From the NCBI GenBank assembly GCA_964354215.1, contig CAYGYT010000001.1, positions 75,199-139,198 on the forward strand: a stretch of 64,000 nt of DNA. Direction: 5' to 3'. Origin of the DNA: an uncultured Eubacteriales bacterium. Its GTDB lineage: Bacteria > Actinomycetota > Coriobacteriia > Anaerosomatales > CAVRZR01. Positions within the stretch are counted from its first letter, which is position 1. Each line of letters begins with the position of its first letter. Both the position numbers and the translations under genes were made by a program. Under the pieces are notes generated by a model. That model was not told where the DNA came from. It saw only the letters and a program-made list of their open reading frames with translations, and made no database searches. Shown piece by piece: positions 1 to 64,000 of this stretch.

Positions 1-8
1 TATCGCGG

Positions 9-383
9 TTGGGGCAAGGACCCGAGGGCAAGCACGATGCGCCGGGACCGGCGCCGGCAGCCGGCGCGGACGACGCGGGTGCCGTGCCCGCGGTCGAGGG
101 CACGCTCGATGACGAACGCGTGACGGCGATGCTTGCCGCGCTCGCTGCCGAGGAGCCCCCAGCAGCGCAGGCGTTCTGGAGGGCGAACATTGTCGTTGGT
201 GCGGGCATGGTCGTGGTCGGTGCAGTGTTCCTGATATGGGGCATGGCCGCGGCGGTGGGCGCACGCACGACCGGCGCGGTTGGGGTGTTCGGCGGATTGG
301 TGATGCTGCTGTTCGGTGGCGCGGTCGCGTCCGGCGGCGTGTACGTCGTGGTGAAGAACCTGCGACAGCGAGGAGTGCTGTAA
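9..383 (+). CDS. small hypothetical membrane protein (two predicted TM helices); the 5' end may lie beyond the window edge
   Basis: GC3-rich frame ending TAA at 381-383, directly abutting the gyrA GTG at 384. Hydrophobic stretches IVVGAGMVVVGAVFLIWGMAAAV and VGVFGGLVMLLFGGAVASGGVYVVV. No family recognised. Confidence 0.45.
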   Translation: MGQGPEGKHDAPGPAPAAGADDAGAVPAVEGTLDDERVTAMLAALAAEEPPAAQAFWRANIVVGAGMVVVGAVFLIWGMAAAVGARTTGAVGVFGGLVMLLFGGAVASGGVYVVVKNLRQRGVL

Positions 384-2963
384 GTGTCAGACGACGTGAT
401 GGACACCTCGAGCTCTGTACTGGCGGTCGACATCCAGCACGAGCTCAGGGAATCGTTCCTCGAGTACTCGATGAGCGTCATCGTTGCGCGCGCCCTCCCG
501 GACGTGCGTGATGGGCTCAAGCCGGTGCACCGCCGCATTCTCTACGCGATGAACGAGTCGGGGCTCACCCCGGGCCGCGCATACAAGAAGTCGGCGTGGA
601 CCGTCGGCGAGGTCATCGGCAAGTACCATCCGCACGGCGACCAGGCCGTCTACGACACGATGGTGCGCATGGCGCAACCGTTCGCGATGCGGGCCCCGCT
701 CATCGACGGGCACGGCAACTTCGGCTCTGTCGACGGCGACTCCGCCGCGGCGATGCGCTACACGGAGTCTCGCCTACATCGCCTCGCCATAGAGCTGCTG
801 CGCGATCTCGACAAGGAGACCGTCGATTTCGGCCCGAACTACGACGAGTCACTCTCCGAGCCCCTCGTTCTGCCGAGCCGGTTCCCGAACCTGCTGGTCA
901 ACGGCTCGGCGGGTATCGCTGTGGGTATGGCTACCAACATCCCGCCGCACAACCTGGGCGAGGTCATCGACGCGACGACGATGATCATCGACAACCCTGA
1001 AGCGACGGTCGAGGAACTGATGGCCGTCCTACCCGGGCCGGACTTCCCAACGGGCGGCACGATCATGGGTCGCGAGGGGATCGTCGACGCCTACACCACC
1101 GGGCGCGGATCGCTCAAGGTGCGCGGGAGAGCGCACATCGAGCAGACCTCGACCGGGCGCACGCGCATCATCATCACCGAGATTCCCTACCAAGTGAACA
1201 AGTCCAAGCTCGTCACGAAGATCGCCGATTTGGTGCGCGAGAGGAAGCTCACGGAGATCTCCGACCTGCGCGACGAGTCGGACCGCAAGGGCATGCGCGT
1301 GGTCATCGAGCTCAAGCAGGCATCAATCCCACAGGTGGTGTTGAACAAGCTCTACAAGCACACGCCGCTGCAGACCGGGTTCGGCGTGATCATGCTCGCG
1401 CTGCACGACGGCGTGCCACGCACGATGGCACTTCCCGAAATGCTCAAGGCCTACATCGAGCATCAGAAGGACGTTATCGTCCGGCGCACGCGCTACGAGC
1501 TTCGCAAGGCCGAGGAGCGCGCACACATCCTCGACGGCTACATCATCGCACTGGACAACATCGACGAGGTCATCAAGATCATCCGCGGGTCCGAGACGGA
1601 CGTCGAGGCGAAACAGCGCCTGATGAAGCGCTTCAGCCTCACCGAGATCCAGACCGACGCCATCCTCGAGATGCGCCTGCGCCGCCTTGTCGGCCTCGAG
1701 CGTCACAAGATCGAGGAGGAGCTCGCCGAGCTCCGTACGAGGATCGACTGGTACCAGCGTGTTCTCGGCGATATCAACCTCGTGCTTCAGATCATCAAGG
1801 ACGAGATGGGCGAGATTCGCACGAAGTTCGCCGACAAGCGCCGGACGCAGATCACTTCGGCGGCCAGGGACCTCGACGTCGAGGACCTCATCGCCGAGGA
1901 AGACATGGTCGTTACCATCACACGCGCGGGATACGTAAAGAGACTCCCGGTCGCCACGTACCGTCAGCAGAAGCGCGGCGGCAAGGGCCTGCAGGGCGTC
2001 AACCTGCGCGAGAACGACTTCGTGGAGCACCTGTTCATATCGAGCACCCACGACCACGTGCTCTTCTTCTCGACGAAGGGCAAGGTCTACCGCATGAAGG
2101 TGCACGAGCTCCCGGTGGGCTCGCGCCATGCCCGCGGCACTGCGGTCGTGAACCTGCTACCGTTCGCCGCCGACGAGCAGATCGCGGCGGTCATCACGAC
2201 GAAGGACTTCGGCGCCGAGGACTACCTGCTCTTCGCGACCAGGCTCGGCATGGTGAAGAAGACGGCGATGCAAGCGTACGCGCGGGTGCTTTCTAGCGGC
2301 ATCATCGCGATCAACCTGCGCGAGGGCGACGAGCTCATCGCGGTCAAGCGGGTGAAGACCGGTGAGAAGATCATGATGGTCTCGAGCTCGGGAAAGGCCA
2401 TCAAGTGGGACGAGTCCGAGGCACGCCCGATGGGCCGCGACACGATGGGCGTCAAGGGCATGAACGTCAAGCCCGGCGATCGCATGCTGGGCATGGAGGT
2501 CGCGCCGGAGGGCAGCGAGCTGTTCGTGGTGACCGAGCGCGGGTATGGCAAGCGCACGACGGTCGCCGAGTATCCCGAGCATCACCGCGGTGGGCAAGGC
2601 GTCAAGACGATCCAGGTCACGCCCAAGAAGGGCGAGCTCACCGGCATGAAGATCGTGCTCCCGCAGCACGAACTCATGCTCATCTCAGAAGAGGGTGTTG
2701 TCATACGCGTGCGCGCGAACGACATATCCCGACTCGGGCGCTCCACCCAGGGCGTCAAGGTGATGAACGTCTCAGAGACCGACCGCGTGTCGGCGATCGC
2801 ACGCGTCTCCGCCGGCAAGAAGGCGCGCCCGCCGCGAGCCGTGCCGGAGGGGCAGGAAAGCCTGCTTGAAGGCGAGAAGCCTCAAGAAGTGCTTGAGGCT
2901 GACGATCGGGAGGCCGAAGCCGAGGAACTTGTCGCCGAAGAGTTCGAGGACGCGGACGAGTAG
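384..2963 (+). CDS. gyrA: DNA gyrase subunit A
   Basis: 859 aa. N-terminal breakage-reunion domain with AAMRYTE (catalytic Tyr), the YHPHGD region, C-terminal beta-pinwheel repeats and an acidic tail. GTG start. Confidence 0.97.
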
Positions 2964-3381
2964 CGCCAAGCGCTACGGGGAAGAGAAATGTTGAGCCGAG
3001 ATTACGGGCATTAAGCAGGCATTGGGATTGGCGATTTGCGCTTGATATGAGCGACTTTGCGGTACCATGACCGTAAGGAGGGGCGTTCCCAGGCCGATAC
3101 ACGAGACAGCCAGCTGCCCAACTGGTTGTTTCACCTGCTGTTTATCGGTTGTTGCCCCTAGGGCCTTGTGGTACTTTGGCAGGCGTTGGTGTCGGAGAGG
3201 TATCCCCACCGAATAGCGGCGGGTGCCCTGAGGGAGGGATGACTAGAGGGGAAGTAGGCCGCATCTGAAGGTCGCCGGTCGACCCTACTCGGGTGCCGCG
3301 CCGGCATGGGACACAAGCAGACCATCTGCAGCACGTCCACATGATGGGGATATCAAATCGATGGAGAAATGAGGAGGTAGA
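2964..3381 (+). promoter_or_regulatory. long, lower-GC, ORF-poor leader/promoter region upstream of the large surface-protein gene, ending in a strong RBS (GAGGAGG about 7 nt before the ATG at 3382)
   Basis: About 420 nt without a credible ORF and visibly less GC-rich than flanking coding DNA. RBS read at 3370-3376. Promoter position not determined. Confidence 0.35.
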
Positions 3382-6300
3382 ATGAAAAGCCTAAGTAAGA
3401 AGAGCGGCTTCAGGTCAGCGACCAGCGTTGCGCTGTCGCTGGCTTTGCTGCTTTCGCTGGTCGCGATCCCTGCGTTCGGCGCCGATCCCGCGATACCCAC
3501 GACCTACGTCGCGGGTTCGCTGGTCGCTGGCAGCACGGGCATCGCCAGTGTCGTTGAGGCCACGTACCCTGAGGGCCTCGTCGGCACTGTCACAGTTGAA
3601 ACGTCGTGCACCCCGTACGTGCCGGCGGAGATCCTGCTTCAGCCGCTCGGCAACCCGACCTTGGGCGGCTCGACGGTCGCTAACGACCCCGCTGCGCTCA
3701 CGCTTCGCATTGCCGCGCAGGGTGTCGACGGCAGCGTCTTGACTACCGACGTTGTGTGCCAGGCCAGCGATACATTCGACGCGGTTCTCGCTCGGGTCAA
3801 CTCGCAGGTCGGCGCAGCCTCGTCCGTGCCGGACGATGTGAAGATCTTTGCCGGACGCAAGGGTGACTTCAATCAGCCGTACTTCAGGCTCCAGAAGGCC
3901 GGCGCGACCCCCAACCCGAGCTACCTGCAGATCTGGGACACTTACACCGCGGGCCCGCTCCTGAAGGGCGTCGCGGACCTGCTCGTCTTCGGCCCCGCCT
4001 CGATCACCGAGCAGCGTGACACCGGCCCGGCCCTCCCTGGCAACAGCGGCGACGGTAGCCGCGTCCAAGGTAACGGCGCCAATGGCACGGTGGAGCCCTT
4101 CCCGGCGAACGGCTGGTACTTCGATCCGCTACTCGGCTCCAGGTTCGCGACCGCGACCATCGAGTACGGTTCGTGGGCGGAAGGCGTTGTCGGCAGGGCC
4201 AACTGGCGGGCTCAGGTCGACACCATGACCGGGCAGTACACGGGTATTCGCATCATCGATACTGGTTCTAGCGTCGAACCAACGATAAGCGCGTACCTCG
4301 CCACCGCAAGTCGCAGTGCGAGCATCGGCACAGGCAAGCTGACGTTCAGACTGGGCAACGGCGAGCGGAAGCCGGCCGCCAACTACGGCGTGACGATCGC
4401 CCCGAACACGGGCAGCCCGTTCAAGACCGGCACCGTGGTTGCGGGCAAGACCGAGACGTTCACGGTCACTGCGCCGCTTCCGGCAGTACCCGCCGACTGG
4501 GCTGGACTCGAGGATGCCTACAACGGCATCCGGGTCCTGTACCCGAAAGAGTTCACGTTCTCGGGAACCGGGAACGCCACCGCATCGCCCGCGCCGGCCA
4601 GCCAGTCCGTAGTGACTAGCAACACGGCCTACGGCCCGATGGTCACGGTCACGGGCTTTGTCACGGCTGCGGGCGTGGTTCCCCCCATCACCGTCCAGTC
4701 CACTCTCGTAGCGACCCAGACCGCCGGTGTCTACAACACCGTCAAGGTCTGGATCCGCAACGTGGGTACGAATGGCGAGACGTGGGTACCGCTGTTCTGC
4801 CCGCCCAACTCCCCGATGAGCATCAGCGTCGCTCCTGACGTGGTCTCAAGGGTCGGGATGGAAGCGGAGCGGAACCGCGCAGGCGGCAAGACCCTCCTGA
4901 GGGCCATCGCCTACGACAAGTTCAACAACAAGATCCCGAATCCGGTCTTCCCGACGCCCACCATCTCTGGCACGAGCGACGGCGCCGCGATCGCTGCCGG
5001 CCCGACCTCGGATCAGTTCATCTGGACGCTCGCGAAGACGGCGGGCGCCAACACGGCGAACGTCTCCTACGCGAGCGTGGCCGGTTCGCTCACGGTCAAC
5101 ACGACCGGCATCGGCGAGCCCGCTACGATCAAGGTTGTCCCGGTGGACTCGGACGGCAAGCACTGGGGCACTCCGAAGACCACGTGGCTGAACGCCGAGA
5201 ATCCGGCGTTCTACCTCCAGCTGGTCGACGCCAACGGCAACCCGACGTCGTTCCTGAACGACTCGGCCGGCTTCGAGGATGACCTGTTCAGCTTCAGGTC
5301 AGTCTCGGTAGAGGGCGTCGATCATTCGAGGAACAACATCCACATCGAGCACCTGTGGTCGCGCTCGTCGTTCACGTTGAGTGGCCCGTACTCTGGCATT
5401 CCGGGCAACTTCGGCTTCGGTTCCGCCTTCGGTCCTGACACGTGGACGCTGCTCGCGACCGCGAACGGCGGCATAGTCGCGCCGGCTCCGTCCAGCACGA
5501 TCACCATCAGCGCCAAGGACCCGGCCAAGGTCGGCGTTCCCGCCAAGCTGAGGGTCTCGGCTGTGGCGACCGCGCCCGCCGAGTATGCGGTCAACGACTA
5601 CATCTACAACGACAAGAGTGACGACTTCGACGACAGTGCCTTCGGTTACGCGAAGGGCGACGGCACCGAGTCTGTAGCGCTCACCGCGCAGGTCGTCGAC
5701 GCGTACGGGACCCCCGTGACCGGTTCGACAGTCGCGAACGTCCCGCTCACGTTCACGCTCGACAAGTTCGCGGGTGCCAACGGCATCCTGCCGACCGGCT
5801 ACGTCTACGACACCAGGACGGACGCCTCCGGCGTCGCCACCGTCACCGTGAAGGCGTACCGCGGCACGTTCAAGACAGAGTACGTCCCGGACTTCGGCGA
5901 TAGCTCGTGGTTCACCCCGATCAGGGCGAGCATCGCGATCACGTCGACGACTGACTGGGCGAATCCGTGCTCGGCCGCTACCGCGTGGGAGGGCTACGGC
6001 TTCACGTACTTCCACGGCGGCCAGATGAGCGCTTCGCTCGAGCAGACTCCTGAGTGCGAAGACAAGGACGTCCTGCTCGCCGACGGCACCGACTCCGCGA
6101 AGTTCGAGGCCTGCGTGAAGGACCCTGCGTTCCTCACGCCGGTCGCGAACTGGGGCGTGAAGTTCACGACGAACTTCGGCTCGTTTGACGCTTCGGGCAC
6201 CAAGACCGTCGAGACGACGACCGGTGCCGACGGCAAGGCGAGCGTCACTATCAAGAGCAGCACCGCCAACGATGCGAAGACGCCGAAGGCTACCCTGTGG

Positions 6301-7752
6301 GCGATCGACCGCCAGCGGACGGCCGTGATGAAGGAAGTCACGTTCACCGACTGGAAGGCCGTCGCTCAGGTGCTCGAGCCCACCAAGCGCGCAGGCGACC
6401 GTGCCTACGCCAAGGTCCGCGTCTCGTACGAGAACTTCAAGACGGGCGCGAAGTTGATGTGGGACAAGTGCGACGGGGCCTTCAGTGCCGATAGCGCTCA
6501 TGTGTACGGTCCGCAGCTCGCGTGCCAGGCATCGGGTTGCCACGGGCCTTGTCTCCCTGACCCGTGCTCCGACATGGCCGCCACATGCGCCCTCCATACG
6601 AACCACACCAAGTGGGCCTCGAAGGCCGAAACGGACACGAACGGTGACGGCAAGTACGATTCCGTCGACATCCTCATCCCGGCGAAGGACGCGGAGGACG
6701 ACTCGCACACACTCGAGTCGGCTGGCAAGCGCTACGCGCTCGTCGGAGGCAGCGTGACAGGCAGAATGTGGAACGGCACGGTCTTCTACAACCAGAAGAG
6801 CATCGTTGCCGCCTACGCCCGTCCCGAGGTGAACTTCATCAAGGAGGCCACGCTCAACGCCGAGGGCACGCAGTTCAGCACTGGCATGAGCGTCACCGGC
6901 ACCAAGTTCACACCTGGCGAGGGTGCCCCTGACTACGTCGATGCCGTCGATATCTACCTCGGCGACATCACGACCGTGGACACCATGCAGCTGGCTGATT
7001 CGGGTCCGTTCCACGGCCAGGATCCGCACCTGCTGGGCAAGGCCTATGTGGGTCGCGACGGCAGCCTGCTGCCAGTGGTCGCTGCCAGCGCGAAGCTCGC
7101 TCAGATGGCGCCTGGTTCCTACGACATCACTGTTGACGGCTTGGTCTTCAAGAACGGCCTGACGATCAAGAACATGTTCGGCATGGCCTCGGTCGTCATC
7201 GGCAATGCGAAGAGGGCCAGCGGCGTGTACTTCGTCAACCCAAGGATGAAGTACCCCGTGAACGTGAACGCTTTCGGTGCGGACAAGGTCGAAGTGTGGG
7301 CTGGTGCTACCAAGCTCGCCTACTCCTCGTCGACCGGCATGTTCACGCTTCCTGCCAGCCGTATCCCAGCCGGCCTCAGCTACATCACGGCGAAGGCCAT
7401 GTGGAGCAACGGCTACACGACCGTTGTGAACGTCAAGGTCTACCGCCAGTCCCCGCTCAAGTTCACGACCCCGTCGCTCGCCGTGTCCGGCCGGACTCTC
7501 AGGGTCGCGGGCAAGGTCTCGGGCACTCCTGAGATCAACGGCAGCACGGCGTTCCTGATCCGCGTGAGCTTCCAGCGCAATATCAGCGGGCGCTGGGTCA
7601 CGCAGAGTGTGAAGTACGTCCGGGCTTCGAGGGGCGCCTACAGGGCAGCCGCTACGGCGAATGCCGCGGGTGTGTGGAGAGCTGTCGTGTTCCATTACGA
7701 CGCCGCTCACCCGACGTCCCAGAAGGCCTCCAACAGCAAGTCCGTGAGGTAG
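3382..7752 (+). CDS. large secreted cell-surface protein with multiple bacterial Ig-like (Big_1/invasin-type) domains; S-layer or adhesin candidate
   Basis: 1456 aa. Signal peptide MKSLSKKSGFRSATSVALSLALLLSLVAIPAFGADP. Repeated segments of the type VALTAQVVDAYGTPVTGSTV...DASGVATVTVKA typical of Big domains. Ala/Thr/Gly/Val-rich. Carries the C-terminal module shared with four neighbouring secreted proteins. Confidence 0.8.
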   Translation: MKSLSKKSGFRSATSVALSLALLLSLVAIPAFGADPAIPTTYVAGSLVAGSTGIASVVEATYPEGLVGTVTVETSCTPYVPAEILLQPLGNPTLGGSTVANDPAALTLRIAAQGVDGSVLTTDVVCQASDTFDAVLARVNSQVGAASSVPDDVKIFAGRKGDFNQPYFRLQKAGATPNPSYLQIWDTYTAGPLLKGVADLLVFGPASITEQRDTGPALPGNSGDGSRVQGNGANGTVEPFPANGWYFDPLLGSRFATATIEYGSWAEGVVGRANWRAQVDTMTGQYTGIRIIDTGSSVEPTISAYLATASRSASIGTGKLTFRLGNGERKPAANYGVTIAPNTGSPFKTGTVVAGKTETFTVTAPLPAVPADWAGLEDAYNGIRVLYPKEFTFSGTGNATASPAPASQSVVTSNTAYGPMVTVTGFVTAAGVVPPITVQSTLVATQTAGVYNTVKVWIRNVGTNGETWVPLFCPPNSPMSISVAPDVVSRVGMEAERNRAGGKTLLRAIAYDKFNNKIPNPVFPTPTISGTSDGAAIAAGPTSDQFIWTLAKTAGANTANVSYASVAGSLTVNTTGIGEPATIKVVPVDSDGKHWGTPKTTWLNAENPAFYLQLVDANGNPTSFLNDSAGFEDDLFSFRSVSVEGVDHSRNNIHIEHLWSRSSFTLSGPYSGIPGNFGFGSAFGPDTWTLLATANGGIVAPAPSSTITISAKDPAKVGVPAKLRVSAVATAPAEYAVNDYIYNDKSDDFDDSAFGYAKGDGTESVALTAQVVDAYGTPVTGSTVANVPLTFTLDKFAGANGILPTGYVYDTRTDASGVATVTVKAYRGTFKTEYVPDFGDSSWFTPIRASIAITSTTDWANPCSAATAWEGYGFTYFHGGQMSASLEQTPECEDKDVLLADGTDSAKFEACVKDPAFLTPVANWGVKFTTNFGSFDASGTKTVETTTGADGKASVTIKSSTANDAKTPKATLWAIDRQRTAVMKEVTFTDWKAVAQVLEPTKRAGDRAYAKVRVSYENFKTGAKLMWDKCDGAFSADSAHVYGPQLACQASGCHGPCLPDPCSDMAATCALHTNHTKWASKAETDTNGDGKYDSVDILIPAKDAEDDSHTLESAGKRYALVGGSVTGRMWNGTVFYNQKSIVAAYARPEVNFIKEATLNAEGTQFSTGMSVTGTKFTPGEGAPDYVDAVDIYLGDITTVDTMQLADSGPFHGQDPHLLGKAYVGRDGSLLPVVAASAKLAQMAPGSYDITVDGLVFKNGLTIKNMFGMASVVIGNAKRASGVYFVNPRMKYPVNVNAFGADKVEVWAGATKLAYSSSTGMFTLPASRIPAGLSYITAKAMWSNGYTTVVNVKVYRQSPLKFTTPSLAVSGRTLRVAGKVSGTPEINGSTAFLIRVSFQRNISGRWVTQSVKYVRASRGAYRAAATANAAGVWRAVVFHYDAAHPTSQKASNSKSVR

Positions 7753-7784
7753 TGCGGCAGGCTGGATAGCTCCAACGCATCACG

Positions 7785-7812
7785 GAGGCGGGGCCCGAAA
7801 GGGCCCCGCCTC
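7785..7812 (+). terminator. intrinsic terminator-like hairpin after the surface-protein gene
   Basis: GAGGCGGGGCCC-GAAA-GGGCCCCGCCTC: perfect 12-bp stem with a GNRA loop, 33 nt after the stop and followed by TGACTTTG. Confidence 0.7.
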
Positions 7813-7969
7813 TGACTTTGAGCAGCGGTCTGGCGAAACGACGCTGCGCGACAGAGGCGGCAGGGAATCTGCTCAACACGTCTTGAGAATGGATTAAGGG
7901 GCTCCCGAGTAGCACGTTGCGGAGAGCTGCCGAGCCTATGATTCTTACTGGGGCGCCTGCTGGCGCCCC

Positions 7970-10864
7970 GTGGTGCCCCATGGAGTTTGGATTCCCAACG
8001 TGCTCTCTTCTCGCAGACGATCCCTCCCGCCGTTGAACCGGGGCGCGGCCCTCGCGGTCGTGCTGCTGGGTGCCGCGCTGGTCTTGGCGCTGGCGCCTGG
8101 GGCGTACGCCGCGTCTCACGGCGCTGGCGTAGTCGTCGCGCTCGAGCGCTCGGCAACCTCAGAGCAGGTGGCGGCAGCGGTCAGAGCGGTTGGTGGCGAG
8201 GTCATCCACACTGTTCCGAGCACGCGCTCGCTTCTTGTGGCCACGGACGCGGGCGCACGGGCGACTCTCGTGGCCAAGAGAGTCTCAGCGATGCCGGGCG
8301 TGCGGTACGCCGAGCCCAATCGACGCGTCCACGCGCAGTTCGTTCCGAACGACCCGATGTACACGCTGCAATGGGGTTTGCCGGCGGTGAACGCGCCAAT
8401 CGCCTGGGACGGGGCGCGCGCGTCTTCGGCAGTGAAGGTGGCTGTGATCGACAGCGGCGCCTACTTCGGGCACCCGGACCTGACCGGCATCCTCGACAGC
8501 ATGCATGACTACGACTTCGTGAACATGGACAGCGATGCGAGCGACGACAACGGCCATGGCACGCACGTGACCGGGATTGTCGCCGCGATCGCCAACAACG
8601 GGCAGGGCGTCGCTAGCTTGGCGGGGCTCGGTGCGCAGGGTGCGACCGGCGGCGTACGCGTGATCCCCATCAAGGTCCTCGACGAGAACGGCGACGGGTG
8701 GGACGAGGACGTGGCGCTCGCCATCAGACACGCCGCGGATTCGGGTGCGCGAGTCATCAATCTGAGCATGGGCGGTCCTGGCTCGACGCCGTTGAGCGAA
8801 GCGGTAGCGTACGCGCGCGCCAAAGGCTGCGTGCTGGTGGCGGCCGCGGGCAATTCTGGACTCGACCGGATCCTCTACCCCGCTGGTGTACCCGGGGTGA
8901 TCGGCGTCGCGAGCCTGGACTCCGAGCTGCGGCAGGCGATGTTCTCGAACTCGGGAGCGCATGTCGACGTCAGTGCACCCGGTGAACAGGTCTTCTCTAC
9001 GTCGTGGCCCGGCGGTGCCGCAAGTACCGGCTCGCTCTATGGCTACATGTCGGGAACGTCGATGGCGACTCCGTTCGTGGCGGCTGAGGCAGCGCTGCTC
9101 TTCTCGACGATGCCAAATGCGACGAACGCTCAGGTGGAGAGCGCGATCATGTCCTCGGCACGCGACCTGGGGCCAGTGGGCCGTGACGATGACTACGGAC
9201 GAGGACTGATCGACGCGGCTGCCGCCCTGAGCCAGCTCACGGGCTACGACTACAGCCCGCCCGTCACCGCGGCAAGCGGCATCCCGTCCGGATGGAGCTC
9301 GCGAGATGTGACGGTGACGCTCAAGGCGACGGACGACCTGTCCGGTGTGGCGACGACCCAGGTGCGTGTTGGAGCCGAGGACGCGCGCGCGTACACAGCT
9401 CCTTTCGCGGTGACCGCCGAGGGTAGCACCAGGATCGCGTTCTGGTCGGTGGATCGGGCGGGCAACCACGAGGACCAGAAGACCGCCACGGCGCGCATCG
9501 ACAAGACGCCGCCCACGACCACGAGTGATGCGGTGGCGCGCTACGTAAGAAGCGCCACAATCAGGTTCTCGCCGGTCGATCGGCTGTCCGGTGTCGCGGC
9601 GACTCGTTGGAATCTCGACGGCGCCCAGGGGTCCGGCACGGTTGTCACGACCACGGTACGTGGGTTCCACACGCTCACCTTCACGTCCACCGACGGCGCG
9701 GGCAACGCGGAGCCCACGCGTGCCATCGCCTTCGGGGTCGTGAACTCGGCCGACGACGTGCTTCCCCTCACGACCGCGGCACTCGGCGTACCAGGTGCGT
9801 GGGTGAACACGCCCGCCACCATCACGCTCGTGTCCTCGGGCAGCGGGCTGTCCGGCGCGGGCACCTACTACTCACTCGACGAGGGTCCCGCGATCGCGTA
9901 TTCGAGCCCGTTCATGATTAGCCGCGAGGGGACGACCACGCTCGAGTTCTGGTCTTCTGCCGAGGGGGTCGCCGAACTGCACAAACTCGGCTACGTACGC
10001 GTCGACACCTCTCCGCCCAGCGTCGCACTCGACGCCCTGCCCTCCTACGAGGACGTCGCAATCGTGACCGCCACCGCGTCGGACACCGTTTCGGGCATCA
10101 CACCCCAGTCCCTGGGATGGTCGCTCGACGGCGTTGGGTGGGAGTCGGGGTCGACCGCCGTGCTCGATCGACCGGGGCGCTACGCTGTCGTGTTCAGGGC
10201 CTTTGACCTGGCGGGTAACGAGGCACAGGCGACCGCGCACGTGCTCGTGACGGGCGCCTCGGCAATCTCGCTTGCCAAGCCCGCCGTAGCGACTCCTGCG
10301 TGGGGAACAGCCTGCACGCTTGCGGGCGCAGTTTCACCGGCGCCGGCGAGTCCGGCGACGGTGACGATCCAAGCGCGCGTGCCCGGAACCACCACGTGGG
10401 CGCGCGTTGCCACGACCAGGACCGCAGGCGGCGCGTTTTCGGCGAGAGTCCTGCCGCGACGGCGCCTGGAGTACCGCGCTGTGTTCAGTGGCGATGATGT
10501 GCTCAGGGCGGCGGCGCCCAGCAATCGCGTCACGCTCGCGCCGAAGGTGTCGCTCACGCCTGTTTCCGGGCTGCCCGCATCGGTACGCAAAGGGGCGCTG
10601 CTCCAACTGAGTGGACGCGTTGTGCCGCAACACTCGGCCTCGGTCTACCTCATGATCGAGCGGCCCGTCGAGCGGCCCTCCGGCAGCACGTGGGTGAAGA
10701 GCCGCCGCATCCGCCTTGCATTGCATGCCGATGGGCGCGATGGCTCGACCTGGCGAGTTGCGCTCAGGCTGCCGCAGGGCCGATGGCGCGTGCGTGTGTA
10801 CCACGCCGCCGATACGCTGCACGCCAGCACCTACTCGACCGCTCGCTACGCACGTGTCCGTTAG
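7970..10864 (+). CDS. secreted S8 (subtilisin-family) serine peptidase with C-terminal Ig-like repeat modules
   Basis: 964 aa. Signal-like AALAVVLLGAALVLALAPGAYA and an N-terminal propeptide-like region. Catalytic motifs VAVIDSG (Asp), HGTHVTG (His) and SGTSMATP (Ser). These are followed by repeats of the form W..V.VTL.A.D..SGV....Y..DG....Y..P..V..EG.T...ID.T.P and the shared C-terminal module. Start uncertain (GTG 7970 or 8000). Confidence 0.9.
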   Translation: MVPHGVWIPNVLSSRRRSLPPLNRGAALAVVLLGAALVLALAPGAYAASHGAGVVVALERSATSEQVAAAVRAVGGEVIHTVPSTRSLLVATDAGARATLVAKRVSAMPGVRYAEPNRRVHAQFVPNDPMYTLQWGLPAVNAPIAWDGARASSAVKVAVIDSGAYFGHPDLTGILDSMHDYDFVNMDSDASDDNGHGTHVTGIVAAIANNGQGVASLAGLGAQGATGGVRVIPIKVLDENGDGWDEDVALAIRHAADSGARVINLSMGGPGSTPLSEAVAYARAKGCVLVAAAGNSGLDRILYPAGVPGVIGVASLDSELRQAMFSNSGAHVDVSAPGEQVFSTSWPGGAASTGSLYGYMSGTSMATPFVAAEAALLFSTMPNATNAQVESAIMSSARDLGPVGRDDDYGRGLIDAAAALSQLTGYDYSPPVTAASGIPSGWSSRDVTVTLKATDDLSGVATTQVRVGAEDARAYTAPFAVTAEGSTRIAFWSVDRAGNHEDQKTATARIDKTPPTTTSDAVARYVRSATIRFSPVDRLSGVAATRWNLDGAQGSGTVVTTTVRGFHTLTFTSTDGAGNAEPTRAIAFGVVNSADDVLPLTTAALGVPGAWVNTPATITLVSSGSGLSGAGTYYSLDEGPAIAYSSPFMISREGTTTLEFWSSAEGVAELHKLGYVRVDTSPPSVALDALPSYEDVAIVTATASDTVSGITPQSLGWSLDGVGWESGSTAVLDRPGRYAVVFRAFDLAGNEAQATAHVLVTGASAISLAKPAVATPAWGTACTLAGAVSPAPASPATVTIQARVPGTTTWARVATTRTAGGAFSARVLPRRRLEYRAVFSGDDVLRAAAPSNRVTLAPKVSLTPVSGLPASVRKGALLQLSGRVVPQHSASVYLMIERPVERPSGSTWVKSRRIRLALHADGRDGSTWRVALRLPQGRWRVRVYHAADTLHASTYSTARYARVR

Positions 10865-10871
10865 CACGCGC

Positions 10872-11534
10872 ATGCAGACGCCCGCATCACGCCTCGCCGC
10901 GCTTGAGGCCGTCCTCTTTGACCTGGACGGAACGCTCATCGACAGCGTCGGACTCATCTTGGCGTCGTTCAGGTACGCGACCGAAACCGTTCTTGGCGAA
11001 GCGCTGCCCGACGACGTGATGATGCGTGATGTAGGACTACCGCTGGCCCGCCAGATGCGCGACTTCTCGGCTGAGCACGCCGAGGAGCTCCTGCGCGTCT
11101 ACCGCGAGCACAACGCCCGCTGGCACGACGAGCTCGTTCGCGCGTATCCCGAGACGGCCGAGACGCTCGTCTGGCTTGCCGCACGCGGACTCAGGCTCGG
11201 CGTGGTGACGTCGAAACACCAAGCGATGGCCCGCCGAGGACTCGCCGCATTCGACCTCGCGCGCTTCTTCGACGTCGTGGTGGGCGCGGACGACGTCACG
11301 CACCACAAGCCCGACCCGCATCCGTTGCTGGTCGCTGCCGAGACGCTCGGCGTGCCGATCGAACGATGCGCGTACGTAGGCGACAGCCCGCACGACATGG
11401 CCGCGGCGCGCGCGGCCGGATGCGTGGCGATCGCGGCGACGTGGGGCATCGGCACGCGCGAGGCGCTGGTTGCGGCGGGCGCGGAGCTGATGCTCGATAG
11501 CATGGTAGAGGTGCGGGAGGCGTTCGACGCGTGA
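10872..11534 (+). CDS. HAD-superfamily hydrolase (phosphoglycolate phosphatase / PpaX-like)
   Basis: Trimmed to the ATG at 10872 because the upstream part of the track ORF overlaps the peptidase gene. Motif I FDLDGTLIDS, motif II VVTSK, motif III K...GDSPHD. Confidence 0.85.
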   Translation: MQTPASRLAALEAVLFDLDGTLIDSVGLILASFRYATETVLGEALPDDVMMRDVGLPLARQMRDFSAEHAEELLRVYREHNARWHDELVRAYPETAETLVWLAARGLRLGVVTSKHQAMARRGLAAFDLARFFDVVVGADDVTHHKPDPHPLLVAAETLGVPIERCAYVGDSPHDMAAARAAGCVAIAATWGIGTREALVAAGAELMLDSMVEVREAFDA

Positions 11535-11680
11535 GGCGGGTCGGGTGCATGTACTTGCTGGCACGGCAGGTGCAACCTGCGACCAGCGATGTAGTATTCA
11601 TAGTCGACTGCGCCTTGGGTGGCGTCTGAGATGGAGAACTGCTGAGGTCAGGCGCTGAGGACCTCAGGGAAGGGGCTCCC

Positions 11681-14600
11681 ATGAGACTCGGAGATTCGAC
11701 ACATTCGCTCACGGCCTCGAGTGCCAGGGTTCTCCTGGTGCTGACCGCAGCTGCCATTGCACTCGCGCTCAGCGGCTCCGCGCTTGGCGAGGCCTTCCCG
11801 CTCACCACGGCTACGGCGGACCAGAACCCGTGGAACGACGTGTGGCTCACCGCTTCGGTCGGCGTTTCGCTCGAGGCGACGGACGGGGCGGGCGGCGCTG
11901 GTCCCGGCATCGATCGCATCGAGTACTGGATCACGCCTGAGGGCGGTTCGCCGTCGTTCGAGTCGACGACAACGAATCCGGCCTCGATCACGGTCTCGAC
12001 GGAGGGCACCACGACCTTCCAGTTCCGAGCCGTGGACAGCGCCCTGCAGGAGGAAGCGACCCAGACCACTACCGTCAAGATCGACCTCACAGACCCTGAA
12101 GTGACCGCTACGCCGATCGGCGACAACACGCCGAACGTGTCGTTCGACCTCTCGGTGGCCGACGCCATCTCGGGGCCGGCCGTGTTCGAGTACCGTATCG
12201 ACGAGGGCACGACCCAGACCGTCTCGGGAGTGGCGACCACCACACCCGCCGTCACGAAGTACGGCGACCACACGCTCCACTACTACGCGAAAGACGTCGC
12301 GGGCAGGGAGAAGAGCGGCTCAGTCGGCTTCTTCGTCACCGACGTGACCGCGCCTGTCACGACCGCCTCGCCCCCCAAGGCTGGCTGGGACGACGTGTGG
12401 CTCACGGCGACGCACGGCGTCTCGCTCCTGGCGGTTGATGGTCCCGACGGCTCGGGCGTGAACAGGATCGAGTACTGGATCACGCCTGAGGGCGGTTCGC
12501 CGGCGTTCGAGTCGACGACAACGAATCCGGCCTCGATCGCGTTCTCGACGGAGGGTACGACCACGTTGCAGTTCCGAGCCGTGGACAGCGCCCTGCAGGA
12601 GGAAGCGACCCAGACCACTACCGTCAAGATCGACCGCTCGGGACCCGACGTCCTCGTCGACAAGGGTCCCGACGCGCCGAGTGTGACGGTCACGATCACT
12701 GCGACCGACCCCTACTCGGGCCTGAAGGAACTCCGGTATCGCGCCGACTCCGACCCCGCTACGATCACCGCTCCTGGTGGGCAGGCGGTCAGGACGGTCA
12801 CCGGCCCGCTCGGCGTCCACTCTGTCACGTATGAGGCAGAGGACTCGATCGGACACGTGACGCAGGGCGTGGTGTTCTTCACCATCACCGACGAGACGAA
12901 ACCTTCGGTGGTAGCTACGATCCTCGGCAACAACACGACGAGCGCCCGCGCGAGCCTCGTCGCGTCCGACGGCGTCGGGGGTTCGGGCGTGGATAGGATC
13001 GAATACCGCGTCGACAGAGGCAGTACCACCTTCATCACGACACAGACGGTCGTGGGCGAGACGACGACCACCCCCGCGATCACGAGCGCAGGGTCCTACA
13101 CGCTGTTCTACTCGGTGCGAGACGTGGCCGGCAACGAGACCACTGGTACTGTCGCGTTCACCGTCGGCTCGAGTGGTGGCGGCGGAGGCGGCGGCGGAGG
13201 CGGTGGAAGTGGCGGCGGAGGCGGCGAGCCTCCGGACACGACGCCGCCGACCGTTAGCGCAGCTGTCTCGCTCTCGGGATGGACGAACGCCGCGGCCGTG
13301 AAGGTGACAGTCACCGCGTCCGACGACTCAGGCAATGTGACAGTCACGTACACGGGTGCCGCTCAACCTCAGACGGGCGCCTCACCGCAGACCGCCGTCG
13401 TCAACGTGACTGCCGAGGGCGTGACCACGGTCCGCTTCTCGGCGAGCGACGCGACGGGCCTCAAGGCCGAAGGGAGCGCGGTCGTGCAAATCGATCGCAC
13501 GTCGCCTCCCGCGCCGGTCAAGCCCTCGTACGTGTTCCTCACCGCCGACTCGGTCGGGCTCGCGTGGCTGGGCGTCGAGGACGCGCTTTCGGGCATGCTG
13601 CGCTACGACGTCTACGACGGGTCGACCAAGGTCGGCTCCACTACCGGCACGTCGTTCTCGGCGGGGGGTTTGGCGGCTAGTTCTGCCCACAGCTACGCAG
13701 TCGTCGCGGTCGACAAGGCGGGCAACCAGTCGCCGAAGAGCGATGTCCTCGCGGTCACCGTCCCGGTGGGCGAGGGCTCGGTGAACGTGGCTCCCGGCGC
13801 GAACGTGGCCGCGAGCGTGAACGTCCCCGTGGCAGCCGGTGGCACCCTCCCCGTGAAGGCGGCGTTCTCCAGCGTCACGAAGGCAGGCAAGCTGAGGATC
13901 ACGAGAGCGCTCACCCCGCCTCACCCCGCTGACCCGGACTTCGAGTTCGTGAACCAGTACTTCGACATCTCCTTCGACGGTACGTTCGTCGGTGCCGTGA
14001 CCGTCACGCTTCCCTACGATGCGGCGATGTCGGATGCCCGTGCCCGCAACCTCAAGCTCAAGCACTGGAAGAACAACGGTTGGGAGGACGTGCCGATCAC
14101 CGTCGACCTCGTTCGGCATACGATCACGGCCTCCGTAGCGTCGCTCTCGCCGGTCGCCCTCGCCGAGCGGCCGGGAGTGAACACCACGACTCGGGTAGTC
14201 ACACCCTCGAAGCTGGCGCCTGGCTACGGGCGCGCAGCGGTCGTCGTCGCGCGACTCGTCGACGCGTCGGGAACGGCGCTGCCACACAAAGCCATCAAGG
14301 TCGAAGTGAGCCGAAACAGGATTGCGTGGAGTGCCTCGGCGACCATGACGCCCGTGCGCGGCAAAGCGGGAAGCTACTCGATCGGACTGGCGACGATCGG
14401 CGGCGGCAGGACCTACGTGCGCGTGAGATTCGCCGCTGACGACTTCAACCAGGCGTCGAGCGCTGTAGTCACCGTCTTGCCGCAAGTTGACCTCACTGCC
14501 GTGAACGTGGCCGCGTCCCTGACTCGGACGACGACGCTGTCGGGAAGCATCAGGCCGGCACACCGCGCCGCAGTCACCGTCGAGCTGCGGAGGCAGATCT

Positions 14601-14770
14601 CCCGCACCAAATGGAGCACGAAGCGTGTGAGCCTTAAGACGAATGCGGCCGGGAAGTGGAGCGCGCGCATGACGTTCACTCCCGGCACGTGGAAGCTGCG
14701 AGTGGTGGCGCCGACCGACGCGAGTCACTCGGCGAGCGCGAGCCAGTATCGGGTCCTGTACGTGCGGTAG
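11681..14770 (+). CDS. secreted surface protein with at least 6 Ig-like repeat modules (OmpL47/chitobiase-C-like pattern), one FN3 domain, a poly-Gly linker and the shared C-terminal module
   Basis: 1029 aa. Signal peptide ...LLVLTAAAIALALSGSALGEA. Repeats include IEYWITPEGGSP.FESTTTNPASI..STEGTTT.QFRAVD....E.TQTTTVKID. FN3-like PPAPVKPSYVFLTADSVGLAWLGVEDALSGMLRYDVY...YAVVAVDKAGNQS. Confidence 0.85.
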   Translation: MRLGDSTHSLTASSARVLLVLTAAAIALALSGSALGEAFPLTTATADQNPWNDVWLTASVGVSLEATDGAGGAGPGIDRIEYWITPEGGSPSFESTTTNPASITVSTEGTTTFQFRAVDSALQEEATQTTTVKIDLTDPEVTATPIGDNTPNVSFDLSVADAISGPAVFEYRIDEGTTQTVSGVATTTPAVTKYGDHTLHYYAKDVAGREKSGSVGFFVTDVTAPVTTASPPKAGWDDVWLTATHGVSLLAVDGPDGSGVNRIEYWITPEGGSPAFESTTTNPASIAFSTEGTTTLQFRAVDSALQEEATQTTTVKIDRSGPDVLVDKGPDAPSVTVTITATDPYSGLKELRYRADSDPATITAPGGQAVRTVTGPLGVHSVTYEAEDSIGHVTQGVVFFTITDETKPSVVATILGNNTTSARASLVASDGVGGSGVDRIEYRVDRGSTTFITTQTVVGETTTTPAITSAGSYTLFYSVRDVAGNETTGTVAFTVGSSGGGGGGGGGGGSGGGGGEPPDTTPPTVSAAVSLSGWTNAAAVKVTVTASDDSGNVTVTYTGAAQPQTGASPQTAVVNVTAEGVTTVRFSASDATGLKAEGSAVVQIDRTSPPAPVKPSYVFLTADSVGLAWLGVEDALSGMLRYDVYDGSTKVGSTTGTSFSAGGLAASSAHSYAVVAVDKAGNQSPKSDVLAVTVPVGEGSVNVAPGANVAASVNVPVAAGGTLPVKAAFSSVTKAGKLRITRALTPPHPADPDFEFVNQYFDISFDGTFVGAVTVTLPYDAAMSDARARNLKLKHWKNNGWEDVPITVDLVRHTITASVASLSPVALAERPGVNTTTRVVTPSKLAPGYGRAAVVVARLVDASGTALPHKAIKVEVSRNRIAWSASATMTPVRGKAGSYSIGLATIGGGRTYVRVRFAADDFNQASSAVVTVLPQVDLTAVNVAASLTRTTTLSGSIRPAHRAAVTVELRRQISRTKWSTKRVSLKTNAAGKWSARMTFTPGTWKLRVVAPTDASHSASASQYRVLYVR
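11918..12086 (+). repeat. intragenic direct repeat, copy 1 (169-nt high-identity core)
   Basis: Hand alignment to 12467..12635 shows about 8 mismatches in 169 nt. Lower-identity similarity extends from about 11831. Confidence 0.85.
12467..12635 (+). repeat. intragenic direct repeat, copy 2 (offset 549 nt = 183 codons)
   Basis: Same core sequence as 11918..12086, in frame. Encodes IEYWITPEGGSPAFESTTTNPASIAFSTEGTTTLQFRAVDSALQEEATQTTTVKID. Confidence 0.85.
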
Positions 14771-14963
14771 GCCTGCCCGCTCGGATTCAGCGACAGTGCC
14801 TTCCCCGTGGGGCGCTGCTGGCTGGCTTGTCGCTATGTTGTCACCTGCCGACTTGCGCTCAAGCCGTGCCGCGCCCCCGAGCGTGCGTTAGAGTGGACAC
14901 GTCACCTGCGGGACTGCCTGACCGGTGCGCCCTCGCGCTTCCGGACCGTGAGGAGGTTCGTCT

Positions 14964-16433
14964 GTGTCACGTCGTGGCAAGATCATCGCAGCGGTCGTTG
15001 TCGTACTCGTAGTGGCGGGCATCGCGGGGTTCTTCGTGCTTCGCTCGCAGGGAGCGGGTCCCGAGGTCGAAACCGCGACCGTCGAAGACCGGGAGCTCTC
15101 CGTTCTCGTGCAAGCCTCCGGAAAGGTCGAGACGGGCGTGAAGGCCGATCTCTTCCCGCCCACGGCAGGCACGCTCGAGTCGGTGTCCGTTGCGGACGGC
15201 CAGAGCGTGACGGCTGGCCAGGAGATCGCGGCTATGGACACCGCTCCACTCGAGCTGCAAGTGACACAGGCCGAGGCAGGAGTGAAGCAGGCCCAGGCCC
15301 AGGTCGATGCTGCCGACATCCAGGAACCCTCGAGCGCTGAACTCAACGCGGCGAGAGCCAACGTCACGGCGACTCGACAAGCGTACGATGCGGCGCGTGC
15401 CGCACTCGCCAGCGTAGACAGCCAGGCGCCGACCTCAGCGCAGATCCAGGCGGCGCAGGCGGGTACGAAGGCCGCGAAGACCTCGTATGACAACGCCTCA
15501 CGTGCGTATGACGCTGCCGTCGCGGCCTCTCCCAATCCATCCACGGACGCTACCGTCGCGGTCGCGGCGGCGCAGCGCGACCAGGCGTACGCGGGGTACC
15601 TGAGTGCGAAGGCGACCGAGGACCAACTGACCTCCACCAGTCTTGACGCGGCGACCGCGCAGGCTACCGCGGGCGTCGATCAGGCGTACGCGGCGTACCA
15701 AGGCGCCCAGGCGCAGCTCGACAAGCTCGAGCGCTCGAGCGGCAGCGGCTCGAAAGCGGCGGCGGAGGCCGGCCTCGCTCAGGCGCGGGAGGCGCTTTCG
15801 GTGGCCCAATCCAATCTCAAGAGGGCGACCTTCGTGGCGCCCATCGACGGCGTCGTGCTGTTCAACCCGCTCGGCACTCCCGGCGCCGACGGGCAGATTC
15901 CGAAGGCATCGGCAGGTGCAGCCGTCGGGCCGCAATCCCCGCCGTTCACGGTCGTCGACCTTGCCGGCGTCCGCTTCACGGCCGAGGTGGACGAAGCCGA
16001 CATCGACCGCGTCAAGACCGGCATGGAGGGCGAGATCAGGCTCGATGCCTTCCCAGCCGACACGTTCAAGAGCCGCGTCATCGAAGTCCGAACGGCGGCG
16101 CAGCAGACGGCCACCGGCGGCACTGTCTTTCCCGTAGACATGTCGCTCGAAGACACCGGCAGGAACGTGCTCATCGGCATGAAGGGCGATTCGAGCATCT
16201 CGGTGTCGTCCATCGGCAACGCCGTGGTGATCCCGGTCGAGGCGCTCTTCGATCAGAACGGCAAGAGCTACGTGTACGTCGTGAAGGACGGCCGCCTGGC
16301 GAGAGTCGACATCACCGCGGGTGCGGTGACCGACACGAACGTGCAGGTGCTGAGCGGCCTCGAACCCGGGCAGGTCGTCGCCCTCTCGGGTTCCGTCGAG
16401 TACACGGACGGCATGACCGTTCGCACCAAGTAG
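14964..16433 (+). CDS. efflux transporter periplasmic-adaptor (HlyD/MacA-like membrane fusion) protein
   Basis: 489 aa, GTG start. N-terminal TM IIAAVVVVLVVAGIAGFFVL, a long Ala/Gln-rich coiled-coil hairpin and a C-terminal beta-barrel region. Directly upstream of MacB-type ATPase and permease genes. Confidence 0.85.
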   Translation: MSRRGKIIAAVVVVLVVAGIAGFFVLRSQGAGPEVETATVEDRELSVLVQASGKVETGVKADLFPPTAGTLESVSVADGQSVTAGQEIAAMDTAPLELQVTQAEAGVKQAQAQVDAADIQEPSSAELNAARANVTATRQAYDAARAALASVDSQAPTSAQIQAAQAGTKAAKTSYDNASRAYDAAVAASPNPSTDATVAVAAAQRDQAYAGYLSAKATEDQLTSTSLDAATAQATAGVDQAYAAYQGAQAQLDKLERSSGSGSKAAAEAGLAQAREALSVAQSNLKRATFVAPIDGVVLFNPLGTPGADGQIPKASAGAAVGPQSPPFTVVDLAGVRFTAEVDEADIDRVKTGMEGEIRLDAFPADTFKSRVIEVRTAAQQTATGGTVFPVDMSLEDTGRNVLIGMKGDSSISVSSIGNAVVIPVEALFDQNGKSYVYVVKDGRLARVDITAGAVTDTNVQVLSGLEPGQVVALSGSVEYTDGMTVRTK

Positions 16434-16463
16434 TCCGGCCGATGGCAGCATCTTCGCTCTCCC

Positions 16464-17336
16464 GTGGTATCGATGGCTGACGGGCGAAACATGGACGGCG
16501 ACGAGTTCCTCGGCGGGCGCGAGGTCCACGGCTGCGACGAAGAGGATCGCGTCGTGATCGAGGCGCGCGACGTGACAAAGTGCTACCACCTCGAGGGCAT
16601 CGACGTTGAGGCGCTGCGCGGCGTGGATCTTCAGATTTGCGCCGGGGAGATGCTCGCCATCATGGGACCATCGGGATCCGGCAAGTCGACGCTGATGCAC
16701 ATCATCGGCCTGCTCGATCATCCGACCGAAGGTACCGTCACGGTCGAGGGCGAGGACGTCTCCGACATGGAACCGAACCAGCTTGCCGCGGTGAGGAACA
16801 AGCGGATCGGGTTCGTGTTCCAGTCGTTCAATCTGCTCCCGCGAACGTCGGCCACGGCGAACGTCGAGCTCCCGCTCATCTACTCTGGCTTTCCGGGCGC
16901 AAAGCGTACCCAGCTCGCGCGGGCAGCGCTCGAGCGGGTAGGTCTGGGCGACCGTCTCGGCCACTTCCCCAATCAGCTCTCGGGCGGCCAACAGCAGCGA
17001 GTCGCAATCGCGCGCGCATTGGTCACCGAGCCGAGCATCGTGCTCGCCGATGAGCCCACCGGAAACTTGGACTCGCGCTCAGGCGTCGAGGTCATGGCGA
17101 TCCTGCAGGAGCTCAACAATCTGGGGATCACCGTCGTGATCGTCACCCACGACGCCAACGTGGCGCGACATGCGAAGCGCGTCGTGCACACCCGGGACGG
17201 CCTGATCGTGCGAGAGGAAGCTGTCGACGACCGCGTGAACGCGATCGAGGAGCTCGCCGAGCTGAACGGCGGGGCCGACGCAGCGGCGGCCGGCCCTGTT
17301 CCTGAAAGGCCGACCGCACAGGAGTCCGCGACGTGA
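16464..17336 (+). CDS. ABC transporter ATP-binding protein (MacB/LolD-type)
   Basis: Walker A GPSGSGKST, signature LSGGQQQRVAIARAL, Walker B IVLADEPT. Start could instead be the ATG at 16491. Confidence 0.9.
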   Translation: MVSMADGRNMDGDEFLGGREVHGCDEEDRVVIEARDVTKCYHLEGIDVEALRGVDLQICAGEMLAIMGPSGSGKSTLMHIIGLLDHPTEGTVTVEGEDVSDMEPNQLAAVRNKRIGFVFQSFNLLPRTSATANVELPLIYSGFPGAKRTQLARAALERVGLGDRLGHFPNQLSGGQQQRVAIARALVTEPSIVLADEPTGNLDSRSGVEVMAILQELNNLGITVVIVTHDANVARHAKRVVHTRDGLIVREEAVDDRVNAIEELAELNGGADAAAAGPVPERPTAQESAT

Positions 17337-18535
17337 ACCTCTTCGAGAGCTTCCGCATCGCACTCAGGGCGCTCAATGCCAACAAGGTTCGAAGCGCGCT
17401 CACGATGCTCGGCGTCATCATCGGCGTGGCCGCGGTCATCCTGCTCGTGTCGATTGGGACCGGCGTCCAGGACCAGGTTACCGGGTCGATCGAGGGCCTC
17501 GGTTCGAACTTGCTGTTCGTGTTCCCGTACAACATGGAGGCGGCCCAGGAGGGCGGCGGGGGTGGTCCGGGAGGCATGTCATCGACGAAGCAGTTCACGA
17601 ACGCCGACGCCGACCTGCTCAGCCGCCGTCTCGGGAGCGCGGCCATTGTCGTACCGGTTGTGCAGGCCCCGGGGCAGCTCCGGGTCGGGAACCGGACGAT
17701 GCGTACGACCATCGCCGCGGGCACGGCCGAGGGCGACGAGGTCTTCACCGCCGAACTGGATGCCGGACGCCACTACACCCGTAGCGAGTGGGCCTCTGCA
17801 GCGCGCGTAGTCGCCATCGGCAGTTCGGTGCGCAACAAGCTCTTCCCATCTGAGAACCCGATCGGGAAGCAGCTGAACATCAACGGACAGCGCTTCGCGG
17901 TGATCGGCCACTACAAGGCCCAGGGTGGCGGGTTCGGCGGGGACCAGGACAACCAGATCTACATGCCCAATACCACGGCGCAGCGCCTCATTGGCGTCGA
18001 CGACCTGAGCCAGATCACCATCAAGGCCAACGACCCCGAGGACGTCGATCTCATCAAGGCGCAAGTCGAACGCGTGCTTCGCCCGCGCTTCGGTGAGGAT
18101 TTCACCGTGTTCACGCAGGAGCAGACGCTCGGCATTCTATCCCAGCTGCTCGGGACGCTCACCGCTATGCTTGCCGGCCTTGCGAGCATCTCGCTCCTGG
18201 TCGGCGGTATCGGCATCATGAACATCATGCTCGTGAGCGTGAGCGAGAGGACGCGCGAGATCGGCATCAGAAAGGCTGTCGGTGCTCGCACCTACGACAT
18301 CCTGTCCCAGTTCGTCATCGAGGCGGTGGTGCTCTCCGTGGTGGGAGGAGCGCTCGGTATCCTCATGGGCAGCGGCGGCGCATTCGCCCTGCAAACGTGG
18401 ATTCCGGCTGTCGTGACGCCGTGGGCCGTGGTTCTCGCTTTCTTCTTCTCGGCGGCGGTGGGCGTCTTCTTCGGCGTGTATCCCGCGTACCGTGCGTCGC
18501 GGCTCGATCCGATCGAGGCGCTGCGGTACGAGTAG
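17333..18535 (+). CDS. ABC transporter permease (MacB/FtsX family)
   Basis: 400 aa. 4-nt GTGA overlap with the ATPase gene. N-terminal TM, a large extracytoplasmic domain, and a C-terminal FtsX-type 3-TM bundle with the REIGIRKAVGA motif. Confidence 0.9.
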   Translation: MNLFESFRIALRALNANKVRSALTMLGVIIGVAAVILLVSIGTGVQDQVTGSIEGLGSNLLFVFPYNMEAAQEGGGGGPGGMSSTKQFTNADADLLSRRLGSAAIVVPVVQAPGQLRVGNRTMRTTIAAGTAEGDEVFTAELDAGRHYTRSEWASAARVVAIGSSVRNKLFPSENPIGKQLNINGQRFAVIGHYKAQGGGFGGDQDNQIYMPNTTAQRLIGVDDLSQITIKANDPEDVDLIKAQVERVLRPRFGEDFTVFTQEQTLGILSQLLGTLTAMLAGLASISLLVGGIGIMNIMLVSVSERTREIGIRKAVGARTYDILSQFVIEAVVLSVVGGALGILMGSGGAFALQTWIPAVVTPWAVVLAFFFSAAVGVFFGVYPAYRASRLDPIEALRYE

Positions 18536-18594
18536 GGACGCCGGACGGACGGCGGAGCTTGCCGAGGGTGTGCGGCGCAGGACGGGGCGAAGCG

Positions 18595-19086
18595 CTACGA
18601 GCTGAAGTCGCTCGGCTCGATGTTGTCGAGGAAGTCGCGGAACGCTTCGACCTCGGCCTCCTCATCGAAATCGGGCTCTGACTCGACCGCCGCCTCCTCG
18701 AGAACAGCCTCGGCGACGAACAGTGGCGCGCCTGCTCTAATCGCGAGTGCGATCGAATCGGACGGACGCGCATCGAGGGCGTACGTGCGCTCCTCGCCCT
18801 GGAGGATGAGGGCAGCGTAGAAGGTCCCCTCTTCCAGTCGCGTGATCTCCACACGCTGCACGAGGTAGCCGAGGGTCTCGACCATATCCTGCATGAGGTC
18901 GTGCGTCATCGGGCGGGGCGGCTCGGCGCCCTGCAGCGCGAGCAGGATAGACGTCGCCTCGGGTGTGCCGATCCAGATGGGCAGCACGCGGTTGTGACCG
19001 GCCTCCTCGGCAAGCGGGCGCAGGATGATGACCGGGGAGTTCGAACGAGAGTCGACACCCAGGCTCGCAATCCTCACTTCGATCAT
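18595..19086 (-). CDS. bifunctional nuclease family protein (DUF151/BFN)
   Basis: Trimmed to the ATG at 19086 (MIEVRIASLGVD...). Family pattern ...PVIILRP...RVLPIWIG..EA.SI...L.G...PRPMTHDL, with an acidic C-terminal tail. Confidence 0.8.
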   Translation of the reverse strand: MIEVRIASLGVDSRSNSPVIILRPLAEEAGHNRVLPIWIGTPEATSILLALQGAEPPRPMTHDLMQDMVETLGYLVQRVEITRLEEGTFYAALILQGEERTYALDARPSDSIALAIRAGAPLFVAEAVLEEAAVESEPDFDEEAEVEAFRDFLDNIEPSDFSS

Positions 19087-19210
19087 CCTGACCAGCTCCC
19101 TGTCATGTGCCCCTACGCTGCTCGGCTGCCATTTCGTGCACGATGGGAGCCTGCGAAGGGTACGAGTATCTCTGTACCCGTGTTCGCACATTCTAGGCCA
19201 GGGAGGCGTC

Positions 19211-19609
19211 ATGCGACTCGACGTTCACACGCGCGAGCGCCAGGAGTTCGTCGACGTGACCCGCGAGGTTGCCCGAGCGGTCGAAGAGAGCGGCAAGAAG
19301 GATGGGGTCGTGGTCGTGTTCTGCCCGCATACAACGGCCGGCGTGACGATCAACGAGCACGCGGATCCCGATGTGGCCGAGGACATCTTGGGGTGGCTCG
19401 GCAGGACGTGTCCGCGTGGCGGCGACTGGCGTCACTGTGAGGGGAACTCGGACGGTCACGTGAAAGCGACGCTCGTCGGATCCAGCGTGACGGTACCCGT
19501 GAGCAGCGGGCGAATGCAGCTGGGAACCTGGCAAGGCATCTTCTTCTGCGAGTTCGACGGGCCGAGGAGTCGGAAGCTCGAGGTCAGAGTACTCCCAGAG
19601 CGCGACTGA
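19211..19609 (+). CDS. YjbQ/UPF0047 family protein (secondary thiamine-phosphate synthase-like)
   Basis: Trimmed to the ATG at 19211 with GGGAGG 4 nt upstream. Motifs HTTAGVTINE and EGNSDGHVKATL. Confidence 0.85.
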   Translation: MRLDVHTRERQEFVDVTREVARAVEESGKKDGVVVVFCPHTTAGVTINEHADPDVAEDILGWLGRTCPRGGDWRHCEGNSDGHVKATLVGSSVTVPVSSGRMQLGTWQGIFFCEFDGPRSRKLEVRVLPERD

Positions 19610-19753
19610 TACCGCCGCCCGTACAGAGCGGCTGGTCGGAACGTGCTGAGCAGGGCCCTGCATGGAGCACCCGAACTGGGTATACATTCCTGTGATTGTT
19701 CTGCACGCCGCAAGTGCTGGCACCTGCGGGACACAAGGGGGAGGGGAGCTGTC

Positions 19754-21058
19754 ATGAAGATCGAGGTCCGAGTCGTCTCGTGGCGAAGGGCTACCGTTGC
19801 CATTCTCGTGCTCTGTCTGCTCACGGGAGTCGCGTGGGTCTCGCTTCCGGCGCACGCTCAGTCTGGCTCGAGGCAGGTGTCTGCTGCGCTCTCACCCTAT
19901 GTCTGGGACGAAGCGTGGTTCGGCGACCGCTACATCAACTACCTCCACACCCCCAAGGGCGTCGCTGTCGATAGTGCGGGCAGAGTCTACGGCTCCAGCG
20001 TAGGGAACAACCGGATCGTGCGGTACGGCGTCGATGGAAGCCGTGAGCTCAGCTGGGGGCAGCGCGGTTCGGCGCTCGGGCAACTCCTGTACCCGCGCGA
20101 CGTTGCGGTCGATGGCGAGGGGAACGTCTACGTCGCCGATACCGCCAACGACCGCGTACAGAAGTACAGCCCCACAGGGAAGCCCATTCTCGTATTCGGC
20201 GCGACCGGCCGCGGTCTCGGAGAGCTCTTGGGGCCTCAGGGTGTTGCCATCGGGCTTCTCGGCGCGGTGTACGTCTCGGACTGGAGCAACGATCGCATCC
20301 AGGTTTACTCGGCGAGCGGCGCGTACGGGTTTCCCATCGGCGGGACCGGAAGCGCGCCGGGTCAGCTCGACGGGCCGAGCGGGCTTGGAACGGACTCTGC
20401 CGGCAACGTGTACGTGGCCGACTACTTCAACCACCGCGTCCAGGTCTTCGCGCCCGGCGGAGAACTCGTGAGGGTGATCGGCAAGAAGGGCACCGCGCTG
20501 GGCGAATTCAACGGCCCGGTGGACGTCGCTGTGGGTCTGGACGGCAGCATGTTCGTGGCCGATAGCGGGAACCGAAGGGTGCAGCGGCTTACCATTCAGG
20601 GGGTCTGGTCCGAGTTCGGACCACAGACAAGCCCCGCGGGCTACGACGACACCAACGTCGCCAGCGTCGCCGTGGATCGTGCGGGCAACGTCTACGTGGC
20701 CAACACGAACGACGACCGGATCGACCGGTTCACGCCGCGGGGCGCCAAGGTGGTCCTGACGAAACCCGTCCTGCTGACGAAGTACCCCCGTGCGGGACGC
20801 TCGTTCGAGGTGAGCGCATCGTCTCGGCCGGTGCACCACTCGATGCGCGATCGTGTCTACTGGGAGTTGAGAAAGACGGGCTCGACGCGCGTCACCATCG
20901 TCAAGCCGACCCGGAACTACCCCGGACGCCGCTGGGTCTACTACAAGAAGTCGTTCAAGCTCCCTGCGGGTTCATACTCGATACGCGCGGTGTCCCCCGC
21001 GGACAGCGAGCACGCGAAGACGACGAGCGCGTATCTCTACTTCACTCTGCGACGCTAG
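19754..21058 (+). CDS. secreted NHL-repeat (six-bladed beta-propeller) protein carrying the shared C-terminal module
   Basis: Trimmed to the ATG at 19754 (RBS GGGGGAGGGGA). Signal peptide ...VAILVLCLLTGVAWVSLPAHAQ. Repeated P.GVAVD..GNVYVAD..N.RV.. units. Confidence 0.85.
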   Translation: MKIEVRVVSWRRATVAILVLCLLTGVAWVSLPAHAQSGSRQVSAALSPYVWDEAWFGDRYINYLHTPKGVAVDSAGRVYGSSVGNNRIVRYGVDGSRELSWGQRGSALGQLLYPRDVAVDGEGNVYVADTANDRVQKYSPTGKPILVFGATGRGLGELLGPQGVAIGLLGAVYVSDWSNDRIQVYSASGAYGFPIGGTGSAPGQLDGPSGLGTDSAGNVYVADYFNHRVQVFAPGGELVRVIGKKGTALGEFNGPVDVAVGLDGSMFVADSGNRRVQRLTIQGVWSEFGPQTSPAGYDDTNVASVAVDRAGNVYVANTNDDRIDRFTPRGAKVVLTKPVLLTKYPRAGRSFEVSASSRPVHHSMRDRVYWELRKTGSTRVTIVKPTRNYPGRRWVYYKKSFKLPAGSYSIRAVSPADSEHAKTTSAYLYFTLRR

Positions 21059-21082
21059 CAGACAGTGGGTCGCAGAGGGACC

Positions 21083-21122
21083 GCGTGCAGGGGGGCGCGT
21101 CTCCCTTGACCCCCCTGCGCGC
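21083..21122 (+). terminator. terminator-like GC hairpin after the NHL gene
   Basis: GCGTGCAGGGGGG ... CCCCCCTGCGCGC: 13-nt arms with one non-Watson-Crick position and a 14-nt loop. No clear U-tract. Confidence 0.4.
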
Positions 21123-21154
21123 CTTCGCTACGGTATTGCGGCTGTTCGTTAGGC

Positions 21155-21231
21155 GGGCCCGTAGCTCAGTTGGTTAGAGCGCACGGCTGATAACCGTGAG
21201 GTCGATGGTTCGAATCCATCCGGGCCCACCA
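21155..21231 (+). tRNA. tRNA-Ile (anticodon GAT), CCA encoded
   Basis: Cloverleaf read by eye. Acceptor GGGCCCG/CGGGCCC, D-arm GTAGCTCAGTTGGTTAGAGC, anticodon loop CT-GAT-AA, T-arm GGTTCGAATCC, 3' ACCA. Confidence 0.95.
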
Positions 21232-21489
21232 TGAATCTGCGCGACTCTCGCCTCGGCCTTCAGCCGGGGCGTCGGTCTTGGTGGGTGTAGAACACGTGTG
21301 GTTTGCTCAGCGGTATGGCACGTGCGAGCGGTTTTGGTGTATGAGGGTTGGCGGAAGATCGCGAGCTACCGGCCGGAACTGAAGCTGCCATTGGGTTTGC
21401 GTTGAATCGATTGATTCTGGTTGGTGGACGTTTGGAGTTGCGCGTAGACTCGTTCGTGCAGTCGTCAGCTCAAAGGAGGTCGGTCGCCG

Positions 21490-23613
21490 ATGCGCACCGA
21501 ATCAGGACTTAGGCTACATCCGGGCCGCAGGCGGGTCGCGTGGCTCACAATCGTCGCCCTCGTGGCGTCGCTCGTAACTCCGACGGTCTCTCTTGCGGCG
21601 CCAGCGGTATCCGGGGGAGACACAACGTACTCGGCCACGGGGCGCGTGAGTGCCGCGGCAGTCGCCACGATCACGACAGAGGTGACGGTCACGCCGACCG
21701 GCGCGTTCTCAGGCTGGGTGAACGCGGCGAACGTCGCAATCACGCTCACCACGACGGACGTGGCCCCACCGACTCTACCCACGGACCAGCAGGTGTCCTA
21801 CCGGACGTACAAGGCCGGCGACGCGCCTGGTAGCATGACCACCGGGCCGTCACCCGCTACTGTCACCCCTGCTGTCTCCGCCGAGGGAACGACGGTCGTG
21901 GAGTTCTACTCTTCGAACACCGCCTCAGCGACGCAAGAGCCGACGCAGACACGCACCGTGCGTATCGATCGGACCGCGCCGGAGCTCGGCACATCGCTCG
22001 GGGCGTCTCTGAACGGTACTGCCACGATCTCGGTATCGACGACCGACACGATGTCGGGAGTCGCGTCCGTGAGCTACTCGATTGATGGTGCGGCCGCTGT
22101 CACGACCACCACGGCCAAGCCGACGATCATACTCGGCGGAGCAGGCGCTCACACTGTCGGAGTCTCGGCCAAGGACGCGGTGGGCAATCAGTCCTCAACC
22201 TCGACGGTCGGTCCGTTCACCATCACCGACGGAGTCGCGCCCACGACCTCGATCAGCGGCGTGCCCGCTGGCTGGTCGTCGACAAACGTCACCTTCACGC
22301 TCGGCGCAGTGGACAACCCCGGTGGTACCGGCGTGGCGTCGACGATCTATCGGCTGAACCAGACCGGGAGCTTCGTTCCGTACACGGGGGCAGTCGCCGT
22401 CAGTGCCGAGGGCACGACAGTCGTCGAGTTCGCGTCGATCGACAGGGCGACGCCCACTGCCAACCAGGAAGCCACCAAACAGGCGATCATTCGCATCGAC
22501 AAAGGGGCGCCGACGTCCTCTATCAGCGGTGCTGACATCGCCTGGAGGTCTTCGAACGCCACATTCACCCTGTCGGCCACCGATACGCCCAACTACTCGA
22601 TGGTGGCTGGCATCCGCTATCGGCTGGGTGCCAGCGCTCTGGCGACGTACACAGCCCCGGTCGTCATCTCCGCCGAGGGCACGACAGACATCGAGTACTT
22701 CGCCGTCGACTACGCGGGCAACCGCGAGACGACGCGCAGCGCTTCCGTACGAATCGACAGGACTAACCCGACGGTCTCGGTTGTGGCGTCAACGACCTAC
22801 GAGCAGAGCGGCGTCGTCACAATCACGGGTGCGGATGCGCTCTCAGGCGGCGTGATGGTCTACACCAGCCTCGACGGGGGCGCGTTTGCAGCGACCCCGG
22901 GCAGCGCCCAGGTGATCACGACGGGAGCTGGGAGCCACACGGTCAACTACTACGCGACCGACGCGGCCGGCAACCGCACCACGACCGCACTGGTGACGTT
23001 CCAGGTCACGCGGCAAACCGCGGTCCAGCTGACGTCGAAGACCTCCACGCTGAGGAACACCACGATCCCCGCCCGGACCACGGTGAAGGGCAAGCTCACC
23101 GACGCCGGTGCTGGCGTTGCCGGCAAGCGGGTCGTGCTCGACTACTCGTCGTACAGCACCTTCGTCGGCATGCGCTCCGTGGCGGGAACGACCGCCGCCG
23201 ACGGCTCCTTCAGCTTCAACGTGAGCCTGTCTTCCCGCACGTTCTATCGAGTGCGCTTCGCTGGCGATACTGACTACAAAGCCGCCTCGAGCGGCACGAT
23301 CGCATACAAGCCAAAGGTCGCGCTCTCCCTGAAAGTTGCGAGTAAGGCCAAGCCCCTGCGTCGCTTCTACGCCAGTGGCGTGATCAAGCCGGTGCACTCG
23401 CGGGGCAGACGCGTCTACATCGAGTGGTCCACGAGGCCCGGGGGCAGGCGTTCGGGGTACGTGTGGGCGACGGTTACGCCCAGGGGCAGCTATTCCTCGT
23501 ACCTCGCGCCCCTCACCCTGAGGAAGGGCACGTGGTACGTGCGTGCAGTCGCACCGGATGATGGGGCGCACGCCACGACGGCGACCGCGGCGAAGCGAGT
23601 GATCGTTCGCTAG
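21490..23613 (+). CDS. secreted surface protein with about 5 Ig-like repeat modules plus the tandem C-terminal beta-sandwich-like modules
   Basis: 707 aa, RBS AAAGGAGG. Signal ...VAWLTIVALVASLVTPTVSLAAPA. Repeats such as GWSSTNVTFTLGAVDNPGGTGVASTIYRLN...YTGAVAVSAEGTTVVEFASID...IRIDKGAPT. Confidence 0.85.
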   Translation: MRTESGLRLHPGRRRVAWLTIVALVASLVTPTVSLAAPAVSGGDTTYSATGRVSAAAVATITTEVTVTPTGAFSGWVNAANVAITLTTTDVAPPTLPTDQQVSYRTYKAGDAPGSMTTGPSPATVTPAVSAEGTTVVEFYSSNTASATQEPTQTRTVRIDRTAPELGTSLGASLNGTATISVSTTDTMSGVASVSYSIDGAAAVTTTTAKPTIILGGAGAHTVGVSAKDAVGNQSSTSTVGPFTITDGVAPTTSISGVPAGWSSTNVTFTLGAVDNPGGTGVASTIYRLNQTGSFVPYTGAVAVSAEGTTVVEFASIDRATPTANQEATKQAIIRIDKGAPTSSISGADIAWRSSNATFTLSATDTPNYSMVAGIRYRLGASALATYTAPVVISAEGTTDIEYFAVDYAGNRETTRSASVRIDRTNPTVSVVASTTYEQSGVVTITGADALSGGVMVYTSLDGGAFAATPGSAQVITTGAGSHTVNYYATDAAGNRTTTALVTFQVTRQTAVQLTSKTSTLRNTTIPARTTVKGKLTDAGAGVAGKRVVLDYSSYSTFVGMRSVAGTTAADGSFSFNVSLSSRTFYRVRFAGDTDYKAASSGTIAYKPKVALSLKVASKAKPLRRFYASGVIKPVHSRGRRVYIEWSTRPGGRRSGYVWATVTPRGSYSSYLAPLTLRKGTWYVRAVAPDDGAHATTATAAKRVIVR

Positions 23614-23657
23614 CCACTAGCGTGTCCCGCCGGAAGGCAGGCACCGCGACAAGAACA

Positions 23658-23684
23658 AGAGCGGCCGGTCATTGACCGGCCGCT
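23658..23684. terminator. hairpin between convergent genes (likely bidirectional terminator)
   Basis: GAGCGGCCGGTC-ATT-GACCGGCCGCTC: perfect 12-bp stem followed by TTCTGTT on the plus strand. Confidence 0.6.
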
Positions 23685-23742
23685 CTTCTGTTCGCTCGTG
23701 GGTCGACAGCGTGGTGCGCCCCGCTGGCGCGTGGTTCTGGTC

Positions 23743-24981
23743 CTACCGCCTCCGGCCTGCGCGCCCGCGCCCGCCGCCTCGGCGGCTCATGACGCCGCCG
23801 CTGTAGACGGTGCGCACGGCTCGCTTGGCCTCGCGCTCCGGATTGGGAACGAGACGGTCGTGCGCGTAGTCGAAGCCGGCGAGGTCGGTGCAGGCGAGCA
23901 CCGAGCCGATCTTCGTCTCGATATCGCGGAGCGTCTCGTGCTCCTCGGGTGCGAGCAGGGAGACCGCGATCCCGGTCCGGCCGGCACGCGCGGTGCGGCC
24001 GATACGGTGGACGTAGTCTTCGGGGCTGTTCGGCATGTCGAAGTTCACGACATGGCTGATGCCGTCGATATCGATGCCGCGCGAGACGACATCGGTGGCG
24101 ACGAGCACCTTGTACTGCCCCTGCTTGAAGCCGTCGAGCGCCTTCTGGCGCTGGGCCTGGGTGCGGTTGCCGTGGATAGCGGCGCCGCGGATTCCGCTCT
24201 TCTCGAGCTGGCGCGCCACACGGTCGGCGCGGTGCTTCGTGCGCGTGAAGACGAGCACCCGCTCGAGTTTGTGCTCCTTGATGAGCTGCACGAGCAGATC
24301 GAGCTTCTGCTGTCCGCCCACGGGGTACACACGCTGGTCGACTTCTTCGACCGGGGTGCCGGCATGGGCGACGTTGACCTGCTCCGGGTTGTCGAGCGTC
24401 GAGCCGATGACGCGAAGCACGTCGGGGGACATCGTCGCCGAAAAGAGCAGGTTCTGACGCTTCGCAGGCAGGAAGCTCACGATGCGCCGCACCTGCGGCC
24501 AGAAGCCCATGTCAAGCATGCGGTCCGCCTCGTCGAGGACGAGGATCTCGATTGCGGAGAGGTCGAGCTCGCCCTTTTCCTGCAAGTCGAGCAGGCGGCC
24601 GGGTGTCCCGACGACCACGTCGACGCCGCGGCGAAGGGCCTTGAGCTGCGGCTCGTAGCCGACCCCACCGTAGACCACGGCCACGCGGTGGCGCGTGAAC
24701 TTAGAAGTCTGGTTCGCGACTGCTTCGATCTGCAGCGCGAGCTCGCGGGTGGGCGTGACGACGAGCGCTCGCGCCGCGCCGGGGCTCGGGACGATGCGCT
24801 GCATCACCGGCAGCATGAAGGCGACGGTCTTGCCGGTGCCGGTCTGAGCACAGCCGACGACGTCGCGTCCAGCAAGAGCGAACGGGATCGCGTCAAGCTG
24901 GATGGGGGTGGGCACGGTGTAGCCCATTGCGCCCACGGCCTGAAGCAGGCGTGGTTCTAGACCTAGGTTGTTGAAACTCAA
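23743..24981 (-). CDS. DEAD-box ATP-dependent RNA helicase (RhlE-like)
   Basis: Q-motif TPIQ, AQTGTGKT, PTRELA, DEAD (VLDEADRM), SAT, HRIGRTARAG and an Arg/Gly-rich tail. Start moved to the TTG at 24981, which is preceded by GGAAGGAG. The track ATG at 25038 is the alternative. Confidence 0.9.
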   Translation of the reverse strand: MSFNNLGLEPRLLQAVGAMGYTVPTPIQLDAIPFALAGRDVVGCAQTGTGKTVAFMLPVMQRIVPSPGAARALVVTPTRELALQIEAVANQTSKFTRHRVAVVYGGVGYEPQLKALRRGVDVVVGTPGRLLDLQEKGELDLSAIEILVLDEADRMLDMGFWPQVRRIVSFLPAKRQNLLFSATMSPDVLRVIGSTLDNPEQVNVAHAGTPVEEVDQRVYPVGGQQKLDLLVQLIKEHKLERVLVFTRTKHRADRVARQLEKSGIRGAAIHGNRTQAQRQKALDGFKQGQYKVLVATDVVSRGIDIDGISHVVNFDMPNSPEDYVHRIGRTARAGRTGIAVSLLAPEEHETLRDIETKIGSVLACTDLAGFDYAHDRLVPNPEREAKRAVRTVYSGGVMSRRGGGRGRAGRRR

Positions 24982-25179
24982 GAAAGAGCTCCTTCCTCGT
25001 GCGCCATATCGGTCGCACTGCGTGGCAGACGCAGTCATCCGACGGTCACGAGGGGAGCGAGGGAGAACCGAGTCTTGGGGAGAAGCGCCGGTAGCGGCGC
25101 GTTGTCAGAACCTCACTATACCTGCTGACGTGCGAAAACGCGAATCGAGGTGTGACGGGCAGCCGCAGCAGTCACGCCG

Positions 25180-26373
25180 TCACGTCTCGAGCCGGACCTG
25201 CATGACGTCGATCGCGCCCGCCGAGAAGCCCGCCCGACAGTACGCGAGGTAGTAGCGCCACATCCGGATGAAGCGCTCGTCGAATCCCAGCGCGCGGACC
25301 TGCGGGAGCACTGTCTCGAACCGCTCCGCCCAGTCCTTCAGCGTCTGTGCGTAGTCGGTGCCGAGGAAGCGCGGTTCGCCGAGGACGAGACCGGAGGCTG
25401 CGGCCTCTGCCGCGAACCGCTCCGGACTCGGCAGCATGCCGCCGGGGAAGATGTAGCGCTGGATGAAGTCCGGTCTGGCTCGGTAGGTCTCGAAGCGGTC
25501 GTTCGCGATCGTGATTGTCTGGAGCGCGGCTGCCCCACCCCGTTCGAGCAGGTCGCGCAGCTTGCCGAAGAACACGGGCCACCAGCGCTCGCCCACCGCC
25601 TCGAACATCTCGATCGAGGCGACCGCCGAGAACGTCCCTGAGATCTCACGGTAGTCCTGGATCCGGATGTCGACCTTTCCCTCGAGTCCTTCCTCGGCGA
25701 CACGCTCGCGTGCGCGCGCCGCCTGCTCCTCCGACAGCGTGATTCCGGTGACCCGGCAGCCCGCGGCCTTGGCGGCATGGATCGCGAACCCTCCCCACCC
25801 GCAGCCGATCTCGAGCACGTGATCGCCGGGCGAGGGTTGGATGAGTTCGAGGAGACGGTCCCACTTGCGCTGCTGCGCGCACTCCAGGGGTTCATCAGGC
25901 GCATCGAACGCAGCGCACGAGTACGTCATGGAATCGTCGAGCCACAGCTCGTAGAAGTCATTGCCGAGGTCGTAGTGATAGGCGACGTTGCGCCTGGAAC
26001 CGGTGGGCGTGTTGTCTCTGAGCCGGTGCCAGGCCCGCTGGAGGGGCTGGAGGGGTGCGTCGAGGATCGGCTTGCGCAGTGCGTTTGCGAGGCCCAGATC
26101 GAGGACTGCGTCGAGGTCGCGCGTATCCCAATCGCCGTTCATGTACCCCTCAGCGAAGCCGAGGCTTCCCTGCGCGAGAATGCGTCGAGCGGCGCGTGGA
26201 TCGTGGACCTCGACCTGCGCGCTCGGTCCCGGCTCGCCGGTCGCGAAGACGTGCCGAGAGCCACGAGAGTCGGTGAGCTCGAGTTCCCCGACCCGCATCC
26301 GAGCGAGCACGCGCAACGCGAGTGTTTCGCTCGGAGAGAATCCTATGGGAGTCTTTGCGCGTGCGGTGCTCAC
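25180..26373 (-). CDS. cfa: cyclopropane-fatty-acyl-phospholipid synthase family SAM-dependent methyltransferase
   Basis: SAM motif VLEIGCGWGG and family motifs HYDLGNDFY and FIQRYIFPGG. Start set to the GTG at 26373, one nt after the upstream gene's TGA. Confidence 0.88.
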   Translation of the reverse strand: MSTARAKTPIGFSPSETLALRVLARMRVGELELTDSRGSRHVFATGEPGPSAQVEVHDPRAARRILAQGSLGFAEGYMNGDWDTRDLDAVLDLGLANALRKPILDAPLQPLQRAWHRLRDNTPTGSRRNVAYHYDLGNDFYELWLDDSMTYSCAAFDAPDEPLECAQQRKWDRLLELIQPSPGDHVLEIGCGWGGFAIHAAKAAGCRVTGITLSEEQAARARERVAEEGLEGKVDIRIQDYREISGTFSAVASIEMFEAVGERWWPVFFGKLRDLLERGGAAALQTITIANDRFETYRARPDFIQRYIFPGGMLPSPERFAAEAAASGLVLGEPRFLGTDYAQTLKDWAERFETVLPQVRALGFDERFIRMWRYYLAYCRAGFSAGAIDVMQVRLET

Positions 26374-26374
26374 G

Positions 26375-27133
26375 TCAGGTCGTCTCCTTGTCGGGCGGTT
26401 TCGGGTGAGGCACGTACCGGATCCGCTTTGCCACAATGCGCAACGCTTGGAAATGTATGAGCAGCCAAGCTCGTGCCGACATGGGACCGTACCGCACGAC
26501 GGCACGGGCGAGCGTCCCATCCGTGAGCTCTCGCGCTTCGAGCGCCACCGCCGCGACGAGCAGAAGCGGCCCCTTCACATAGTCGTAGATACCCACGGAG
26601 AGCTTCTCGGCAGGCTCGGAGAAGCGGAATTCGTAGCGCGCATCCATCTCGATGAAGGGTGAGACGTGGAAGACCTTGACCTTCTCCGTCTTGCAACCGA
26701 AGTCGAACGGCTCGCCGCCGTTGTGAAGCAGGTAGTTGTGGTGCTCGCCGAAGGTGTTCTGCACCTCGGCGAGAATCGCGCGCGGGAGACCATCTGAACT
26801 GAAGCAGTACCAGAACGACGCCGGGTAGAACTTGAAACCGAGCACGCGGGGGAAGCAGAGCAGGCGCACGGACCCATCCGGGATGTCGATGCCCGCTTCC
26901 GCCAGCCGAGCGTCGATCCATGGCCGTAGCGGCGAGCCATCGCGAGGCCCGTGGTCGCGATCCTGCAGCGATACGAGCGCGGCGTGGTTGTGGCCGAACA
27001 GCTTGAGCTGGGTGTCGAGCTCGTCGAGTTCCGCCAGGTCGGCGTAGAGGAAGTAGAGACCGTAGCGGAACGCGTTGCGCCGAGGTATGCGCCGCTCGTG
27101 AGAGACCACGCCGGTGTAGAGGCGGCTGTTCAT
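26375..27133 (-). CDS. DUF1365 family protein
   Basis: 252 aa. N-terminus MNSRLYTGVVSHERRIPRRNAFRYGLYFLYADLAELD is typical of DUF1365. Lies between the FAD oxidoreductase and cfa genes, a widely conserved order. Confidence 0.85.
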   Translation of the reverse strand: MNSRLYTGVVSHERRIPRRNAFRYGLYFLYADLAELDELDTQLKLFGHNHAALVSLQDRDHGPRDGSPLRPWIDARLAEAGIDIPDGSVRLLCFPRVLGFKFYPASFWYCFSSDGLPRAILAEVQNTFGEHHNYLLHNGGEPFDFGCKTEKVKVFHVSPFIEMDARYEFRFSEPAEKLSVGIYDYVKGPLLLVAAVALEARELTDGTLARAVVRYGPMSARAWLLIHFQALRIVAKRIRYVPHPKPPDKETT

Positions 27134-28458
27134 GCCTTGGGCTCGGAGGCCGCTTCCGGGGGGCGTTCGCGGGTGCGTGACTCGTCGAGCTCCTCACCCC
27201 ACGGCAAATCGGCCCCGAGTCTCTCGGCGACGCGTACCGCCGAGAGCATACCGTCCTCGTGAAAGCCGTATCGCGTCCACGCGCCGGCGTACCACACGCC
27301 ACCGGCCCCCTGGAGCGATGGCAGCCGCTTCTGCGCCGCGATCGCGTCGGCGGAGTACATCGGGTGATCGAACACCATGCGCGCAAGCACGCTCGCGGGT
27401 GCTGGCGGATGGTGCTCGTTCAGCGTTTCAAGCACCGGAGGCGCCTCCGGCGGGAGCTGTTGGAGCCGGTTGATGAAGTAGGTGAGCGACAGACGGTCCT
27501 TCGTCATCTCGCCGCTCTCGGAGTACCAGTTCCACGCTGCCCACGCGCGCTCGCTCTTGGGCAAGTACGAGGTGTCCGTCGAGAGCAGTACCTCGTTCGG
27601 CCAGAAGTGGAAGGCTTCCAGCACCTCGCGCTCGTCATGCGTCGCGCCGTCGCCGAGGATCTCGCTCGTCTGCGGCGGATGAGTGGCGAGGACGACCGCG
27701 TCATACGTCTCCACGCGACGCGGAGTGTGGACGCGCACCCCAGTTCCCGTTCGCTCGACGAGCTCGGCCGGCTCGGCGAGATGTGCCTCGCCCGAGAGCG
27801 AACGGCTGGCCGCGGCCACGTAGGTGCGGCTTCCACCCACTACGCTGCGCCATTTCGGCTTGCCGCTGATGTGGAGGAGTCCGTGGTTGTCGCAGAACCT
27901 GAGGAACGTCGCGGCGGGGTAGCCGAGGAGCTCGCCCGGCGGGGTCGACCAGATAGCACCCCCCATCGGGATCAGATACCAGTCTGTGAAGCTCCCGGAG
28001 TAGCCTTCGCGCGCGAGCATCTCGCCAAGCGTGAGCGACTCGAGCGATTCGTCAGCGAGTAGCCGATCCGCGTCCCGCGAGAACCGAACGATGTCGGCGA
28101 GCATCTTCAAGAAGCGCGGATTCGCGACGTTGCCACGCTGGGCGAACACGGTGTTGAGGTTCGAGCCGGCCCACTCGATGCCCTCTGAGGCGATCTGGAC
28201 CGAGAAGGACATGTCGGTCTCCTGCCAGCGCACCCCCAGGCGGTCGAAGAACCTGATCAGATTCGGATATGTGCGTCGGTTGAAGACCATGAACCCTGCG
28301 TCGACTGGGAAGGTGCGGCCGCCGACGGTCACGTCGACCGTACGAGCGTGACCACCGAGATAGTCCTCGCCCTCGTAGACGTCAACGGCGTTCTCGGGCG
28401 AGAGGAGCCATCCGGCGCCGATTCCGGCGACGCCAGCCCCGATGATTGCGATTCGCAC
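27130..28458 (-). CDS. NAD(P)/FAD-dependent oxidoreductase (flavin amine-oxidase-like)
   Basis: Dinucleotide-binding N-terminus MRIAIIGAGVAGIGAGWLL. 442 aa. 4-nt overlap with the DUF1365 gene. Confidence 0.85.
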   Translation of the reverse strand: MRIAIIGAGVAGIGAGWLLSPENAVDVYEGEDYLGGHARTVDVTVGGRTFPVDAGFMVFNRRTYPNLIRFFDRLGVRWQETDMSFSVQIASEGIEWAGSNLNTVFAQRGNVANPRFLKMLADIVRFSRDADRLLADESLESLTLGEMLAREGYSGSFTDWYLIPMGGAIWSTPPGELLGYPAATFLRFCDNHGLLHISGKPKWRSVVGGSRTYVAAASRSLSGEAHLAEPAELVERTGTGVRVHTPRRVETYDAVVLATHPPQTSEILGDGATHDEREVLEAFHFWPNEVLLSTDTSYLPKSERAWAAWNWYSESGEMTKDRLSLTYFINRLQQLPPEAPPVLETLNEHHPPAPASVLARMVFDHPMYSADAIAAQKRLPSLQGAGGVWYAGAWTRYGFHEDGMLSAVRVAERLGADLPWGEELDESRTRERPPEAASEPKA

Positions 28459-28597
28459 GCGGTTCTCCTCGTAGCCGGTCCTCGTCGGTGTGTTTCCGAT
28501 TCTAGGGAATCATTCCCTTGAGCATCCATTCTGTCCTGAGACGGTAGTGCGGCAGCCGGGTCGCACAGCGAGCGACCCTCGACCATCGGAGTCTCTC

Positions 28598-29428
28598 ATG
28601 CCGACCATACTCGTGACCGGCACATCCTCAGGCATAGGAGAAGCACTCGTGCGTCGCTACGTGGCAGAGGGGTGGACCGTCATCGGGACGGTGCGAGACA
28701 CCGCCCGGGCGTCGTCGACATCGCCCCCCGGTGCGGGCACGCTGCGCATGGAGTCACTCGACCTCGCGCAGCCGGGTGCGGCGGCGGCGCTCGCTGCTCG
28801 CGTGCTCGAGCGCTACGGCTGCCCCGACGTCATCGTGAACAACGCCGGCACGCTCCAATGGGGCCCCATCGAGATGGCGTCGGCCGACGAGGTCGAGGCG
28901 CTGTTCCGCGTGAACGTGTTCAGCCAGGTCGAGCTCGTTCGCGGCTTCGTGCCTGCGATGCGCGATCGCGGGAGTGGCGTGATCGTGAACGTGACCTCGC
29001 TCGGCGGGCGCATGGTCTTCCCCTTCTTCGCCATCTACAACTCGAGCAAACACGCCCTCGAGGGCTTCTCCGAGGGGCTCTGGCACGAACTCAAGCCGTT
29101 CGGCATACGAGTCAAGGTGATCGAGCCAGGCTTCGTCGAGACGGCGATATGGGGCAAGACGATGCGTGACGGTTCCGGCGCGGTGCTCGAAGGGCCGGCG
29201 CCGTACACGGGCTTCATGGCGTCGATGGCGGGCTTCGAGCGGTCGATCACGAAGCGCACGTCTCCCGACGCCACTGCCGAGGAGATCTTCGCAGCCATCG
29301 CCGACGGCTCGGACCGGTTGCGCTACCCGGTCGCGGCGTACGCGAAGACGCTGCTCGGGGCGCGGAGGCTTCTCGGCGATCGCTTCATGATGCGCTTCTT
29401 CCACAAGCGCTGGATGGGCAGCGACTAG
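28598..29428 (+). CDS. short-chain dehydrogenase/reductase (SDR) family oxidoreductase
   Basis: Trimmed to the ATG at 28598. TGTSSGIG cofactor motif, NNAG, and catalytic Y-x3-K (YNSSKHA). Confidence 0.9.
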   Translation: MPTILVTGTSSGIGEALVRRYVAEGWTVIGTVRDTARASSTSPPGAGTLRMESLDLAQPGAAAALAARVLERYGCPDVIVNNAGTLQWGPIEMASADEVEALFRVNVFSQVELVRGFVPAMRDRGSGVIVNVTSLGGRMVFPFFAIYNSSKHALEGFSEGLWHELKPFGIRVKVIEPGFVETAIWGKTMRDGSGAVLEGPAPYTGFMASMAGFERSITKRTSPDATAEEIFAAIADGSDRLRYPVAAYAKTLLGARRLLGDRFMMRFFHKRWMGSD

Positions 29429-29476
29429 GGCGGTTCTCGCGCCGTCAAACCGCGCCCGGTCGCCAGCTCCAGCTCC

Positions 29477-32400
29477 CTACCCGCCGAGCAGAGTCACGAT
29501 AACCTGGTGCGCGCCGGGTTCCTCGGAGAGCGGTACTACGGGTTCGGCCAGCACCACCCCGTCGAGTTCGACCCGGGCGACGCCGCGGTTCACCCCGCGC
29601 GGGTTCTCGACACGTATGTGATAGCGAGTCGCGCCCGAGCGGTACGTGATCTCGTAGGCGGGCCAGTCCTTCGGGATGCATGGGTCCATGACGAGGAACC
29701 GCGTTCCGTCCCGAGCCTCGATCCTCAGGCCGTACAGGTGGTTCAGGGCGACGCGGTAGAACCACGCGGCCGAGCCGGTGTACCAGGTCCAGCCACCTCG
29801 GCCGACGTGAGGCTCGGCAGCATAGACGTCCGCCGCGATCACGTAGGGCTCGACGACGTAGCGGGCAGCTGCTTCGGCGGTGAGCGCGTGCGAGATGGGG
29901 TTCACGAGGTCGAACAGCGAGACCGCTTCGTCTCCGTCACCCTTGAGCAGGTACGCGAGGATCAGCCACACGGCGGCGTGCGTGTACTGGCCGCCGTTCT
30001 CGCGAACGCCCGGGACGTAGCCCTTGATGTAGCCGGGGTCGTGCGACATGCGGTCGAACGGGGGCGTGAGCAGCGCGACCAGGCCAGCCTCTCGGCGGAC
30101 GAGCTTCTCTTCAACGGCATCTATCGCCGCGCGGGTCCGCTCTGGGTTGCCGAAGCCCGAGATGACCGCCCAGCTCTGCGCGATGGCGTCGATGCGGCAC
30201 TCTTCGCTCGTGTGCGAGCCGAGCGGCGTGCCGTCGTCGAAGTAGGCGCGGCGATACCATCCGCCGTCCCAGCCCTCCAGCTCGACTGCCTGGGCGAGTC
30301 CGGCAGACCAAGCCCGGTAGTGCTGGGCACGAGCCGTCTCGCCGATGAGGTCGCACACCGATGCGAATCGCGAAGCCACGTAGGCGAGGAACCAGCCGAG
30401 CCAGACACTCTCGCCGCGACCCTCGTGGCCGACGCGGTTCATGCCGTCGTTCCAGTCACCGCCCTCCATGAGCGGGAGCCCGTGCGATCCAATGCCGAAG
30501 CGGCCGAGCGCTACCATGCAGTGCTCGAACACGGTGGCGGCCTGCTCGCTCACCGCAGGCTGCAGGTAGAGGTCCTCCTGTTCGGGCGGTAGCTCCGGCC
30601 CTTCGATGTAGGCGGTCCGCTCGTCCAAGACACTGGTGTCCCCGGTGGCCGTCACGTATTCGGCCACTACGAGTGGCAGCCAGTGGCGGTCGTCGGAGAT
30701 GTGCGTGCGCACGCCACGCCCCGAGTGCGGCTGCCACCAGTGCAGCACGTCGCCCGCTTCGAACTGGTGTCGCGACGCCTCCACGATCTGCTCGCGCACG
30801 AGGTCGGGCCGCACGAGCAGTAGCGCGAGCACGTCTTGAAGCTGGTCTCGAAAGCCGAACGCTCCGCTCGACTGGTACGTCCCCGTGCGGCCCCAGATAC
30901 GGCACGCGAGCGCCTGGTAGAGTGCGTTGCCGTTCACCATGATGTCGAGTGCGGCGTCCGGCGATTGCACCTGCACGCTGCCGAGAAGGTCGGTCCAGAA
31001 GGCCCGCGCGTCGGCTAGTGCCTTGTCGATCGCACCGTGTTGTCGGAGGCGCGCCACCGCGTCACGGGATTCCTCGAGCGTCGCTGTCTGGCCGAGGAGG
31101 AACGACACTTCGGCGGACTCGCCGGGCGCGATATCGACCTTGGTCATGAGCGCGCCGCAGTTGTCGAGGAAGCGACCGCTCTGGGCACCCAGGCCTTTCC
31201 GGTACATAGCAGCGGGATCGCCGGGGCGGCCGTTGCGGCCAACGAACTCGGTGCGGCTCGCGGTATAGGAGTGCAGCTCGGCATCGCACGCGAGAAACGC
31301 GCTTCGACCGGGGAAGTCCAGGTTGAAGTGGTTGTGCGCGGTCAGGATGGTGCTTTCGGCGTCGAACCAGGTGACGACGAGCTGCTGGGCGCGGCTTCGC
31401 GAATCCCCGAGCACCCACTCGACGAACTGCGTGACCGAGAGATGACGCTCCCTGGCACCGGTGTTGGTGAGGCGGAGTCGGACGATGCGCACCGGTGCAT
31501 CTACGGCGACGAACCAGTCGATCTCCTGCGAAAGCCCGTGGCTCGCATGTTCGAAGCGCGTGACACCCTTGCCGTGTCGGATGACGTACGGCTCTTCGTC
31601 TCTGACGGGCAGCGGCGTGGGGCTCCAGAACTCGCCGGTCTCCTCGTCGCGGATGTAGAGCGCTTCGCCGCTGCCGTCGCTCACGGCGTCGTTGTTCCAC
31701 GTGGTGATGCGGTTCTCGTGGCTGTTGAGCGCCCAGGTGCAGCCGACTCCGGCCTCGGAGACGAGGCACCCGAACTCCGCTGTCGCCATCACATTGACCC
31801 AGGGAGCGGGTGTGGTTTCGTCACCCTCGAGGACGATGACGTAGTCGCCGGTTGCGGTGTCGAACCCGCCGAATCCGTTGTCGAGGGTGAGCGCCGGGCG
31901 CTGGAACGGACTGGTCGGCCACGGTTCCGCCGATCTCGTCGGAACGAGCTCTCCGGGAACCGCGGGACGCGCCGCCCGACGGCTGAGCTGCAGCTCGATG
32001 CTCCCGCCGTCGCCGTCGAGCGTTGCCCGGGCGACCGAGAGAAGCAGGTTCAGCACGTCGGGATGCATCTGATCCGCGCGCCTGAGGTAGATGCCGCCCG
32101 GCTTGTCCACCAGTTGCAGCGCGTGGCCGGTGCGCACGAGGAGGCGCAGGCGGTCGTCGAGCTCGTCGGCGTACCCGGTGGGACGCGTGTTGAGGATGAC
32201 GAGGTCGGAGACGAGCCCCTTGTGGCGCCAGTACTGGTGAGCGAGGATCGCCTGCCGCACAAGTGGCGCGTGTTCGAGCTCCTCGACGCGCACGAGCAGG
32301 ATCGGATTGTCGCCTGAGATCCCGATGGACCACAGTCCGGACATCTGCAGCCCGTTTTCCACAGGTGTCTTCACCTTGAGTCGTGAGTTGGGGTCGGTCA

Positions 32401-35400
32401 GCAGAAGGCGGGACGCGAGGCGCTCGAGCGTCACGGCTTCGTCGGGCGTGATGCCGAGGTCCCTGAGCTCGAGCTGGGTTGCCGTCCACGCGAGGTCGAT
32501 CGCCCGCTGCGCGCTGCGCGCATCGCGGTACTTCTCGACGAGCTGCGTCGCCGTCTCGCGGTCCTCGGCGGCGCCGGTCGTGAACACGAGTCGAGCGCTC
32601 TCGCCCGGGCCCACCTTCACGGTACGCCGCAAGCTGCACGACGGATCGAGGACAGCACCTACGCCACGCCCCAGCTCACCTCCACGGCTGACCGCAAGCG
32701 GATCGGCCACGCCACGAAGCCGTCCGAGGAACGACGCACGGTCGGTCTCGAACGACCACTCGCAGAGCTCGTTCTCGCAGGCGAGTGCGTGGAGGCCCCA
32801 CAGCCGCGCCTCGGATGACGAGCGTGGGCGGCGAGTGAACAAGAGCGCGTTCAAGTCGTCGAGGACCTCGGTTTCGACGAACAGGTTGGAGAACGACTTG
32901 TGCGCCTGATCGGATGCCTGCGAGGTGAACGCGATCTCGAGGTAGGACGTGACCTCGAGGGTACGGCCCTCACGGCCGTGGTTCGTGATGGTCAGGCGGC
33001 GCACCTCGACGTCGTCTTCGGGAGAGACCGCGACCTCCACGCGCGTCTCGAGATTGCCATCGGTGCGCCGGTACTCGGCCTTGTCCGGCGCGAACGTGAC
33101 GAAGTAGTTGTCCGCAGGCGTGGGGCAGGGCTGGTGCGTTGCCGAGAACACGTGGCCGCTCTCGGTGTCTCGGATGTAGAAGAACGTGCCCCAGCAGTCG
33201 CGCGTGACGTCCTCGCGGTAGCGAGTGATCGCCACGTTCTCGAAGCGGCTGTATCCGCCGCCACCGTTGGTGACCATGACCGAGTAGCGGCCGTTTGAGA
33301 GGAAGTGCGTCGAAGGCACCGGTGTGTCCGCGGTCGGGTACGAGCGGGCGACCGGGGGCGGCAGCTCGCGGAGCGAGCGTACGAAGCGAACCTCCTCGAC
33401 GTGCGGGCTCGTGAGCTGCACGTGCCGGGGGACGCGCTCCTGGAGCAGGAGCTCCGCTGAGACCACGAGCGGGTCAGCCCGGAAGCGGTGTCGCATCTTC
33501 TCGCCGGTGAGCTCGTTTCCGAGTGCCACGAAGCTCATGCCCTGGTGGTGGGCAAAGTACGCCTTCACGACGGCACGCGTCTCTCCGGCCGGGATTCGGC
33601 CCGGCGTGTAGTCGATGGCCTCGTAGAAACCCCACCGGCCCTCGCCGCCCTGACGCGTGATGGCCCCCAGGTTGTCGAGCACGGACTGCGCGTCGACGGG
33701 AAGGGCGAGGAGCGACGCGTACGGGGCAACTACCACGTCTTCGGAGAGCCCTCGCTTGAGGCCAAGCCCTGGAACGCCGAAGGCTTGGTACTGGTAGGTG
33801 AGGTCTGCGTCTTTCGCGTTGAAGGCCGACTCGGAGACTCCCCAGGGAACACCGCGGTCCTTGCCGTACTGGATCTGCCGGCGAACCACGGTGCCGTACG
33901 TCTCGTCGAGCAGGGTCCCGTCCCACGAGCGCATCACCAAGAGAGGCATAAGGTACTCGAACATCGACGCGCTCCACGACACGAGCGCGCGGCCGGTTCC
34001 CGTCTGCGTGATCAGGCGCCCAAGCCGGAACCAGTGTTCCTGCGGGGCGTCGCCCTTCGCGATCGCGAGGAAACTCGCAAGCCGGCACTCGCTCGCGAGC
34101 ATGTCGTAGTACGAGCCGTCGAGGTGACCCTCGGCGGTGTTGAATCCGATGCTGAAGAGCGAGCGGTGCTCGTCGAAGAGCACGGTGAAGTCGGTGTGCT
34201 CCCACATCTGGCGCGCGATGTCGGTGTCGATCCTCAGCCGCGAGAGCAGCTCGACGCACTGCGGCCTCGCTGAGCGAATCCCTGCCGCGACGGCGTCGGC
34301 CCATTCCCGCGCGGCTTGCGTGTCCGCATCCTCGGCGCTCCACGACTCGTGCGCTATGAGCTCGAGCGCCTCCAGCACCTCTCCGAGGCCCTCGGCGATA
34401 CCTACGAGGCTCGGCACGAAGCGCGTGAGCGGTTCGAGCGCTGCCAGTCGCGGGTGAGCGGACAGTGCGGGCGGCATCTCGGAAAGCAGGCCCGCCCACG
34501 GTGTGAGGGCATCTATCACCCCGCGGATCGAACCCACATCGTCGATGACGGTCCTGACTGAGGAGACCACCCGTGCTCGAGCGGTGGAGGGGAGGTCGAG
34601 ATCGACAGTGTCATCCGGCGCGTAGACCGACTGGTGGAACGGCCTCTCGGCAGAGGTAGCCGAGAACCCGAGTTCCACGGGCTCGACGGCATGCGCAAGG
34701 CGGTCCGCCATGCCCGAAAGCCGAAGGAGCAGGCCGTTCCACTCACCGAGGGTCTGCGGAGGCTCCTGAAGCTCGAGCTCCCGCTCGAGATCGTCCAAGA
34801 CGTCCATCAGCGGCTGTTGCGGAAGCGAGTTGAGTGAGGCGCGCTCCACCACGACGTCCTCAAGCGCGAGTCTGACGGCATCACGGAGACCCGCCACGAG
34901 CTGCCGGTCGAGGAGCGGGGCCTCCGAGGCCTCGAGCAGGCCCACGCGCAGCACGAGAAGGTGTCCCGCGAGGTTGCCGCTGTCCACAGTCGATATGTAG
35001 TTGGGGCGCAGCGGCTCGAGGCTCTGGATGTCGTACCAGTTGTAGAAGTGGCCATGGAAGCGCTCGAGGCCGGCCATCGAGCTCAGCGTCGACGAGACCC
35101 GCTCGACGAGCCCGTCGATGGTCACGTAGCCCAGATCGTAGGCGTTCAGGTAGGCGAGCAACTGCAGTCCGACGTTCGTGGGCGATGTTCTCCACGCGAC
35201 CTCGCCCTGGGGGTCCTCCTGGAAGTTGTCGGGGACCAGGTAGTGGCCTTCGTCGGTGACGAATGTGTCGAAGTAGCGCCACGTCTTGCGGGCGATCCGC
35301 CGAAGGAGCTGGTGTTGCGGCCCCGTGAGTGGCACGGGCTCGCGCACCTTTATGGGCTGGGAGATTCGCCAGGCGATGAGCGGCGCCAGCGCCCACGCGA

Positions 35401-38374
35401 GTGCGAGAGGAGCGGCGATCAACGCACGAACGGGAATTGGGATTGTCGCGACGGCGAGTAGGGCGACAGACGCGAGCGACGAAGGCCACATCCGATGCAC
35501 GAAACCGGCGCGTGTCGAACCCAGTCGCCGCGCCGCATCATCGGCGGTTTCCCACTCGAGCAGGTGTTTGCGCGAGACGAACGTGCGCCACATTGCGCGT
35601 GCGATCGCGTCCGCCGCTACCCACGAGCGGTAGGGCAGCACACTCAGCTCGAACAGCGAACGTGAGAGGTCTCGGCCGGTATCGCGCGCTATCGCGCGTA
35701 CCGACGAGCCGAGGTGGACCGAGCGCGGGCGCATGAGGATCGCGTCCACGAAGCCGAACACGACTGGGAAGAGCACGAAGAGCGTGGCGAAGAGTGGCCA
35801 CACGAGCGCGGGCGACCCGAGCGCGAGCCAGCCGAGGGTTGCCAGCAGCACGCTTGTCGGCGCGACGAGGCTCCGGCGTAGATTGTCGATGATCTTCCAG
35901 CGGTGCAGAGACGTAAGCGGGTTCGCCGTGAGCCGCCCCTGCGCGTCGCGTGCGCTCAGGAACAGCCACGGGACGGTCTGCCAGTCACCGCGTATCCAGC
36001 GGTGCACGCGCGAGAGATCGGCCGCGAAGCTCGCCGGGTAGTCGTCGAGCACCTCCACGTCCGTTGCGAGCGCAGTCCTCAGAAACGAGCCCTCGATCAA
36101 GTCGTGGGAGAGCATCGAGTCTTCAGGGAATCGCTCTTCGAGCACGCCGAGGAAGACGGCGAGTTCGAAGATGCCCTTCCCCGTGAAACTGCCCTCCCCG
36201 AACACGTCCTGGTAGGTATCAGAAGCAGCGCCGACGTACGGGTCCAAGCCAGTGGCTCCCGAGTACATCCAGGCGAAGCGGCTCTTGCGCGAGCCGGGCA
36301 GCGTCATGCTCACGCGCGGCTGGACGAGCCCGTAGCCGCCCTCCACGCGCAGCTCCCCGTGACGCCACTGAGCCCGGTTCATGGGGTGTGCGATCGTCGA
36401 GACGAGCTTGCGAGCGGCATCTCTCGGCAACTGCGTGTCTGCATCCAGCGTGACCACGAACGTGACGTCTCGCCGAAAACCGATCTCGCCCATCTTGTGC
36501 GTGAACGCGGAGCCGTCCTCGCCGTGAAGTGCTCGCGCAAGCTCGAGGAGCGCGCCTCGTTTGCGTTCCCAGCCCATCCAGAGGCCCTCGGACTCGTTGT
36601 AGGTGCGACCCCGGATGAACAGGTGGAACGGCCGTACGCCGTGCTCGACCTCGTAGCGGTCGTTGAGCTGGCTCACAGCGCGCACGGCCGCCTCGACGAT
36701 TTCGCCGTCGTCGGGACGCTCTGGCTCCGGCGCCCCCCGCAAGTCGCCGAGGAGCGCGTACGCGATGTTGGGATCGCGGTTGGCGAGGTATGAGATCTCA
36801 AGGTTGTCGACGACCGCCTGCGTCGAGGGCACCGAGGACAGCAGCGCCGGAACGACCACAAGCGTGCGGTTCGACTCCGCGACCGGGTGTGTGAAGTCCA
36901 GCTTGAGGAGCGAACGGGGCGGGTAGATGCCGGCGAGCGTACGGTTCGTGACCGTGAGCGCTACCTCGGAAAGCGGGAAGATCGCCAGAAGTGCGACGAT
37001 CGTCGTACCGAGAGCGGGGCCTCCCGTGAGCGCGACCCACCAGGTAGCGAGTCCGACGAGGAGTGCCGTCAGGCCGCCGAGCAGCGTCCCGTAGATCAGG
37101 CCGCGGTGGCGCAGAGGCCCGCGGTATGCCCATTCGCGCCGGGTGCGGCGATAACCGACGGTAGGCTCGAGCTCGTAGCGACCCGCGCTCACCAGGTAGT
37201 ACGCAACGTGTCCTCGGACGAGATCGCTCGGGTCACGTGCGAGTGCATCGCTCGCGAATCCGAGGACCGCCTCGACGAGTTCGGTCTCAGTGAATGAGCA
37301 GCGCCTCGCCATCTGCTCGATCGCGTGCCGGCATCGGTCCCGGCTCGCGAAGTCCATCCGCGGGTACACGCCGGCGGGATCCTCGCAAAGCGCCTGCTCG
37401 ACCACGCTCACCGTCTCGAAGAACGCCTTCCACTCGAAGGCGTCGAAGAACCGGATGGTCGTGATCGAGTTGGCGATTGACACCTGGTTGGCGGCTTGTT
37501 CCTGTTGCTGAGCGTGTACGTGTTCCTCGAGCACGATGCCGAGCGAGGATACCCTGCCTTGCAGCCAGGCATTTACGGGCTCGCCGCCGGCTTCCATGCC
37601 TCCGAGGCGCTGGGACAGGCGTCCGAAGAACGGTGGGGTCTGATCGACGGACGCCGTCTCGAGCTCCTGTATCAGGCCTGGCAGCTCCTCCGGAGCGTTC
37701 TGAACGGTAAGTAGGACGCGCTCTGCCCACTCGTCCGCGGAAAGCTCGGCCTCGTGCGACAGGACTACGCGGCGCGACAGCCGCCGCAGGTTCTCGACGA
37801 CCGCGATCCTGAGCATGATCGGGACGGCCCATAACTCGCCGATGGAGAGAGGAGAGACATCCTGGTACGCCTCGACGAAGCGCAGGAGGTAGGGCTCGTC
37901 GACGCGCGCGTCGGTGTGGACAAGCAGCTCAACCGCAGCCTCGAACACCCGTGGGTACCCTGCGTAGGGGCCGCTTGTCAGCCGGGGCAACTCGATTCCG
38001 TAGCGCGCCGGCAGATCTTCGCGCACGGCGAGGAGCTGCTCCTCGATCAGGTAGTAGTTGTCGAGCAGCCACTCGCTTGCCGGTGAGAGCGAGAGCTGCG
38101 CGCGTGTAGCCGCCGAGAGAACGATGTTGTCGTGTGCAAGACCCGCAGCGGCAGCGTCAGCGAGTGCGATGAGCGGTGTGGTGCGGATAGGTGGCTGCGT
38201 GACCGGTTCTTGGAGCGAGGCGAGCGCGCGCGCCTCGTCCGCCAGCCGGTCTGCGTTGAGCAGGTCGCCGCGGAAGGGAGCGTCATCTGTCATGACCTGG
38301 GGCGGCTCGACGGTCGCTCGCGGTCTGCGCTGCTCGGTTTCCCCCACCCGTTCCTCCAGTCGCGCACCGGGCAT
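29477..38374 (-). CDS. cyclic beta-1,2-glucan synthase-like giant multidomain protein (GT84 glycosyltransferase + (alpha/alpha)6 glucan-processing/cyclization-like region + GH94 phosphorylase-like C-terminus)
   Basis: Single uninterrupted frame. N-terminal ...FRGDLLNADRLADEARALA as in NdvB/ChvB-type proteins. TM segments. GT84-type motifs MGWERKRG and VTLDADTQLPRDAA. Central motifs SPTNVGLQLLA, STVDSGNLAGHL, WSASMFEYLMP and YQAFGVPGLGLKRG. GH94-type motifs RDQLQD, HWWQPHSGRGVRT, EGGDWNDGMN and GGQYTHAAVW. Start uncertain: ATG at 38374 or 38293. The track's extension to 38854 runs into the divergent gene and lower-GC DNA. Confidence 0.88.
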   Translation of the reverse strand: MPGARLEERVGETEQRRPRATVEPPQVMTDDAPFRGDLLNADRLADEARALASLQEPVTQPPIRTTPLIALADAAAAGLAHDNIVLSAATRAQLSLSPASEWLLDNYYLIEEQLLAVREDLPARYGIELPRLTSGPYAGYPRVFEAAVELLVHTDARVDEPYLLRFVEAYQDVSPLSIGELWAVPIMLRIAVVENLRRLSRRVVLSHEAELSADEWAERVLLTVQNAPEELPGLIQELETASVDQTPPFFGRLSQRLGGMEAGGEPVNAWLQGRVSSLGIVLEEHVHAQQQEQAANQVSIANSITTIRFFDAFEWKAFFETVSVVEQALCEDPAGVYPRMDFASRDRCRHAIEQMARRCSFTETELVEAVLGFASDALARDPSDLVRGHVAYYLVSAGRYELEPTVGYRRTRREWAYRGPLRHRGLIYGTLLGGLTALLVGLATWWVALTGGPALGTTIVALLAIFPLSEVALTVTNRTLAGIYPPRSLLKLDFTHPVAESNRTLVVVPALLSSVPSTQAVVDNLEISYLANRDPNIAYALLGDLRGAPEPERPDDGEIVEAAVRAVSQLNDRYEVEHGVRPFHLFIRGRTYNESEGLWMGWERKRGALLELARALHGEDGSAFTHKMGEIGFRRDVTFVVTLDADTQLPRDAARKLVSTIAHPMNRAQWRHGELRVEGGYGLVQPRVSMTLPGSRKSRFAWMYSGATGLDPYVGAASDTYQDVFGEGSFTGKGIFELAVFLGVLEERFPEDSMLSHDLIEGSFLRTALATDVEVLDDYPASFAADLSRVHRWIRGDWQTVPWLFLSARDAQGRLTANPLTSLHRWKIIDNLRRSLVAPTSVLLATLGWLALGSPALVWPLFATLFVLFPVVFGFVDAILMRPRSVHLGSSVRAIARDTGRDLSRSLFELSVLPYRSWVAADAIARAMWRTFVSRKHLLEWETADDAARRLGSTRAGFVHRMWPSSLASVALLAVATIPIPVRALIAAPLALAWALAPLIAWRISQPIKVREPVPLTGPQHQLLRRIARKTWRYFDTFVTDEGHYLVPDNFQEDPQGEVAWRTSPTNVGLQLLAYLNAYDLGYVTIDGLVERVSSTLSSMAGLERFHGHFYNWYDIQSLEPLRPNYISTVDSGNLAGHLLVLRVGLLEASEAPLLDRQLVAGLRDAVRLALEDVVVERASLNSLPQQPLMDVLDDLERELELQEPPQTLGEWNGLLLRLSGMADRLAHAVEPVELGFSATSAERPFHQSVYAPDDTVDLDLPSTARARVVSSVRTVIDDVGSIRGVIDALTPWAGLLSEMPPALSAHPRLAALEPLTRFVPSLVGIAEGLGEVLEALELIAHESWSAEDADTQAAREWADAVAAGIRSARPQCVELLSRLRIDTDIARQMWEHTDFTVLFDEHRSLFSIGFNTAEGHLDGSYYDMLASECRLASFLAIAKGDAPQEHWFRLGRLITQTGTGRALVSWSASMFEYLMPLLVMRSWDGTLLDETYGTVVRRQIQYGKDRGVPWGVSESAFNAKDADLTYQYQAFGVPGLGLKRGLSEDVVVAPYASLLALPVDAQSVLDNLGAITRQGGEGRWGFYEAIDYTPGRIPAGETRAVVKAYFAHHQGMSFVALGNELTGEKMRHRFRADPLVVSAELLLQERVPRHVQLTSPHVEEVRFVRSLRELPPPVARSYPTADTPVPSTHFLSNGRYSVMVTNGGGGYSRFENVAITRYREDVTRDCWGTFFYIRDTESGHVFSATHQPCPTPADNYFVTFAPDKAEYRRTDGNLETRVEVAVSPEDDVEVRRLTITNHGREGRTLEVTSYLEIAFTSQASDQAHKSFSNLFVETEVLDDLNALLFTRRPRSSSEARLWGLHALACENELCEWSFETDRASFLGRLRGVADPLAVSRGGELGRGVGAVLDPSCSLRRTVKVGPGESARLVFTTGAAEDRETATQLVEKYRDARSAQRAIDLAWTATQLELRDLGITPDEAVTLERLASRLLLTDPNSRLKVKTPVENGLQMSGLWSIGISGDNPILLVRVEELEHAPLVRQAILAHQYWRHKGLVSDLVILNTRPTGYADELDDRLRLLVRTGHALQLVDKPGGIYLRRADQMHPDVLNLLLSVARATLDGDGGSIELQLSRRAARPAVPGELVPTRSAEPWPTSPFQRPALTLDNGFGGFDTATGDYVIVLEGDETTPAPWVNVMATAEFGCLVSEAGVGCTWALNSHENRITTWNNDAVSDGSGEALYIRDEETGEFWSPTPLPVRDEEPYVIRHGKGVTRFEHASHGLSQEIDWFVAVDAPVRIVRLRLTNTGARERHLSVTQFVEWVLGDSRSRAQQLVVTWFDAESTILTAHNHFNLDFPGRSAFLACDAELHSYTASRTEFVGRNGRPGDPAAMYRKGLGAQSGRFLDNCGALMTKVDIAPGESAEVSFLLGQTATLEESRDAVARLRQHGAIDKALADARAFWTDLLGSVQVQSPDAALDIMVNGNALYQALACRIWGRTGTYQSSGAFGFRDQLQDVLALLLVRPDLVREQIVEASRHQFEAGDVLHWWQPHSGRGVRTHISDDRHWLPLVVAEYVTATGDTSVLDERTAYIEGPELPPEQEDLYLQPAVSEQAATVFEHCMVALGRFGIGSHGLPLMEGGDWNDGMNRVGHEGRGESVWLGWFLAYVASRFASVCDLIGETARAQHYRAWSAGLAQAVELEGWDGGWYRRAYFDDGTPLGSHTSEECRIDAIAQSWAVISGFGNPERTRAAIDAVEEKLVRREAGLVALLTPPFDRMSHDPGYIKGYVPGVRENGGQYTHAAVWLILAYLLKGDGDEAVSLFDLVNPISHALTAEAAARYVVEPYVIAADVYAAEPHVGRGGWTWYTGSAAWFYRVALNHLYGLRIEARDGTRFLVMDPCIPKDWPAYEITYRSGATRYHIRVENPRGVNRGVARVELDGVVLAEPVVPLSEEPGAHQVIVTLLGG

Positions 38375-38615
38375 GTCTCCGGCGCGTGCTCTCGCGGCTG
38401 CGTCGTGCGCGTTGGTTGGCGCCTTGCTACTTCCAAGGACAGGCACCGGTAGCGCATCTATAGTATCCCCCGAGCGTGCGTCGGCAGGAGAGCGAGTTTG
38501 CACGAGAAATACCCATGGGGGTATCATCGCGTAGGTGCACACGCGTTGTCGCACGCATGCGGCGTACATCGAGTACCTCGGACCGAGATCGCTTTGGCCC
38601 CGTGAGGAGTGTTTG

Positions 38616-39332
38616 ATGAAGAGCAAATGGATCGTGTGGGTGGCCGTGGCGGCCGTTCTCGTGGGCGTCGCGTATCTCGCGCTGAAACCCGCCTCGGTAG
38701 CCCAGGGCGTCGTGGACGTCGACAGCGGCAAGCTCGAAGAGCTGCTCGCGGCGTCCCCCTCGCCGAGGATCGTTGACGTCCGTACTCCCGGGGAGTTCCA
38801 GGCGGGGCACCTCAAGGACGCCGAGAACGTACCCGTCGACCAGGTCGAGTCCATTGCGCAGTCGTGGGACCGGTCTCAGCCGCTCGTCGTCTACTGCGCC
38901 ACTGGTGCACGGTCGGCGACGGCGGTTCAACAGTTGCAGAGCATGGGGTTCAAGACCATCTACCACTTCTCGCAGGGCCTCGTCGCCTGGCAGGGTGCGC
39001 TCGATACGGGTGATGAGGGGCCGGTCGCGCAGGCACCCGCCGTCAAGACCAACAGCAAGCCGGTGATGTATGAGTTCTTCACCGACTGGTGACCAAGCTG
39101 CAAGGAGATGAAGCCTGTGGTCGACAGGCTAGAGAAGGCGTACGAGGGCAAGGTGGAGTTCCGGCGGATCAACGTCGACACCGACAAGCAGGGCGCCGCA
39201 CTGATGCAGCAGTTCAATGCGCAGTACGTGCCGACGTTCGTGTTCATCAACGCCGACGGGTCGACGGCTGACCTAAAGGTGGGAGCGCTCAAGAAGGATC
39301 AGCTCGTGGCAGCGCTCGACAGACTCAAGTAG
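38616..39332 (+). CDS. membrane-anchored or secreted rhodanese-thioredoxin fusion, predicted selenoprotein (in-frame TGA at 39090-39092 read as Sec, giving W-U-P-S-C)
   Basis: ATG at 38616 with GAGGAG 7 nt upstream. N-terminal TM WIVWVAVAAVLVGVAYLAL. Rhodanese domain with active-site loop CATGARS. ORFs 38535..39092 and 39108..39332 are in the same frame. The read-through product aligns with the thioredoxin fold on both sides of the TGA (cis-Pro YVPTFVF, KVGALKKDQL). Confidence 0.7.
39112..39130 (+). promoter_or_regulatory. candidate bacterial SECIS hairpin for the TGA at 39090
   Basis: AGCCUGU-GGUCG-ACAGGCU: 7-bp stem and 5-nt G/U-containing loop. The loop starts 26 nt after the UGA. Confidence 0.5.
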
Positions 39333-39870
39333 GTGTCTGCAGCAGGTAAGCCGAGGTTGTCGTTTTGCAAAGATTGTTGGCGCGTTTCGCCCTCGGATGG
39401 GGTATACCTGTGATAGGTCGCCCGAACGTTGGGCGAGAAGTCCATCGGCCGCAAAGGAGTGGATGGGTACAGGTGAGAGACACCGACATAACCCAGACTC
39501 GACCGGGATGGCAGATGAAGGCCTTCGGCAGGCGGTACGGGTAACGGAAAACGGTTCGTACGTCACTGGTTCGTCGGTTCGAGAAGTTCGGACGAGGTGC
39601 CTGAAGGGGCACCTGCAACGGCAAGGATCGTAGAGCCGCCGAAGAGCTGGGCATAAGCCCTTGGAGCACTGGGGATGCGGACGGGAGCGGGAAGCTCGCC
39701 GGACAAGAGTCCCCAAGGATAGCCTTTTGGAGGGGTGCCTCGGGCGGTGCGAAGGCCATCCCGGTGTTCTTCTCTCAGATGCTGCGATAACCAGCAGCGT
39801 GAGAATGTCGAGTCGCACGGGCAGCAACGGAAGGGCGGACCCGAGAGGGCCCGCCCTTCTTGCTTCTCTT
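39333..39870 (+). ncRNA. candidate large structured RNA or structured 3' UTR, class unknown
   Basis: About 540 nt with no credible ORF on either strand and lower GC than neighbouring DNA. Many local hairpins, including AGGUGCC-UGAAGG-GGCACCU, UCGCCC-GAACGUU-GGGCGA and GGUG-AGAGA-CACC. An 11-bp perfect long-range complement joins 39502..39512 (ACCGGGAUGGC) and 39755..39765 (GCCAUCCCGGU). Ends in a plus-strand terminator. Strand assignment is tentative. Confidence 0.35.
39830..39870 (+). terminator. intrinsic terminator (may also serve glnK on the minus strand)
   Basis: GAAGGGCGGACCC-GAGA-GGGCCCGCCCTTC: 12 of 13 positions paired, GNRA loop, followed on the plus strand by TTGCTTCTCTT. Confidence 0.6.
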
Positions 39871-39888
39871 GGATCGACGCGGCAGCGG

Positions 39889-40227
39889 CTACAACGCGTC
39901 CGGGCCAGTCTCTCCCGTTCGAATTCGAACCACTTCCTCGACGGGTGTGACGAAGATCTTGCCGTCGCCGATGCGATTGGTTCTGGCGGCGGCCACTACG
40001 GCGTCGATTACGTCTTTGACCTGGTGGTCATGTACGACTGCGGTGATCGAGATCTTCGGCAGCAGATCGATGACGTACTCCTCGCCGCGCCATTGCTGCG
40101 TGATGCCCTTCTGGATGCCATGTCCTTTGACCTCGCAGACAGTAAGGCCGTGGTGACCAAGCCCGACGAGCGCGTCCTTGACCGACTCGAGGCGCTCGGG
40201 GCGGACAATCGATTCGATTCGCTTCAT
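39889..40227 (-). CDS. glnK: P-II nitrogen regulatory protein
   Basis: 112 aa, MKRIESIVRPERLESVKDAL...GDGKIFV. The T-loop region is present. Its start abuts the amtB stop (TAGATG). Confidence 0.95.
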   Translation of the reverse strand: MKRIESIVRPERLESVKDALVGLGHHGLTVCEVKGHGIQKGITQQWRGEEYVIDLLPKISITAVVHDHQVKDVIDAVVAAARTNRIGDGKIFVTPVEEVVRIRTGETGPDAL

Positions 40228-41901
40228 CTAGGTCTCACTCCCCGCAGGCTTCGGATGCCGATGTGAAGGTCCCATGGGGACCTCGTCAAGCGAACCCTCG
40301 CCGAGCGGGCCCGAGCCGGCCATGTCGGGGTACGCGAGCACGCCCATCTCGCCGGCGTCGAGGCCGGCGATCTCGTCCTCGGCTGAGGAACGCAGACCCA
40401 TGACGGCGCTCTGCACTCGGAAGAACGCGTAGTGCATGCCGAACGCCCACGCGAAGACGACGACGACCGCGACGCCCTGCGCGATGAGCTGGCTCGCATC
40501 GCCGTAGAAGAGGCCGCGCACGCCACCCTCGACGCCGTTCCAGCCGGCGCCGTAGCTGCCGTCGGCGAACAGGCCGAGCGCGATCATGCCCCACGCCCCG
40601 TTCACGCCGTGTACCGACGACGCACCGACGGGGTCATCGACCTTGAGCACACGCTCGATGAAGACGACGGATCCTACGACCAGGAAGCCGGCGATGGAGC
40701 CGATCAGGACCGCCGCCCACGGCGTGACGAAGGCGCAGGGGGCGGTGACGGCCACAAGGCCCGCGAGCATGCCGTTCACGGCCATGGAGGGGTCGGGGTG
40801 ACCCCACAGACGCCAGACCAGGAACATGGCCGCCATACAGCCGGCGGACGCCGCAAGCAGCGTGTTGCCGATGATCATCGAGAACCGGAGGTCCGTCGCC
40901 GAGAGTGTCGACATGCCGTTGAAGCCGAACCAGCCGAAGACAAGGATGATCGTGCCGAGGATCGCCATCGGGATGTTGTGGCCCGGGATGGCGACCGGCG
41001 TGCCATCCGCCTTGAACTTCCCAATGCGTGGCCCTAAGACGACTGCGCCGGCGAGTGCCGCGAATCCTCCGACTGCGTGTACGACCGAAGAGCCCGCGAA
41101 GTCGACAGCGCCGTGGCCGAGCCCGAAGTTGGCGCCGAGCGTAGCCAGCCAGCCGCCGCCCCAGACCCACATGCCGTAGATCGGGTAGACGATCGCGCCC
41201 ATGAACACACCGAACGGGATGAACGCGCTGAACTTCCAGCGCTCGGCCATCGCGCCGGTCACGATCGTCGCCGCCGTGTCCATGAACACGAGCTGGAACA
41301 GGAAGAACGCGAACACGCCGGGGTCGTACGTGCCGTCAGCCAGCGAGCCCACAAAGAAGCCCTTCGTACCGGCGAGCGCCTGGCCGGCCACCTTGATGGC
41401 CGGAGCCGTGAGGATGCCTTCGGCGCCGGGTGCCCAGTAGAACGCGCCCAGCGAACCGAATTGCAGTCCGAAGCCGAACGCCCAGTAGGCGAGCGCGCCC
41501 ACTGCGAAGATGACGAAGTTAGTCATTGCGACGTGCGCGGCGTTCTTCGCCCGGCAGAAGCCCGTCTCCACGAGCATGAAGCCCGCCTGCATGAAGAAGA
41601 TGAGCGCCATGCCGACGGTGATGAAGAAGATGTTGAGAGCCACTTTGGTGTTGCCTAGGTCGGCAGCGGCCTCCGCGAGGGTCGGAGCGCCCGCATTGGC
41701 TGAAGTCACCGCCGCGGCGCCACCGTAGTTGGAGCCCACCGGATCAGCGCCTGCGAACGCGACCATGACGGTCATGATCACGAGCGCGGCGAGCGCCAGC
41801 ACGCCGGTGCGTACCGCCGCCCTTCTGAGAATGCTCGGCATCTGCCCGCGCGCTGCGGCGATGTCGAAGTCGGCGAAACCTTTGACGAATCGAGTAAGCA
41901 T
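40228..41901 (-). CDS. amtB: ammonium transporter
   Basis: Amt family, multi-TM, with FGFNGMS-like and VHGVNGAWG motifs. Start moved to the ATG at 41901, which is preceded by AAGGAGGTGGAGG. Acidic C-terminal extension of about 60 aa. Confidence 0.92.
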   Translation of the reverse strand: MLTRFVKGFADFDIAAARGQMPSILRRAAVRTGVLALAALVIMTVMVAFAGADPVGSNYGGAAAVTSANAGAPTLAEAAADLGNTKVALNIFFITVGMALIFFMQAGFMLVETGFCRAKNAAHVAMTNFVIFAVGALAYWAFGFGLQFGSLGAFYWAPGAEGILTAPAIKVAGQALAGTKGFFVGSLADGTYDPGVFAFFLFQLVFMDTAATIVTGAMAERWKFSAFIPFGVFMGAIVYPIYGMWVWGGGWLATLGANFGLGHGAVDFAGSSVVHAVGGFAALAGAVVLGPRIGKFKADGTPVAIPGHNIPMAILGTIILVFGWFGFNGMSTLSATDLRFSMIIGNTLLAASAGCMAAMFLVWRLWGHPDPSMAVNGMLAGLVAVTAPCAFVTPWAAVLIGSIAGFLVVGSVVFIERVLKVDDPVGASSVHGVNGAWGMIALGLFADGSYGAGWNGVEGGVRGLFYGDASQLIAQGVAVVVVFAWAFGMHYAFFRVQSAVMGLRSSAEDEIAGLDAGEMGVLAYPDMAGSGPLGEGSLDEVPMGPSHRHPKPAGSET

Positions 41902-42136
41902 TCGCCTCCACCTCCTTGTCGGATAGTGGTCCGAGTGAACGGACCGTTTCAGGGACATGAGGTGCCGTACGTCTTTGGACGGCGGGGCTCCGGGGTGCGC
42001 TCGCCCGGGGCGGGCTTGTGAGGTTCAGCCTGCTCAAAGGGTCGGGGGTCTATGTTGCGAAGTGGTTTCGGCGCTCGAACGCTCTCGTGAAACCTGCGTT
42101 GCAGTCCCGTCGGGGCACCCCGACTGGAGCGGTGCC

Positions 42137-43891
42137 TCAGCCTCGCTGCTCGAGCAGTTCGCACATGGCGTGAAGAGCGCTGCCCATGCCGAGCGGGGCC
42201 CACTCGGCAAACGACGCTGAGCGCTCGAGGACCTGTTCGGCCGTTGCCGACATGCCGGACGCTCTCACACCGTGCGCCGCGAGACTCAACGCAGCGAGGG
42301 CGGCAAGATGCGGGCCGCTGGGGGTTGGGCCGTCGTGCCGCTCCCGCGGCCTGAGAGGAAGCTCGGTGGATGCTGGTGTCATGAACCACACCCCGTCAGA
42401 GGCGAAGGTCGCCTCTGCGGCGGCCAGGATGCGCTCTGCTGCACCGAGGAACTCTCGCTCGTCAGCTGTCTCGAACGCGCGGACTGCCGCGAGGGCCAAG
42501 GCAGCCGCGTCGTCGAGAACCTGCGGGGCCGGTTGATGCGTGTCGCCCACGATCCGCCGCACCTGGCCGTCGGCGCCCGCCGCCTCAGCCAGAAGGAACC
42601 GCACGAGCTCTACGCCCCGCTTTGTGATTGCGTCATCGCCGACGGCGGCGCCGGCGTCCATCAGGCCGATGGCGGCAAGCGCGTTCCAGGACACGATCAC
42701 CTTGCCGTCGCGGTCGGGCTGGGGCCGCCGCTGCCGCCGTGAGAAGAGCCGGGACAACAGCGCGTTCACGCGTGGGTCGTCGTCCAGATTCTCTCGCGTC
42801 AGGATGACGCTCCCCTCCCAGTTGCCTTCGCGCGATACGCCGAGATGCTCGCGAGCGAGGGCGAGTTCCTCGGCATCGAGCAGCGACTCGAGCTCCTCCC
42901 AGCCCCAGACGTAGGTCGCGCCCTCTTCCCCTTGCGTGTCGGCCGAGAGCGACGAGGCGTAGCCGCCGGATGGCATGAGCAGATCGCGCTCGAGGAATGC
43001 CGCGGTGTCGCCCATGGCGCGTCGCCACGCATCACGCGGTCGTCGGATGTGCAGCCCTGCGAGGGTCGAGAGCAGCTGCGCGTTGTCGTAGAGCATCTTC
43101 TCGAAGTGCGGCACGAGCCACCGGTCGTCGACGGAGTAGCGCGCGATGCCGCCGCCCGCCTGGTCGTAGATGCCACCGCCGACGATGCCGACTGCCTCCG
43201 CCTCGACCAGCGCGAGAGCCCGTTCGTCGCCGGTGATTCGGTGGTACGCGAGCAGGAACTGGGCGACCGTCGGTTGCGGGAACTTGGGCGCACTGCCGAA
43301 GCCGCCGTTGACCGGGTCTGCCTCGTCCAGCACCGCCGAGAAGGCCAGATCCACAACTCCACGTGTGGCGGCCCCGGGTTTCGGTGGGGCGAACATCACT
43401 CGGAGGTAGTCCATGGCGTCTTCGGCAGAACGCGCGACCACGTCGGGCTGGAGCGAGAACGAGGTGCTGATGCGCTCGAGGATGCTTTGAAACGACGGCA
43501 CTCCAGGGTGCGATTCGGGCGGGAAGTACGTGCCGCCGAAGACCGGTCGAAGCTCGGGGGTAAGAATGACGCTCATCGGCCAGCCTCCGTGTCCGGTGGC
43601 CGCGACTACGTACGCCAGGTAGAGCTCGTCGACGTCGGGCCGCACCTCGCGGTCGACCTTCACCGAAACGTAGCGGTCGTTGAGAAGGCCCGCGGTCGCC
43701 GGATCGCGGAACGACTCGCGCTGCATGACATGGCACCAGTGGCACGACGCGTAGCCGACGGAGAGGAAGATCGGGCGCTCGGTCTCGCGCGCGTGCGCGA
43801 AGGCCTCTTCGCCCCACGGATACCAATCGACCGGATCGTCCGCGTGCTGGCGGAGATACGGAGAGGATGCACGTGCGAGGCGATTCGGCAT
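42137..43891 (-). CDS. thioredoxin-domain (DUF255, YyaL-like) protein with C-terminal (alpha/alpha)6-barrel-like region
   Basis: Trimmed to the ATG at 43891 (MPNRLARASSPYLRQHADDPVDWYPWGEEAF...). Motif VGYASCHWCHVM is typical of DUF255. Confidence 0.85.
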   Translation of the reverse strand: MPNRLARASSPYLRQHADDPVDWYPWGEEAFAHARETERPIFLSVGYASCHWCHVMQRESFRDPATAGLLNDRYVSVKVDREVRPDVDELYLAYVVAATGHGGWPMSVILTPELRPVFGGTYFPPESHPGVPSFQSILERISTSFSLQPDVVARSAEDAMDYLRVMFAPPKPGAATRGVVDLAFSAVLDEADPVNGGFGSAPKFPQPTVAQFLLAYHRITGDERALALVEAEAVGIVGGGIYDQAGGGIARYSVDDRWLVPHFEKMLYDNAQLLSTLAGLHIRRPRDAWRRAMGDTAAFLERDLLMPSGGYASSLSADTQGEEGATYVWGWEELESLLDAEELALAREHLGVSREGNWEGSVILTRENLDDDPRVNALLSRLFSRRQRRPQPDRDGKVIVSWNALAAIGLMDAGAAVGDDAITKRGVELVRFLLAEAAGADGQVRRIVGDTHQPAPQVLDDAAALALAAVRAFETADEREFLGAAERILAAAEATFASDGVWFMTPASTELPLRPRERHDGPTPSGPHLAALAALSLAAHGVRASGMSATAEQVLERSASFAEWAPLGMGSALHAMCELLEQRG

Positions 43892-44054
43892 GGTGGCTCC
43901 TGCCTGGGTGGTCGCGCCAACAGGGCGTTTGCCTGGTTCTTTCCCCGCAGGCAGGCGGTTGTGGCGCCCGGGAGACTGCGTCCGCGGGCAGGTCGTCACC
44001 TCGCTCGCGGACTCGCCGAGAACGGCACGACGGATGCTATACTCTCCCGCGCAC

Positions 44055-44130
44055 GGGGACGTAGCTCAGTTGGGAGAGCGCGGGCTTTGCAAGCCTGAGG
44101 TCGAGGGTTCGAGCCCCTTCGTCTCCACCA
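44055..44130 (+). tRNA. tRNA-Ala (anticodon TGC), CCA encoded
   Basis: Acceptor GGGGACG/CGTCTCC with the G3:U70 Ala identity pair, anticodon loop TT-TGC-AA, T-arm GGTTCGAGCCC, 3' ACCA. Confidence 0.95.
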
Positions 44131-44180
44131 GAACACACACGCGAGGCAGGCATGCGCCCGCGTCGCGCTATGCTTGGCCC

Positions 44181-44726
44181 ATGGACGTCCTCAGTGGCAT
44201 AGCGCTCGCGGCGCCCGCGGGACTGAACGCCTACATCCCTCTGCTCGGTGTTGCGCTCGCTGAGCGATTCGGGTGGCTCGTCTTGCGCGAGCCCTTCGAC
44301 ATCCTCGGCGAGTGGTGGATGATCGCGCTCATCGCCGCGCTGCTGGCGATCGAGATCGTCGCCGACAAGATCCCTGCGGTTGACCACGCGAACGATGCCG
44401 TACAGACGATCGTGCGCCCGGCGGCTGGTGGTCTCTTGGCTGTGTCGGCGTCGGGGGCGGGAACGATGAGCACGGTGGCGCTCGTCGTGGTCGGTGTGCT
44501 GCTCGCGGGTGGCGTCCACTCGGCGAAGGCGGCCGCACGGCCGGTGATCAACGCGACTACGGGCGGGGTTGGAGCGCCGATCGCTTCGACAACGGAAGAC
44601 GTCGGCGCAGCCGGCCTGACCGTCCTTGCCATCGCCGCCCCCCTGCTCGCGCTTCTTGTTGTGGCAGCCCTGTTGACCTGGGTGGCTTGGGCAGTACGAC
44701 GACGACTCCGCGGGCGCAGCGGCTGA
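44181..44726 (+). CDS. DUF4126 domain-containing membrane protein
   Basis: Trimmed to the ATG at 44181 because the track ORF's upstream part runs across the tRNA-Ala gene. MDVLSGIALAAPAGLNAYIPLLGVALAERFGW...EIVADKIP. Confidence 0.7.
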   Translation: MDVLSGIALAAPAGLNAYIPLLGVALAERFGWLVLREPFDILGEWWMIALIAALLAIEIVADKIPAVDHANDAVQTIVRPAAGGLLAVSASGAGTMSTVALVVVGVLLAGGVHSAKAAARPVINATTGGVGAPIASTTEDVGAAGLTVLAIAAPLLALLVVAALLTWVAWAVRRRLRGRSG

Positions 44727-44730
44727 GCGG

Positions 44731-46065
44731 TCACGCGGCGCGGAGGCTTGGCCGAGTCCAGCCCCATGCGGCAGCGGCCACCACCATAGCCCCGACGGCG
44801 AGGATCACGACCGGCATGCTCACGCTGTTCACCGCGACGCCGGCGAGCACGAGGCTCGCGGCGCTCGCGAGCCGGGTGATCGTCTGGCGTGCGGCAAGCA
44901 CGCGGCCCCGGAGCTCCTCTCGGCTCACCTGCTGGACCAACGTGATGCTCGGGATGAGGAACCACATGTTGGCGATCCCGCTCGCCAGCAGGAGCGGGGC
45001 GGCGAGCCAGATGGAGTTCGCGGCGGCCACGGCTGCGAAGATGAGGCCGAACGCCGTCAGCCCGCCGAGCACCTTCAAGCCGGGGGAGTCGGTGCCGCTG
45101 CGGCCCACCGTGATCGTCCCGATGAGAAGCCCCACCGTGATCGCCCCGTCGAGCAGGGCAAGGCCAAAGGCCCCCGCGTGGTAGCGCTCGAGAGCGAGGC
45201 CGTATCCGAGTGTGAGCGATGCGCCCAGCCCGACAGCGGCGAAGGCCCACAGTGCCAGCAGGTCACGCAGGAGTCGGGTGCTCCAGATGTATCGCGCACC
45301 CTCGGCCACGTCGGCGAAGATGCCGGCGGAAGGGTCCGTCTCGGCAGGCGGATCGAGTTCGACCTCGGCTGCCGAGAGAAGTGCGGCAGGCATCGCGTCG
45401 TCGCGGGTGAACGACGACGTCTCCAGCAGCGGGAGATCCGCGCCCTCGAGTTCGGCACGAATCGCCCCCGCACTCGCACGGGGCGCGGCGCGGTGGGCGA
45501 TGAGCGCGATCATGCCCGCCGAGAACAGGTACGAGACCGCGTCGAGGGTGAACGCGCGCGCGTAGCCGAGCACGCCGACGACCACGCCCGCGAAGGCAAG
45601 CCCCGCGAGTTCTGAGATTGCCGATGACGCATTGTCCAGCGAGTTCGCCGCGAGCAGTTCGTCGTCGGGCACGAGCTGGGGGATAAGTGAGAGCTTCGCG
45701 GGCTCGAAGAACAGCGCGATCGTCGCGACCGAGAACGCGAGCAGGTACGCCGAGACCACGCCGCCATTCGCCATCGCCCAAGGGATGAGCAGCACCAGGC
45801 CTGCCCGGAGCACGTCGGCGCCGATCATCGTGCGCCGACGATCCCAGCGGTCCACGTACGCGCCGGCTAGGAGGCCGAACAGCGCAGAAGGCAGTACGGT
45901 GACCCCGAGCATGACGCCCATCTGGAGCATCGACCCGGTGATCTTGTAGACCATGATGCCCATGGCGATCTGGTTGAGCTTGTCGCCCACGACCGACACC
46001 ATCTGGCCGATCCACAGCTTGCGGTAGTCGGCAACTCTGAGTGGTGCAAGGACTCCGACGCTCAC
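44731..46065 (-). CDS. MFS transporter
   Basis: About 12 hydrophobic segments. N-terminal ...YRKLWIGQMVSVVGDKLNQIA. Start placed at the GTG at 46065 (GGAGGG upstream). The ATG at 46152 is the alternative. Confidence 0.8.
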   Translation of the reverse strand: MSVGVLAPLRVADYRKLWIGQMVSVVGDKLNQIAMGIMVYKITGSMLQMGVMLGVTVLPSALFGLLAGAYVDRWDRRRTMIGADVLRAGLVLLIPWAMANGGVVSAYLLAFSVATIALFFEPAKLSLIPQLVPDDELLAANSLDNASSAISELAGLAFAGVVVGVLGYARAFTLDAVSYLFSAGMIALIAHRAAPRASAGAIRAELEGADLPLLETSSFTRDDAMPAALLSAAEVELDPPAETDPSAGIFADVAEGARYIWSTRLLRDLLALWAFAAVGLGASLTLGYGLALERYHAGAFGLALLDGAITVGLLIGTITVGRSGTDSPGLKVLGGLTAFGLIFAAVAAANSIWLAAPLLLASGIANMWFLIPSITLVQQVSREELRGRVLAARQTITRLASAASLVLAGVAVNSVSMPVVILAVGAMVVAAAAWGWTRPSLRAA

Positions 46066-46261
46066 GCGCCCTCCAGTCTGAGCCGAGCGTGACGCAATTG
46101 TAGCGTTCGCGCTCGCACACGGGCGGGCGGCCTCGTACGCCGCTCGAGTCACTGGCTCGAACGGATTGCGGGCGCGCGCTCGGGCGAATAATCTGCAACG
46201 ATGGACGGGGGGACGCGCCGTCTACGGCCTCGCCTGGACGCATCGATGGACGAAGGATGCC

Positions 46262-48151
46262 ATGACTCGCCCACTCAAGCAGGTGCTGCTCGGCAATCCG
46301 CTCGACACGCGTGAGGCGGCACACCAGCGCCTGACCAACCCCATCGCCCTCGCCGTCTTCTCGAGCGACGCACTGTCCTCCGTCGCGTACGCCACCGAAG
46401 AGATCCTCATCATGCTCTTGCTCGCGGGCTCCCTCGCTCTTCGGCTGGCCATGCCCATCGCCATCGCTATCGCCATCCTGCTCGTGGTGGTCGTCATCTC
46501 GTACCGGCAGACCATCAAGGCCTACCCCTCGGGTGGCGGTGCCTACATCGTCGCCAAGGAGAACCTGGGCACCGTGCCGGGACTCGTAGCGGGAGCATCC
46601 CTGCTCGTGGACTACATCCTTACTGTCGCCGTGTCCGTCTCGGCTGGCACGGCAGCCATTACCTCGGCGATCACCGCGCTCGCGCCGTTCCGCGTCTACA
46701 TCGCGGTCGTGCTCGTGATGCTGCTCGCGGCGGCGAACCTCCGCGGCGTTCGAGAGTCGGGTGCGGTGTTCGCGGGGCCGACGTACTTCTTCGTGGCGAT
46801 GCTCGGTCTGCTCATCGTGGTCGGGCTGTTCAAGTACGCGACTGGGGGCACCATCGAGGTCTCGAGCGAGGTTGTCCCCGGCGTGAGCGATCTGACGCTC
46901 TTCATCATCCTGAAGGCGTTCGCGTCCGGGTGCACGGCCATGACGGGCGTCGAGGCGATCGCCAACGGCGTTCAGGCGTTCAAGGAACCCGCCGCCAAGA
47001 ACGCACGCGAGACGCTCGTCTGGATGGGCGGCATTCTCCTCGTTCTGTTCCTCGGCACGACCGCCCTCGCGCAGCTCAGCCACGTCGTGCCGTCGGAGAG
47101 CGAGACCGTGGTAAGCCAGCTCGCGCGCGGCGTCTTCGGCACCGGCATCCTCTACTACCTCCTGCAAGCGGCCACGGCCGCCATCCTCGTCATCGCCGCC
47201 AACACCTCGTACGCCGACTTCCCGAGGCTCGGCTCGTTCATGGCCGGTGACGGATTCCTGCCCAAGCAGTTGCGGGACCGTGGCTCCCGGCTCGTGCACA
47301 CGAACGGCATCCTCCTGCTCACGGGCGTTGCGATACTACTCATCGTTGTCTTCCAGGGCAGCACGACGCGCCTCATCCCGCTCTACGCCGTGGGTGTCTT
47401 CACGTCATTCACGTTGTCGCAGGCGGGCATGGTCGTGCACTGGCTGCGGTGCAGGGAAGAGGGCTGGCACTGGAGCATCGCGGTCAATGGCGCTGGCGCC
47501 GTCACGACCGGTGTGGTCACCGTGGTGATTGCCGCCGCCAAGTTCACCCTCGGCGCCTGGATCGTCCTCGTCGTGATCCCGATCCTTGTTCTGAACTTCT
47601 TGTGGATCAAGCGTCAGTACGACGGTGTGGCCGATCGGCTTCGCATGCCTCGCGACGCTCAACTCAAGCTCAACTGGCAGTCGGCGAAACGCCTGCACAA
47701 CCACGTGGTTGTGCTCGTCGCCTCGATCGACCGGCGTATCGTGCGAGCGCTTCAGTACGCGCGGTCGCTCAAGGCCGACTCGATAGAAGCGATCTTCGTC
47801 GACGTGACGAGCGACAAGGCCGAGGAAATGCGTCGAATGTGGGACGAGTGCGATTTCGGCGTTCGTCTCACGGTGATCGATTCGCCGTATCGCGAGATCA
47901 TCGAGCCGATCCGCAAGTACATTCACGATCTCCCGCGACCCACGGAAGACCACGTGGTCACGGTCATCCTGCCCGAGTTCGTCCCCGAGGACCTCGTGGA
48001 CAACATCCTTCACGACCAGACGTCGTTCTGGATCAAGCGCGTGCTCTTCTTCGAGCCGGGCGTCATCGTCACCGACGTCCCGTACCACTTGGCACGCGAT
48101 GAAGGAGGGTCCACTCGGCCGAAGGGCCCTGAGCCCCAGGCCCCGAGCTAG
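46262..48151 (+). CDS. APC-superfamily permease with cytoplasmic C-terminal domain (Rv2690c-like)
   Basis: Trimmed to the ATG at 46262. N-terminal LGNPLDTREAAHQRLTNPIALAVFSSDALSSVAYATEEIL and about 12 TMs. Adjacent to two TrkA-type genes, as in the mycobacterial ceoB/ceoC locus. Confidence 0.8.
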   Translation: MTRPLKQVLLGNPLDTREAAHQRLTNPIALAVFSSDALSSVAYATEEILIMLLLAGSLALRLAMPIAIAIAILLVVVVISYRQTIKAYPSGGGAYIVAKENLGTVPGLVAGASLLVDYILTVAVSVSAGTAAITSAITALAPFRVYIAVVLVMLLAAANLRGVRESGAVFAGPTYFFVAMLGLLIVVGLFKYATGGTIEVSSEVVPGVSDLTLFIILKAFASGCTAMTGVEAIANGVQAFKEPAAKNARETLVWMGGILLVLFLGTTALAQLSHVVPSESETVVSQLARGVFGTGILYYLLQAATAAILVIAANTSYADFPRLGSFMAGDGFLPKQLRDRGSRLVHTNGILLLTGVAILLIVVFQGSTTRLIPLYAVGVFTSFTLSQAGMVVHWLRCREEGWHWSIAVNGAGAVTTGVVTVVIAAAKFTLGAWIVLVVIPILVLNFLWIKRQYDGVADRLRMPRDAQLKLNWQSAKRLHNHVVVLVASIDRRIVRALQYARSLKADSIEAIFVDVTSDKAEEMRRMWDECDFGVRLTVIDSPYREIIEPIRKYIHDLPRPTEDHVVTVILPEFVPEDLVDNILHDQTSFWIKRVLFFEPGVIVTDVPYHLARDEGGSTRPKGPEPQAPS

Positions 48152-48816
48152 GCTCCGCCGATGCCGAGCGCGCGGAGCACCCCGCTGCGCTGTTCGCACG
48201 TCGAAAGCAGTACGAGCTCATCGCCCTCTCCGAGCACAGTATCCCCGTGCGGGATGACGACGCCCACGCCCGGCGAGATGATCGCGGCTATCTGGGTCTC
48301 TTCGGGCATGCGGATGTCGGCGAGGCGCTGACCGATCGATTGCGCGCCGCTCGGCAGGGTGACCTCCTCGATGGTAACGCCCTCGGCCTGCAGGCTCATG
48401 AGCGTTATGAGATCGCCGATACCGACCTCCTTCTCCACCAGGTTGTGGAGGATGGACGCCGAGGACACCGCGATGTCGACACCCCACTCCTTGGTGAAGA
48501 GCCACTCGTTCTCGGGGTGGTTCACGCGCGCGAAGACCGACTTGGCGCCGAAATGCTTCGAGAGAGTGGCCACGACAAGGTTGTCCTCGTCGTCGCCCGT
48601 GACCGCGACGACGAGGTCGGTCTGGTCCGAGACGGCCATGCTGAGCACGGTGGGCTCGGCGGCATCCCCGCGAATCACGCGCACGGACGGGAGGCGAGTC
48701 CTCACACGCTCGGCCCTCTCGGGGCGCTGGTCGATCACGGTCACCTCATGCGACCGCCACAGCTTGTCGGCGAGGAACGCCCCCGACTTGCCCGCTCCCA
48801 CGATGGTGATCAGCAT
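48148..48816 (-). CDS. TrkA-family K+ transport regulatory protein (RCK N+C domains)
   Basis: MLITIVGAGKSGAFLADKL Rossmann motif, with a C-terminal TrkA_C-like region. Confidence 0.85.
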   Translation of the reverse strand: MLITIVGAGKSGAFLADKLWRSHEVTVIDQRPERAERVRTRLPSVRVIRGDAAEPTVLSMAVSDQTDLVVAVTGDDEDNLVVATLSKHFGAKSVFARVNHPENEWLFTKEWGVDIAVSSASILHNLVEKEVGIGDLITLMSLQAEGVTIEEVTLPSGAQSIGQRLADIRMPEETQIAAIISPGVGVVIPHGDTVLGEGDELVLLSTCEQRSGVLRALGIGGA

Positions 48817-48827
48817 AGTGCGGCTCC

Positions 48828-49487
48828 CTACGTCGTACAGATGAGTTCGTCGAGGCGAGTCTGCCCGGCCTCGCTCACGTTCACGAACAGCCGGTCTCCC
48901 AGCCCTACTTCGTAGCCCGGTGGCGGGAGTAGGGCTTTCCCGTCCTGCACGATGGCAGCGATGCGCAGGTCGTTCGGCACCTCGATCTCGCTGAGCCTCC
49001 GGCCGACGAACGCCGCGGGTGCGTCGATCTCCATCATCCGTACGCTCCCGTCGCCGAACCGGTACTCACTGCGCGCCTCGGGGTGAGTGATCATGCCGAG
49101 GATCTGCTCGCAGGTCCAGTCCACGCTCGATATCGTGCGTATGCCGAGTCCCCGGTAGATGATCGCGCGGGTGGGGTCGTAGATGCGCGCCACCACGTTC
49201 GGCACGTGGTAGTGGTCGCGTGCGATGCGGGCACTCACCACGTTGCTGTTGTCTCCGCTCGTGACAGCGGCAAACACGTGCGCCGTCTCGATGCCGGCGA
49301 GCTCGAGGACTTCCCTGTCGAACACCTCGCCTGTGAACTTCAACCCGCGGATGTCGTCCTCGATCTCCTCGAGCACGGTCTCGTCACGGTCTACGACGGA
49401 GACCGTGTGGCCCTCGGCTTCAAGGACGTGCGCGAGGTAGCGACCAACGCGTCCGTACCCTCCGATCACGACATGCAGCTCGCTCAT
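48828..49487 (-). CDS. TrkA-family K+ transport regulatory protein (RCK N+C domains)
   Basis: Trimmed to the ATG at 49487 (MSELHVVIGGYGRVGRYLAHVL). RBS GGGAGAAG. Confidence 0.85.
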   Translation of the reverse strand: MSELHVVIGGYGRVGRYLAHVLEAEGHTVSVVDRDETVLEEIEDDIRGLKFTGEVFDREVLELAGIETAHVFAAVTSGDNSNVVSARIARDHYHVPNVVARIYDPTRAIIYRGLGIRTISSVDWTCEQILGMITHPEARSEYRFGDGSVRMMEIDAPAAFVGRRLSEIEVPNDLRIAAIVQDGKALLPPPGYEVGLGDRLFVNVSEAGQTRLDELICTT

Positions 49488-49701
49488 CCGGCTTCTCCCT
49501 GCAACGTGCGACGGCGCCCCCGACTGCGTCGTCGGCCTCACCTGTGGATGCGTCAATCACTATACCCGCCTCTTCACGATGCCCAACGCCATGTCGTCGA
49601 CACGGGGTGTCAAGCGGGTTCACGCCGCGGTGGCTGGGAGCAGGCGTGTACGGCACGCGCGCCTGTGTGGGTAGGAACAACCGTGGTAGAGGGAGTCGCC
49701 C

Positions 49702-50409
49702 ATGCGCATCCACGGAATCCAGCACGTCCCGTTCGAGGATATGGCGCTCATCGCCGACTGGGCGCGGGAGCGCGGTCACGAGGTCGCGACCACGCTGGCG
49801 CGCACGGAGCAGTTCCCTGTTGTGGACACGTTCGATTGGCTCGTTATCATCGGCGGTCCGATGGCCGCCGATGATGAGACCGGCAATCCCTGGCTGCCAG
49901 GCGAGAAGGCGTTCGTGGCATCTGCCATCGAGGCCGGCCGCATGGTGCTGGGCGTGTGTCTCGGCGCGCAGATCGTCGCCGAGGTCATCGGCGGCGTTGT
50001 TCGTCGCAATCCCGAGAAGGAGATCGGCTGGTGGCCCGTGCAGGTTGGCGCGGCAGGCTGCATGTCGCCTGTCTTCAGCGTTCTCCCGCCCGAGTTCGTG
50101 GCCTGCCACTGGCATTCGGACACGTTCCTGTTGCCGGAGGGGTTGAGCACGGCGATGTGGAGCGAGGCATGCGCGAATCAGGCGTTCGAGTACTCGGATC
50201 GAGTCTGGGGCCTGCAGTTCCACCTGGAGTGGGACGAGCCGGCCGTGCGCGCACTCGTCGAACGTTGCGGCGACGAACTGGCAGGAGGACGATACGTCCA
50301 GCGAGCCGAGCAGCTTCTCGGCGACCTGGCGCGCTTCGCTGAGAGCCGGCAGCTCCTGTGGCTCATGCTTGACGCGATGGAACACGTAGGGCCAGGGACG
50401 TGCCCGTAG
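49702..50409 (+). CDS. class I glutamine amidotransferase-like protein
   Basis: Nucleophile elbow LGVCLGAQ and a downstream QFHLE His/Glu pair. 235 aa. Confidence 0.8.
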   Translation: MRIHGIQHVPFEDMALIADWARERGHEVATTLARTEQFPVVDTFDWLVIIGGPMAADDETGNPWLPGEKAFVASAIEAGRMVLGVCLGAQIVAEVIGGVVRRNPEKEIGWWPVQVGAAGCMSPVFSVLPPEFVACHWHSDTFLLPEGLSTAMWSEACANQAFEYSDRVWGLQFHLEWDEPAVRALVERCGDELAGGRYVQRAEQLLGDLARFAESRQLLWLMLDAMEHVGPGTCP

Positions 50410-50538
50410 AACGCGTCGGGGAGCGGGACGCCAGGGTGCCCTTCTTGTGGATGACGATCCCCTCTGCATCGACAAACCTGCAACATCGGGGTATGCACAC
50501 AGAGTCACGTACTCTCGCCTCGCGTTGGGGGGAACACG

Positions 50539-51492
50539 GTGAGCGACACAGGTAATGGACTCGTGCTCGACTGCCGGGACCTGCGCAAGACCTTCGGCGA
50601 CCTCGTTGCCGTGGACGGCGTGGGGTTCTCCATCGCCGAGGGCGAGACGTACGGACTTCTGGGGCCCAACGGTGCCGGCAAGACCACGTCGATCTCGATG
50701 ATCTGCGGTCTTCTTGAGCGCGACGCCGGCGAGGTCATCATCGACGGGGAACCGCTCACGACCAGGAGCGTGGGAGTGAAGCGCGCCGTCGGGTACGTAC
50801 CGCAGGACATCGCGATCTACCCGGATCTCACTGCACGCGAGAACCTCATGTTCTTCGGGCGTCTCTACGGGCTGCCCGGTAGCGAGATCAAGGGCCGCGT
50901 AGACGAGGTGCTCGAGACCATCGGCCTGGCGGACAGGGCCAAGGAGAAATCGGACAACTTCTCAGGCGGCATGAAGCGCCGCTTGAACATCGGCATAGGG
51001 CTGCTACACAAGCCGCACCTCCTCGTACTGGACGAGCCGACCGTGGGCGTGGACCCGCAGAGCAGAAACGCGATCCTGGAAAGCGTCGAGATGCTCTCGA
51101 ATCAGGGGATGGGCGTCCTCTACACCACTCACTACATGGAGGAAGCCGAGCGGCTCTGCGATCGCGTGGGCATCATCGATCACGGCAAGATCGTCGCCGA
51201 AGGCACCCGCCGCGAGCTCGTCGAGCTGGTAGGTCAGCACGACCGCATCAACCTCAAGGCGAGCGGCCATCTCGAGGCGGCCGCCGAAGCCACGAGGGGT
51301 GCGGACGGCGTGCTCGAGGTGGGCGTGCTAGATGACGGCCTGGACGTGATCGCCGATTGCGCGGCCGACGCGCTCACCGGGATACTCGCCAAGGTCGCGG
51401 GTGCGGGCGCGGCGGTGAGCAGCGTCGATGTCGAAGAACCCAACCTTGAGGCCGTGTTCCTGCATCTGACCGGCCGGGCCTTGCGAGACTGA
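50539..51492 (+). CDS. ABC transporter ATP-binding protein (ABC-2/DrrA-like)
   Basis: GTG start. Walker A GPNGAGKTT, signature FSGGMKRRL, Walker B LLVLDEPT. Confidence 0.9.
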   Translation: MSDTGNGLVLDCRDLRKTFGDLVAVDGVGFSIAEGETYGLLGPNGAGKTTSISMICGLLERDAGEVIIDGEPLTTRSVGVKRAVGYVPQDIAIYPDLTARENLMFFGRLYGLPGSEIKGRVDEVLETIGLADRAKEKSDNFSGGMKRRLNIGIGLLHKPHLLVLDEPTVGVDPQSRNAILESVEMLSNQGMGVLYTTHYMEEAERLCDRVGIIDHGKIVAEGTRRELVELVGQHDRINLKASGHLEAAAEATRGADGVLEVGVLDDGLDVIADCAADALTGILAKVAGAGAAVSSVDVEEPNLEAVFLHLTGRALRD

Positions 51493-51493
51493 C

Positions 51494-52702
51494 GTGAGAG
51501 CCGCACTCCTCATCTTGGGTAAAGACCTGCGCATGCGGCTGCGCGACAAGTCGGCGTTCATCTACGGCATCGTCGCTCCACTTGGGCTCGCGTTCGTCTT
51601 CAGCTTCATCCTGAACCCCATCCAGAGCTCGACCTTCAGCGCGGAGTACGTCGTCGTCGACCAGGACGGCGGGCAGATAGCGCAGGCCTTCGGCGGGGTG
51701 CTGAAGGGCCTGGAGAAGGAGGACATCGCGAAAGTCCGGACGGTGAGCACCGTCGCCGAGGCCAGGAAGCAAGTCGAGGCGGGCTCAGACGCGTTCGCGA
51801 GCGGTGCCGAAGGCCCCAAGGCCGACGCCGCGTTCGTGATCCCTGCGGGGTTGTCAGAAAGCGTGCAGTCTGGTCGGGGTGGCGAGATCACGGTGATCGG
51901 AGCGGCCGGTTCCGACCTCGCGGCCCAGGTCGCCTACTCGGTAGCACAGGGCTTCGCGGCCGAACTCGGAGCGGTCGAGGTCGCCGTGAGAACGGCGATG
52001 CCCGCTGGCGGTCCGCCCGACCCCGCGGCGATAGGCAAGCTTTCCGCAGCCGCCGCGCAGACCAAGAATCCCATCGTGGTCAAGGACGTCAGCGCCGCGA
52101 CCAAGCAGCTCGATCAGACGACCTACATGGCCGCGGGCATGGCCATCTTCTTCCTATTCTTCACGGTCTCGTTCGGCGTGAGCGGCTTGCTGGAGGAGCG
52201 GCGCATCGGGACCATGGACAGGCTGCTCGCCGCGCCGATAGGGCCGACCGCGATTATCGTCGGCAAGATGCTCACCTCGTTCGTGCTCGGCATCGTCAGC
52301 ATGACCGTGCTAGTCGTAGCTTCGACCCTGCTGATGGGCGCGGATTGGGGCAATCCCGTGGGCGTGGGGATGCTGATCGTGGCGGCCGTCATCTCTGCGA
52401 TGGGCATCCTGGCTGTGGTAGGCGCCGCGGCGAAGACACAGGACCAGGCGGGGAGCTTCCAAGCGATCATCTCGCTCGTACTGGCCTTCCTGGGCGGCAC
52501 CTTCTTCTCGATCTCGCAGGCAGGAGGCTTCATCGCAAGCCTGAGTCTGTTCACGCCCCACGCGTGGTTCCTACGCGGACTCGGCGACCTGCAGGGGGGC
52601 GATGTGAGTTCGGTGCTGCCCGCGGTGCTCGTGCTGCTCGCGTTCGGGTTCGTCACTGGTGCGATAGCGTGGCCGTTCCTTCGAAGGGCGGTCCAGCGAT
52701 GA
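51494..52702 (+). CDS. ABC-2 type transporter permease
   Basis: 402 aa. N-terminal TM, an extracytoplasmic loop, and a C-terminal 5-TM ABC-2 membrane domain. Follows the ATPase gene with a 1-nt gap. Confidence 0.8.
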   Translation: MRAALLILGKDLRMRLRDKSAFIYGIVAPLGLAFVFSFILNPIQSSTFSAEYVVVDQDGGQIAQAFGGVLKGLEKEDIAKVRTVSTVAEARKQVEAGSDAFASGAEGPKADAAFVIPAGLSESVQSGRGGEITVIGAAGSDLAAQVAYSVAQGFAAELGAVEVAVRTAMPAGGPPDPAAIGKLSAAAAQTKNPIVVKDVSAATKQLDQTTYMAAGMAIFFLFFTVSFGVSGLLEERRIGTMDRLLAAPIGPTAIIVGKMLTSFVLGIVSMTVLVVASTLLMGADWGNPVGVGMLIVAAVISAMGILAVVGAAAKTQDQAGSFQAIISLVLAFLGGTFFSISQAGGFIASLSLFTPHAWFLRGLGDLQGGDVSSVLPAVLVLLAFGFVTGAIAWPFLRRAVQR

Positions 52703-53868
52703 AGATCCTGGTCATAGCGGGAACGAGCATCCGTCGACTGCTGCGCGACCGCAGCAACATCTTCTTCGTCTTCCTGATGCCGCTGCTCTTGATACTCATC
52801 TTGGGGGCAGCTTTCGGCGGTAGTGGCGATTCGCGTATTGGTTTCGTAGCGGTCGGCGGCGGAGAGCTGGCGAAGGACCTGAGGGGGCGCATCGCGGCCG
52901 CCGAGGGCGTCGCCGTACGGGACTTCGACGACCCCGATGCCGTCATCCTCGCCGTGGAGCGTGGGCAGCTTGAAGCGGCCGTCATCCTCCCCGACGGCTA
53001 CGACACGTCGCTGCGCGGCGGCGAAGGCGTGACAGTGAAGTTCGTGGCGTCGCCCGACGCGTCGGCTCAAGCGCTCAAGAACACGGTGCAGTCCGCCGTG
53101 ACCGAGCAGGGAGCCGTCCTCAGGGCGGCGGCGTTCGCGACGACACAGGGTGCTGTCGACTTCTCGGGCGCCCTGGCCAACGCCGAGAAGAACACCAAGA
53201 CGGTCGTCGGTCTCAAGATCGAGCAGTCGACGGTGGGCGAGCCGTTCGCGTTCAGTCAGTTGGGCCGCTTCGAGCTCGGTGCGTACTCGCAGTTGCTGCT
53301 GTTCGTGTTCCTTACGTCCATGACCGGCTCGACCGCGTTGATCCAATCGCGCCAGCTGGGCGTATCCAGGCGGATGCTTTCGACTCCGACTCCGGTGCGG
53401 ACGATTCTCCTCGGAGAGGCACTCGGCCGGCTCGGCGTGGCCCTGGTGCAGGGCCTGCTCATCATCGTGGGGACCGCTATCTTCTTCGGAGTGGACTGGG
53501 GCGACCCGCTCGGGGCTTCCGCTACCTTCCTTCTATTCTCGCTTGGCGCCGCGGGGGTCGGCATGCTGATGGGCGCCGTCTTTGCGAACGACCAGCAGGC
53601 AGGCGGTCTTGGCGTGATGCTCGGCATCGGGCTGGGCGCGCTCGGCGGATGCATGATTCCGCTGGCCATCATGAAGATCTTCTCGCCCACGCTGTGGCAG
53701 GTGGCCCACATCACTCCGCACGCCTGGGGGATCGAGGCCTTCGAGGAGCTCATCCTACGAAACGGGACGATTGCCGACATCACGCTGGAGCTCGCCATCC
53801 TCGCGGCGTTTGCTGCGGTCGTGTTCGCGCTTGGAGCGTGGCGGTTGCGAGCGTCGCTCACGCGATAG
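52699..53868 (+). CDS. ABC-2 type transporter permease (second subunit)
   Basis: Trimmed to the ATG at 52699 (ATGA overlap with the previous stop). MKILVIAGTSIRRLLRDRSNIFFVFLMPLLLILILG..., same architecture as its neighbour. Confidence 0.8.
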   Translation: MKILVIAGTSIRRLLRDRSNIFFVFLMPLLLILILGAAFGGSGDSRIGFVAVGGGELAKDLRGRIAAAEGVAVRDFDDPDAVILAVERGQLEAAVILPDGYDTSLRGGEGVTVKFVASPDASAQALKNTVQSAVTEQGAVLRAAAFATTQGAVDFSGALANAEKNTKTVVGLKIEQSTVGEPFAFSQLGRFELGAYSQLLLFVFLTSMTGSTALIQSRQLGVSRRMLSTPTPVRTILLGEALGRLGVALVQGLLIIVGTAIFFGVDWGDPLGASATFLLFSLGAAGVGMLMGAVFANDQQAGGLGVMLGIGLGALGGCMIPLAIMKIFSPTLWQVAHITPHAWGIEAFEELILRNGTIADITLELAILAAFAAVVFALGAWRLRASLTR

Positions 53869-53951
53869 AGCAGCGGGGTCGTCCGCCGCGTGCTGCAGAC
53901 AGCATGCGTCGGTGTAGGATGCTGGAAGCGCCGCCGATCGAGCGGCGCGCT

Positions 53952-54551
53952 ATGGGAGGAGGCCGGGTGTACTACAACGACAACTACGACCCGAGTACCA
54001 TCTGGGCCGCGCTGGGCACCTACTTCGCGTGCGTGCTCATCTTCGCGGTCGTCATCTTCGCGCTCATGGTGGTGGCCTACTGGAAGATCCTTCAGAAGGC
54101 AGGCTACAACGGAGCCTGGGCTCTTCTCGTGCTGGTCCCGGGTATCAACGGCATCGCCAGCCTCGCCATCCTGCTCTTCCTGGCCTTCTCCGACTGGCCT
54201 GCGCTCCGGGCGCCCGCTCGCGGTGCAGTCTACATTCCGCCGCCGGCCTATCCGGCGTCGCCTCCACCGCCGGGCCCCGGCTACACTCCTCCGGGATATG
54301 CCCCGCCCCCGCCGCCGATGGCTCAGGCGCCCGCCCCCGCCGCCGCGCCACCAATGGCGCCGCCGCCCGTGGCAGCCGAACCTGCGCCTGCGGCAGCCGA
54401 GCCGGCGCCCGCCGCTCCGTCCGTGGCAGCCGAGCCGCCGCCCGTGGCAGCCGAGCCGGCGTCCGCCGCCGAGTCCGCACCCCCGGTTTCGGAGCCCCCG
54501 GCCGAACCTCCGCTGGAGCCACCTGCGCCGCCTTCAGAGCCCACTGCATAG
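53952..54551 (+). CDS. small membrane protein (DUF5684-like N-terminal 2-3 TM domain) with a Pro/Ala-rich repetitive tail
   Basis: Trimmed to the ATG at 53952. YWKILQKAGYNGAWALLVLVPGIN pattern. The C-terminal half is PPPAYPASPPPPGPGYTPPGYAPPPPP followed by (V)AAEPxP repeats. Confidence 0.6.
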   Translation: MGGGRVYYNDNYDPSTIWAALGTYFACVLIFAVVIFALMVVAYWKILQKAGYNGAWALLVLVPGINGIASLAILLFLAFSDWPALRAPARGAVYIPPPAYPASPPPPGPGYTPPGYAPPPPPMAQAPAPAAAPPMAPPPVAAEPAPAAAEPAPAAPSVAAEPPPVAAEPASAAESAPPVSEPPAEPPLEPPAPPSEPTA

Positions 54552-54557
54552 GAAAGG

Positions 54558-55436
54558 ATGGACTGGCGCAGGCAGCCACGCGTTTGGTTCTCAATAGCCG
54601 TCGCCCTGCTCCTCTGGGCGGCGGCTTTTGCCGGAATCCGCGCTGGCCTCAAGAGCTACGGTCCAGGTCAGGTTGCGCTGCTGCGCTTCGGTACCGCATC
54701 CGTCGCGCTCGCCATCTACGCGCTCCTTACACGCATGCGCCCTCCCGATCGCAGGGACTTGGCGGTAGTGGCTCTCGCGGGGTTCCTCGGCATCACCGTG
54801 TACCACGTGGCGCTCAACTACGGCGAGCAGACTGTTCAGGCCGGAGCGGCCGCGCTGCTCATCTCCACGAGCCCGGTCTTCACGGCCATGTTCTCTACTC
54901 GATTCCTGGGGGAGCGGCTCACGACGTGGGGCTGGGCCGGCATTCTCGTCGCCTTCGCCGGGGCGGTTGTCATCGCGTTCGCGCAGGGCGTCGGCGTCTC
55001 GTTCAATGCCGATGCGCTGCTGATACTGGTCGCGGCTGTCGCGACGTCGCTTTACTTCATCGTCTCGAAGCCGCCGCTGAGGAGGTACACGGCCCTCGAA
55101 TTCACGACATACGCGATCTGGGCGGGCACGATCCCTCTGCTCGTCTTTCTGCCGGGGCTGGTGGAGCAGATACCCGAGGCGCTGCCTTCGTCGACGATCG
55201 CGGTGCTCTTCCTCGGCATCTTCCCCGGGGCCATCTCGTACGTCCTGTGGTCGTACGCGCTCTCGAAGATGCCTGCGACCGTGCTATCGACGTTCCTCTA
55301 CTTCCAGCCGGTGAACGCTGCCGTGATCGCGTGGCTGTGGCTTGGCGAGATACCCACGCTGCTCACGTTTGTCGGCGGCGCCGTGTCGCTCACGGGCGTC
55401 GCTATCGTCAACAGAAAGGGGTCCGTGCGTGAGTGA
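54558..55436 (+). CDS. DMT-superfamily (EamA-like) transporter
   Basis: 292 aa, 10 hydrophobic segments in two EamA-like halves. Confidence 0.85.
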   Translation: MDWRRQPRVWFSIAVALLLWAAAFAGIRAGLKSYGPGQVALLRFGTASVALAIYALLTRMRPPDRRDLAVVALAGFLGITVYHVALNYGEQTVQAGAAALLISTSPVFTAMFSTRFLGERLTTWGWAGILVAFAGAVVIAFAQGVGVSFNADALLILVAAVATSLYFIVSKPPLRRYTALEFTTYAIWAGTIPLLVFLPGLVEQIPEALPSSTIAVLFLGIFPGAISYVLWSYALSKMPATVLSTFLYFQPVNAAVIAWLWLGEIPTLLTFVGGAVSLTGVAIVNRKGSVRE

Positions 55437-55929
55437 ATGGCGAATTCAGCACGTCACCGACGAGACTCCCGACTTGATCGAGGCAGTTCGGGAGCTCTTC
55501 CGCGAGTACCACACGTGGCTCGGCGAGGTCGTGTGTTCCGTGCGCCTCGCCGAGGAGATCGAGTCGCTTCCTGGTCCGTACTCGCCGCCGGAAGGCCGCC
55601 TGCTCCTCGCGATCACGCCTGCCGAGGAACCCGCAGGTGTCGTGGGAGTCCGCCCGTTCGACGGGACTCAGTGCGAGATCAAGCGGCTGTACGTGCGGCC
55701 CGGATTCCGGGGCAGCGGTCTTGGCCGGCGCCTCGCCGAGGCAGCGATAGCCTCGGCCGCCGAACTCGGATACGCCCAAGCGCTCCTGACGACCTTGCCG
55801 GGGACGATGGCGCCAGCTCTCGCCCTCTACCGTCGCTTGGGCTTCGCCGAGACTGACCCGTTCATAGACCACAGCCACGTGGAGGAAGGCGCCGAGATGC
55901 TCTATATGCGCCGGCCACTCGGCGTTTAG
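55429..55929 (+). CDS. GNAT family N-acetyltransferase
   Basis: GTG start at 55429, overlapping the EamA stop by 8 nt. Acetyl-CoA motif RLYVRPGFRGSGLGRRLAE. Confidence 0.85.
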   Translation: MSEWRIQHVTDETPDLIEAVRELFREYHTWLGEVVCSVRLAEEIESLPGPYSPPEGRLLLAITPAEEPAGVVGVRPFDGTQCEIKRLYVRPGFRGSGLGRRLAEAAIASAAELGYAQALLTTLPGTMAPALALYRRLGFAETDPFIDHSHVEEGAEMLYMRRPLGV

Positions 55930-55943
55930 TCTCGCGCGGGGGA

Positions 55944-56222
55944 TCAGGACCGCGCGCCGAATCCCGGGAGGCCCTCAGGTTCCTCGTCGGTCACCTCAAC
56001 CGATGTGACGATCGCCCGATCGGGCCCTCGGCGAGTCCATGCAACTGCGGCATCGACCGCGCTCTCAGGCCCTTCGAACACCGCCTCGACGCGGCCGTCC
56101 GGCAGGTTCCGCACCCAGCCGGCCAGTCCAAGGGCGGCCGCTTCGCGCTGCGTGCTCGCTCGGTAGAAGACCCCCTGCACCACGCCGTCGACGACCACTC
56201 GTTTGCGGACGATATCGCGCAT
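55944..56222 (-). CDS. acyP: acylphosphatase
   Basis: Trimmed to the ATG at 56222 (RBS GGAGGTGGG). VDGVVQGVFYRASTQREA..LGLAGWVRNLPDGRVE is the classic acylphosphatase signature. Confidence 0.9.
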   Translation of the reverse strand: MRDIVRKRVVVDGVVQGVFYRASTQREAAALGLAGWVRNLPDGRVEAVFEGPESAVDAAVAWTRRGPDRAIVTSVEVTDEEPEGLPGFGARS

Positions 56223-56393
56223 CCCACCTCCACGGCAGCAGCCCTGGTCCTTGCCCCCGTCCGAGTCTAGCATCCGGCAGTCTGAGGACGCGGCTATCCC
56301 GAGCATCACGGTAGGTCTGACGTGCTACGATACCGTCCGGCGCCGTCCAGTGGGAAGGCAGCGGGCGGCGGCACACCGCACACGGGAGAGGCC

Positions 56394-57077
56394 ATGGAGA
56401 CGACCGCCAACCGCAGAGCGATGAAGCCGAAGCGCGTCGTGCACGAGTACTCGGTCGGCGAGGAAGTCGCGAACAGCATCATCCACGGCATCGGCGTGCT
56501 GCTCAGCATAGTTGGGCTCACGATCCTGGTTGTCTTCGGCTCCATGTCGCATGATGGCTGGAAACTCGCGAGTGGTATCGTCTACGGCGTTTCGCTCGTG
56601 CTCGAGTACACCGCGTCGACGCTCTACCACAGCCTGCCGTGGGAGAAGGCGAAACACGTCTTCAAGATCTTCGACCACTGCGGCATCTACCTGCTGATCG
56701 CCGGCACCTACACGCCGTTCACCCTCGTCACACTGCGTGATCAGGGTGGCTGGAAGCTCTTCGTGCTCGTGTGGCTGATCGCCGTCGTCGGCATCTCGGT
56801 CGAGTCGTTCTGGGTGTATCGACCGCGCTGGGTGTCCGCGCTCACCTACCTCGCCATGGGCTGGCTCGTCGTGCTCGCAATCAAGCCGCTCACCGCCGCG
56901 CTTCCGGCGGCGGGTCTGTGGCTGCTCGTCGCAGGTGGTCTGGCGTACACGCTCGGCACGATCTTCTACGTGCTCAAGACGGTGCCGTACATGCATGCGG
57001 TGTGGCACCTGTTCGTACTCGCAGGAAGCGTGTGCCACTTCCTCGCGGTCGTGTTGTTCGTCATGCTGCCCGTCTAG
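56394..57077 (+). CDS. hemolysin III / PAQR family membrane protein
   Basis: Trimmed to the ATG at 56394. 7 TMs, with motifs EEVANSIIHGIG, YHS, DHCGIYLLIAGTYTPF and HLFVLAGS. Confidence 0.9.
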   Translation: METTANRRAMKPKRVVHEYSVGEEVANSIIHGIGVLLSIVGLTILVVFGSMSHDGWKLASGIVYGVSLVLEYTASTLYHSLPWEKAKHVFKIFDHCGIYLLIAGTYTPFTLVTLRDQGGWKLFVLVWLIAVVGISVESFWVYRPRWVSALTYLAMGWLVVLAIKPLTAALPAAGLWLLVAGGLAYTLGTIFYVLKTVPYMHAVWHLFVLAGSVCHFLAVVLFVMLPV

Positions 57078-57096
57078 GCCCTTGGGAGGACCACCG

Positions 57097-57276
57097 ATGA
57101 GAAGCGTGTTCACGGCCGTGGTGCTCGTCGTCGTGGTGGTGGCACTCGTCTGGGGGGGTCTGCACGTGTTCATACGGGGAATCAATCCGGAGCAGCAGAC
57201 GCCCGAGGGTCATTTCGAAAGCGCGTGTTGGGCGTGTCACTTCGTCAGCGCGAACGCGAAGATCGTCGAGGAGTAG
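57097..57276 (+). CDS. 59-aa membrane-anchored protein with a single CXXCH motif (possible mini c-type cytochrome)
   Basis: ATG at 57097 with GGGAGGA 6 nt upstream. TM AVVLVVVVVALVWGGLHVF followed by ...GHFESACWACHFVSANAKIVEE. Confidence 0.5.
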   Translation: MRSVFTAVVLVVVVVALVWGGLHVFIRGINPEQQTPEGHFESACWACHFVSANAKIVEE

Positions 57277-57289
57277 AACGGGTACTGGG

Positions 57290-58048
57290 CTAGTCGGTGG
57301 ACGGCTTGTCGAGTTCGCCGCTGTTGCTGTAGCCGCGTTGCTCCCAGTACCCCTTGAACGACGTGTCGTTCGACACCTCGATCTCCTTGACCCACTTGAT
57401 CCACTTGTAGCCCCAGCGGTCTTCGGCGACGAGCTGGAAGGGGTAGCCGCGCTCGGGAGGCAGAACGACGCCGTTCATCTTCGACGCGAGGAGGATGTCC
57501 TGTGCGCGCACGTACGCCAGAGGGAGGGACGTCGAGTACCCGTCTACCGCGCGGAAGATGACGACCTTCGCGTCCGCGGCTGCGCCCGCCTGTTCGAGCA
57601 GGTCGACCACGCGCACGCCTTGCCACCAGATGTCGACGCTCCAGCCCTCGACGCAGTTCAATCGCACGACCTTGTCGTAGTTCTGGCGGGCCAGCACTTG
57701 GTCGTAGGTGAGTTTCAGCGGCGTCTGCACGCGCCCGCTGACCTCGAGCCGGTAGGCCTTCGGGTCCACTGACTGCGGCCCCTTGATCGAGTTCTCGGAG
57801 AAGTCCTCTATCGACGAAAGCTTGGCGCCCTGATACTGCCGGACCTCACTCGGATAGAGTCGCTTCGACGGGGTTTGGTCTCTCGGCCCCGTGCCGGTGT
57901 CGTCTACTGCGGAGCAGGCCGCGAGTGCTGCCAGCCCGACCGCGAGCGCGATCGCGCACAGCAGCCGGAGAGCCGTCCGAGTCCGGTCGACCACGGAGTG
58001 CTGCGCGGCCTCGTCACGCTCAAACTGGGGCTGCGGCATCGTTGGCAT
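57290..58048 (-). CDS. molybdopterin-dependent oxidoreductase (sulfite-oxidase/YedY-MsrP fold), predicted lipoprotein
   Basis: Trimmed to the ATG at 58048 (TGATG overlap with the upstream gene). Lipobox LAALAAC. Motifs RLNCVEGWS, ...LASKMNGVVLPPERGYPFQLV...WGYKWIKWVKEIEV. Confidence 0.85.
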   Translation of the reverse strand: MPTMPQPQFERDEAAQHSVVDRTRTALRLLCAIALAVGLAALAACSAVDDTGTGPRDQTPSKRLYPSEVRQYQGAKLSSIEDFSENSIKGPQSVDPKAYRLEVSGRVQTPLKLTYDQVLARQNYDKVVRLNCVEGWSVDIWWQGVRVVDLLEQAGAAADAKVVIFRAVDGYSTSLPLAYVRAQDILLASKMNGVVLPPERGYPFQLVAEDRWGYKWIKWVKEIEVSNDTSFKGYWEQRGYSNSGELDKPSTD

Positions 58049-59472
58049 CAGCGCTCCTCGATCTCGATTGGTGCCAGCGAGCCGTCGACGCCCACTCGCA
58101 CGATGCGATGGTTCCCCGTATCGGCGATGACCAGACCGCCTGATGTCGAAGCCGACACTCCTCCCGGCTCGCGAAGCTCGCCGTCGCGCCCCGCCGCCCC
58201 AGGCCACGGCTCGCACGTGCGCGTGGCCGGGTCGATGCGCTTGATGCGGTCGTTGTACGTGTCGGCGACGGCGAGGAAACCGTCGTGCCAGGCAACGTCC
58301 TGGCAGTGCTGGAGCAGGACCTGGTCGGCAACGCCATCGCGATCGCCGAAGTCGAAGAGCCCGGTGCCGACGATGGTGCGCAACGCGTCGTCCGCGTCGA
58401 CGCGGCGAACCGCTGAGGACTCGCAGTCCGTGAAGACGACGCCTCCCGCCGACGCGCACAGGCCGGTCGGCTGCGCGAGCGCGGCTCCGCGGGCGGGCCC
58501 GTCGAGGACCGCTTCGCCACCGGAACCGGCCACGAGTTCCAGAACGCCCGTGTCAAGCGAGATCGAGAAGAGCTGGTGGGAGCCGGCCATAGAGAGCAGG
58601 AGCCGCGTCCCGTCGAGCAGCAGGCCCCACGGGGATCGGATCGGCGTGGCCGCAGCGAGTGAGCCCGGACGGATGGAGTCGTGCGCAATGGCTCCGGTCC
58701 CCGCGACACGCTCTCGCGCGCCGGAAGCCGTGTCGAGACGCCATACCGCGTGACCCGCGCGGTCCGCGACCCAGACGGCGCCTCCCGTCGAGTCGACCGC
58801 AACGCCCTGCGGCTCCAGGAATCCCGTCCACTCGCGCCGCACCCGACCGGACAGCCCGCTCTCACCGAGCTCGATCTCGACGAGTCGCCCGTGACCGGCG
58901 TCCGCGACGTACAGCCGCCCCTCGGATTCGATGACACGCGAGGGATACCTCAGAAGCCCGCCCTCGGGCTTCTCGACGCGAAGGAACGGCTCGTCTCCCC
59001 TCACGAGCGTGCCGCGCCTCTCGGCTTCGGCAGTGACGCGCTCGATAATCTCCGCCACGGCCTCGGTGTCGAACTCGCCCGACTGGATCCCGATGAGATA
59101 GCCTTCCGGGTCGATCAGCGCGATCGTCGGCCACGCCTCGACGGCGTAGCTCTTCCAGATCCGGAACTGCCGGTCGTTCACGATCGCGTGGGTGACGCCC
59201 AGCCGGTCGGCCGCCGAGGCGATCCGCTCGGTTCGGCGTTCGGTCGAGAACTTCCCGGCGTGCACTCCAACAACGCTGAGCACGTCTGAGAACCGTTCGT
59301 GCAGCTCCCGGACACGCGGGAGCACGTGCATGCAGTTGATTCAACCGTACGTCCAGAAGTCGAGCAGGGTCACGCGTCCGCCGAGGGCACGCATGTCGAG
59401 CGGGGCGGCTGTGTTGACCCAGTCGAGGCCGGGCGGGAAGTCGGGCGCATGGACGTTTCGCATCGATTCCAT
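58048..59472 (-). CDS. thioredoxin-like (redoxin) domain + NHL-repeat protein, predicted selenoprotein (in-frame TGA at 59343-59341 read as Sec, giving G-U-I-N-C)
   Basis: The tail of minus ORF 59341..60351 (MESMRNVHAPDFPPGLDWVNTAAPLDMRALGGRVTLLDFWTYG) is in frame with ORF 58048..59331 (INC-MHVLPRVRELHERF...AWPTIALIDPEG...). Together they rebuild one redoxin fold with TGA at the first CxxC position. ATG at 59472 with GGAG 8 nt upstream. NHL repeats fill the C-terminal two-thirds. Confidence 0.7.
59304..59323 (-). promoter_or_regulatory. candidate bacterial SECIS hairpin for the TGA at 59343-59341
   Basis: GCUCCCG-CGUGUC-CGGGAGC: perfect 7-bp stem with a 6-nt G/U-containing loop. The loop starts 24 nt after the UGA. 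Confidence 0.5.
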
Positions 59473-59553
59473 GTGGCGCACTCCGCTTCGCGGAGACGGC
59501 CGGCACGTCTCGGGGTATGTTCCCCAGCGACGGCATGTACGAGAGGACCGAGT

Positions 59554-60255
59554 ATGAGCACGCGCTACGAAGTCGAGTTCGTCACGCAGGGCGGCTGCGG
59601 GACCGACGTAGCCTGGTTCCGCTTCGGCAAGCCGGACGGCTACACGTTCACGCCGGGCCAGTACCTCACGCTTACGCTCGCCACTGCCGAAGGGGAGCAG
59701 ACCAAGCCGTTCACGCACTCCGAGGCGCCCCGCGACCCCTACTTGGAGATCACAACCCGTCTGTCCGGCTCGGCCTTCAAGAACGCGCTCGGTGCGCTCG
59801 AGTCCGGGGAGCGTGTGCACGTGGCAGGACCGGCCGGTCGCCTCCGGCTGCCGGCAGGCGCCGAGCGGATCGCCTTTCTTGTCGGCGGAGTGGGGATCAC
59901 TCCCGCCCGCAGCATGTTGCGCGATGCGTGGCAGCGAGGCTTCGTCTGGAGCGACGCCGTCGTGTTCTACGGCAATCGCGACCCGTCGTGCATGCCGTAC
60001 GCCGATGAACTCGCCGAGATGGCTTCTTCCGAGGTGAGGGTGGTGAACGTGGTCGAGCGCGCCGATGAATCCTGGACCGGGTACCGCGGATTCGTGACCG
60101 CCGACATTGTGCGAGAGAACGTGGACCCCCATGACGGCAGGGTCTTCTGTGTATCGGGTCCCCCGGTCATGGTGGAGGCCATGGAGCGCGTGCTGGACGA
60201 GCTTGGCGTGGAGTCTGACAGGCGGCTCGTCGAGCGCTTCGGCGCGGCACCCTAG
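59554..60255 (+). CDS. ferredoxin-NADP reductase-like FAD/NAD(P)-binding oxidoreductase
   Basis: Trimmed to the ATG at 59554 (RBS GAGAGGA). FAD-binding FR-type region (PGQYLTLTL, KPFTHSE), NAD-binding FLVGGVGITP, C-terminal CVSGPPVMV. Confidence 0.85.
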   Translation: MSTRYEVEFVTQGGCGTDVAWFRFGKPDGYTFTPGQYLTLTLATAEGEQTKPFTHSEAPRDPYLEITTRLSGSAFKNALGALESGERVHVAGPAGRLRLPAGAERIAFLVGGVGITPARSMLRDAWQRGFVWSDAVVFYGNRDPSCMPYADELAEMASSEVRVVNVVERADESWTGYRGFVTADIVRENVDPHDGRVFCVSGPPVMVEAMERVLDELGVESDRRLVERFGAAP

Positions 60256-60434
60256 CGGCAGTTCGCACCACCACTCGTCGTATCGGCGGACCGTTCGACC
60301 GCGCGAGAGGCCCGCTCGATTCCCCCCGCAGACGGCATGCCGCTGTGGCACATCACTTGCGTGCGCTAGAATCTTCGTGACGGTTCAGCGGCCAACGGCC
60401 GAGCTTCAACGGCCGAGGGTCAGCGGCCGCTGAT

Positions 60435-60863
60435 GTGTCGCTCCGCAGGGGTGTTCCTGGTTTCCTGGACGCGTACTTCGACGTGAGGAATGGTCTGCGA
60501 GTGTACGAGCTGGACGGGGTCCTTGGCCCCGACGTCACGCAGTTCGTCGAGCGTCACGTGCGCTCCCTGCTGACGTGGGACATCCTCGTCTTCTTCGAGC
60601 GAAACCGCGGCGCCGTTATCGACGTGCAGGGCCTCGCCTCCCGGCTCGGCCGACGTCCCGAGGAGATCCAGCCTGAGATCGATCCACTCTGCCAGGAGCA
60701 TATCCTCGACTGCTCCGGCGGCCTGATTCGCTACAGACCCTCGCCCGAGATGCAGCGGATGGTCACGTCGTTCGTGGATTCGTGTCAGGACAAGGGTCGT
60801 CGGCTCGCCCTCATCGCCCTCGTGCTGCACAACCTCAACCCTCACGTGGACGGCTCTCGGTAG
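60435..60863 (+). CDS. hypothetical protein (possible winged-helix-like fold)
   Basis: GC3-rich frame with protein-like composition and no recognised family. Start uncertain: GTG at 60435, or GTG at 60501 preceded by GAGGAA. Confidence 0.5.
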   Translation: MSLRRGVPGFLDAYFDVRNGLRVYELDGVLGPDVTQFVERHVRSLLTWDILVFFERNRGAVIDVQGLASRLGRRPEEIQPEIDPLCQEHILDCSGGLIRYRPSPEMQRMVTSFVDSCQDKGRRLALIALVLHNLNPHVDGSR

Positions 60864-60923
60864 CTCACCGAGAGGCGCGGGGTCCCGGGCGCGGCCGAGA
60901 CGCCGTGCTGGTACCCTTGAGGC

Positions 60924-62255
60924 ATGGGTGGTCAGCTCACAGAGGTACTGTTCATCTTCGGCCTCGTGCTGCTCAACGGCTACTTCGCCGCCTCCGAGAT
61001 CGCACTCATCTCGGCACGGCGCGCATCGCTCAAGCAGGCCGCTGAAGCGGGCTCCAAGGGCGCGAAGGCCGCGCTCCGACTCACCGAGGACCCATCGCGC
61101 CTGCTAGCCGCCGTGCAGATCGGCATCACGCTGGTGGGATTCATGGCGTCCGCCACGGCCGCCGTGACGCTCGCACAACCCCTCGAGGCGTGGCTCCGCG
61201 GCTTGGGTATCGGCTGGATCTCTCGTTTCGCGTCCGGTCTCGCGTTGCTGATCGTCACGCTCGCGATCTCATATGTGACACTCGTCATAGGCGAACTCGC
61301 GCCCAAACGCCTGGGCTTGCAGCGCGCCGAGAGCGTCGCCAAGGCGGTCGCGCGTCCGGTAGCGCTTCTCGCCACCGCGACGGCTCCGCTTGTCTGGCTC
61401 CTTGCGAAGTCGGCCGATCTCGTCGGCATGCTGCTCGGTGTGAAGCCAGGACAGGGCCGGCCGGGCGTGACCGAGGAGGAGATCAAGCTGCTCGTCACCG
61501 AGCAAGGCACGCTGCTCGACGAAGAGAAGCGCATGATCCACGAGATCTTCGAACTCGGCGACACAGTCGCACGCGAGATCATGGTGCCACGCGTCGACAT
61601 GGTGCTCGCCGAGGACACAGACGCGCTGCACGAGGCGTTCACCAAACTTCGCGACAGCGGCTACTCTCGCATGCCGGTGTTTCACGAGGATCACGACGAG
61701 ATCGTCGGCGTGCTACTGCTCAAAGACGTCGTGGGTCCGATCACCGCCGGCATGGGATCCGCCCCGGTCCGCGACCACATGCGCCCGCCGGTGTTCGTGC
61801 CTGAAACGAAGCCCATCTTGCCGCTGCTCTCCGAGATGCAGGCGCTCCGGAGCCATCTCGTCATGGTGGCAGACGAGCACGGGGGGACCGCGGGCCTCGT
61901 GACCATCGAGGACATCGTCGAGGAGATCATCGGCGAGATTGCCGATGAGTTCGATCGCGACCGTCTCCTCATCACTCAGATAGCCGAGGGCGAGTGGGTC
62001 ATTGAGGGGCGCTTGCCCATCGAGGATGCTCTCGGCATGGGCCTGCCCGTCGAGGAATCCGATGAGTACGAGACGCTTGCAGGATGGGTTCTCTCGCAGC
62101 TTGGGCATATACCTTCTCCGGGCGAGAGCTTCGAGGTGAGCGGGTACCGATTCCGTGTCCAAGCGATGCGCCGTCGACGTATCGCTCGAGTCGGGGCCAC
62201 GCGTCTCCCTCCCGCCGCTACGTCTACTGCCCGGGAGGAGCCGGATGGAACGTAA
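60924..62255 (+). CDS. CNNM/hemolysin-family protein (DUF21 + CBS pair + CorC_HlyC)
   Basis: 443 aa. N-terminal 4-TM DUF21 ([17 protein letters not shown]), CBS-pair region (REIMVPR...) and a C-terminal CorC/HlyC transporter-associated domain. Confidence 0.9.
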
Positions 62256-62745
62256 GCTGTACCGCAGCCGCCGGGAGCGCATGATCTCGGGCGTGTGCGG
62301 GGGCATCGCCGAGTACTTCGATGTCGATCCAACGCTCGTACGACTGGTCGCGGTCGTCGTGACCCTCGTGAGTGTGGGCACGGCTGCGATTGCCTACCTG
62401 GTGATGACGATTGTCGTTCCCGAAGAGCCTCTCGGGAGCGGTGAAGGGAGAGGACCTGCCGTGGTTCCACCACCGGTTCCGCCCTCGGGTACGCAGTCGT
62501 TCGCCCAAGGAGCCCCGCCGCCGGCAGCGCCTCCGCCCCCCGGATACCCGCCGATGACCGGCCCACCACCCACACCTCCCCGCCGTCCCACGCGGGGCGG
62601 TATTACGTTCGGCGTCGTGTTGGTTCTCGTCGGGCTCGCCTTGCTGGTAGGCCAGTTCGTGCCCGGACTCGAGTTCTGGCGCCTGTGGCCGCTCATCATC
62701 GTCGCCATCGGGATTCGCACCATGTTCCGAGGGAGTGACGACTAG
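62245..62745 (+). CDS. PspC domain-containing membrane protein
   Basis: Trimmed to the ATG at 62245 (RBS GGGAGGAG). [32 protein letters not shown] is the PspC signature. Pro-rich linker and a C-terminal TM pair. Confidence 0.8.
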
Positions 62746-63692
62746 TGCGAACGCTCAATCGATTCCTCGAGGGCCTGACGCTCGTCGCCATCGGCTTGAT
62801 ACTGCTCGGCAGCACGCTCGAGTACCTGCCATGGTCGGTGAGCACGACCTTCCTGTCGCTCATCTCGCTTTGGCCGGTCTTACTGGTGACCGCGGGTCTC
62901 GACATCATCGGCCGGGGGCTGAACGCGCCGTGGCTGCGGCTTCTCTCGAGCGCGATCGTTCTTGTGGCGGTTCTCTACGGGGGGCTCGTGCTCCCGGCGA
63001 GCGATGCTCGGCCGCACTTCTTCGGCATCGTCGGCATCGACACCGGCGATTCCACGCCGTTCTCCTTCTCTGAGCGGGTGGGGTGGGTGGACGATGCGAC
63101 CGTGGTGCTCAAGGCCGGGGCAGGCGAGATTACGCTCGGAGCGGGATCACGAGGCACCCTCGTTCGGATGAGCGGCGAATCGCCCTTCGACAATCCAGTA
63201 TTGAGCGTGGACCGTGCAGGAAGCACCGCTGATGTACTCGCCTCCCTCGGCTCGGGGGCGTCGGTATGGCCGCTTACAGGCACGTCGCGGATGAACGTCA
63301 CGCTCTCTCCCGCGGTGCTGTGGGACGTGCAACTCCAGACCGGTGCGTCGACGTTGAAGGCGAATTTGCGCTACGTGCCCACGAGGGCGCTCCTCCTCAA
63401 GACGGGCGCGTCCGATTCCGACGTGACCCTCGGCAGCGTGCCGTCGGGCACGGGAGATGCGCCGATTCGAATCGAATCCGGAGTTGCAGCGGTGACCTTG
63501 AGGATTCCCGAGGCCGCGGAGGCGCGGGTCGAAGCACAGACCGGCCTTTCGACGCTCGACGTCCCGTCGGACTTTGTCCGGCTGGAAGGCGACGGACGCA
63601 CGTACGAGTCTGCGGGATTCGAAAGCGCGAGCAACCGGTACGTGATACGCGTCCAGACGGGTATCGGATCCGTCGCCATCAGGCGCTACTAG
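62745..63692 (+). CDS. membrane protein with C-terminal LiaF-like / toastrack-type beta-rich domain
   Basis: GTG start overlapping the previous TAG by 1 nt. Four N-terminal TMs, then repetitive beta-strand segments (...ADVLASLGSGASVW..., ...SDSDVTLGSVP..., ...VAAVTLRIPEAAEARVEAQTGLSTLDVP...). Confidence 0.6.
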   Translation: MRTLNRFLEGLTLVAIGLILLGSTLEYLPWSVSTTFLSLISLWPVLLVTAGLDIIGRGLNAPWLRLLSSAIVLVAVLYGGLVLPASDARPHFFGIVGIDTGDSTPFSFSERVGWVDDATVVLKAGAGEITLGAGSRGTLVRMSGESPFDNPVLSVDRAGSTADVLASLGSGASVWPLTGTSRMNVTLSPAVLWDVQLQTGASTLKANLRYVPTRALLLKTGASDSDVTLGSVPSGTGDAPIRIESGVAAVTLRIPEAAEARVEAQTGLSTLDVPSDFVRLEGDGRTYESAGFESASNRYVIRVQTGIGSVAIRRY

Positions 63693-63704
63693 GAGGGCAG
63701 GACC

Positions 63705-64000
63705 GTGAGCGATCAGACGCCCGTTCAACCGCCGAGGAAGGACGACGCCGGCCGCGTCATCGTCATCGTGGTCGGCATCGGTCTTGTACTCTTGGGGCTC
63801 AGCCTGCTCGGGCGGCAGTTCTTCTGGCCGTACCTCCCCCTGACGCGCATTTGGAGCATCATCCGAGGCGCTGGCTGGGGCCTCGGCCTTGTCATCATCG
63901 GCATCATCTCGATCATCTGGACGCAACGGCCCGGTTTCAAGGCGCCTGCAAAGGGCTCGCGTCTGTACCGGTCGCGCGCGAACAGGATGCTTGGTGGAGT
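63705..64000 (+). CDS. membrane protein with PspC domain, 3'-truncated by the window edge
   Basis: Not in the ORF track because no stop falls inside the window. GTG at 63705 after AGGAGGG. My translation is VSDQTPVQPPRKDDAGRVIVIVVGIGLVLLGLSLLGRQFFWPYLPL...GSRLYRSRANRMLGG, and the last part is the start of a PspC domain. Confidence 0.6.
   Translation, partial: MSDQTPVQPPRKDDAGRVIVIVVGIGLVLLGLSLLGRQFFWPYLPLTRIWSIIRGAGWGLGLVIIGIISIIWTQRPGFKAPAKGSRLYRSRANRMLGG

Follow-up and report, generated by a model that had tools for sequence, protein, structure and literature searches.

Why do five neighbouring and otherwise different secreted proteins of an uncultured bacterium all end in the same module, and what would that module do for them? 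The window considered here, i.e., the whole 64-kb stretch of DNA that was analysed, carries five open reading frames (ORFs) on the + strand that each end in a homologous module of ~100 aa, with the stop codon immediately behind it. In each of them, a signal-peptide-like segment can be read at the N-terminus. The genes, the module copies and the Ig-like units that precede three of these copies are as follows:

3382..7752, + strand: gene 1, secreted Big_1/Ig-like giant of 1456 aa (Big_1 match, 8e-10)
7441..7749, + strand: module copy 1 (gene 1), net charge +14, pI 11.8; independent HMM E 6e-6
7970..10864, + strand: gene 2, secreted subtilase (S8) that also carries four OmpL47-type barrel domains, one Ig-like unit and the module
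10262..10528, + strand: Ig-like unit before module copy 2, ending in YRAVFSGDD...; net charge +8
10529..10861, + strand: module copy 2 (gene 2), net charge +14, pI 11.8; independent HMM E 1.9e-22
11681..14770, + strand: gene 3, secreted protein of 1029 aa made up of six OmpL47-type barrel stretches, one poly-Gly linker, one Ig-like unit and the module
14183..14467, + strand: Ig-like unit before module copy 3, ending in YVRVRFAADD...; net charge +9
14468..14767, + strand: module copy 3 (gene 3), net charge +13, pI 11.9; independent HMM E 8.6e-16
19751..21058, + strand: gene 4, secreted beta-propeller of NHL repeats that carries the module (NHL, 2.6e-29)
20750..21055, + strand: module copy 4 (gene 4), net charge +16, pI 10.9; independent HMM E 6.4e-16
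21490..23613, + strand: gene 5, secreted protein of 707 aa made up of four OmpL47-type barrel stretches, one Ig-like unit and the module
23011..23298, + strand: Ig-like unit before module copy 5, ending in YRVRFAGDTD...; net charge +8
23299..23610, + strand: module copy 5 (gene 5), net charge +18, pI 11.4; independent HMM E 5.8e-19

The module boundaries given by the initial annotation hold, with every copy stopping at the last sense codon of its ORF, and the motifs it quoted are all present: SGSIRPAH, SGVIKPVH, SGRVVPQH and SSRPVH, the stretch G-x-W-x-x-R...D-x-x-H, and a terminal V-R or L-R-R. Profile scans of gene 2 matched Peptidase_S8 (1.6e-53) and barrel_OmpL47 (1.2e-47), and genes 3 and 5 are identical in sequence to the database proteins P0008 and P0009, respectively. 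Gene 4 had been listed as an ORF from GTG 19643; its true start is probably ATG 19751, which fits the 435-aa orthologue P0010. A second NHL protein is encoded in the window (58048-59331, - strand) and has neither a signal peptide nor the module.

The five modules are homologous, as the initial annotation had proposed, which follows from transitive BLASTP links together with an independent HMM. BLASTP pairs the modules of genes 2 and 3 (8e-11), 3 and 5 (1e-6), 5 and 4 (5e-6), and 2 and 4 (7e-5), while the module of gene 1 has a weak link (0.02). This copy is a divergent member in which neither the P-x-H histidine nor the leading motif is present. The independent HMM comprises 92 family members, all at most 40% identical to any window module, and recovers 5/5 window modules with E-values of 1.9e-22 to 6e-6. 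The next-best six-frame fragment against the same HMM reaches 0.17, and no sixth copy is present in the 64 kb. The second, related unit that had been noted ahead of the module in three of the proteins is real as well: its copies align at 20-35% identity and match the module profile weakly (hhalign probability 43%, E 2.6e-4). An equivalent Ig-like unit lies directly upstream of the module in 62/112 homologues. Its Y-R-x-x-F-x-G-D motif resembles Big_3_5 / E-set repeats.

An exhaustive profile search for the module yielded 1111 cluster representatives, and among the best ~150 of these hits the module ends no more than 3 residues from the C-terminus in 134/149. Among these homologues, the final dipeptide is VR in 52 and VK in 46, and the last residue is K or R in 87% of sequences. 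The same position is seen at the DNA level, where 58 of the 61 module ORFs in 41 loci of metagenome-assembled genomes (MAGs) have a stop codon directly behind the module. Distant relatives also occur as internal tandem repeats. Among the polar residues, H35 (109/115), D87 (110/115) and H90 (88/115) rank with the best conserved; roughly one member in four has N, Y or some other residue in place of H90. Acidic residues are nearly missing from every alignment column save that of D87. By strand topology, H35, D87 and H90 would lie in loops at one pole of the domain.

The AlphaFold2 model of module copy 3 is a confident seven-strand Ig/FN3/MG-like sandwich (pLDDT 96.5), and the model of copy 1 (pLDDT 81.7) has a matching strand order. 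Foldseek comparison with PDB and BFVD, a check that the initial annotation had called for, returned generic Ig, FN3 and MG domains alone, none at E <= 1e-3, and no solved structure matching the module by sequence was found. The best superposition is on an MG domain of A2ML1 (7q61; TMq 0.71, Foldseek E 9e-3 at 15% identity) and is accompanied by weak MG2 and bMG6 HMM matches, but MG domains are internal building blocks of proteins that trap proteases. The leading V-x-V-x-P segment, initially described as a strand, is present in the sequence but is modelled as coil (residues 1-10) and is probably a linker or else the final strand of the unit before it, outside the module core.

In Pfam and NCBIfam scans of the five proteins and 70 modules, the module reaches no family's threshold. 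Sub-threshold similarity of the 70 modules is to Big_3_5, MG2 and FixH, and PPC (PF04151) is not reported on the module in this Pfam scan. Big_3_5 (PF16640) matches 4/70 modules with a best E of 2.9e-4 and no window protein at E <= 0.1. Big_3_5 and E-set Ig repeats share the fold class of the module, and Big_3_5 co-occurs in homologues. A distant relationship is likely; these repeats, however, are internal and tandem, lack the polycationic character and are not tied to the C-terminus. A generic Ig-like family with no preference for the C-terminus, which would have spoken against a specific module, is therefore not what the scans and the terminal position in 134 homologues point to. As modelled, the module is an Ig/FN3/MG-like beta-sandwich family previously without a database model.

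The terminal copies are polycationic. Terminal modules have a mean net charge of +16 (+14 per 100 aa) and a mean pI of 10.85 with a minimum of 9.4, and the passengers they are joined to are acidic in 77% of cases, with a median pI of 5.0; for the five window modules, the charge is +13 to +18 with passengers at pI 4.8-5.6. For the 73 homologous copies at non-terminal positions, the mean is +1.2 per 100 aa. Across 26 multi-copy proteins, the last copy has a mean of +13.4 versus +4.1 for upstream copies, and in P0006 the copies carry, in order, -1, 0, -3.8, -2.9, -4.9, +3 and +15. Where a homologue has internal, neutral copies in tandem, it often ends in a transmembrane (TM) helix followed by a K/R tail instead, so that a membrane anchor and the basic terminal copy look like alternatives.

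The fusion partners of the module are diverse and extracellular. They include S8 peptidases, NHL, BNR, PD40 and Sortilin propellers, and PPC, cadherin-like, Big, Ig and FG-GAP domains, and furthermore PASTA, polysaccharide deacetylase, a PBP_like_2 solute-binding domain and M10. Partner domains of extracellular types do not point to a module that is common in cytoplasmic proteins, the other finding that had been named as speaking against the proposal. The claim that the five proteins have no LPXTG signal, SLH domain or lipobox was borne out by profile scans, regular expressions and reading of the N-termini. They end in the module, without the LPXTG, hydrophobic helix and basic tail of a sortase substrate; among window and locus genes, no true LPXTG signal was detected by regular expression. 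Lipobox-like N-termini occur in only 3 of the homologues that start with Met and exceed 200 aa. Of the non-covalent wall-binding domains LysM, WxL, SH3b/GW, SLH, CWB1, CWB2, SPOR, PGB and ChW (PMC5817068), none gave a Pfam match on module-bearing proteins. No fusion of the module to a phage endolysin or peptidoglycan hydrolase, which would link it to the wall, was found, and viral scans were empty.

All named genomes with the module are uncultured Coriobacteriia-like Actinomycetota MAGs, save two bins labelled Eubacteriales. In GyrA, this lineage shares about 80-82% identity with sequences that carry the labels Coriobacteriia, HGW-Actinobacteria-7 and Anaerosomatales. The wall of cultured Anaerosomatales is of the Gram-positive type, and these relatives are subsurface dwellers in close association with ferrihydrite (PMC9686372). 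The initial description of the module as lineage-specific holds for every named genome recovered, but restriction to the lineage is not proven because the scan used a single motif variant. Many paralogues are present per genome: a closed 2.67-Mb MAG has at least 13 module loci with one motif variant scanned, and module genes are clustered, with up to 5-6 per 12 kb in MAG loci and five per 20 kb in the window. In the neighbourhoods of module genes, no conserved wall-polymer biosynthesis or other dedicated genes were found, and no PorU/PorV-like neighbours.

From these sequence properties, we lean towards the view that the strictly C-terminal polycationic module is a domain for non-covalent, electrostatic retention on the cell envelope, i.e., an anchor. 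Of the anchoring or sorting role first suggested, anchoring is favoured by the charge contrast, whereas sorting has no support: no conserved neighbouring machinery was found, and cultured relatives are monoderm. Once exported by Sec, the acidic passenger, be it a protease, a propeller or adhesin-like repeats, would remain tethered to the cell, with the terminal domain binding an anionic constituent of this Gram-positive envelope and the mildly basic Ig-like unit that often lies ahead of it acting as a spacer. The ligand could be a teichoic-acid-like or another acidic wall polymer, or else the anionic head groups of lipids. On the model, the binding surface may be a conserved basic and aromatic face to which strands C, F and G contribute (R45, R79, R81, Y83 and the terminal K/R103), and/or the conserved pole of the BC and FG loops (P33, H35, D87 and H90).

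A mechanism of this kind is known from GW (SH3-8) and other basic wall- or LTA-binding modules, which are C-terminal and hold secreted proteins on the envelope non-covalently (PMC5817068). GW modules share basicity and C-terminal position with the module, but differ in their SH3-like fold, tandem repeats and family membership, and no Pfam match was found. WxL domains likewise provide non-covalent surface retention without sortase, are C-terminal on diverse extracellular proteins and are often encoded in clustered genes (PMC5817068). The module resembles WxL (PF13731) in this location and clustering. However, WxL domains span 120-190 aa with two WxL motifs, are found in Firmicutes (Lactobacillales, Bacillales) and gave no sequence match, whereas the module is a polycationic, Ig-like domain of ~100 aa in Coriobacteriia-like MAGs.

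The charge data would fit equally well with adhesion to external anionic substrates, such as eDNA, acidic exopolysaccharide, humic matter, clay or iron oxide, rather than to the cell's own wall. Many passengers are adhesin-like (cadherin-like, Big, FG-GAP), and the ferrihydrite-associated subsurface habit of the cultured relatives would suit such a function. However, S8 peptidases, the deacetylase and the solute-binding domain gain more from retention on the cell, and the TM anchors at the equivalent position in proteins with internal neutral copies suggest that the terminal copy replaces a cell anchor. We regard external adhesion as rather unlikely. A purely structural role, in which the module is a generic Ig-like spacer that is terminal through inheritance and shuffling of a two-domain 3' cassette, would agree with the generic fold and its Ig/FN3/MG matches alone, the sub-threshold similarity to Big_3_5, MG2 and FixH, and the internal tandem relatives. 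It leaves unexplained the charge of +14 per 100 aa confined to the terminal copy, the near-total exclusion of acidic residues, the immediate stop codon in 58/61 ORFs and the K/R end in 87%, and we regard it as distinctly unlikely.

Speaking against anchoring are the lack of conserved wall-polymer or other dedicated genes beside the module genes and the lack of endolysin or hydrolase fusions; moreover, a simple electrostatic model of anchoring requires neither a strict C-terminal stop nor a conserved terminal K/R. A more elaborate version of surface display, which we consider quite improbable, would make the module the universal display tag of an uncultured, globally distributed Coriobacteriia-like lineage, with a dedicated pathway that reads the free V-[K/R]-COOH of the terminal sandwich and attaches or docks dozens of secreted proteins on a specific secondary wall polymer or surface lattice. 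Such a pathway, if it exists, would be the monoderm counterpart of the CTD-dependent display of Bacteroidota, in place of sortase and LPXTG.

It is more doubtful still that the module serves as a tag for sorting or secretion that dedicated machinery reads at its V-[KR] end and possibly cleaves, with the passenger covalently joined to a surface polymer. The last two residues are strongly conserved, and the anatomy is that of the type A CTD of the T9SS, an Ig-like beta-sandwich found at the very end of numerous unrelated secreted proteins, dozens of them per genome (PMC4804311): the module, too, is a sandwich of ~100 aa at the very end of secreted cargo and has many paralogues. The T9SS CTD (Por_Secre_tail), however, is an outer-membrane translocation signal that is specific to Bacteroidota and cleaved by PorU, the cargo being attached to an anionic glycolipid. 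CTD models (PF18962 / TIGR04183) gave no match even at E <= 1 among the best 25 of 36 Pfam families, no T9SS CTD is among the top 50 structural matches and no close structural similarity was seen. No conserved neighbour gene could encode a processing enzyme. The T9SS is confined to Bacteroidota (PMC5445135); its hosts are diderm, whereas nearly all named genomes here are Actinomycetota MAGs; given this lineage and the Gram-positive envelope of its cultured relatives, there would be no outer membrane to cross.

Least probable is an E-set domain with metal binding as its main role, as in the CopC, YtkA and FixH sandwiches, with H35, D87 and H90 of the BC and FG loops as the site: the conservation of these residues and their predicted location at one pole would fit, as would weak matches to FixH (0.016), YtkA (0.005) and a CopC chain in PDB (E-value 0.3, over a 23-residue hairpin only), but the matches are sub-threshold and fall on the F-strand hairpin away from the ligand residues, H90 varies, copy 1 has no H35, and neither charge nor terminal position is explained. 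A structural metal or a hydrogen-bond network is compatible with the anchor model.

Five open reading frames, located by ORF calling, encode the module, the domain of about 100 aa that the window proteins have in common at their C-termini. Signal-peptide-like segments are found at the N-terminus of all five translations, and their other domains were assigned with Pfam/NCBIfam scans:

3382-7752, forward strand: gene 1, the Ig giant, with a Big_1 domain
7970-10864, forward strand: gene 2, with an S8 subtilase domain, a fervidolysin-type prodomain and multiple OmpL47-type barrel domains
11681-14770, forward strand: gene 3 (rep3), with multiple OmpL47-type barrel domains
19643-21058, forward strand: gene 4, an NHL propeller
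21490-23613, forward strand: gene 5 (rep5), with multiple OmpL47-type barrel domains

The final 100-111 residues can be aligned across all five proteins and contain every motif quoted in the initial annotation, and the homology of the five C-termini is confirmed. Four modules are significantly linked in pairwise BLASTP comparisons (S8-rep3 8e-11, rep3-rep5 1e-6, rep5-NHL 5e-6, S8-NHL 7e-5), whereas the Ig-giant module is matched weakly (0.02). To avoid circularity, an independent HMM was built from 92 family members from elsewhere, each at most 40% identical to any window module. Against all six-frame fragments of the window, this HMM retrieves the five C-termini at 1.9e-22, 5.8e-19, 6.4e-16, 8.6e-16 and 6e-6; the next-best fragment scores 0.17, and the 64 kb contains no further copy beyond these five. 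The Ig giant carries a divergent member of the family.

When 1.84 billion cluster representatives were searched exhaustively with a profile, 1111 proteins were obtained at E <= 1e-3, 73 of them at E <= 1e-10; the 1111 are representatives after clustering at 50% identity. Word-indexed homology searches gave 4 and 8 matches, and family size is taken from the exhaustive search instead. When domains were re-mapped locally for the best 150 of the 1111 proteins, the last module copy was found to lie at most 3 residues from the C-terminus in 134 of 149, the last dipeptide being VR in 52 and VK in 46. Among 115 aligned terminal modules, the last residue is K or R in 87% and the penultimate residue V in about 90%. 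The same rule is seen at the DNA level in 41 MAG loci, which were collected by scanning one genome per species for the motif variant WR[LV]RAYAPA only, a design that biases their taxonomic sample towards one motif variant. A stop codon directly follows the module in 58 of the 61 module-containing reading frames of these loci; by our estimate, a 105-aa domain placed at random in proteins of such size would be terminal in about 1%. At one locus on a 981-kb contig (L001), a 1693-aa Big_3_5/Flg_new_2 protein (2631-8513) precedes, by about 290 nt, a gene called separately (P0155, 170 aa) that comprises only the Ig-like unit and the module; a frameshift or miscall has probably divided a single gene into these two.

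Terminal modules are strongly basic, with a mean net charge of +16 (+14 per 100 aa) and a mean pI of 10.85 (minimum 9.4), and the passengers, that is the remainder of each protein, have a median pI of 5.0. For the five window modules the net charge ranges from +13 to +18 (pI 10.9-11.9), and their passengers have pI values of 4.8-5.6. In the 115-module alignment, conserved basic residues occupy positions 9, 32, 45, 66, 79, 81, 98 and 103, while acidic residues are nearly absent from all columns but that of D87, which is kept in 110 of the 115. The high charge is not intrinsic to the fold, since homologous copies in non-terminal positions (n=73) average +1.2 per 100 aa. Likewise, within multi-copy proteins (n=26) the last copy has a mean of +13.4 versus +4.1 for the upstream copies, and the successive copies of one such protein (P0006) carry -1, 0, -3.8, -2.9, -4.9, +3 and +15. 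Several distant homologues (P0017, P0024, P0027, P0054 and P0056, also P0005 and P0006) consist of 3-8 tandem charge-neutral copies. Many of these tandem-copy homologues finish in a coiled-coil, in a transmembrane helix bearing a K/R tail, or in both; the first five exemplify the helix and tail, which are often seen in proteins of this make-up, and such proteins appear to have another mode of anchoring. They have a low-GC-like composition, look as if they come from another lineage and may show the domain in its ancestral, non-anchor form.

The passengers were surveyed in 79 representatives and, independently, in 54 ORFs of the MAG loci. In both sets the domains upstream of the module are diverse and of extracellular types: S8 peptidases with or without PPC, propellers (NHL, BNR/YCF48, PD40, Sortilin), cadherin-like and Big repeats, FG-GAP, CarboxypepD_reg, MG2, fn3, PASTA, polysaccharide deacetylase, one PBP_like_2 solute-binding domain and an M10 peptidase. 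A hydrophobic N-terminal segment is present in 59 of the 79 Met-started representatives. Regex scans for LPXTG, sortase motifs and lipoboxes gave nothing convincing, with a lipobox-like motif in three homologues only. The second unit that had been noticed before the module in three window proteins recurs as an equivalent Ig-like unit directly upstream in 62 of 112 homologues. This unit is mildly basic (net charge +8 to +9), and its relationship to the module is no more than distant (hhalign E 2.6e-4, probability 43%). A contrast case within the window is a second NHL-repeat protein (58048-59331, reverse strand), which has neither signal peptide nor module, as compared with the secreted NHL protein at 19751-21058.

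Scans of the five proteins, and of 70 diverse modules at E <= 1, place no Pfam-A or NCBIfam model over the module; scattered sub-threshold matches to Big_3_5, MG2, FixH, YtkA and DUF4493 were all that was obtained. A profile search of all PDB sequences returned a single non-significant match, to a 23-residue hairpin of a CopC chain (E 0.3). The rep3 module was modelled with AlphaFold2 from a 70-sequence alignment with very high confidence (pLDDT 96.5, pTM 0.85). In this model the fold is a seven-strand Ig/FN3/MG-type sandwich, with strands at 24-32, 38-46, 52-60, 66-72, 76-84 and 98-102 and a short, broken first strand. The Ig-giant module model (pLDDT 81.7) has the same strand order. By descent the module looks like an offshoot of Big_3_5/E-set Ig repeats, although matches to Big_3_5 itself are sub-threshold only. 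Membership in the T9SS-CTD, PPC and CopC/YtkA families was considered and rejected. The module is a domain family so far unmodelled in Pfam/NCBIfam, and its role is probably in anchoring.

The best-supported reading is that the terminal copy acts as a specialised non-covalent retention domain. The protein would be exported by Sec, after which the terminal module would bind an anionic envelope component and thereby leave the acidic passenger attached to the cell. Judged by how residues alternate along strands C, F and G, one sheet face should present R45, R79, R81, Y83 and the terminal K/R103 outwards. The BC and FG loops of the model contain the conserved P33/H35 and D87/H90/A91/T93/S95; in a seven-strand FN3-type topology these loops would lie at one pole beside the N-terminal linker. 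Either the basic sheet face or the loop pole could be the binding site, and a structural metal could sit in the H/D/H cluster. The module may bind the cell's own wall, or it may bind eDNA, EPS or mineral surfaces; the analysis fits both. If the module were a passive Ig spacer, neither the confinement of the charge to the terminal copy nor the stop codon right after it would be explained. A metal-binding E-set domain, for which the sub-threshold hairpin matches are the sole support, likewise leaves position and charge unexplained. A sorting signal resembling the T9SS-CTD has its anatomy in common with the module (PMC4804311) but fails on sequence, structure rank and host envelope, and lacks any conserved neighbouring machinery in the 41 loci and the window.

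Among the neighbours of module genes in these loci and the window, generic ABC ATPases (8 loci) and a two-component system (3-5 loci) are all that recurs. A histidine kinase lies within 6 kb of module genes in five MAG loci (L012, L014, L017, L026, L029), with a response regulator in three. No module-carrying phage proteins were found in viral contigs, where the module as wall-binding domain of an endolysin would have argued strongly for wall binding.

The module had been proposed to be lineage-specific, and the named genomes that carry it are indeed nearly all uncultured Actinomycetota MAGs (labelled Coriobacteriia, Actinomycetes, HGW-Actinobacteria-7 or Thermoleophilia UBA2241), apart from two co-assembly bins labelled Eubacteriales; the restriction is supported but falls short of proof because the scan of one genome per species used one motif. 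The closed 2.67-Mb chromosome OY968780.1 holds 13 loci for the variant WR[LV]RAYAPA alone, and 5-6 module genes are packed into some 12-kb loci (L003, L009). The window genome is read as Coriobacteriia-like from its GyrA, whose best named relatives (about 80-82% identity) come from Coriobacteriia MAGs, from HGW-Actinobacteria-7 and from an Anaerosomatales MAG. In cultured Anaerosomatales (OPB41) the cells are thin rods, and their wall is of the Gram-positive type (PMC9686372).

The closest systems by function are the non-covalent Gram-positive anchors, among which WxL is C-terminal on diverse secreted proteins with clustered genes and GW-type modules are basic (PMC5817068). The families catalogued there do not match the module in sequence, and they include no single polycationic Ig-like sandwich. 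Another wall-retention domain would not astonish a specialist; the module is noteworthy for its large family, its clean positional rule, the clear terminal-basic versus internal-neutral control and its widespread, little-studied lineage. At minimum, a large domain family absent from Pfam/NCBIfam is defined (1111 representatives at 50% identity), and the positional rule with the within-family charge contrast makes the anchoring hypothesis directly testable. If it is true, the sandwich would be a new fold type among the few such anchoring modules and a compact candidate display tag for engineering. One HMM would then predict most of the surface proteome, including proteases, propeller proteins and adhesins, of OPB41/Anaerosomatales-like Coriobacteriia, which are widespread in subsurface and soil and almost entirely uncultured.

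Further features of the window are:

384-2963: gyrA, at the start of the window
10872-11534: HAD-family hydrolase gene, after the S8 gene
13169-13225: poly-glycine linker SSGGGGGGGGGGGSGGGGG in mid gene 3, separating the OmpL47-type repeat region from the C-terminal half
14964-18535: MacB-type tripartite transporter operon (HlyD-family adaptor, ABC ATPase, MacB_PCD/FtsX permease), between module genes 3 and 4
21155-21231 and 44055-44130: isolated tRNA-Ile(GAT) and tRNA-Ala(TGC), downstream of gyrA
29477-38854, reverse strand: giant 3125-codon ORF with Glycoamylase, GH94 supersandwich and GH94 catalytic domains

The OmpL47-type beta-barrel domain (NF047446), which takes its name from a surface protein of Leptospira, matches 4-6 stretches in each of 7970-10864, 11681-14770 and 21490-23613 (E 1e-38 to 1e-52); in gene 3 of this Coriobacteriia-like actinobacterium the stretches are near-identical internal repeats. 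The MacB/HlyD/FtsX operon was set aside as a part of the module system, as it is not a conserved neighbour in other genomes. The ATG start of the HAD hydrolase is probably the one 8 nt past the S8 stop codon, and the start of a longer ORF, at 10716, is probably wrong, as that ORF overlaps the part of the S8 gene that encodes the module. The two tRNAs are the only RNA families found by Rfam in the window, and gyrA with these tRNA genes downstream resembles the origin-proximal layout of Actinobacteria. The giant ORF resembles a cyclic beta-1,2-glucan synthase or phosphorylase; its first ~190 codons look non-coding, and its true start is therefore probably downstream.

Follow-up and report, generated by a model that had tools for sequence, protein, structure and literature searches.

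A probable rhodanese–thioredoxin fusion selenoprotein encoded across an in-frame UGA in uncultured Actinomycetota

In the 64-kb window, by which we mean the whole stretch of DNA analyzed, only two in-frame TGAs were found that combine a redox motif with coding signal before and after the codon, one of which belongs to the gene described here. On the forward strand, as for all features below except one palindrome to which no strand was assigned, positions 38616..39335 comprise a coding sequence of 238 codons plus the stop TAG (39333-39335), delimited by its reading frame and by comparison with related sequences. A Shine–Dalgarno-like GAGGAG (38604..38609), recognized by direct reading of the sequence, lies 6 nt 5′ of the ATG. 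From 38616 to 39332 one open frame reads MKSKW...EFFTDW-[TGA 39090-39092]-PSCKEMKPVVDRLEK...DRLK, and the window copy stays perfectly in frame beyond the UGA, where its GC3 is 0.90. As the original prediction had pointed out, the ORF list splits this gene, the first ORF stopping at 39092 and the second starting from the ATG at 39108 in the same frame. The UGA (39090..39092) was assigned to a putative selenocysteine (Sec) 159, the first residue of a U-P-S-C motif, on the evidence that the codon is TGA in 94 of the 95 related loci (TGC in the other one) and aligns with an invariant Cys in homologous Cys forms. The codon of the resolving Cys162 (39099..39101) is TG[C/T] without exception in the 82 distinct sequences.

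Sequence reading places a hydrophobic segment at residues 5-23, directly after MKSK (38628..38684), predicted to be an uncleaved signal anchor oriented N-in/C-out and representing the only hydrophobic segment of the protein. In P0011, a Cys homologue, AF2 models residues 3-25 as a helix; an AxA cleavage motif is absent from the N-termini of the aligned relatives, and the distant Cys forms bear signal-type or lipoprotein-like N-termini. We infer from these features that the protein faces the outside. The anchor is followed by a Rhodanese domain (residues 41-127, 38736..38996; PF00581, 66.5 bits vs. a cut-off of 22.2, E 3e-18), whose catalytic Cys94 (codon 38895..38897) sits in the loop C-A-T-G-A-R-S and is invariant in alignments A1 and A6, in the context Y-C-x-T/x-G-x-R-S. 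The C-terminal part corresponds to a Thioredoxin-fold (Trx) domain (residues 142-235, 39039..39320; PF00085, 62.2 bits vs. a cut-off of 23.5, E 5e-17), and since this match runs over residues 142-235 it crosses the TGA at residue 159. It covers profile positions 13-102 of 103. The analysis bears out what had been proposed from the sequence, namely, a transmembrane or signal segment with a rhodanese bearing an intact CATGARS loop, a full-length correspondence to the thioredoxin fold, and a TGA located at the first Cys of the Trx CxxC, at which homologues do have Cys. The codon of Pro206 (V-P-T-F, 39231..39233), likewise invariant in A1 and A6, occupies the cis-proline position of the fold, and by analogy this residue would be in the cis conformation. 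The structural evidence for the fold comes from the P0011 model rather than from the read-through protein of the window: its pLDDT is 90.8, the CPSC motif is located at the N-terminus of helix 1 (160-175) after strand 1 (150-155), and the closest PDB matches to the modelled Trx domain are classical thioredoxins at 1.4-2 Å rmsd.

Across the 95 related loci, the tail downstream of the UGA was in frame every time, with a length of 79-80 codons. Averaged over sequence pairs, the differences at codon positions 1/2/3 were 0.36/0.30/0.49 after the UGA and 0.28/0.28/0.40 before it, the third position being the most variable on either side; as these values resemble those upstream, the sequence after the UGA evolves as coding sequence. 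More than 100 homologues of 150-160 aa share one end residue (...FFTDW, ...FYTDS, ...FATST), and the C-terminal part is known in databases solely as 74-aa fragments beginning at an internal Met. A 99%-identical copy from another sample (L025, L039) is equally intact. When the 158-aa N-terminal part was compared with genome contigs, only distant rhodaneses appeared among the matches listed, and a scan of the related loci for further in-frame TGA candidates returned antisense-frame noise only.

The comparison also revealed forms in which the redox center is encoded with Cys. Three full-length homologues carry CPSC at the UGA position, and in 20 more distantly related proteins with this architecture W158, C159, C162, and P206 are conserved without exception, C159 being invariant across 23 Cys forms. 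As to whether orthologues carry Cys or TGA, a check proposed with the original prediction, Cys occurs in homologues exactly at the TGA position. The exported Cys-form fusions (P0011, P0027, P0029; P0282, P0312, P0328; at least 17 more clusters) share with the window protein its architecture, length (230-270 aa), invariant rhodanese Cys, W-C-x-P-C motif, and cis-Pro position, and P0011 and P0027 also have a gene neighborhood in common with the window gene. They differ in having Cys for Sec, and the distant ones are only 24-35% identical, with signal- or lipoprotein-like N-termini. The idea that this fusion architecture was undescribed must therefore be narrowed: exported rhodanese–Trx fusions are not rare, with Cys-form proteins making up at least 20 clusters at 50% identity, whereas the Sec form is uncatalogued.

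Downstream of the UGA, folding and covariation delineate a SECIS-type hairpin at 39112..39130 (AGCCUGU/GGUCG/ACAGGCU), with a 7-bp stem (39112-39118/39124-39130) and the loop GGUCG (39119-39123), which at the same time encodes K-P-V-V-D-R-L. The bSECIS criteria consist of a loop of 3-9 nt, a stem of 4-16 bp, a G in the first two loop positions, a distance of 16-37 nt from the UGA, and an MFE <= -7.5 kcal/mol (PMC13188914 Fig. 2). With a 5-nt loop starting with GG, a 7-bp stem, a loop beginning 26 nt after the UGA, and -11.5 kcal/mol, the hairpin agrees with all four, and the spacing expected of a bacterial SECIS in the original prediction was thereby confirmed. The GGUC loop lies at +30..+33 from the UGA, further away than the E. 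coli fdhF loop at about +22..+25 and inside the published 16-37 nt range. No Rfam family was detected at the hairpin, even at E <= 1.

In the 82 distinct sequences, 99.5% of the 574 stem cells are paired and the loop hardly varies in sequence. At pair 27-37, 44 sequences have U-A and 38 have C-G; at pair 28-36, 45 have G-C, 33 have C-G, three have U-A, and one has U-G, both pairs with zero mismatches; the observed covariation score was reached by none of 500 shuffles. Hence, conservation of the hairpin in TGA-containing orthologues, which had been singled out for checking, is found together with compensatory changes. Codon choice in the stem runs counter to genome usage, the Pro codon being CCU in 44 sequences, CCC in 38, and CCG in none (CCG 49% and CCU 9% in the genome), the Arg codon AGG in 44 of 44 (7% in the genome), and the Gly codon GGG in 37 of 37 (18% in the genome). 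The RNA structure overrides codon usage and steers the amino acids, with V-V-D-R, V-V-D-G, L-V-E-G, and L-V-E-R all preserving the stem. The pairing signal is in part due to common descent, since the sequences are related to one another and the codons that make up the stem are conserved. Single-sequence thermodynamics was dropped as evidence for the hairpin because its folding energy was no better than that of shuffles (z = -1.8 for 41 nt and +0.4 for 61 nt, not significant), and the support for this element therefore comes from comparison. Two Cys forms have readable DNA at this site: L119 shows a C-C mismatch in the stem, a GGUUG loop, and -5.9 kcal/mol, and L032 retains an intact hairpin, so that loss of the hairpin in Cys forms is seen in one of two cases.

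Regarding the decoding machinery, selA, selB, selD, and tRNA-Sec were not detected in the 64-kb window by ARAGORN, Rfam, and Pfam, and the related loci (~1 Mb) returned neither tRNA-Sec (ARAGORN) nor SelD (tblastn with E. coli SelD as the query). TGA is the ordinary stop in ten of the 31 window genes, which argues against a global reassignment of this codon. The window also contains a second U-x-x-C candidate (...FWTYG-U-INC...), intact and with its own hairpin bearing a G/U-containing loop; a relative retains both TGA and hairpin, and in distant homologues this site is Cys.

Could the locus instead hold two genes, that is, a 158-residue anchored rhodanese stopping at the TGA and a 74-residue Trx-like peptide from the ATG at 39108? 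All public gene calls divide the locus likewise, and in the window an ATG does follow 15 nt after the TGA with an AGGAG before it. This AGGAG, however, abuts the ATG and is replaced in relatives by AAAGCG, GTGACG, or CAGAAG, no conserved ribosome-binding site was found 5′ of the internal ATG among the related loci, and about ten sequences have CTG or TTG in place of the ATG itself (e.g., L036, L085, L088, L089). Between the TGA and this ATG, the P-x-C codons (P160 and C162) are invariant in the 82 distinct sequences, with a synonymous TGC-to-TGT change included, and two genes are disfavored because an untranslated spacer would show no selection on these codons. A 74-residue piece would, moreover, lack both the active site and strand 1 of the Trx fold, and the Cys forms are contiguous, single polypeptides. 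On this comparison of sequences, an organization of orthologues as two genes, which had been named as a possible refutation, is not borne out; separate genes are largely refuted and, in our judgment, extremely unlikely. We also regard as very unlikely that the UGA is read through by a near-cognate tRNA (Trp or Cys), aided by the UGA-C context and the hairpin. A C follows the UGA in all sequences, UGA then C being a weak termination context, and the failure to detect Sec machinery in the window and ~1 Mb of related loci would suit such decoding, but the UGA coincides precisely with the nucleophilic Cys in a redox motif, which is where Sec is classically found, and TGA is kept in 94 of 95 loci though TGC is one mutation away. 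The hairpin further exhibits SelB-binding features (GGUC-type loop, spacing, and stem length), and the near-invariance of its loop speaks against read-through without Sec, as a generic roadblock would need no such loop; the same genome also harbors the second U-x-x-C gene, for which a separate hairpin with a G/U-containing loop was identified.

A further scenario is that the source genome has since lost its Sec machinery and makes the truncated rhodanese alone, leaving the rest of the gene as a relic. It draws on the same failure to detect Sec machinery in the window and ~1 Mb of related loci, and on the frequent loss of the Sec trait among bacteria (PMC1794560). A relic would not be expected from what is seen, in that the window copy is perfect in frame and hairpin with its high GC3 after the UGA, the 99%-identical copy from another sample is likewise intact, and so is the second Sec candidate of the window; we consider a relic improbable. 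Our preferred reading, with a probability of roughly 0.87, is that the gene encodes a 238-aa protein composed of an anchor, a rhodanese (Cys94), and a Trx fold with U159-P-S-C162, and that SelB and Sec-tRNA(Sec) read the UGA through the hairpin at 39112-39130. Together, the loci almost certainly represent a widespread selenoprotein family of uncultured Actinomycetota that is devoid of annotation.

Rhodanese and thioredoxin also occur as separate partners, as in E. coli GlpE with thioredoxin. PMC4618214 describes an interaction of this kind in plants, between sulfurtransferases and thioredoxins. In such pairs, as presumably in the window protein, a single-domain rhodanese with one catalytic Cys either passes its sulfane sulfur on to a dithiol Trx or is itself reduced by the Trx; the separate partners are mostly cytoplasmic Cys proteins, whereas the pair in the window is fused, probably extracytoplasmic, and predicted to use Sec. 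Among selenoproteins, PMC13188914 (Table 1) lists as experimentally verified a Trx selenoprotein (PF00085, UxxC; representative WP_010956703.1), in agreement with the original statement that Trx-like UxxC selenoproteins are known. It shares with the window protein the Trx fold, Sec at the N-terminal Cys of CxxC, and an in-frame SECIS after the UGA, and it is defined by the Trx domain alone, whereas the window protein adds an anchor and an N-terminal rhodanese. The same table includes a thiol:disulfide interchange selenoprotein (PF13098), another Trx-like UxxC family, whose profile the window protein matches at 53.9 bits and which is set apart by its description, with no rhodanese domain. The family motif here is W-U-P-[STAV]-C, and with 64.1 bits against a cut-off of 96.8 for TIGR01068 (the TrxA equivalog of NCBIfam), the window domain is a Trx-fold domain and not a TrxA orthologue.

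TsoB (NF045694), described in PMC13188914 as a rhodanese/DsbD fusion-like selenoprotein ('rhodanese form 5') with two Sec in UxxxxU, also combines a rhodanese and a C-terminal Trx-like domain in one selenoprotein. Its model matched the window protein in two stretches, one per domain, with the Trx domain aligned to positions 471-566 out of the 572 in the model; membership was rejected at 59.6 bits against a cut-off of 805, TsoB being named as a DsbD fusion with a 572-position model and UxxxxU, in contrast to 238 residues and one Sec in a single UxxC. Rhodanese-type selenoproteins of forms 1-4 carry Sec within the rhodanese domain in UxxS, UxxG, or CxU motifs (PMC13188914); these were rejected as well, as the rhodanese here has Cys and the UGA falls in the Trx domain (NF041203, 41.6 bits vs. 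115), and so was rhoda_near_glyco (NF045521, 51.7 bits vs. a cut-off of 145). The family was found neither in NCBIfam release 20 at curated cut-offs nor in the searched part of a 119-family catalogue of May 2026. Within these sources, Trx-fold UxxC selenoproteins and TsoB are known, and the Sec form of the rhodanese–Trx fusion is uncatalogued.

Upstream, the gene is divergently paired with a giant GH94 gene, a pairing conserved among relatives; a functional link between the two was considered and is not separable from conserved gene order. The divergent intergenic region harbors a promoter-like site (38436..38464) recognized by its consensus match, with a -35 AGGACA, a 17-nt spacer, and a -10 TATAGT (one site found vs. 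0.1 expected in shuffles). It is followed by a conserved 16-bp palindrome, ATACCCATGGGGGTAT (38509..38524; ATACC-N6-GGTAT), a candidate operator of the CsoR/CstR family. Of 68 related loci, 54 have the motif 14-107 nt 5′ of the start codon; the window contains it once, and none of the related loci (543 kb) carries it twice. The palindrome is similar to the CsoR operator of S. lividans, ATATACCCCTNAGGGGTATAT (PMC3902906), and to the cst operator of S. mitis, ATACCCTTATGGGGTAT (PMC8643695), being 1 bp shorter than each. In CstR/CsoR regulons (cst operons with rhodaneses; PMC8643695, PMC3902906), as here, a pseudopalindrome ATACC...GGTAT with a G/C tract is positioned 5′ of a sulfurtransferase gene; the spacing is TAC-N8-GTA in the window and TAC-N9-GTA in the characterized operators. 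This likeness suggests that the gene may be induced by persulfide or copper stress. A regular-expression ORF search yielded no CsoR-family gene in the window and related loci, and no CcdA/DsbD-type partner gene was found near the window gene. In the L036-L038 lineage the neighborhood differs, with a YgaP-like TM protein, TusA, DsrE, and a cysteine desulfurase. Downstream, a terminator-like hairpin with a T-rich tail (39830..39872) possibly marks the transcript 3′ end. The ~500 nt between the stop codon and this hairpin are non-coding and hold a conserved structured RNA (39636-39766, about 130 nt or more).

As to the biological role, the protein would function in extracytoplasmic sulfane-sulfur reduction. 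SelB and Sec-tRNA(Sec), recruited by the hairpin at 39112-39130, would decode the UGA at 39090-39092 as Sec. In the resulting protein, thiosulfate, polysulfide, or persulfides would supply the rhodanese Cys with sulfane sulfur, the adjoining selenolate/thiol pair of the Trx domain would reduce or relay the persulfide while making an Se-S bond, and a membrane electron donor would re-reduce that bond. We propose this chemistry tentatively, at somewhat below even odds. A more elaborate model, which we hold to be rather unlikely, takes the protein as a new selenoprotein family and joins an outward-facing Se-dependent persulfide/polysulfide reductase or relay with a CsoR/CstR-type sensor that switches it on at the variant 16-bp operator and with a co-transcribed, hitherto undescribed structured RNA (39636-39766) that plays a part in its expression.

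On the preferred reading of the UGA as Sec, more than 150 public protein clusters would be the two halves of one selenoprotein, the ~150-residue 'rhodanese-like' proteins (e.g., GenBank PKQ16833.1) and the 74-residue 'thioredoxin' entries, and with a family-specific model, annotation pipelines could call the gene correctly. In uncultured Actinomycetota of anoxic habitats, the family would extend the use of Sec to sulfur chemistry that probably takes place outside the cytoplasm. The fusion would hard-wire the rhodanese–thioredoxin partnership, and its natural Sec and Cys versions may offer a clean system to determine the benefit of selenium in persulfide chemistry.

The rhodanese-thioredoxin gene opens, by direct reading of the sequence, with an ATG at 38616 (+) preceded by GAGGAG at 38604-38609 (+), and continues in a single frame to a TAG at 39333-39335 (+), the sole internal stop being the TGA at 39090-39092 (+), codon 159. 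As the original prediction had described, the ORF list splits this frame into an ORF closing at 39092 and another starting from ATG 39108. Pfam analysis of the read-through protein detected both halves of the proposed fusion. The N-terminal rhodanese domain scores 66.5 bits over residues 41-127. The thioredoxin domain covers residues 142-235 at 62.2 bits and positions 13-102 of the 103 in its profile, so that this match runs across the TGA at residue 159, which lies in the context F-F-T-D-W-UGA-P-S-C-K.

A protein search with the read-through sequence recovered 185 relatives, the best 120 of which were almost all 150-160 residues long, covering 66% of the query. These short proteins share one aligned end residue (...EFFTDW, ...EFYTDS, ...EFATST), and the C-terminal part used as query returned only 74-residue fragments beginning at an internal Met. 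Public gene calls, such as GenBank PKQ16833.1, thus split this gene systematically. Three full-length relatives of 231-244 aa (P0011, P0027, and P0029) carry W/V-C-P-S-C at the TGA position, and an exhaustive search with the first of these Cys forms matched at least 20 further clusters of 230-270 residues end to end, in which C94, W158, C159, C162, P167, and P206 (window protein numbering) were invariant. Judged by these alignments, the UGA occupies the position of the invariant catalytic Cys of the homologues, the first Cys of the thioredoxin active site, in agreement with the earlier assignment.

Codon 159 was then counted in 95 loci, from a set comprising DNA from 14 places and 80 more out of metagenomes, and was TGA in 94 and TGC in one; P-x-C followed by an in-frame tail of 79-80 codons always came after it. 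Mean pairwise differences at codon positions 1/2/3 were 0.36/0.30/0.49 after the UGA versus 0.28/0.28/0.40 before it, a signature that points to translated sequence under purifying selection on both sides. Two separate genes, the second starting at the internal ATG 39108, would produce the same split ORFs; however, the Pro and Cys codons between the TGA and that ATG are invariant, with a synonymous TGC-to-TGT change in one sequence, and about ten sequences have CTG or TTG in place of the ATG. Because these spacer codons are kept and the putative start is not, the two-gene reading is untenable. Nor has the code changed globally, since TGA is the ordinary stop of 10 of the 31 annotated window genes. 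Stop usage in these genes (TAG 20, TGA 10, TAA 1) is unusual insofar as TGA is normally the dominant stop in a 66% G+C genome.

Translation of the UGA as Sec is further supported by the candidate SECIS, a hairpin identified by folding at 39112-39130 (+) (AGCCUGU/GGUCG/ACAGGCU). The 60 nt starting at the UGA align gap-free in 82 distinct sequences, and one of the two patterns by which loci were collected, the peptide MKP[VL]V[DE][RGA]L[EK], constrains amino acids but not pairing. Within the 7-bp stem, 99.5% of 574 cells were standard pairs versus 23-53% when the 3' partner was slid by 1-3 columns, and neither the observed pairing nor the covariation score was reached by any of 500 shuffles, statistics that are inflated by the kinship of the sequences. 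Two pairs covary with zero mismatches across the 82 sequences: columns 27-37 are U-A in 44 and C-G in 38, and columns 28-36 are G-C in 45, C-G in 33, U-A in three, and U-G in one. All four combinations of these switches are present (K-P-V-V-D-R-L, ...V-V-D-G..., ...L-V-E-G..., and ...L-V-E-R...), so they represent independent events. At column 27, a synonymous third codon position of a Pro, U stands exactly where the partner is the Arg codon AGG, and C where it is the Gly codon GGG. Codon choice in the stem contradicts genome usage: the Pro codon is CCU in 44, CCC in 38, and CCG in none, as against 9%, 32%, and 49% among window genes, while all 44 Arg codons are AGG (7%) and all 37 Gly codons are GGG (18%). 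The GGUCG loop is nearly invariant. The bacterial SECIS model demands a loop of 3-9 nt with G in its first two positions, a stem of 4-16 bp, a UGA-to-loop distance of 16-37 nt, and an MFE of at most -7.5 kcal/mol (PMC13188914); the hairpin, with a 5-nt loop beginning GG, 7 bp, 26 nt, and -11.5 kcal/mol, lies within all of these limits, and both the spacing and the conservation anticipated for TGA-carrying orthologues were thus borne out. The folding energy of a single sequence was not better than that of shuffles. Among the two Cys forms with DNA available, one (L119) has a C-C mismatch, a GGUUG loop, and -5.9 kcal/mol, and the other (L032) retains the hairpin.

Regarding the decoding machinery, tRNA-Ile and tRNA-Ala were the only tRNAs in the window, with no tRNA-Sec within the 64 kb; no SelA, SelB, or SelD was found among the annotated window proteins, and neither tRNA-Sec nor a SelD-like sequence in about 1 Mb of related loci. 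A second candidate selenoprotein gene lies at 59469..58048 (-), with an in-frame TGA at 59343-59341 (-) and, 20 nt downstream, a hairpin GCUCCCG/CGUGUC/CGGGAGC at about 59323-59304 (-). Its product (MESMRNVHAPDF...LLDFWTYG-U-INCMHVLP...) combines a Thioredoxin_8 domain with NHL repeats, and its distant homologues have FWTYGCINC at this point. Gene calls for the close orthologues begin only at the Met following the TGA; these orthologues reside on the same two large contigs as the rhodanese-thioredoxin gene. In one such contig, from a relative (L120), the TGA and the hairpin are conserved together with the N-terminal frame of 43 codons. Two independent U-x-x-C genes kept intact in the same genomes are hard to explain without Sec decoding, which provides indirect support. 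No in-frame TGA was seen in two other proteins of the window, a 620-residue DUF255/Thioredox_DsbH redox protein at 42137-43999 (-) and a separate 471-residue NHL-repeat protein at 19643-21058 (+).

Upstream of the gene, a motif search revealed a promoter-like site at 38436-38464 (+) and a 16-bp palindrome, ATACC-N6-GGTAT (ATACCCATGGGGGTAT), at 38509-38524. The palindrome is the sole copy in the window and never has a second copy in any related locus; of the 68 loci with enough flank, 54 carry it at a distance of 14-107 nt before the start codon. As TAC-N8-GTA, it resembles characterized CsoR-family operators (TAC-N9-GTA), from which it differs by being one base pair shorter. Such operators include ATATACCCCTNAGGGGTATAT of S. 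lividans (PMC3902906) and ATACCCTTATGGGGTAT, the cst operator of S. mitis, to which the persulfide sensor CstR binds; rhodaneses belong to CstR regulons (PMC8643695). No CsoR-family gene was detected in the window or in the related-locus sequence searched, and a CsoR/CstR-type operator is offered as a candidate and a lead.

Downstream, comparison of related loci exposed a conserved structured RNA at 39636-39766 (+), with a short block at 39492-39527 (+), followed by a terminator-like hairpin at 39830-39872 (+). The RNA retains 73-95% nucleotide identity in more than 40 loci, where the neighboring protein is only 45-50% identical; RNAalifold predicts 20 pairs, of which 14 show compensatory changes, and the + strand is favored by the G-U pairs. 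The element at 39636-39766 matched no Rfam 15 family, also adjoins the Cys form L032, is absent from loci L033-L038, and may be a 3' UTR element or an sRNA.

In most loci, the rhodanese-thioredoxin gene is divergent from a gene whose giant product, about 2,940-2,965 residues long, carries GH94, glycoamylase, and GH94 beta-supersandwich domains and resembles cyclic beta-1,2-glucan synthase. In the window this gene occupies 29477 to about 38293/38374 (-), its probable start being 38293 or 38374, and the mechanical ORF over-extends to 38854, overlapping the rhodanese gene on the opposite strand. Behind the rhodanese-thioredoxin gene there are often genes for P-II and an ammonium transporter in convergent orientation, and gyrA, often near the chromosomal replication origin, lies at the window start (384-2963, +). 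The named records point to MAGs of uncultured Actinomycetota and Coriobacteriia.

Among selenoproteins, the Trx-fold UxxC type is well known, with Trx (PF00085) and thiol:disulfide interchange protein (PF13098) as two of several examples, and the rhodanese/DsbD fusion-like TsoB (NF045694) carries two Sec in UxxxxU (PMC13188914). TsoB is the closest catalogued relative by domain content, and the window protein matches its model with both domains, although the score is 59.6 bits where the cut-off lies at 805; in rhodanese-type selenoproteins, by comparison, Sec lies inside the rhodanese domain. Since the window protein stays below the cut-off of every model in NCBIfam release 20, and the selenoprotein reviews and the GOS fusion survey consulted do not list a rhodanese-thioredoxin selenoprotein, we file the Sec form as a new architecture or subfamily within the known Trx-fold UxxC selenoproteins and not as something categorically new. 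Overall, we consider it highly probable (roughly 0.87) that this is a real selenoprotein gene; it is conserved, widespread, and mis-annotated.

Regarding the protein itself, in the AF2 model of the Cys form P0011 (mean pLDDT 90.8, pTM 0.55) residues 3-25 are helical, residues of about 33-125 form an alpha/beta rhodanese domain, and a disordered linker (133-139) leads toward a Trx fold (150-237), in which CPSC opens helix 160-175 behind strand 150-155. Classical thioredoxins are the top PDB hits of this model, with 29-38% identity at an rmsd of 1.4-2 A, its rhodanese domain matches 3tp9, and the structure search found no solved chain covering both domains. The N-terminus has positive residues and then about 19 hydrophobic ones, and the aligned N-termini of relatives hold no cleavage motif, which together suggest that the signal anchor stays uncleaved and that both domains sit outside the cytoplasm; the N-termini of distant Cys forms are of a signal or lipoprotein-like type. 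Rhodaneses are Cys persulfide carriers, and E. coli GlpE interacts with thioredoxin. Given this chemistry and the rhodanese-thioredoxin interaction stated in PMC4618214, we infer for the protein a sulfane-sulfur relay between its two domains, in which the Sec159 selenolate would attack Cys94-SSH, sulfide would be set free or the sulfur handed on, and a donor would re-reduce the resulting Sec159-Cys162 Se-S bond. The L036-L038 lineage has a different neighborhood over about 100-8,600 nt upstream of the gene: the gene directly follows one for a 68-residue YgaP-like TM protein (PF11127), and TusA, DsrE, cysteine desulfurase, and NifU are encoded close by, a sulfur-trafficking setting that fits the proposed function.

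Follow-up and report, generated by a model that had tools for sequence, protein, structure and literature searches.

The window, the whole 64,000-nt stretch of Coriobacteriia DNA analysed here, contains a gap of about 0.5 kb between a rhodanese/Sec-thioredoxin (Trx) gene and glnK, and the question is what this gap encodes. For 39333-39870, the first-pass annotation had put forward a candidate novel RNA, large and structured and read from the plus strand, as either an independent transcript or a long 3' UTR, and our analysis bears this proposal out: the sequence is unmatched in Rfam, is conserved with compensatory changes and carries no protein signal. The RNA gene, with its promoter-like box, occupies the gap on the plus strand at window positions 39399-39871. 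As to the interval itself, the first ~65 nt (39333-39398) proved to be unconserved spacer outside the RNA. The features of the locus, in window coordinates, are the following.

39090-39092, same strand as the RNA: in-frame UGA (Sec codon) of the Trx gene
39330-39332, same strand as the RNA: stop codon of the Trx gene, upstream of the RNA
39399..39408, plus strand: promoter-like box GGGGTATACC (-10-like; core GGGTAT)
39415..39498, plus strand: 5' domain, 76-88% identical to close relatives
39418-39436, plus strand: hairpin UCGCCC-GAACGUU-GGGCGA of the 5' domain
39442-39466, plus strand: hairpin CCAUC/GAUGG of the 5' domain, with the purine-rich loop motif AAAGGAG (39453-39459)
39472-39484, plus strand: hairpin GGUG-AGAGA-CACC of the 5' domain, followed by the linker CAGACUCG
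39502..39512, plus strand: P1, 5' strand ACCGGGAUGGC, pairing with 39755-39765
39513..39519, plus strand: joining strand J1/2, AGAUGAA (consensus AGAKRAA), nearly invariant in 38 sequences and outside the positions fixed by the search pattern
39520..39648, plus strand: P2, with pairs 39520-21/39647-48 and 39523-33/39635-44
39534-39634, plus strand: apical insert of P2, ~100 nt, lineage-specific, holding the next two hairpins
39535-39561, plus strand: GUACG...CGUAC hairpin
39595-39614, plus strand: AGGUGCC-UGAAGG-GGCACCU hairpin
39651..39664, plus strand: P5, 5' strand, with GCAU (P5b), AA bulge, GCCC (P5a), UU and GG (P5c), pairing with 39738-39750
39670..39715, plus strand: P3, pairs 39670-75/39710-15, with the internal loop UGC/AAGAG above
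39679-82/39701-04, plus strand: P3a, GGAC/GGAC (tandem G.A) in the clade of the window
39685-39697, plus strand: apical hairpin of P3, GAGC-GGGAA-GCUC
39716..39736, plus strand: joining strand J3/4, AGGAUA, and hairpin P4 (39722-25/39733-36) with loop UUUGGAG
39737..39754, plus strand: P5, 3' strand (CC, UC, GGGC, G, GUGC), and joining strand J5/1, GAAG
39755..39765, plus strand: P1, 3' strand GCCAUCCCGGU, pairing with 39502-39512
39773..39804, plus strand: tail hairpin UCUCA-GAU-GCUGC-GAUAACCA-GCAGC-G-UGAGA (GCUGC/GCAGC part at 39781-39798)
39830..39871, plus strand: intrinsic terminator, with stem 39830-42/39847-59, GAGA loop and U-rich tail
39889, minus strand: end of glnK, convergent with the RNA

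The region is indeed less GC-rich than its surroundings (0.57-0.635, against 0.60-0.71 in the flanks). The plus strand folds at -241 kcal/mol (z = -3.5) and the minus strand at -211 kcal/mol (z = -5.2); both strands thus fold better than shuffled sequences, so that folding energy alone gives no choice of strand.

Homologues and gene neighbourhood

We collected ~50 distinct homologues: the Trx gene led to 11 and amtB to 1, and a metagenome DNA pattern scan, with 54 loci of which ~45 were true members, supplied the rest. The pattern by which most homologues were retrieved fixes 22 nt; the invariance of GGGCAnAAGC and of CGGUGCGAAGGCC, as well as the pairing of P5b, is to be read from only the ~12 independently found members. 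Trx-anchored loci (L033-L038, L093-L097) showed Trx-gap-glnK synteny with a highly conserved gap. The amtB-anchored locus, L218, scored 61 bits with a covariance model of the 134-position 3' half of the RNA and lies outside the training sequences of that model. In the window, the same model gave a single match of 127 bits, with the second best at 13.6 bits, and the RNA is single-copy. Matches in viral contigs (more than 120 with a relaxed pattern) were dismissed as chance, the 80 fetched loci all scoring at most 13.3 bits, and a scan of genome contigs for the fused rhodanese-Trx protein returned only distant, mostly Cys-type relatives from other phyla, none with the RNA. The RNA is conserved in dozens of uncultured, Anaerosomatales-like Coriobacteriia genomes, to which its distribution appears to be confined. 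A locus identical to that of the window was seen in ERR3804373-78 and ERR4334728/35. Conservation in relatives had been set beforehand as a test, and it was found in abundance, in ~50 relatives and with numerous compensatory changes. Nucleotide identity to close relatives is 86-88% in the RNA core, 76-82% in the Trx coding sequence, 78% in the glnK coding sequence and 38-59% in the adjacent spacers.

The Trx gene lies directly upstream of the RNA, on the same strand, in ~43 of the 44 loci with enough upstream DNA, including all 11 Trx-anchored loci; one locus, L057, has the RNA and lacks a Trx gene in the vicinity. The association with glnK is far weaker: the gene is found downstream in ~36 of 48 loci (~75%), and in ~12 loci with RNA and terminator intact its place is taken by tRNA-Cys, tRNA-Ala or other genes. 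A tRNA in this position is preceded by its own promoter-like TGCTATAAT box.

A conserved fold on the plus strand

The core of the RNA is composed of two stacked three-way junctions, P1/P2/P5 and P5/P3/P4, is closed by P1, and its fold is under purifying selection at the RNA level. In a 42-pair model evaluated over 38 aligned sequences, 94.1% of the cells were paired; shuffles gave 86.6%, and slid controls 31-51%. Changes on both sides of a pair, the counts of which are inflated by shared ancestry, affected 24 pairs (shuffles, 15.7) and 137 cells (shuffles, 40.8), and none of the 500 shuffles reached the observed pairing and covariation values. The 3' half, for which 47 sequences were available, gave the same covariation picture, and RNAalifold independently recovered the same fold. 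Furthermore, the joining strands AGAUGAA, GAAG, AGGAUA and AAGAG and the loop UUUGGAG are purine-rich and nearly invariant.

The 11-bp long-range pairing of 39502-39512 with 39755-39765 that the first-pass annotation had pointed out corresponds to a perfect inverted repeat and is supported by covariation in relatives. This helix, P1, has 6 of its 11 pairs changed on both sides and 95.9% of cells paired, with variants such as UCCGUGAUGGC/GCCAUCACGGA, GCCGAAAUGGC/GCCAUUUCGGU and ACCGGGGUGGU/GCCGCCCCGGU. Both-side changes also occurred in 5 of 7 pairs at the base of P2 and in all 6 pairs of P3 (for example, A-U in 24 and G-C in 20). Roughly half of the family lacks the apical insert and forms P2 as a plain hairpin, and P3a is Watson-Crick paired in other clades, as GGCC/GGCC, GUCC/GGAC or GACC/GGUC. 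The closing pair of P4 varies (G-C 24, U-A 7, A-U 4, G-U 5), and its loop sequence is kept in most members. P5a shows C-G to U-A and C-G to G-C exchanges. P5b is invariant in the pattern-retrieved set and reads GCUU/AAGC in the independently found L218; L094 and L095 have A.A or A.G at its third pair. Similarly, the CGGUGCGAAGGCC segment, fixed by the search pattern, reads GCGAAGCGAAGG in L094, GCGCGGCGAAGG in L095 and AGCGAAGCGAAGG in L218, all three found independently of the pattern.

The local hairpins listed earlier are all present in the sequence (39418-39436, 39472-39484, 39535-39561, 39595-39614, 39649-39660, 39685-39697 and 39781-39798). One of them, GGGC-AUAA-GCCC at 39649-39660, is nevertheless probably non-native as a structure: its GCCC covaries with the distal GGGC (39742-39745), whereas the local alternative has zero both-side changes. 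All-against-all column covariation, dominated by phylogenetic and G-U noise, supported no pseudoknot or tertiary pair, and no covariation support was obtained for pairing of the GAGG of the 5' domain with the CCUC before P5 or of the P4 loop with any partner.

G-U and U-G pairs are frequent (189/293 UG in 35 sequences, 4/311 GU in 9, 23/182 GU in 9). Because these would be A.C mismatches on the opposite strand, the plus strand is the functional one; the terminator tail is on the plus strand as well.

The gap had also been described as ORF-free, which holds only in part: mechanical open reading frames of 184, 144 and 78 aa are present, but none has a Pfam match, and 1-nt indels break them in close relatives. 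No Pfam family was found in the 6 ORFs of the region at E<=0.1. A coding hypothesis was considered and rejected, the ORFs reading P1 in differing frames and having differing ends among subfamilies, with no conserved peptide. Nor, to judge from the missing Pfam matches and the absence of a conserved reading frame, was a degraded gene remnant found, and the substitutions are compensatory at the RNA level. To judge from its sequence, the region is not protein-coding. An SD-like motif (AAAGGAG, GAGGAGG or GAGGUGA) occurs in the 5' domain, with start codons after it; in some clades the motif is part of a stem (GAGGUG/CAUCUC), so its exposure as a ribosome-binding decoy is not general.

Proposed transcript boundaries

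Most complete members carry a G(G/C)GTAT(A) box upstream of P1. In 13 long-form relatives GGGTATA is invariant, with variable sequence on either side; other members have G(G/C)GTATA(T/A)T or GGGAAT at an equivalent distance, ~90-118 nt upstream of P1. No covarying partner was found for the box. A strict sigma-70 scanner did not call it, here or in relatives; the -10-like hexamer in the clade of the window frequently does not end in the canonical T (TATACC, TATAAC), and there is no recognisable -35 element. Reading GGGTAT/GGGAAT as a -10 element of the sigma-B/SigF type is attractive, but no consistent GTTT -35 stands at the right spacing. From the position of the box and the conserved (G)TAG we infer a start at ~39415, so that the RNA gene would span ~39415-39871 and measure ~455 nt here and ~300 nt in short-form relatives, with the box at 39399-39408 as its putative promoter and its end at the terminator, 39830-39871. 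Within the 5' domain, a G(U/C)GAGG(U/A)G ... GGUG(G/A)AA(G/A) motif is common to most subfamilies; the domain is reduced or different in L038/L093, L087 and L095. The form seen in L038/L093 is the minimal core, of 150 nt.

The tail hairpin is found in the window and in L047; other relatives have a different GC-rich hairpin in its place, and tail identity is 49-59%. The GNRA-capped terminator reported before is in place, as a GAGA hairpin (39830-39859) followed by TTGCTTCTCTT, and is the sole plus-strand terminator-like site in 38400-40400. It folds at -25.6 kcal/mol (z = -3.2) and qualifies as a GC-rich hairpin with a U-rich tract. Relatives have a GC-rich hairpin and a T-rich tail of other sequence at the equivalent place; their T-tracts fall below the scanner rule and were not called. 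Complementarity between GCCCUU of P5a and AAGGGC of the terminator is not kept in L033 and was put down to a GC-rich coincidence.

Alternative readings and mode of action

The element could instead belong to the rhodanese/Sec-thioredoxin mRNA, as its long and structured 3' UTR or as an RNA processed from it, and act in cis on the stability, translation or Sec decoding of that mRNA; we consider this unlikely. The near-constant position behind the Trx gene, compared with the loose linkage to glnK, speaks for it, as does the earlier observation, confirmed here, that no terminator-like site separates the Trx stop codon from the RNA in the window; because no terminator intervenes, co-transcription with the Trx gene could occur in this genome. 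However, short-form relatives and L094-L096 have a stable, covarying hairpin and then UUCGUCGUUU right after the Trx stop codon, and beyond it ~35 nt of unconserved spacer and then the conserved GGCGTATATT box. The strict terminator scanner did not call these hairpins of the relatives. The 65 nt from stop codon to box in the window, moreover, are unconserved (38-49% identity), and L057 has the RNA with no Trx gene nearby. Sec decoding is already served by a conventional in-ORF SECIS, the hairpin AGCC(U/C)GU-GGUCG-AC(A/G)GGCU, which lies 22 nt after the UGA and is conserved, with a compensatory U-A to C-G change; the RNA itself, which begins >300 nt past the UGA and beyond the stop codon, was rejected as a (3'-UTR) SECIS. 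On this sequence evidence, an independent transcript is favoured over a 3' UTR because of the conserved box upstream of P1 and the short-form hairpin with its T-rich tail before the box.

Size, high conservation, a strong terminator and single copy are also reminiscent of housekeeping RNAs, and raiA-motif RNAs have been reported in Coriobacteriia (PMC10861870); yet it is highly improbable that the element is a diverged RNase P RNA, tmRNA, SRP RNA, 6S/Ms1, raiA motif or similar RNA missed by the models. The Rfam check suggested with the first-pass annotation was run with Rfam 15 and left the core unmatched: the whole window at gathering threshold gave only two tRNAs, the 701 nt of 39250-39950 at E<=10 only terminator-type noise, and the loci of 15 relatives at E<=10 tRNAs and noise. 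The only match with E<0.01 was to ar35 (RF02346; 27.7 bits, gathering threshold 45); it skips 46 model positions and takes in just the terminator and tail hairpin (39764-39865), and in L047 it reached 23.7 bits (E = 0.81). ar35 is an alphaproteobacterial sRNA, and the match is generic terminator similarity. ARAGORN found no tmRNA in the window, only tRNA-Ile and tRNA-Ala, and inspection by eye showed neither the CR-I/CR-V (P4) motifs of RNase P nor those of SRP domain IV. A 6S/Ms1 identity was rejected, the consensus fold being multibranched, not a long irregular rod, and without a 6S match; the HAD-hydrolase/oxidoreductase neighbourhood of Ms1 also differs from the gene context here (PMC9130861). 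Nothing corresponding to the RNA was found in the literature on raiA, Ms1 and a 50-genome GC-IGR survey. A cis-regulatory leader was likewise rejected, the next gene being the convergent glnK in ~75% of loci and otherwise a tRNA with its own box or unrelated genes. A riboswitch-like sensor with its own promoter, in which a ligand-controlled terminator would allow antisense read-through over the convergent glnK-amtB and thereby regulate nitrogen uptake, is quite improbable too. The junction-rich core of ~150 nt with its invariant joining strands is of aptamer-like scale, the intrinsic terminator abuts the glnK 3' end in ~75% of loci, including L218, and there are precedents for antisense transcripts under riboswitch control (Listeria B12/AspocR, Clostridium S-box/ubiG). 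Against this stand the ~12 loci with intact RNA and terminator that lack a downstream glnK, the 60-70-nt linker between P1 and terminator, which contains a non-conserved hairpin, and the very stable terminator hairpins (-24 to -33 kcal/mol). Family alignments revealed no conserved anti-terminator; the only mutually exclusive pairing seen was the local GGGC/GCCC versus the distal GCCC/GGGC.

We return to the reading set out at the beginning, and put at about 80% the probability that ~39415-39871 (plus strand) is an uncatalogued, lineage-specific structured ncRNA gene, with what would be its own transcription and action in trans. The RNA is most likely a stand-alone, trans-acting folded RNA. It would be transcribed from its own GGGTAT-type promoter, end at the intrinsic terminator and act in trans as a folded molecule, in a putative role of the RNP scaffold, sensor or ribozyme type, and its invariant junction nucleotides may make up an active site or a site that binds a protein partner or small ligand. 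It would be neither a cis leader nor a SECIS, nor would it work as an sRNA by simple base pairing. The near-universal linkage to the Sec-thioredoxin gene suggests, as a conjecture, co-regulation or a common redox, selenium or sulfur-related role; it could also be simple inheritance within one order. More ambitious, and in our view doubtful, is the idea of a new class of large functional RNA (ribozyme, ligand sensor or RNP core) in Anaerosomatales-type Coriobacteriia that is coupled to the membrane-anchored rhodanese/selenocysteine-thioredoxin protein and that might, for instance, detect or process a signal related to selenium, sulfur or redox state, or govern antisense transcription reaching glnK-amtB.

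The RNA is new at the level of family and fold, and a stand-alone structured ncRNA is a familiar general kind. Large bacterial RNAs with intricate conserved folds are rare and in the past have been identified as ribozymes, sensors or the cores of RNPs; those that are still orphans (OLE, raiA, ROOL and GOLLD) are under active study. With ~50 diverse sequences, clear boundaries, a strand and a secondary structure, enough is available for an Rfam seed alignment and the design of experiments. Anaerosomatales has at least one cultured member (Anaerosoma tenue), and should the RNA be present in that species, genetic work and the mapping of transcripts may become feasible. That the RNA almost always follows a selenoprotein gene is an unusual clue, and one that can be tested; for annotation the RNA accounts for a conserved "empty" 0.5-kb gap in many Coriobacteriia MAGs from the subsurface and sediments.

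Among known systems, 3'-UTR-associated sRNAs with an internal promoter, of the DapZ/MicL type, are short and seed-acting. The RNA resembles them in its place immediately behind a coding gene of the same strand and in having a promoter-like box close to where that gene ends, and in the window genome it would share the sole downstream terminator with the Trx gene; however, those sRNAs are short and poorly structured with an unstructured seed, whereas this RNA has 300-455 nt with conserved helices and junctions, and many of its relatives have a terminator-like hairpin before it. With three-way-junction riboswitch aptamers it has in common a conserved core of ~150 nt whose helices covary and whose joining strands are invariant, followed by an intrinsic terminator; unlike them, it has no same-strand ORF after it, includes 80-100 nt of 5' domain and, ahead of the terminator, a long linker that is not conserved, and matches no riboswitch model. 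The RNA is also like raiA, OLE, ROOL, GOLLD and T-large in being a gene on its own, several hundred nucleotides long, that has multistem junctions, many invariant nucleotides outside the helices and optional inserts, and in being single-copy, restricted to a lineage and an orphan in biochemical function; raiA, in addition, is found in Coriobacteriia and is not obviously cis-regulatory (PMC10861870). It differs from all of these in showing no sequence or model similarity to them, in its topology, where two three-way junctions are stacked and no pseudoknot has been detected so far, and in its Sec-thioredoxin neighbour upstream and its distribution among Anaerosomatales-like Coriobacteriia.

Gene order around the candidate RNA

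The candidate structured RNA (window ~39415-39871, plus strand) lies between a selenocysteine-containing thioredoxin (Sec-Trx) gene and glnK, in the following setting:

~38610-39332, plus: rhodanese-thioredoxin fusion gene with an N-terminal hydrophobic segment, upstream of the RNA interval
39090-39092, plus: in-frame UGA of this gene, within the W-U-P-S-C redox motif, where selenocysteine replaces the first Cys
39113-39131, plus: bacterial-type SECIS hairpin AGCCUGU-GGUCG-ACAGGCU, 22 nt past the UGA
39889-40227, minus: glnK, downstream of the RNA interval
40228-41958, minus: amtB, preceding glnK
44055-44130: tRNA-Ala, 4 kb beyond the RNA
29477-38854, minus: giant ORF, listed at 3125 aa and pointing away from the Sec-Trx gene

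Because the UGA interrupts the gene, gene callers report just its 74-aa C-terminal thioredoxin piece. The 83 homologues of this piece are all 70-113 aa long, so that gene prediction evidently breaks at the UGA in every case, and mostly 73-76 aa, which indicates that the Sec codon is conserved. The SECIS consensus, AGCC(U/C)GU-GGUCG-AC(A/G)GGCU, is likewise conserved, with a compensatory U-A to C-G change in relatives; given this SECIS of its own, the gene does not need the RNA in that capacity. The giant ORF overlaps the rhodanese gene, and its true start must therefore be further downstream. Domains in its relatives are Glycoamylase, GH94 beta-supersandwich and Glyco_hydro_94 (the type of cyclic beta-1,2-glucan synthase or glycan phosphorylase), and the ORF is syntenic with the Sec-Trx gene in most relatives. 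The sole sigma-70-like promoter match in 38400-40400 (38436-38464, plus strand, AGGACA-17-TATAGT) is located upstream of the Sec-Trx gene, at a position within the mechanically extended 5' part of the GH94 ORF.

Relatives of the RNA and their neighbours

Six Logan contigs from this species encode the exact glnK protein; their intergenic region departs from that of the window at 3 positions, each of them in one locus (L004). Ten of the 83 thioredoxin homologues were traced to contigs, and in 10/10 the rhodanese/thioredoxin gene is followed by a gap of 400-720 nt and then, usually, by convergent glnK-amtB. The gaps are alignable, and the core, the part closed by helix P1, is much better conserved than the spacers. 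Metagenomes were scanned with the pattern GGGCANAAGC-N(65-95)-CGGTGCGAAGGCC, derived from two blocks invariant in the thioredoxin-anchored loci. The 54 loci retrieved comprise, by alignment, ~45 true members and 9 chance matches, a split confirmed by a covariance model (61-130 versus 15-23 bits); since the pattern supplied most members, the set carries an ascertainment bias. An independent locus, part of neither the search pattern nor the covariance model, was reached via the amtB homologue of 'Actinobacteria bacterium HGW-Actinobacteria-7' (PHET01000004.1); in this locus (L218), the model places the RNA between the glnK cluster and the Sec-Trx gene (61 bits, E = 3e-14). Tandem nitrogen-gene duplications, with up to two amtB and four glnK copies, adjoin the RNA there (4001-8730), and four other loci (L094, L097, L069, L076) have two or three glnK copies beside it.

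Named neighbours of the RNA loci belong to Coriobacteriia, Coriobacteriales or Anaerosomatales MAGs, and one protein encoded beside the RNA has a moderately close relative in the cultured Anaerosoma tenue. The RNA was not detected in the examined loci of distant Cys-type thioredoxin relatives in other phyla, and no members were found in viral contigs.

Where upstream DNA sufficed, the RNA follows the thioredoxin gene in ~43/44 loci; the one deviating locus (L057) has a divergent baeRF-family gene upstream and a lipoprotein gene downstream. This coupling persists across thioredoxin divergence down to ~44% identity and could reflect inherited gene order. Downstream, glnK is present in only ~36/48 loci, the others having unrelated genes or a tRNA (tRNA-Cys or tRNA-Ala) that carries a promoter-like box of its own; given this variation, the RNA is not a leader of any downstream gene. 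In five loci that lack the glnK-amtB block (L041, L065, L068, L077, L086), a TGCTATAAT box comes after the RNA terminator and then a tRNA gene, in our reading tRNA-Cys (GCA); L065, L068 and L086 have an Rfam tRNA call at this site. In L078, tRNA-Ala directly follows the RNA.

Fold, covariation and boundaries

All hairpins described in the first-pass annotation are present, as are its perfect 11-bp long-range pairing (39502-39512/39755-39765) and its GAGA-capped terminator (39830-39859) with a T-rich tail; GC content (0.57-0.635) is, as claimed, somewhat under that of the flanks. The description of the region as ORF-free is not literally true: ORFs do occur, none with a Pfam match, and are broken by 1-nt indels in relatives. 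Compared with dinucleotide shuffles, folding is better on the plus strand (z = -3.5) and on the minus strand (z = -5.2) alike, so that energy alone leaves the strand undecided; many G-U pairs assign the fold to the plus strand, as originally proposed.

RNAalifold on alignment A4 (38 sequences) yielded a core closed by P1, a P2 hairpin with a ~100-nt apical insert in about half of the family, the window included, and P5, a long interrupted helix (GCAU-AA-GCCC-UU-GG with CC-UC-GGGC-G-GUGC) enclosing P3/P3a and P4; the core is thus two stacked three-way junctions. The joining strands are AGAUGAA (J1/2), GG, GAAG (J5/1) and AGGAUA (J3/4); P3 has an internal loop UGC/AAGAG and P4 the loop UUUGGAG. 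In the 42-pair model, 94.1% of 1588 cells are paired (86.6% in shuffles), and 24/42 pairs change on both sides, in 137 cells (shuffles 15.7 and 40.8), counts that shared ancestry inflates. None of 500 shuffles reached the observed value on any measure, and slid controls were only 31-51% paired. For the 3' half (47 sequences), 92.9% of cells are paired and 15/24 pairs show both-side changes. The core is resolved to a higher standard than the 5' domain (39415-39498) and the P2 insert.

Exchanges in P1 include GG to AA with CC to UU and A-U to G-C, and P3 covaries at every pair. P5a shows C-G to U-A at two positions and, in pattern-independent members, C-G to U-A at 39658/39744 (L097) and C-G to G-C (L095). 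The local GGGC-AUAA-GCCC hairpin exists in the sequence but has no both-side changes and competes with P5a; we favour the distal P5a pairing, and the two could conceivably form a switch. P5b is the least secure helix: it is invariant in the pattern-retrieved set because the pattern fixed those positions, reads GCUU/AAGC (A-U to U-A) in L218, and has A.A or A.G as its third pair in L094 and L095. In the window's clade, P3a (39679-39682/39701-39704, GGAC/GGAC) combines G-C, tandem G.A/A.G and C-G; in other clades it is fully Watson-Crick (GGCC/GGCC, GUCC/GGAC or GACC/GGUC). In the P2 insert (39534-39634) and those of long-form relatives, a box of the type GUCGGU(U/A)CG (cggttcgtacg, tggttcgtcggttcgagaagttcgg) recurs two to four times; GGUUCGA is similar to a T-loop sequence, and the repeats may be a lineage-specific tertiary-contact module. 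Purine-rich motifs of the 5' domain, AAAGGAG (39453-39459) and, at equivalent positions in relatives, GAGGAGG and GAGGUGA, are each complementary to overlapping parts of the canonical 16S rRNA 3' tail (CACCUCCUUU); no conserved ORF follows them, L038/L093 and L095 lack them, and some clades have them within a stem.

Nucleotide identity of segments to three relatives' loci (L033, L034, L036)
Core: 86-88%
5' domain: 76-88%
Thioredoxin CDS: 76-82%
glnK CDS: 78%
Tail: 49-59%
Spacer past the thioredoxin stop codon: 38-49%

Ahead of the 5' domain, 13 long forms share an invariant GGGTATA amid variable sequence, and other clades have GGCGTATATT, GGGTATAAT, GGGAAT or GGGTAG at this position. Between the thioredoxin stop codon and the box, short forms and L094-L096 have a hairpin that covaries (-14 to -22 kcal/mol), then UUCGUCGUUU, then ~35 unconserved nt with a weak GTGACG -35-like hexamer. 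From this arrangement we read a probable thioredoxin terminator, then a putative promoter, then the RNA. Strict promoter and terminator scanners called neither element in relatives; U-tracts of high-GC actinobacterial terminators are often imperfect. At the 3' end, every member has a hairpin of high stability and then a T-rich tail, conserved in form and not in sequence.

Possible roles and comparison with known RNAs

We are confident (about 0.8) that the element is a genuine plus-strand RNA gene with a new, uncatalogued fold. Invariant purines concentrated in the joining strands of a compact core of two three-way junctions, peripheral domains that are optional, occurrence as a single copy and the missing cis target lead us to infer, tentatively and at slightly less than even odds, a trans-acting folded RNA with a putative binding or active site. 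That it instead belongs to the thioredoxin mRNA, as an element acting in cis or derived from the 3' UTR, akin to the long 3' UTR offered in the first-pass annotation, we consider unlikely; the near-constant thioredoxin linkage speaks for it, the putative terminator and promoter between gene and RNA in short forms and L094-L096 against it. Still less probable is a sensor that controls antisense transcription into glnK-amtB: a role tied to these genes is not general, as they lie downstream in only part of the loci. A base-pairing or other role takes up the remaining probability left by the trans-acting reading and its rivals.

A diverged known RNA is very improbable, given that Rfam 15 has no match on the core in the window or in the relatives' loci searched. 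At gathering thresholds, the whole 64 kb yielded two tRNAs only, and at E<=10 fifteen relatives' loci gave tRNAs and noise; ARAGORN detected no tmRNA. At E<=10 on 39250-39950, the sole match below E = 0.01 was ar35 (27.7 bits versus a gathering score of 45), limited to the tail hairpin and terminator. The raiA motif occurs in Coriobacteriia (PMC10861870); published descriptions of this motif, of Ms1 and of a 50-genome GC-IGR survey contain no counterpart.
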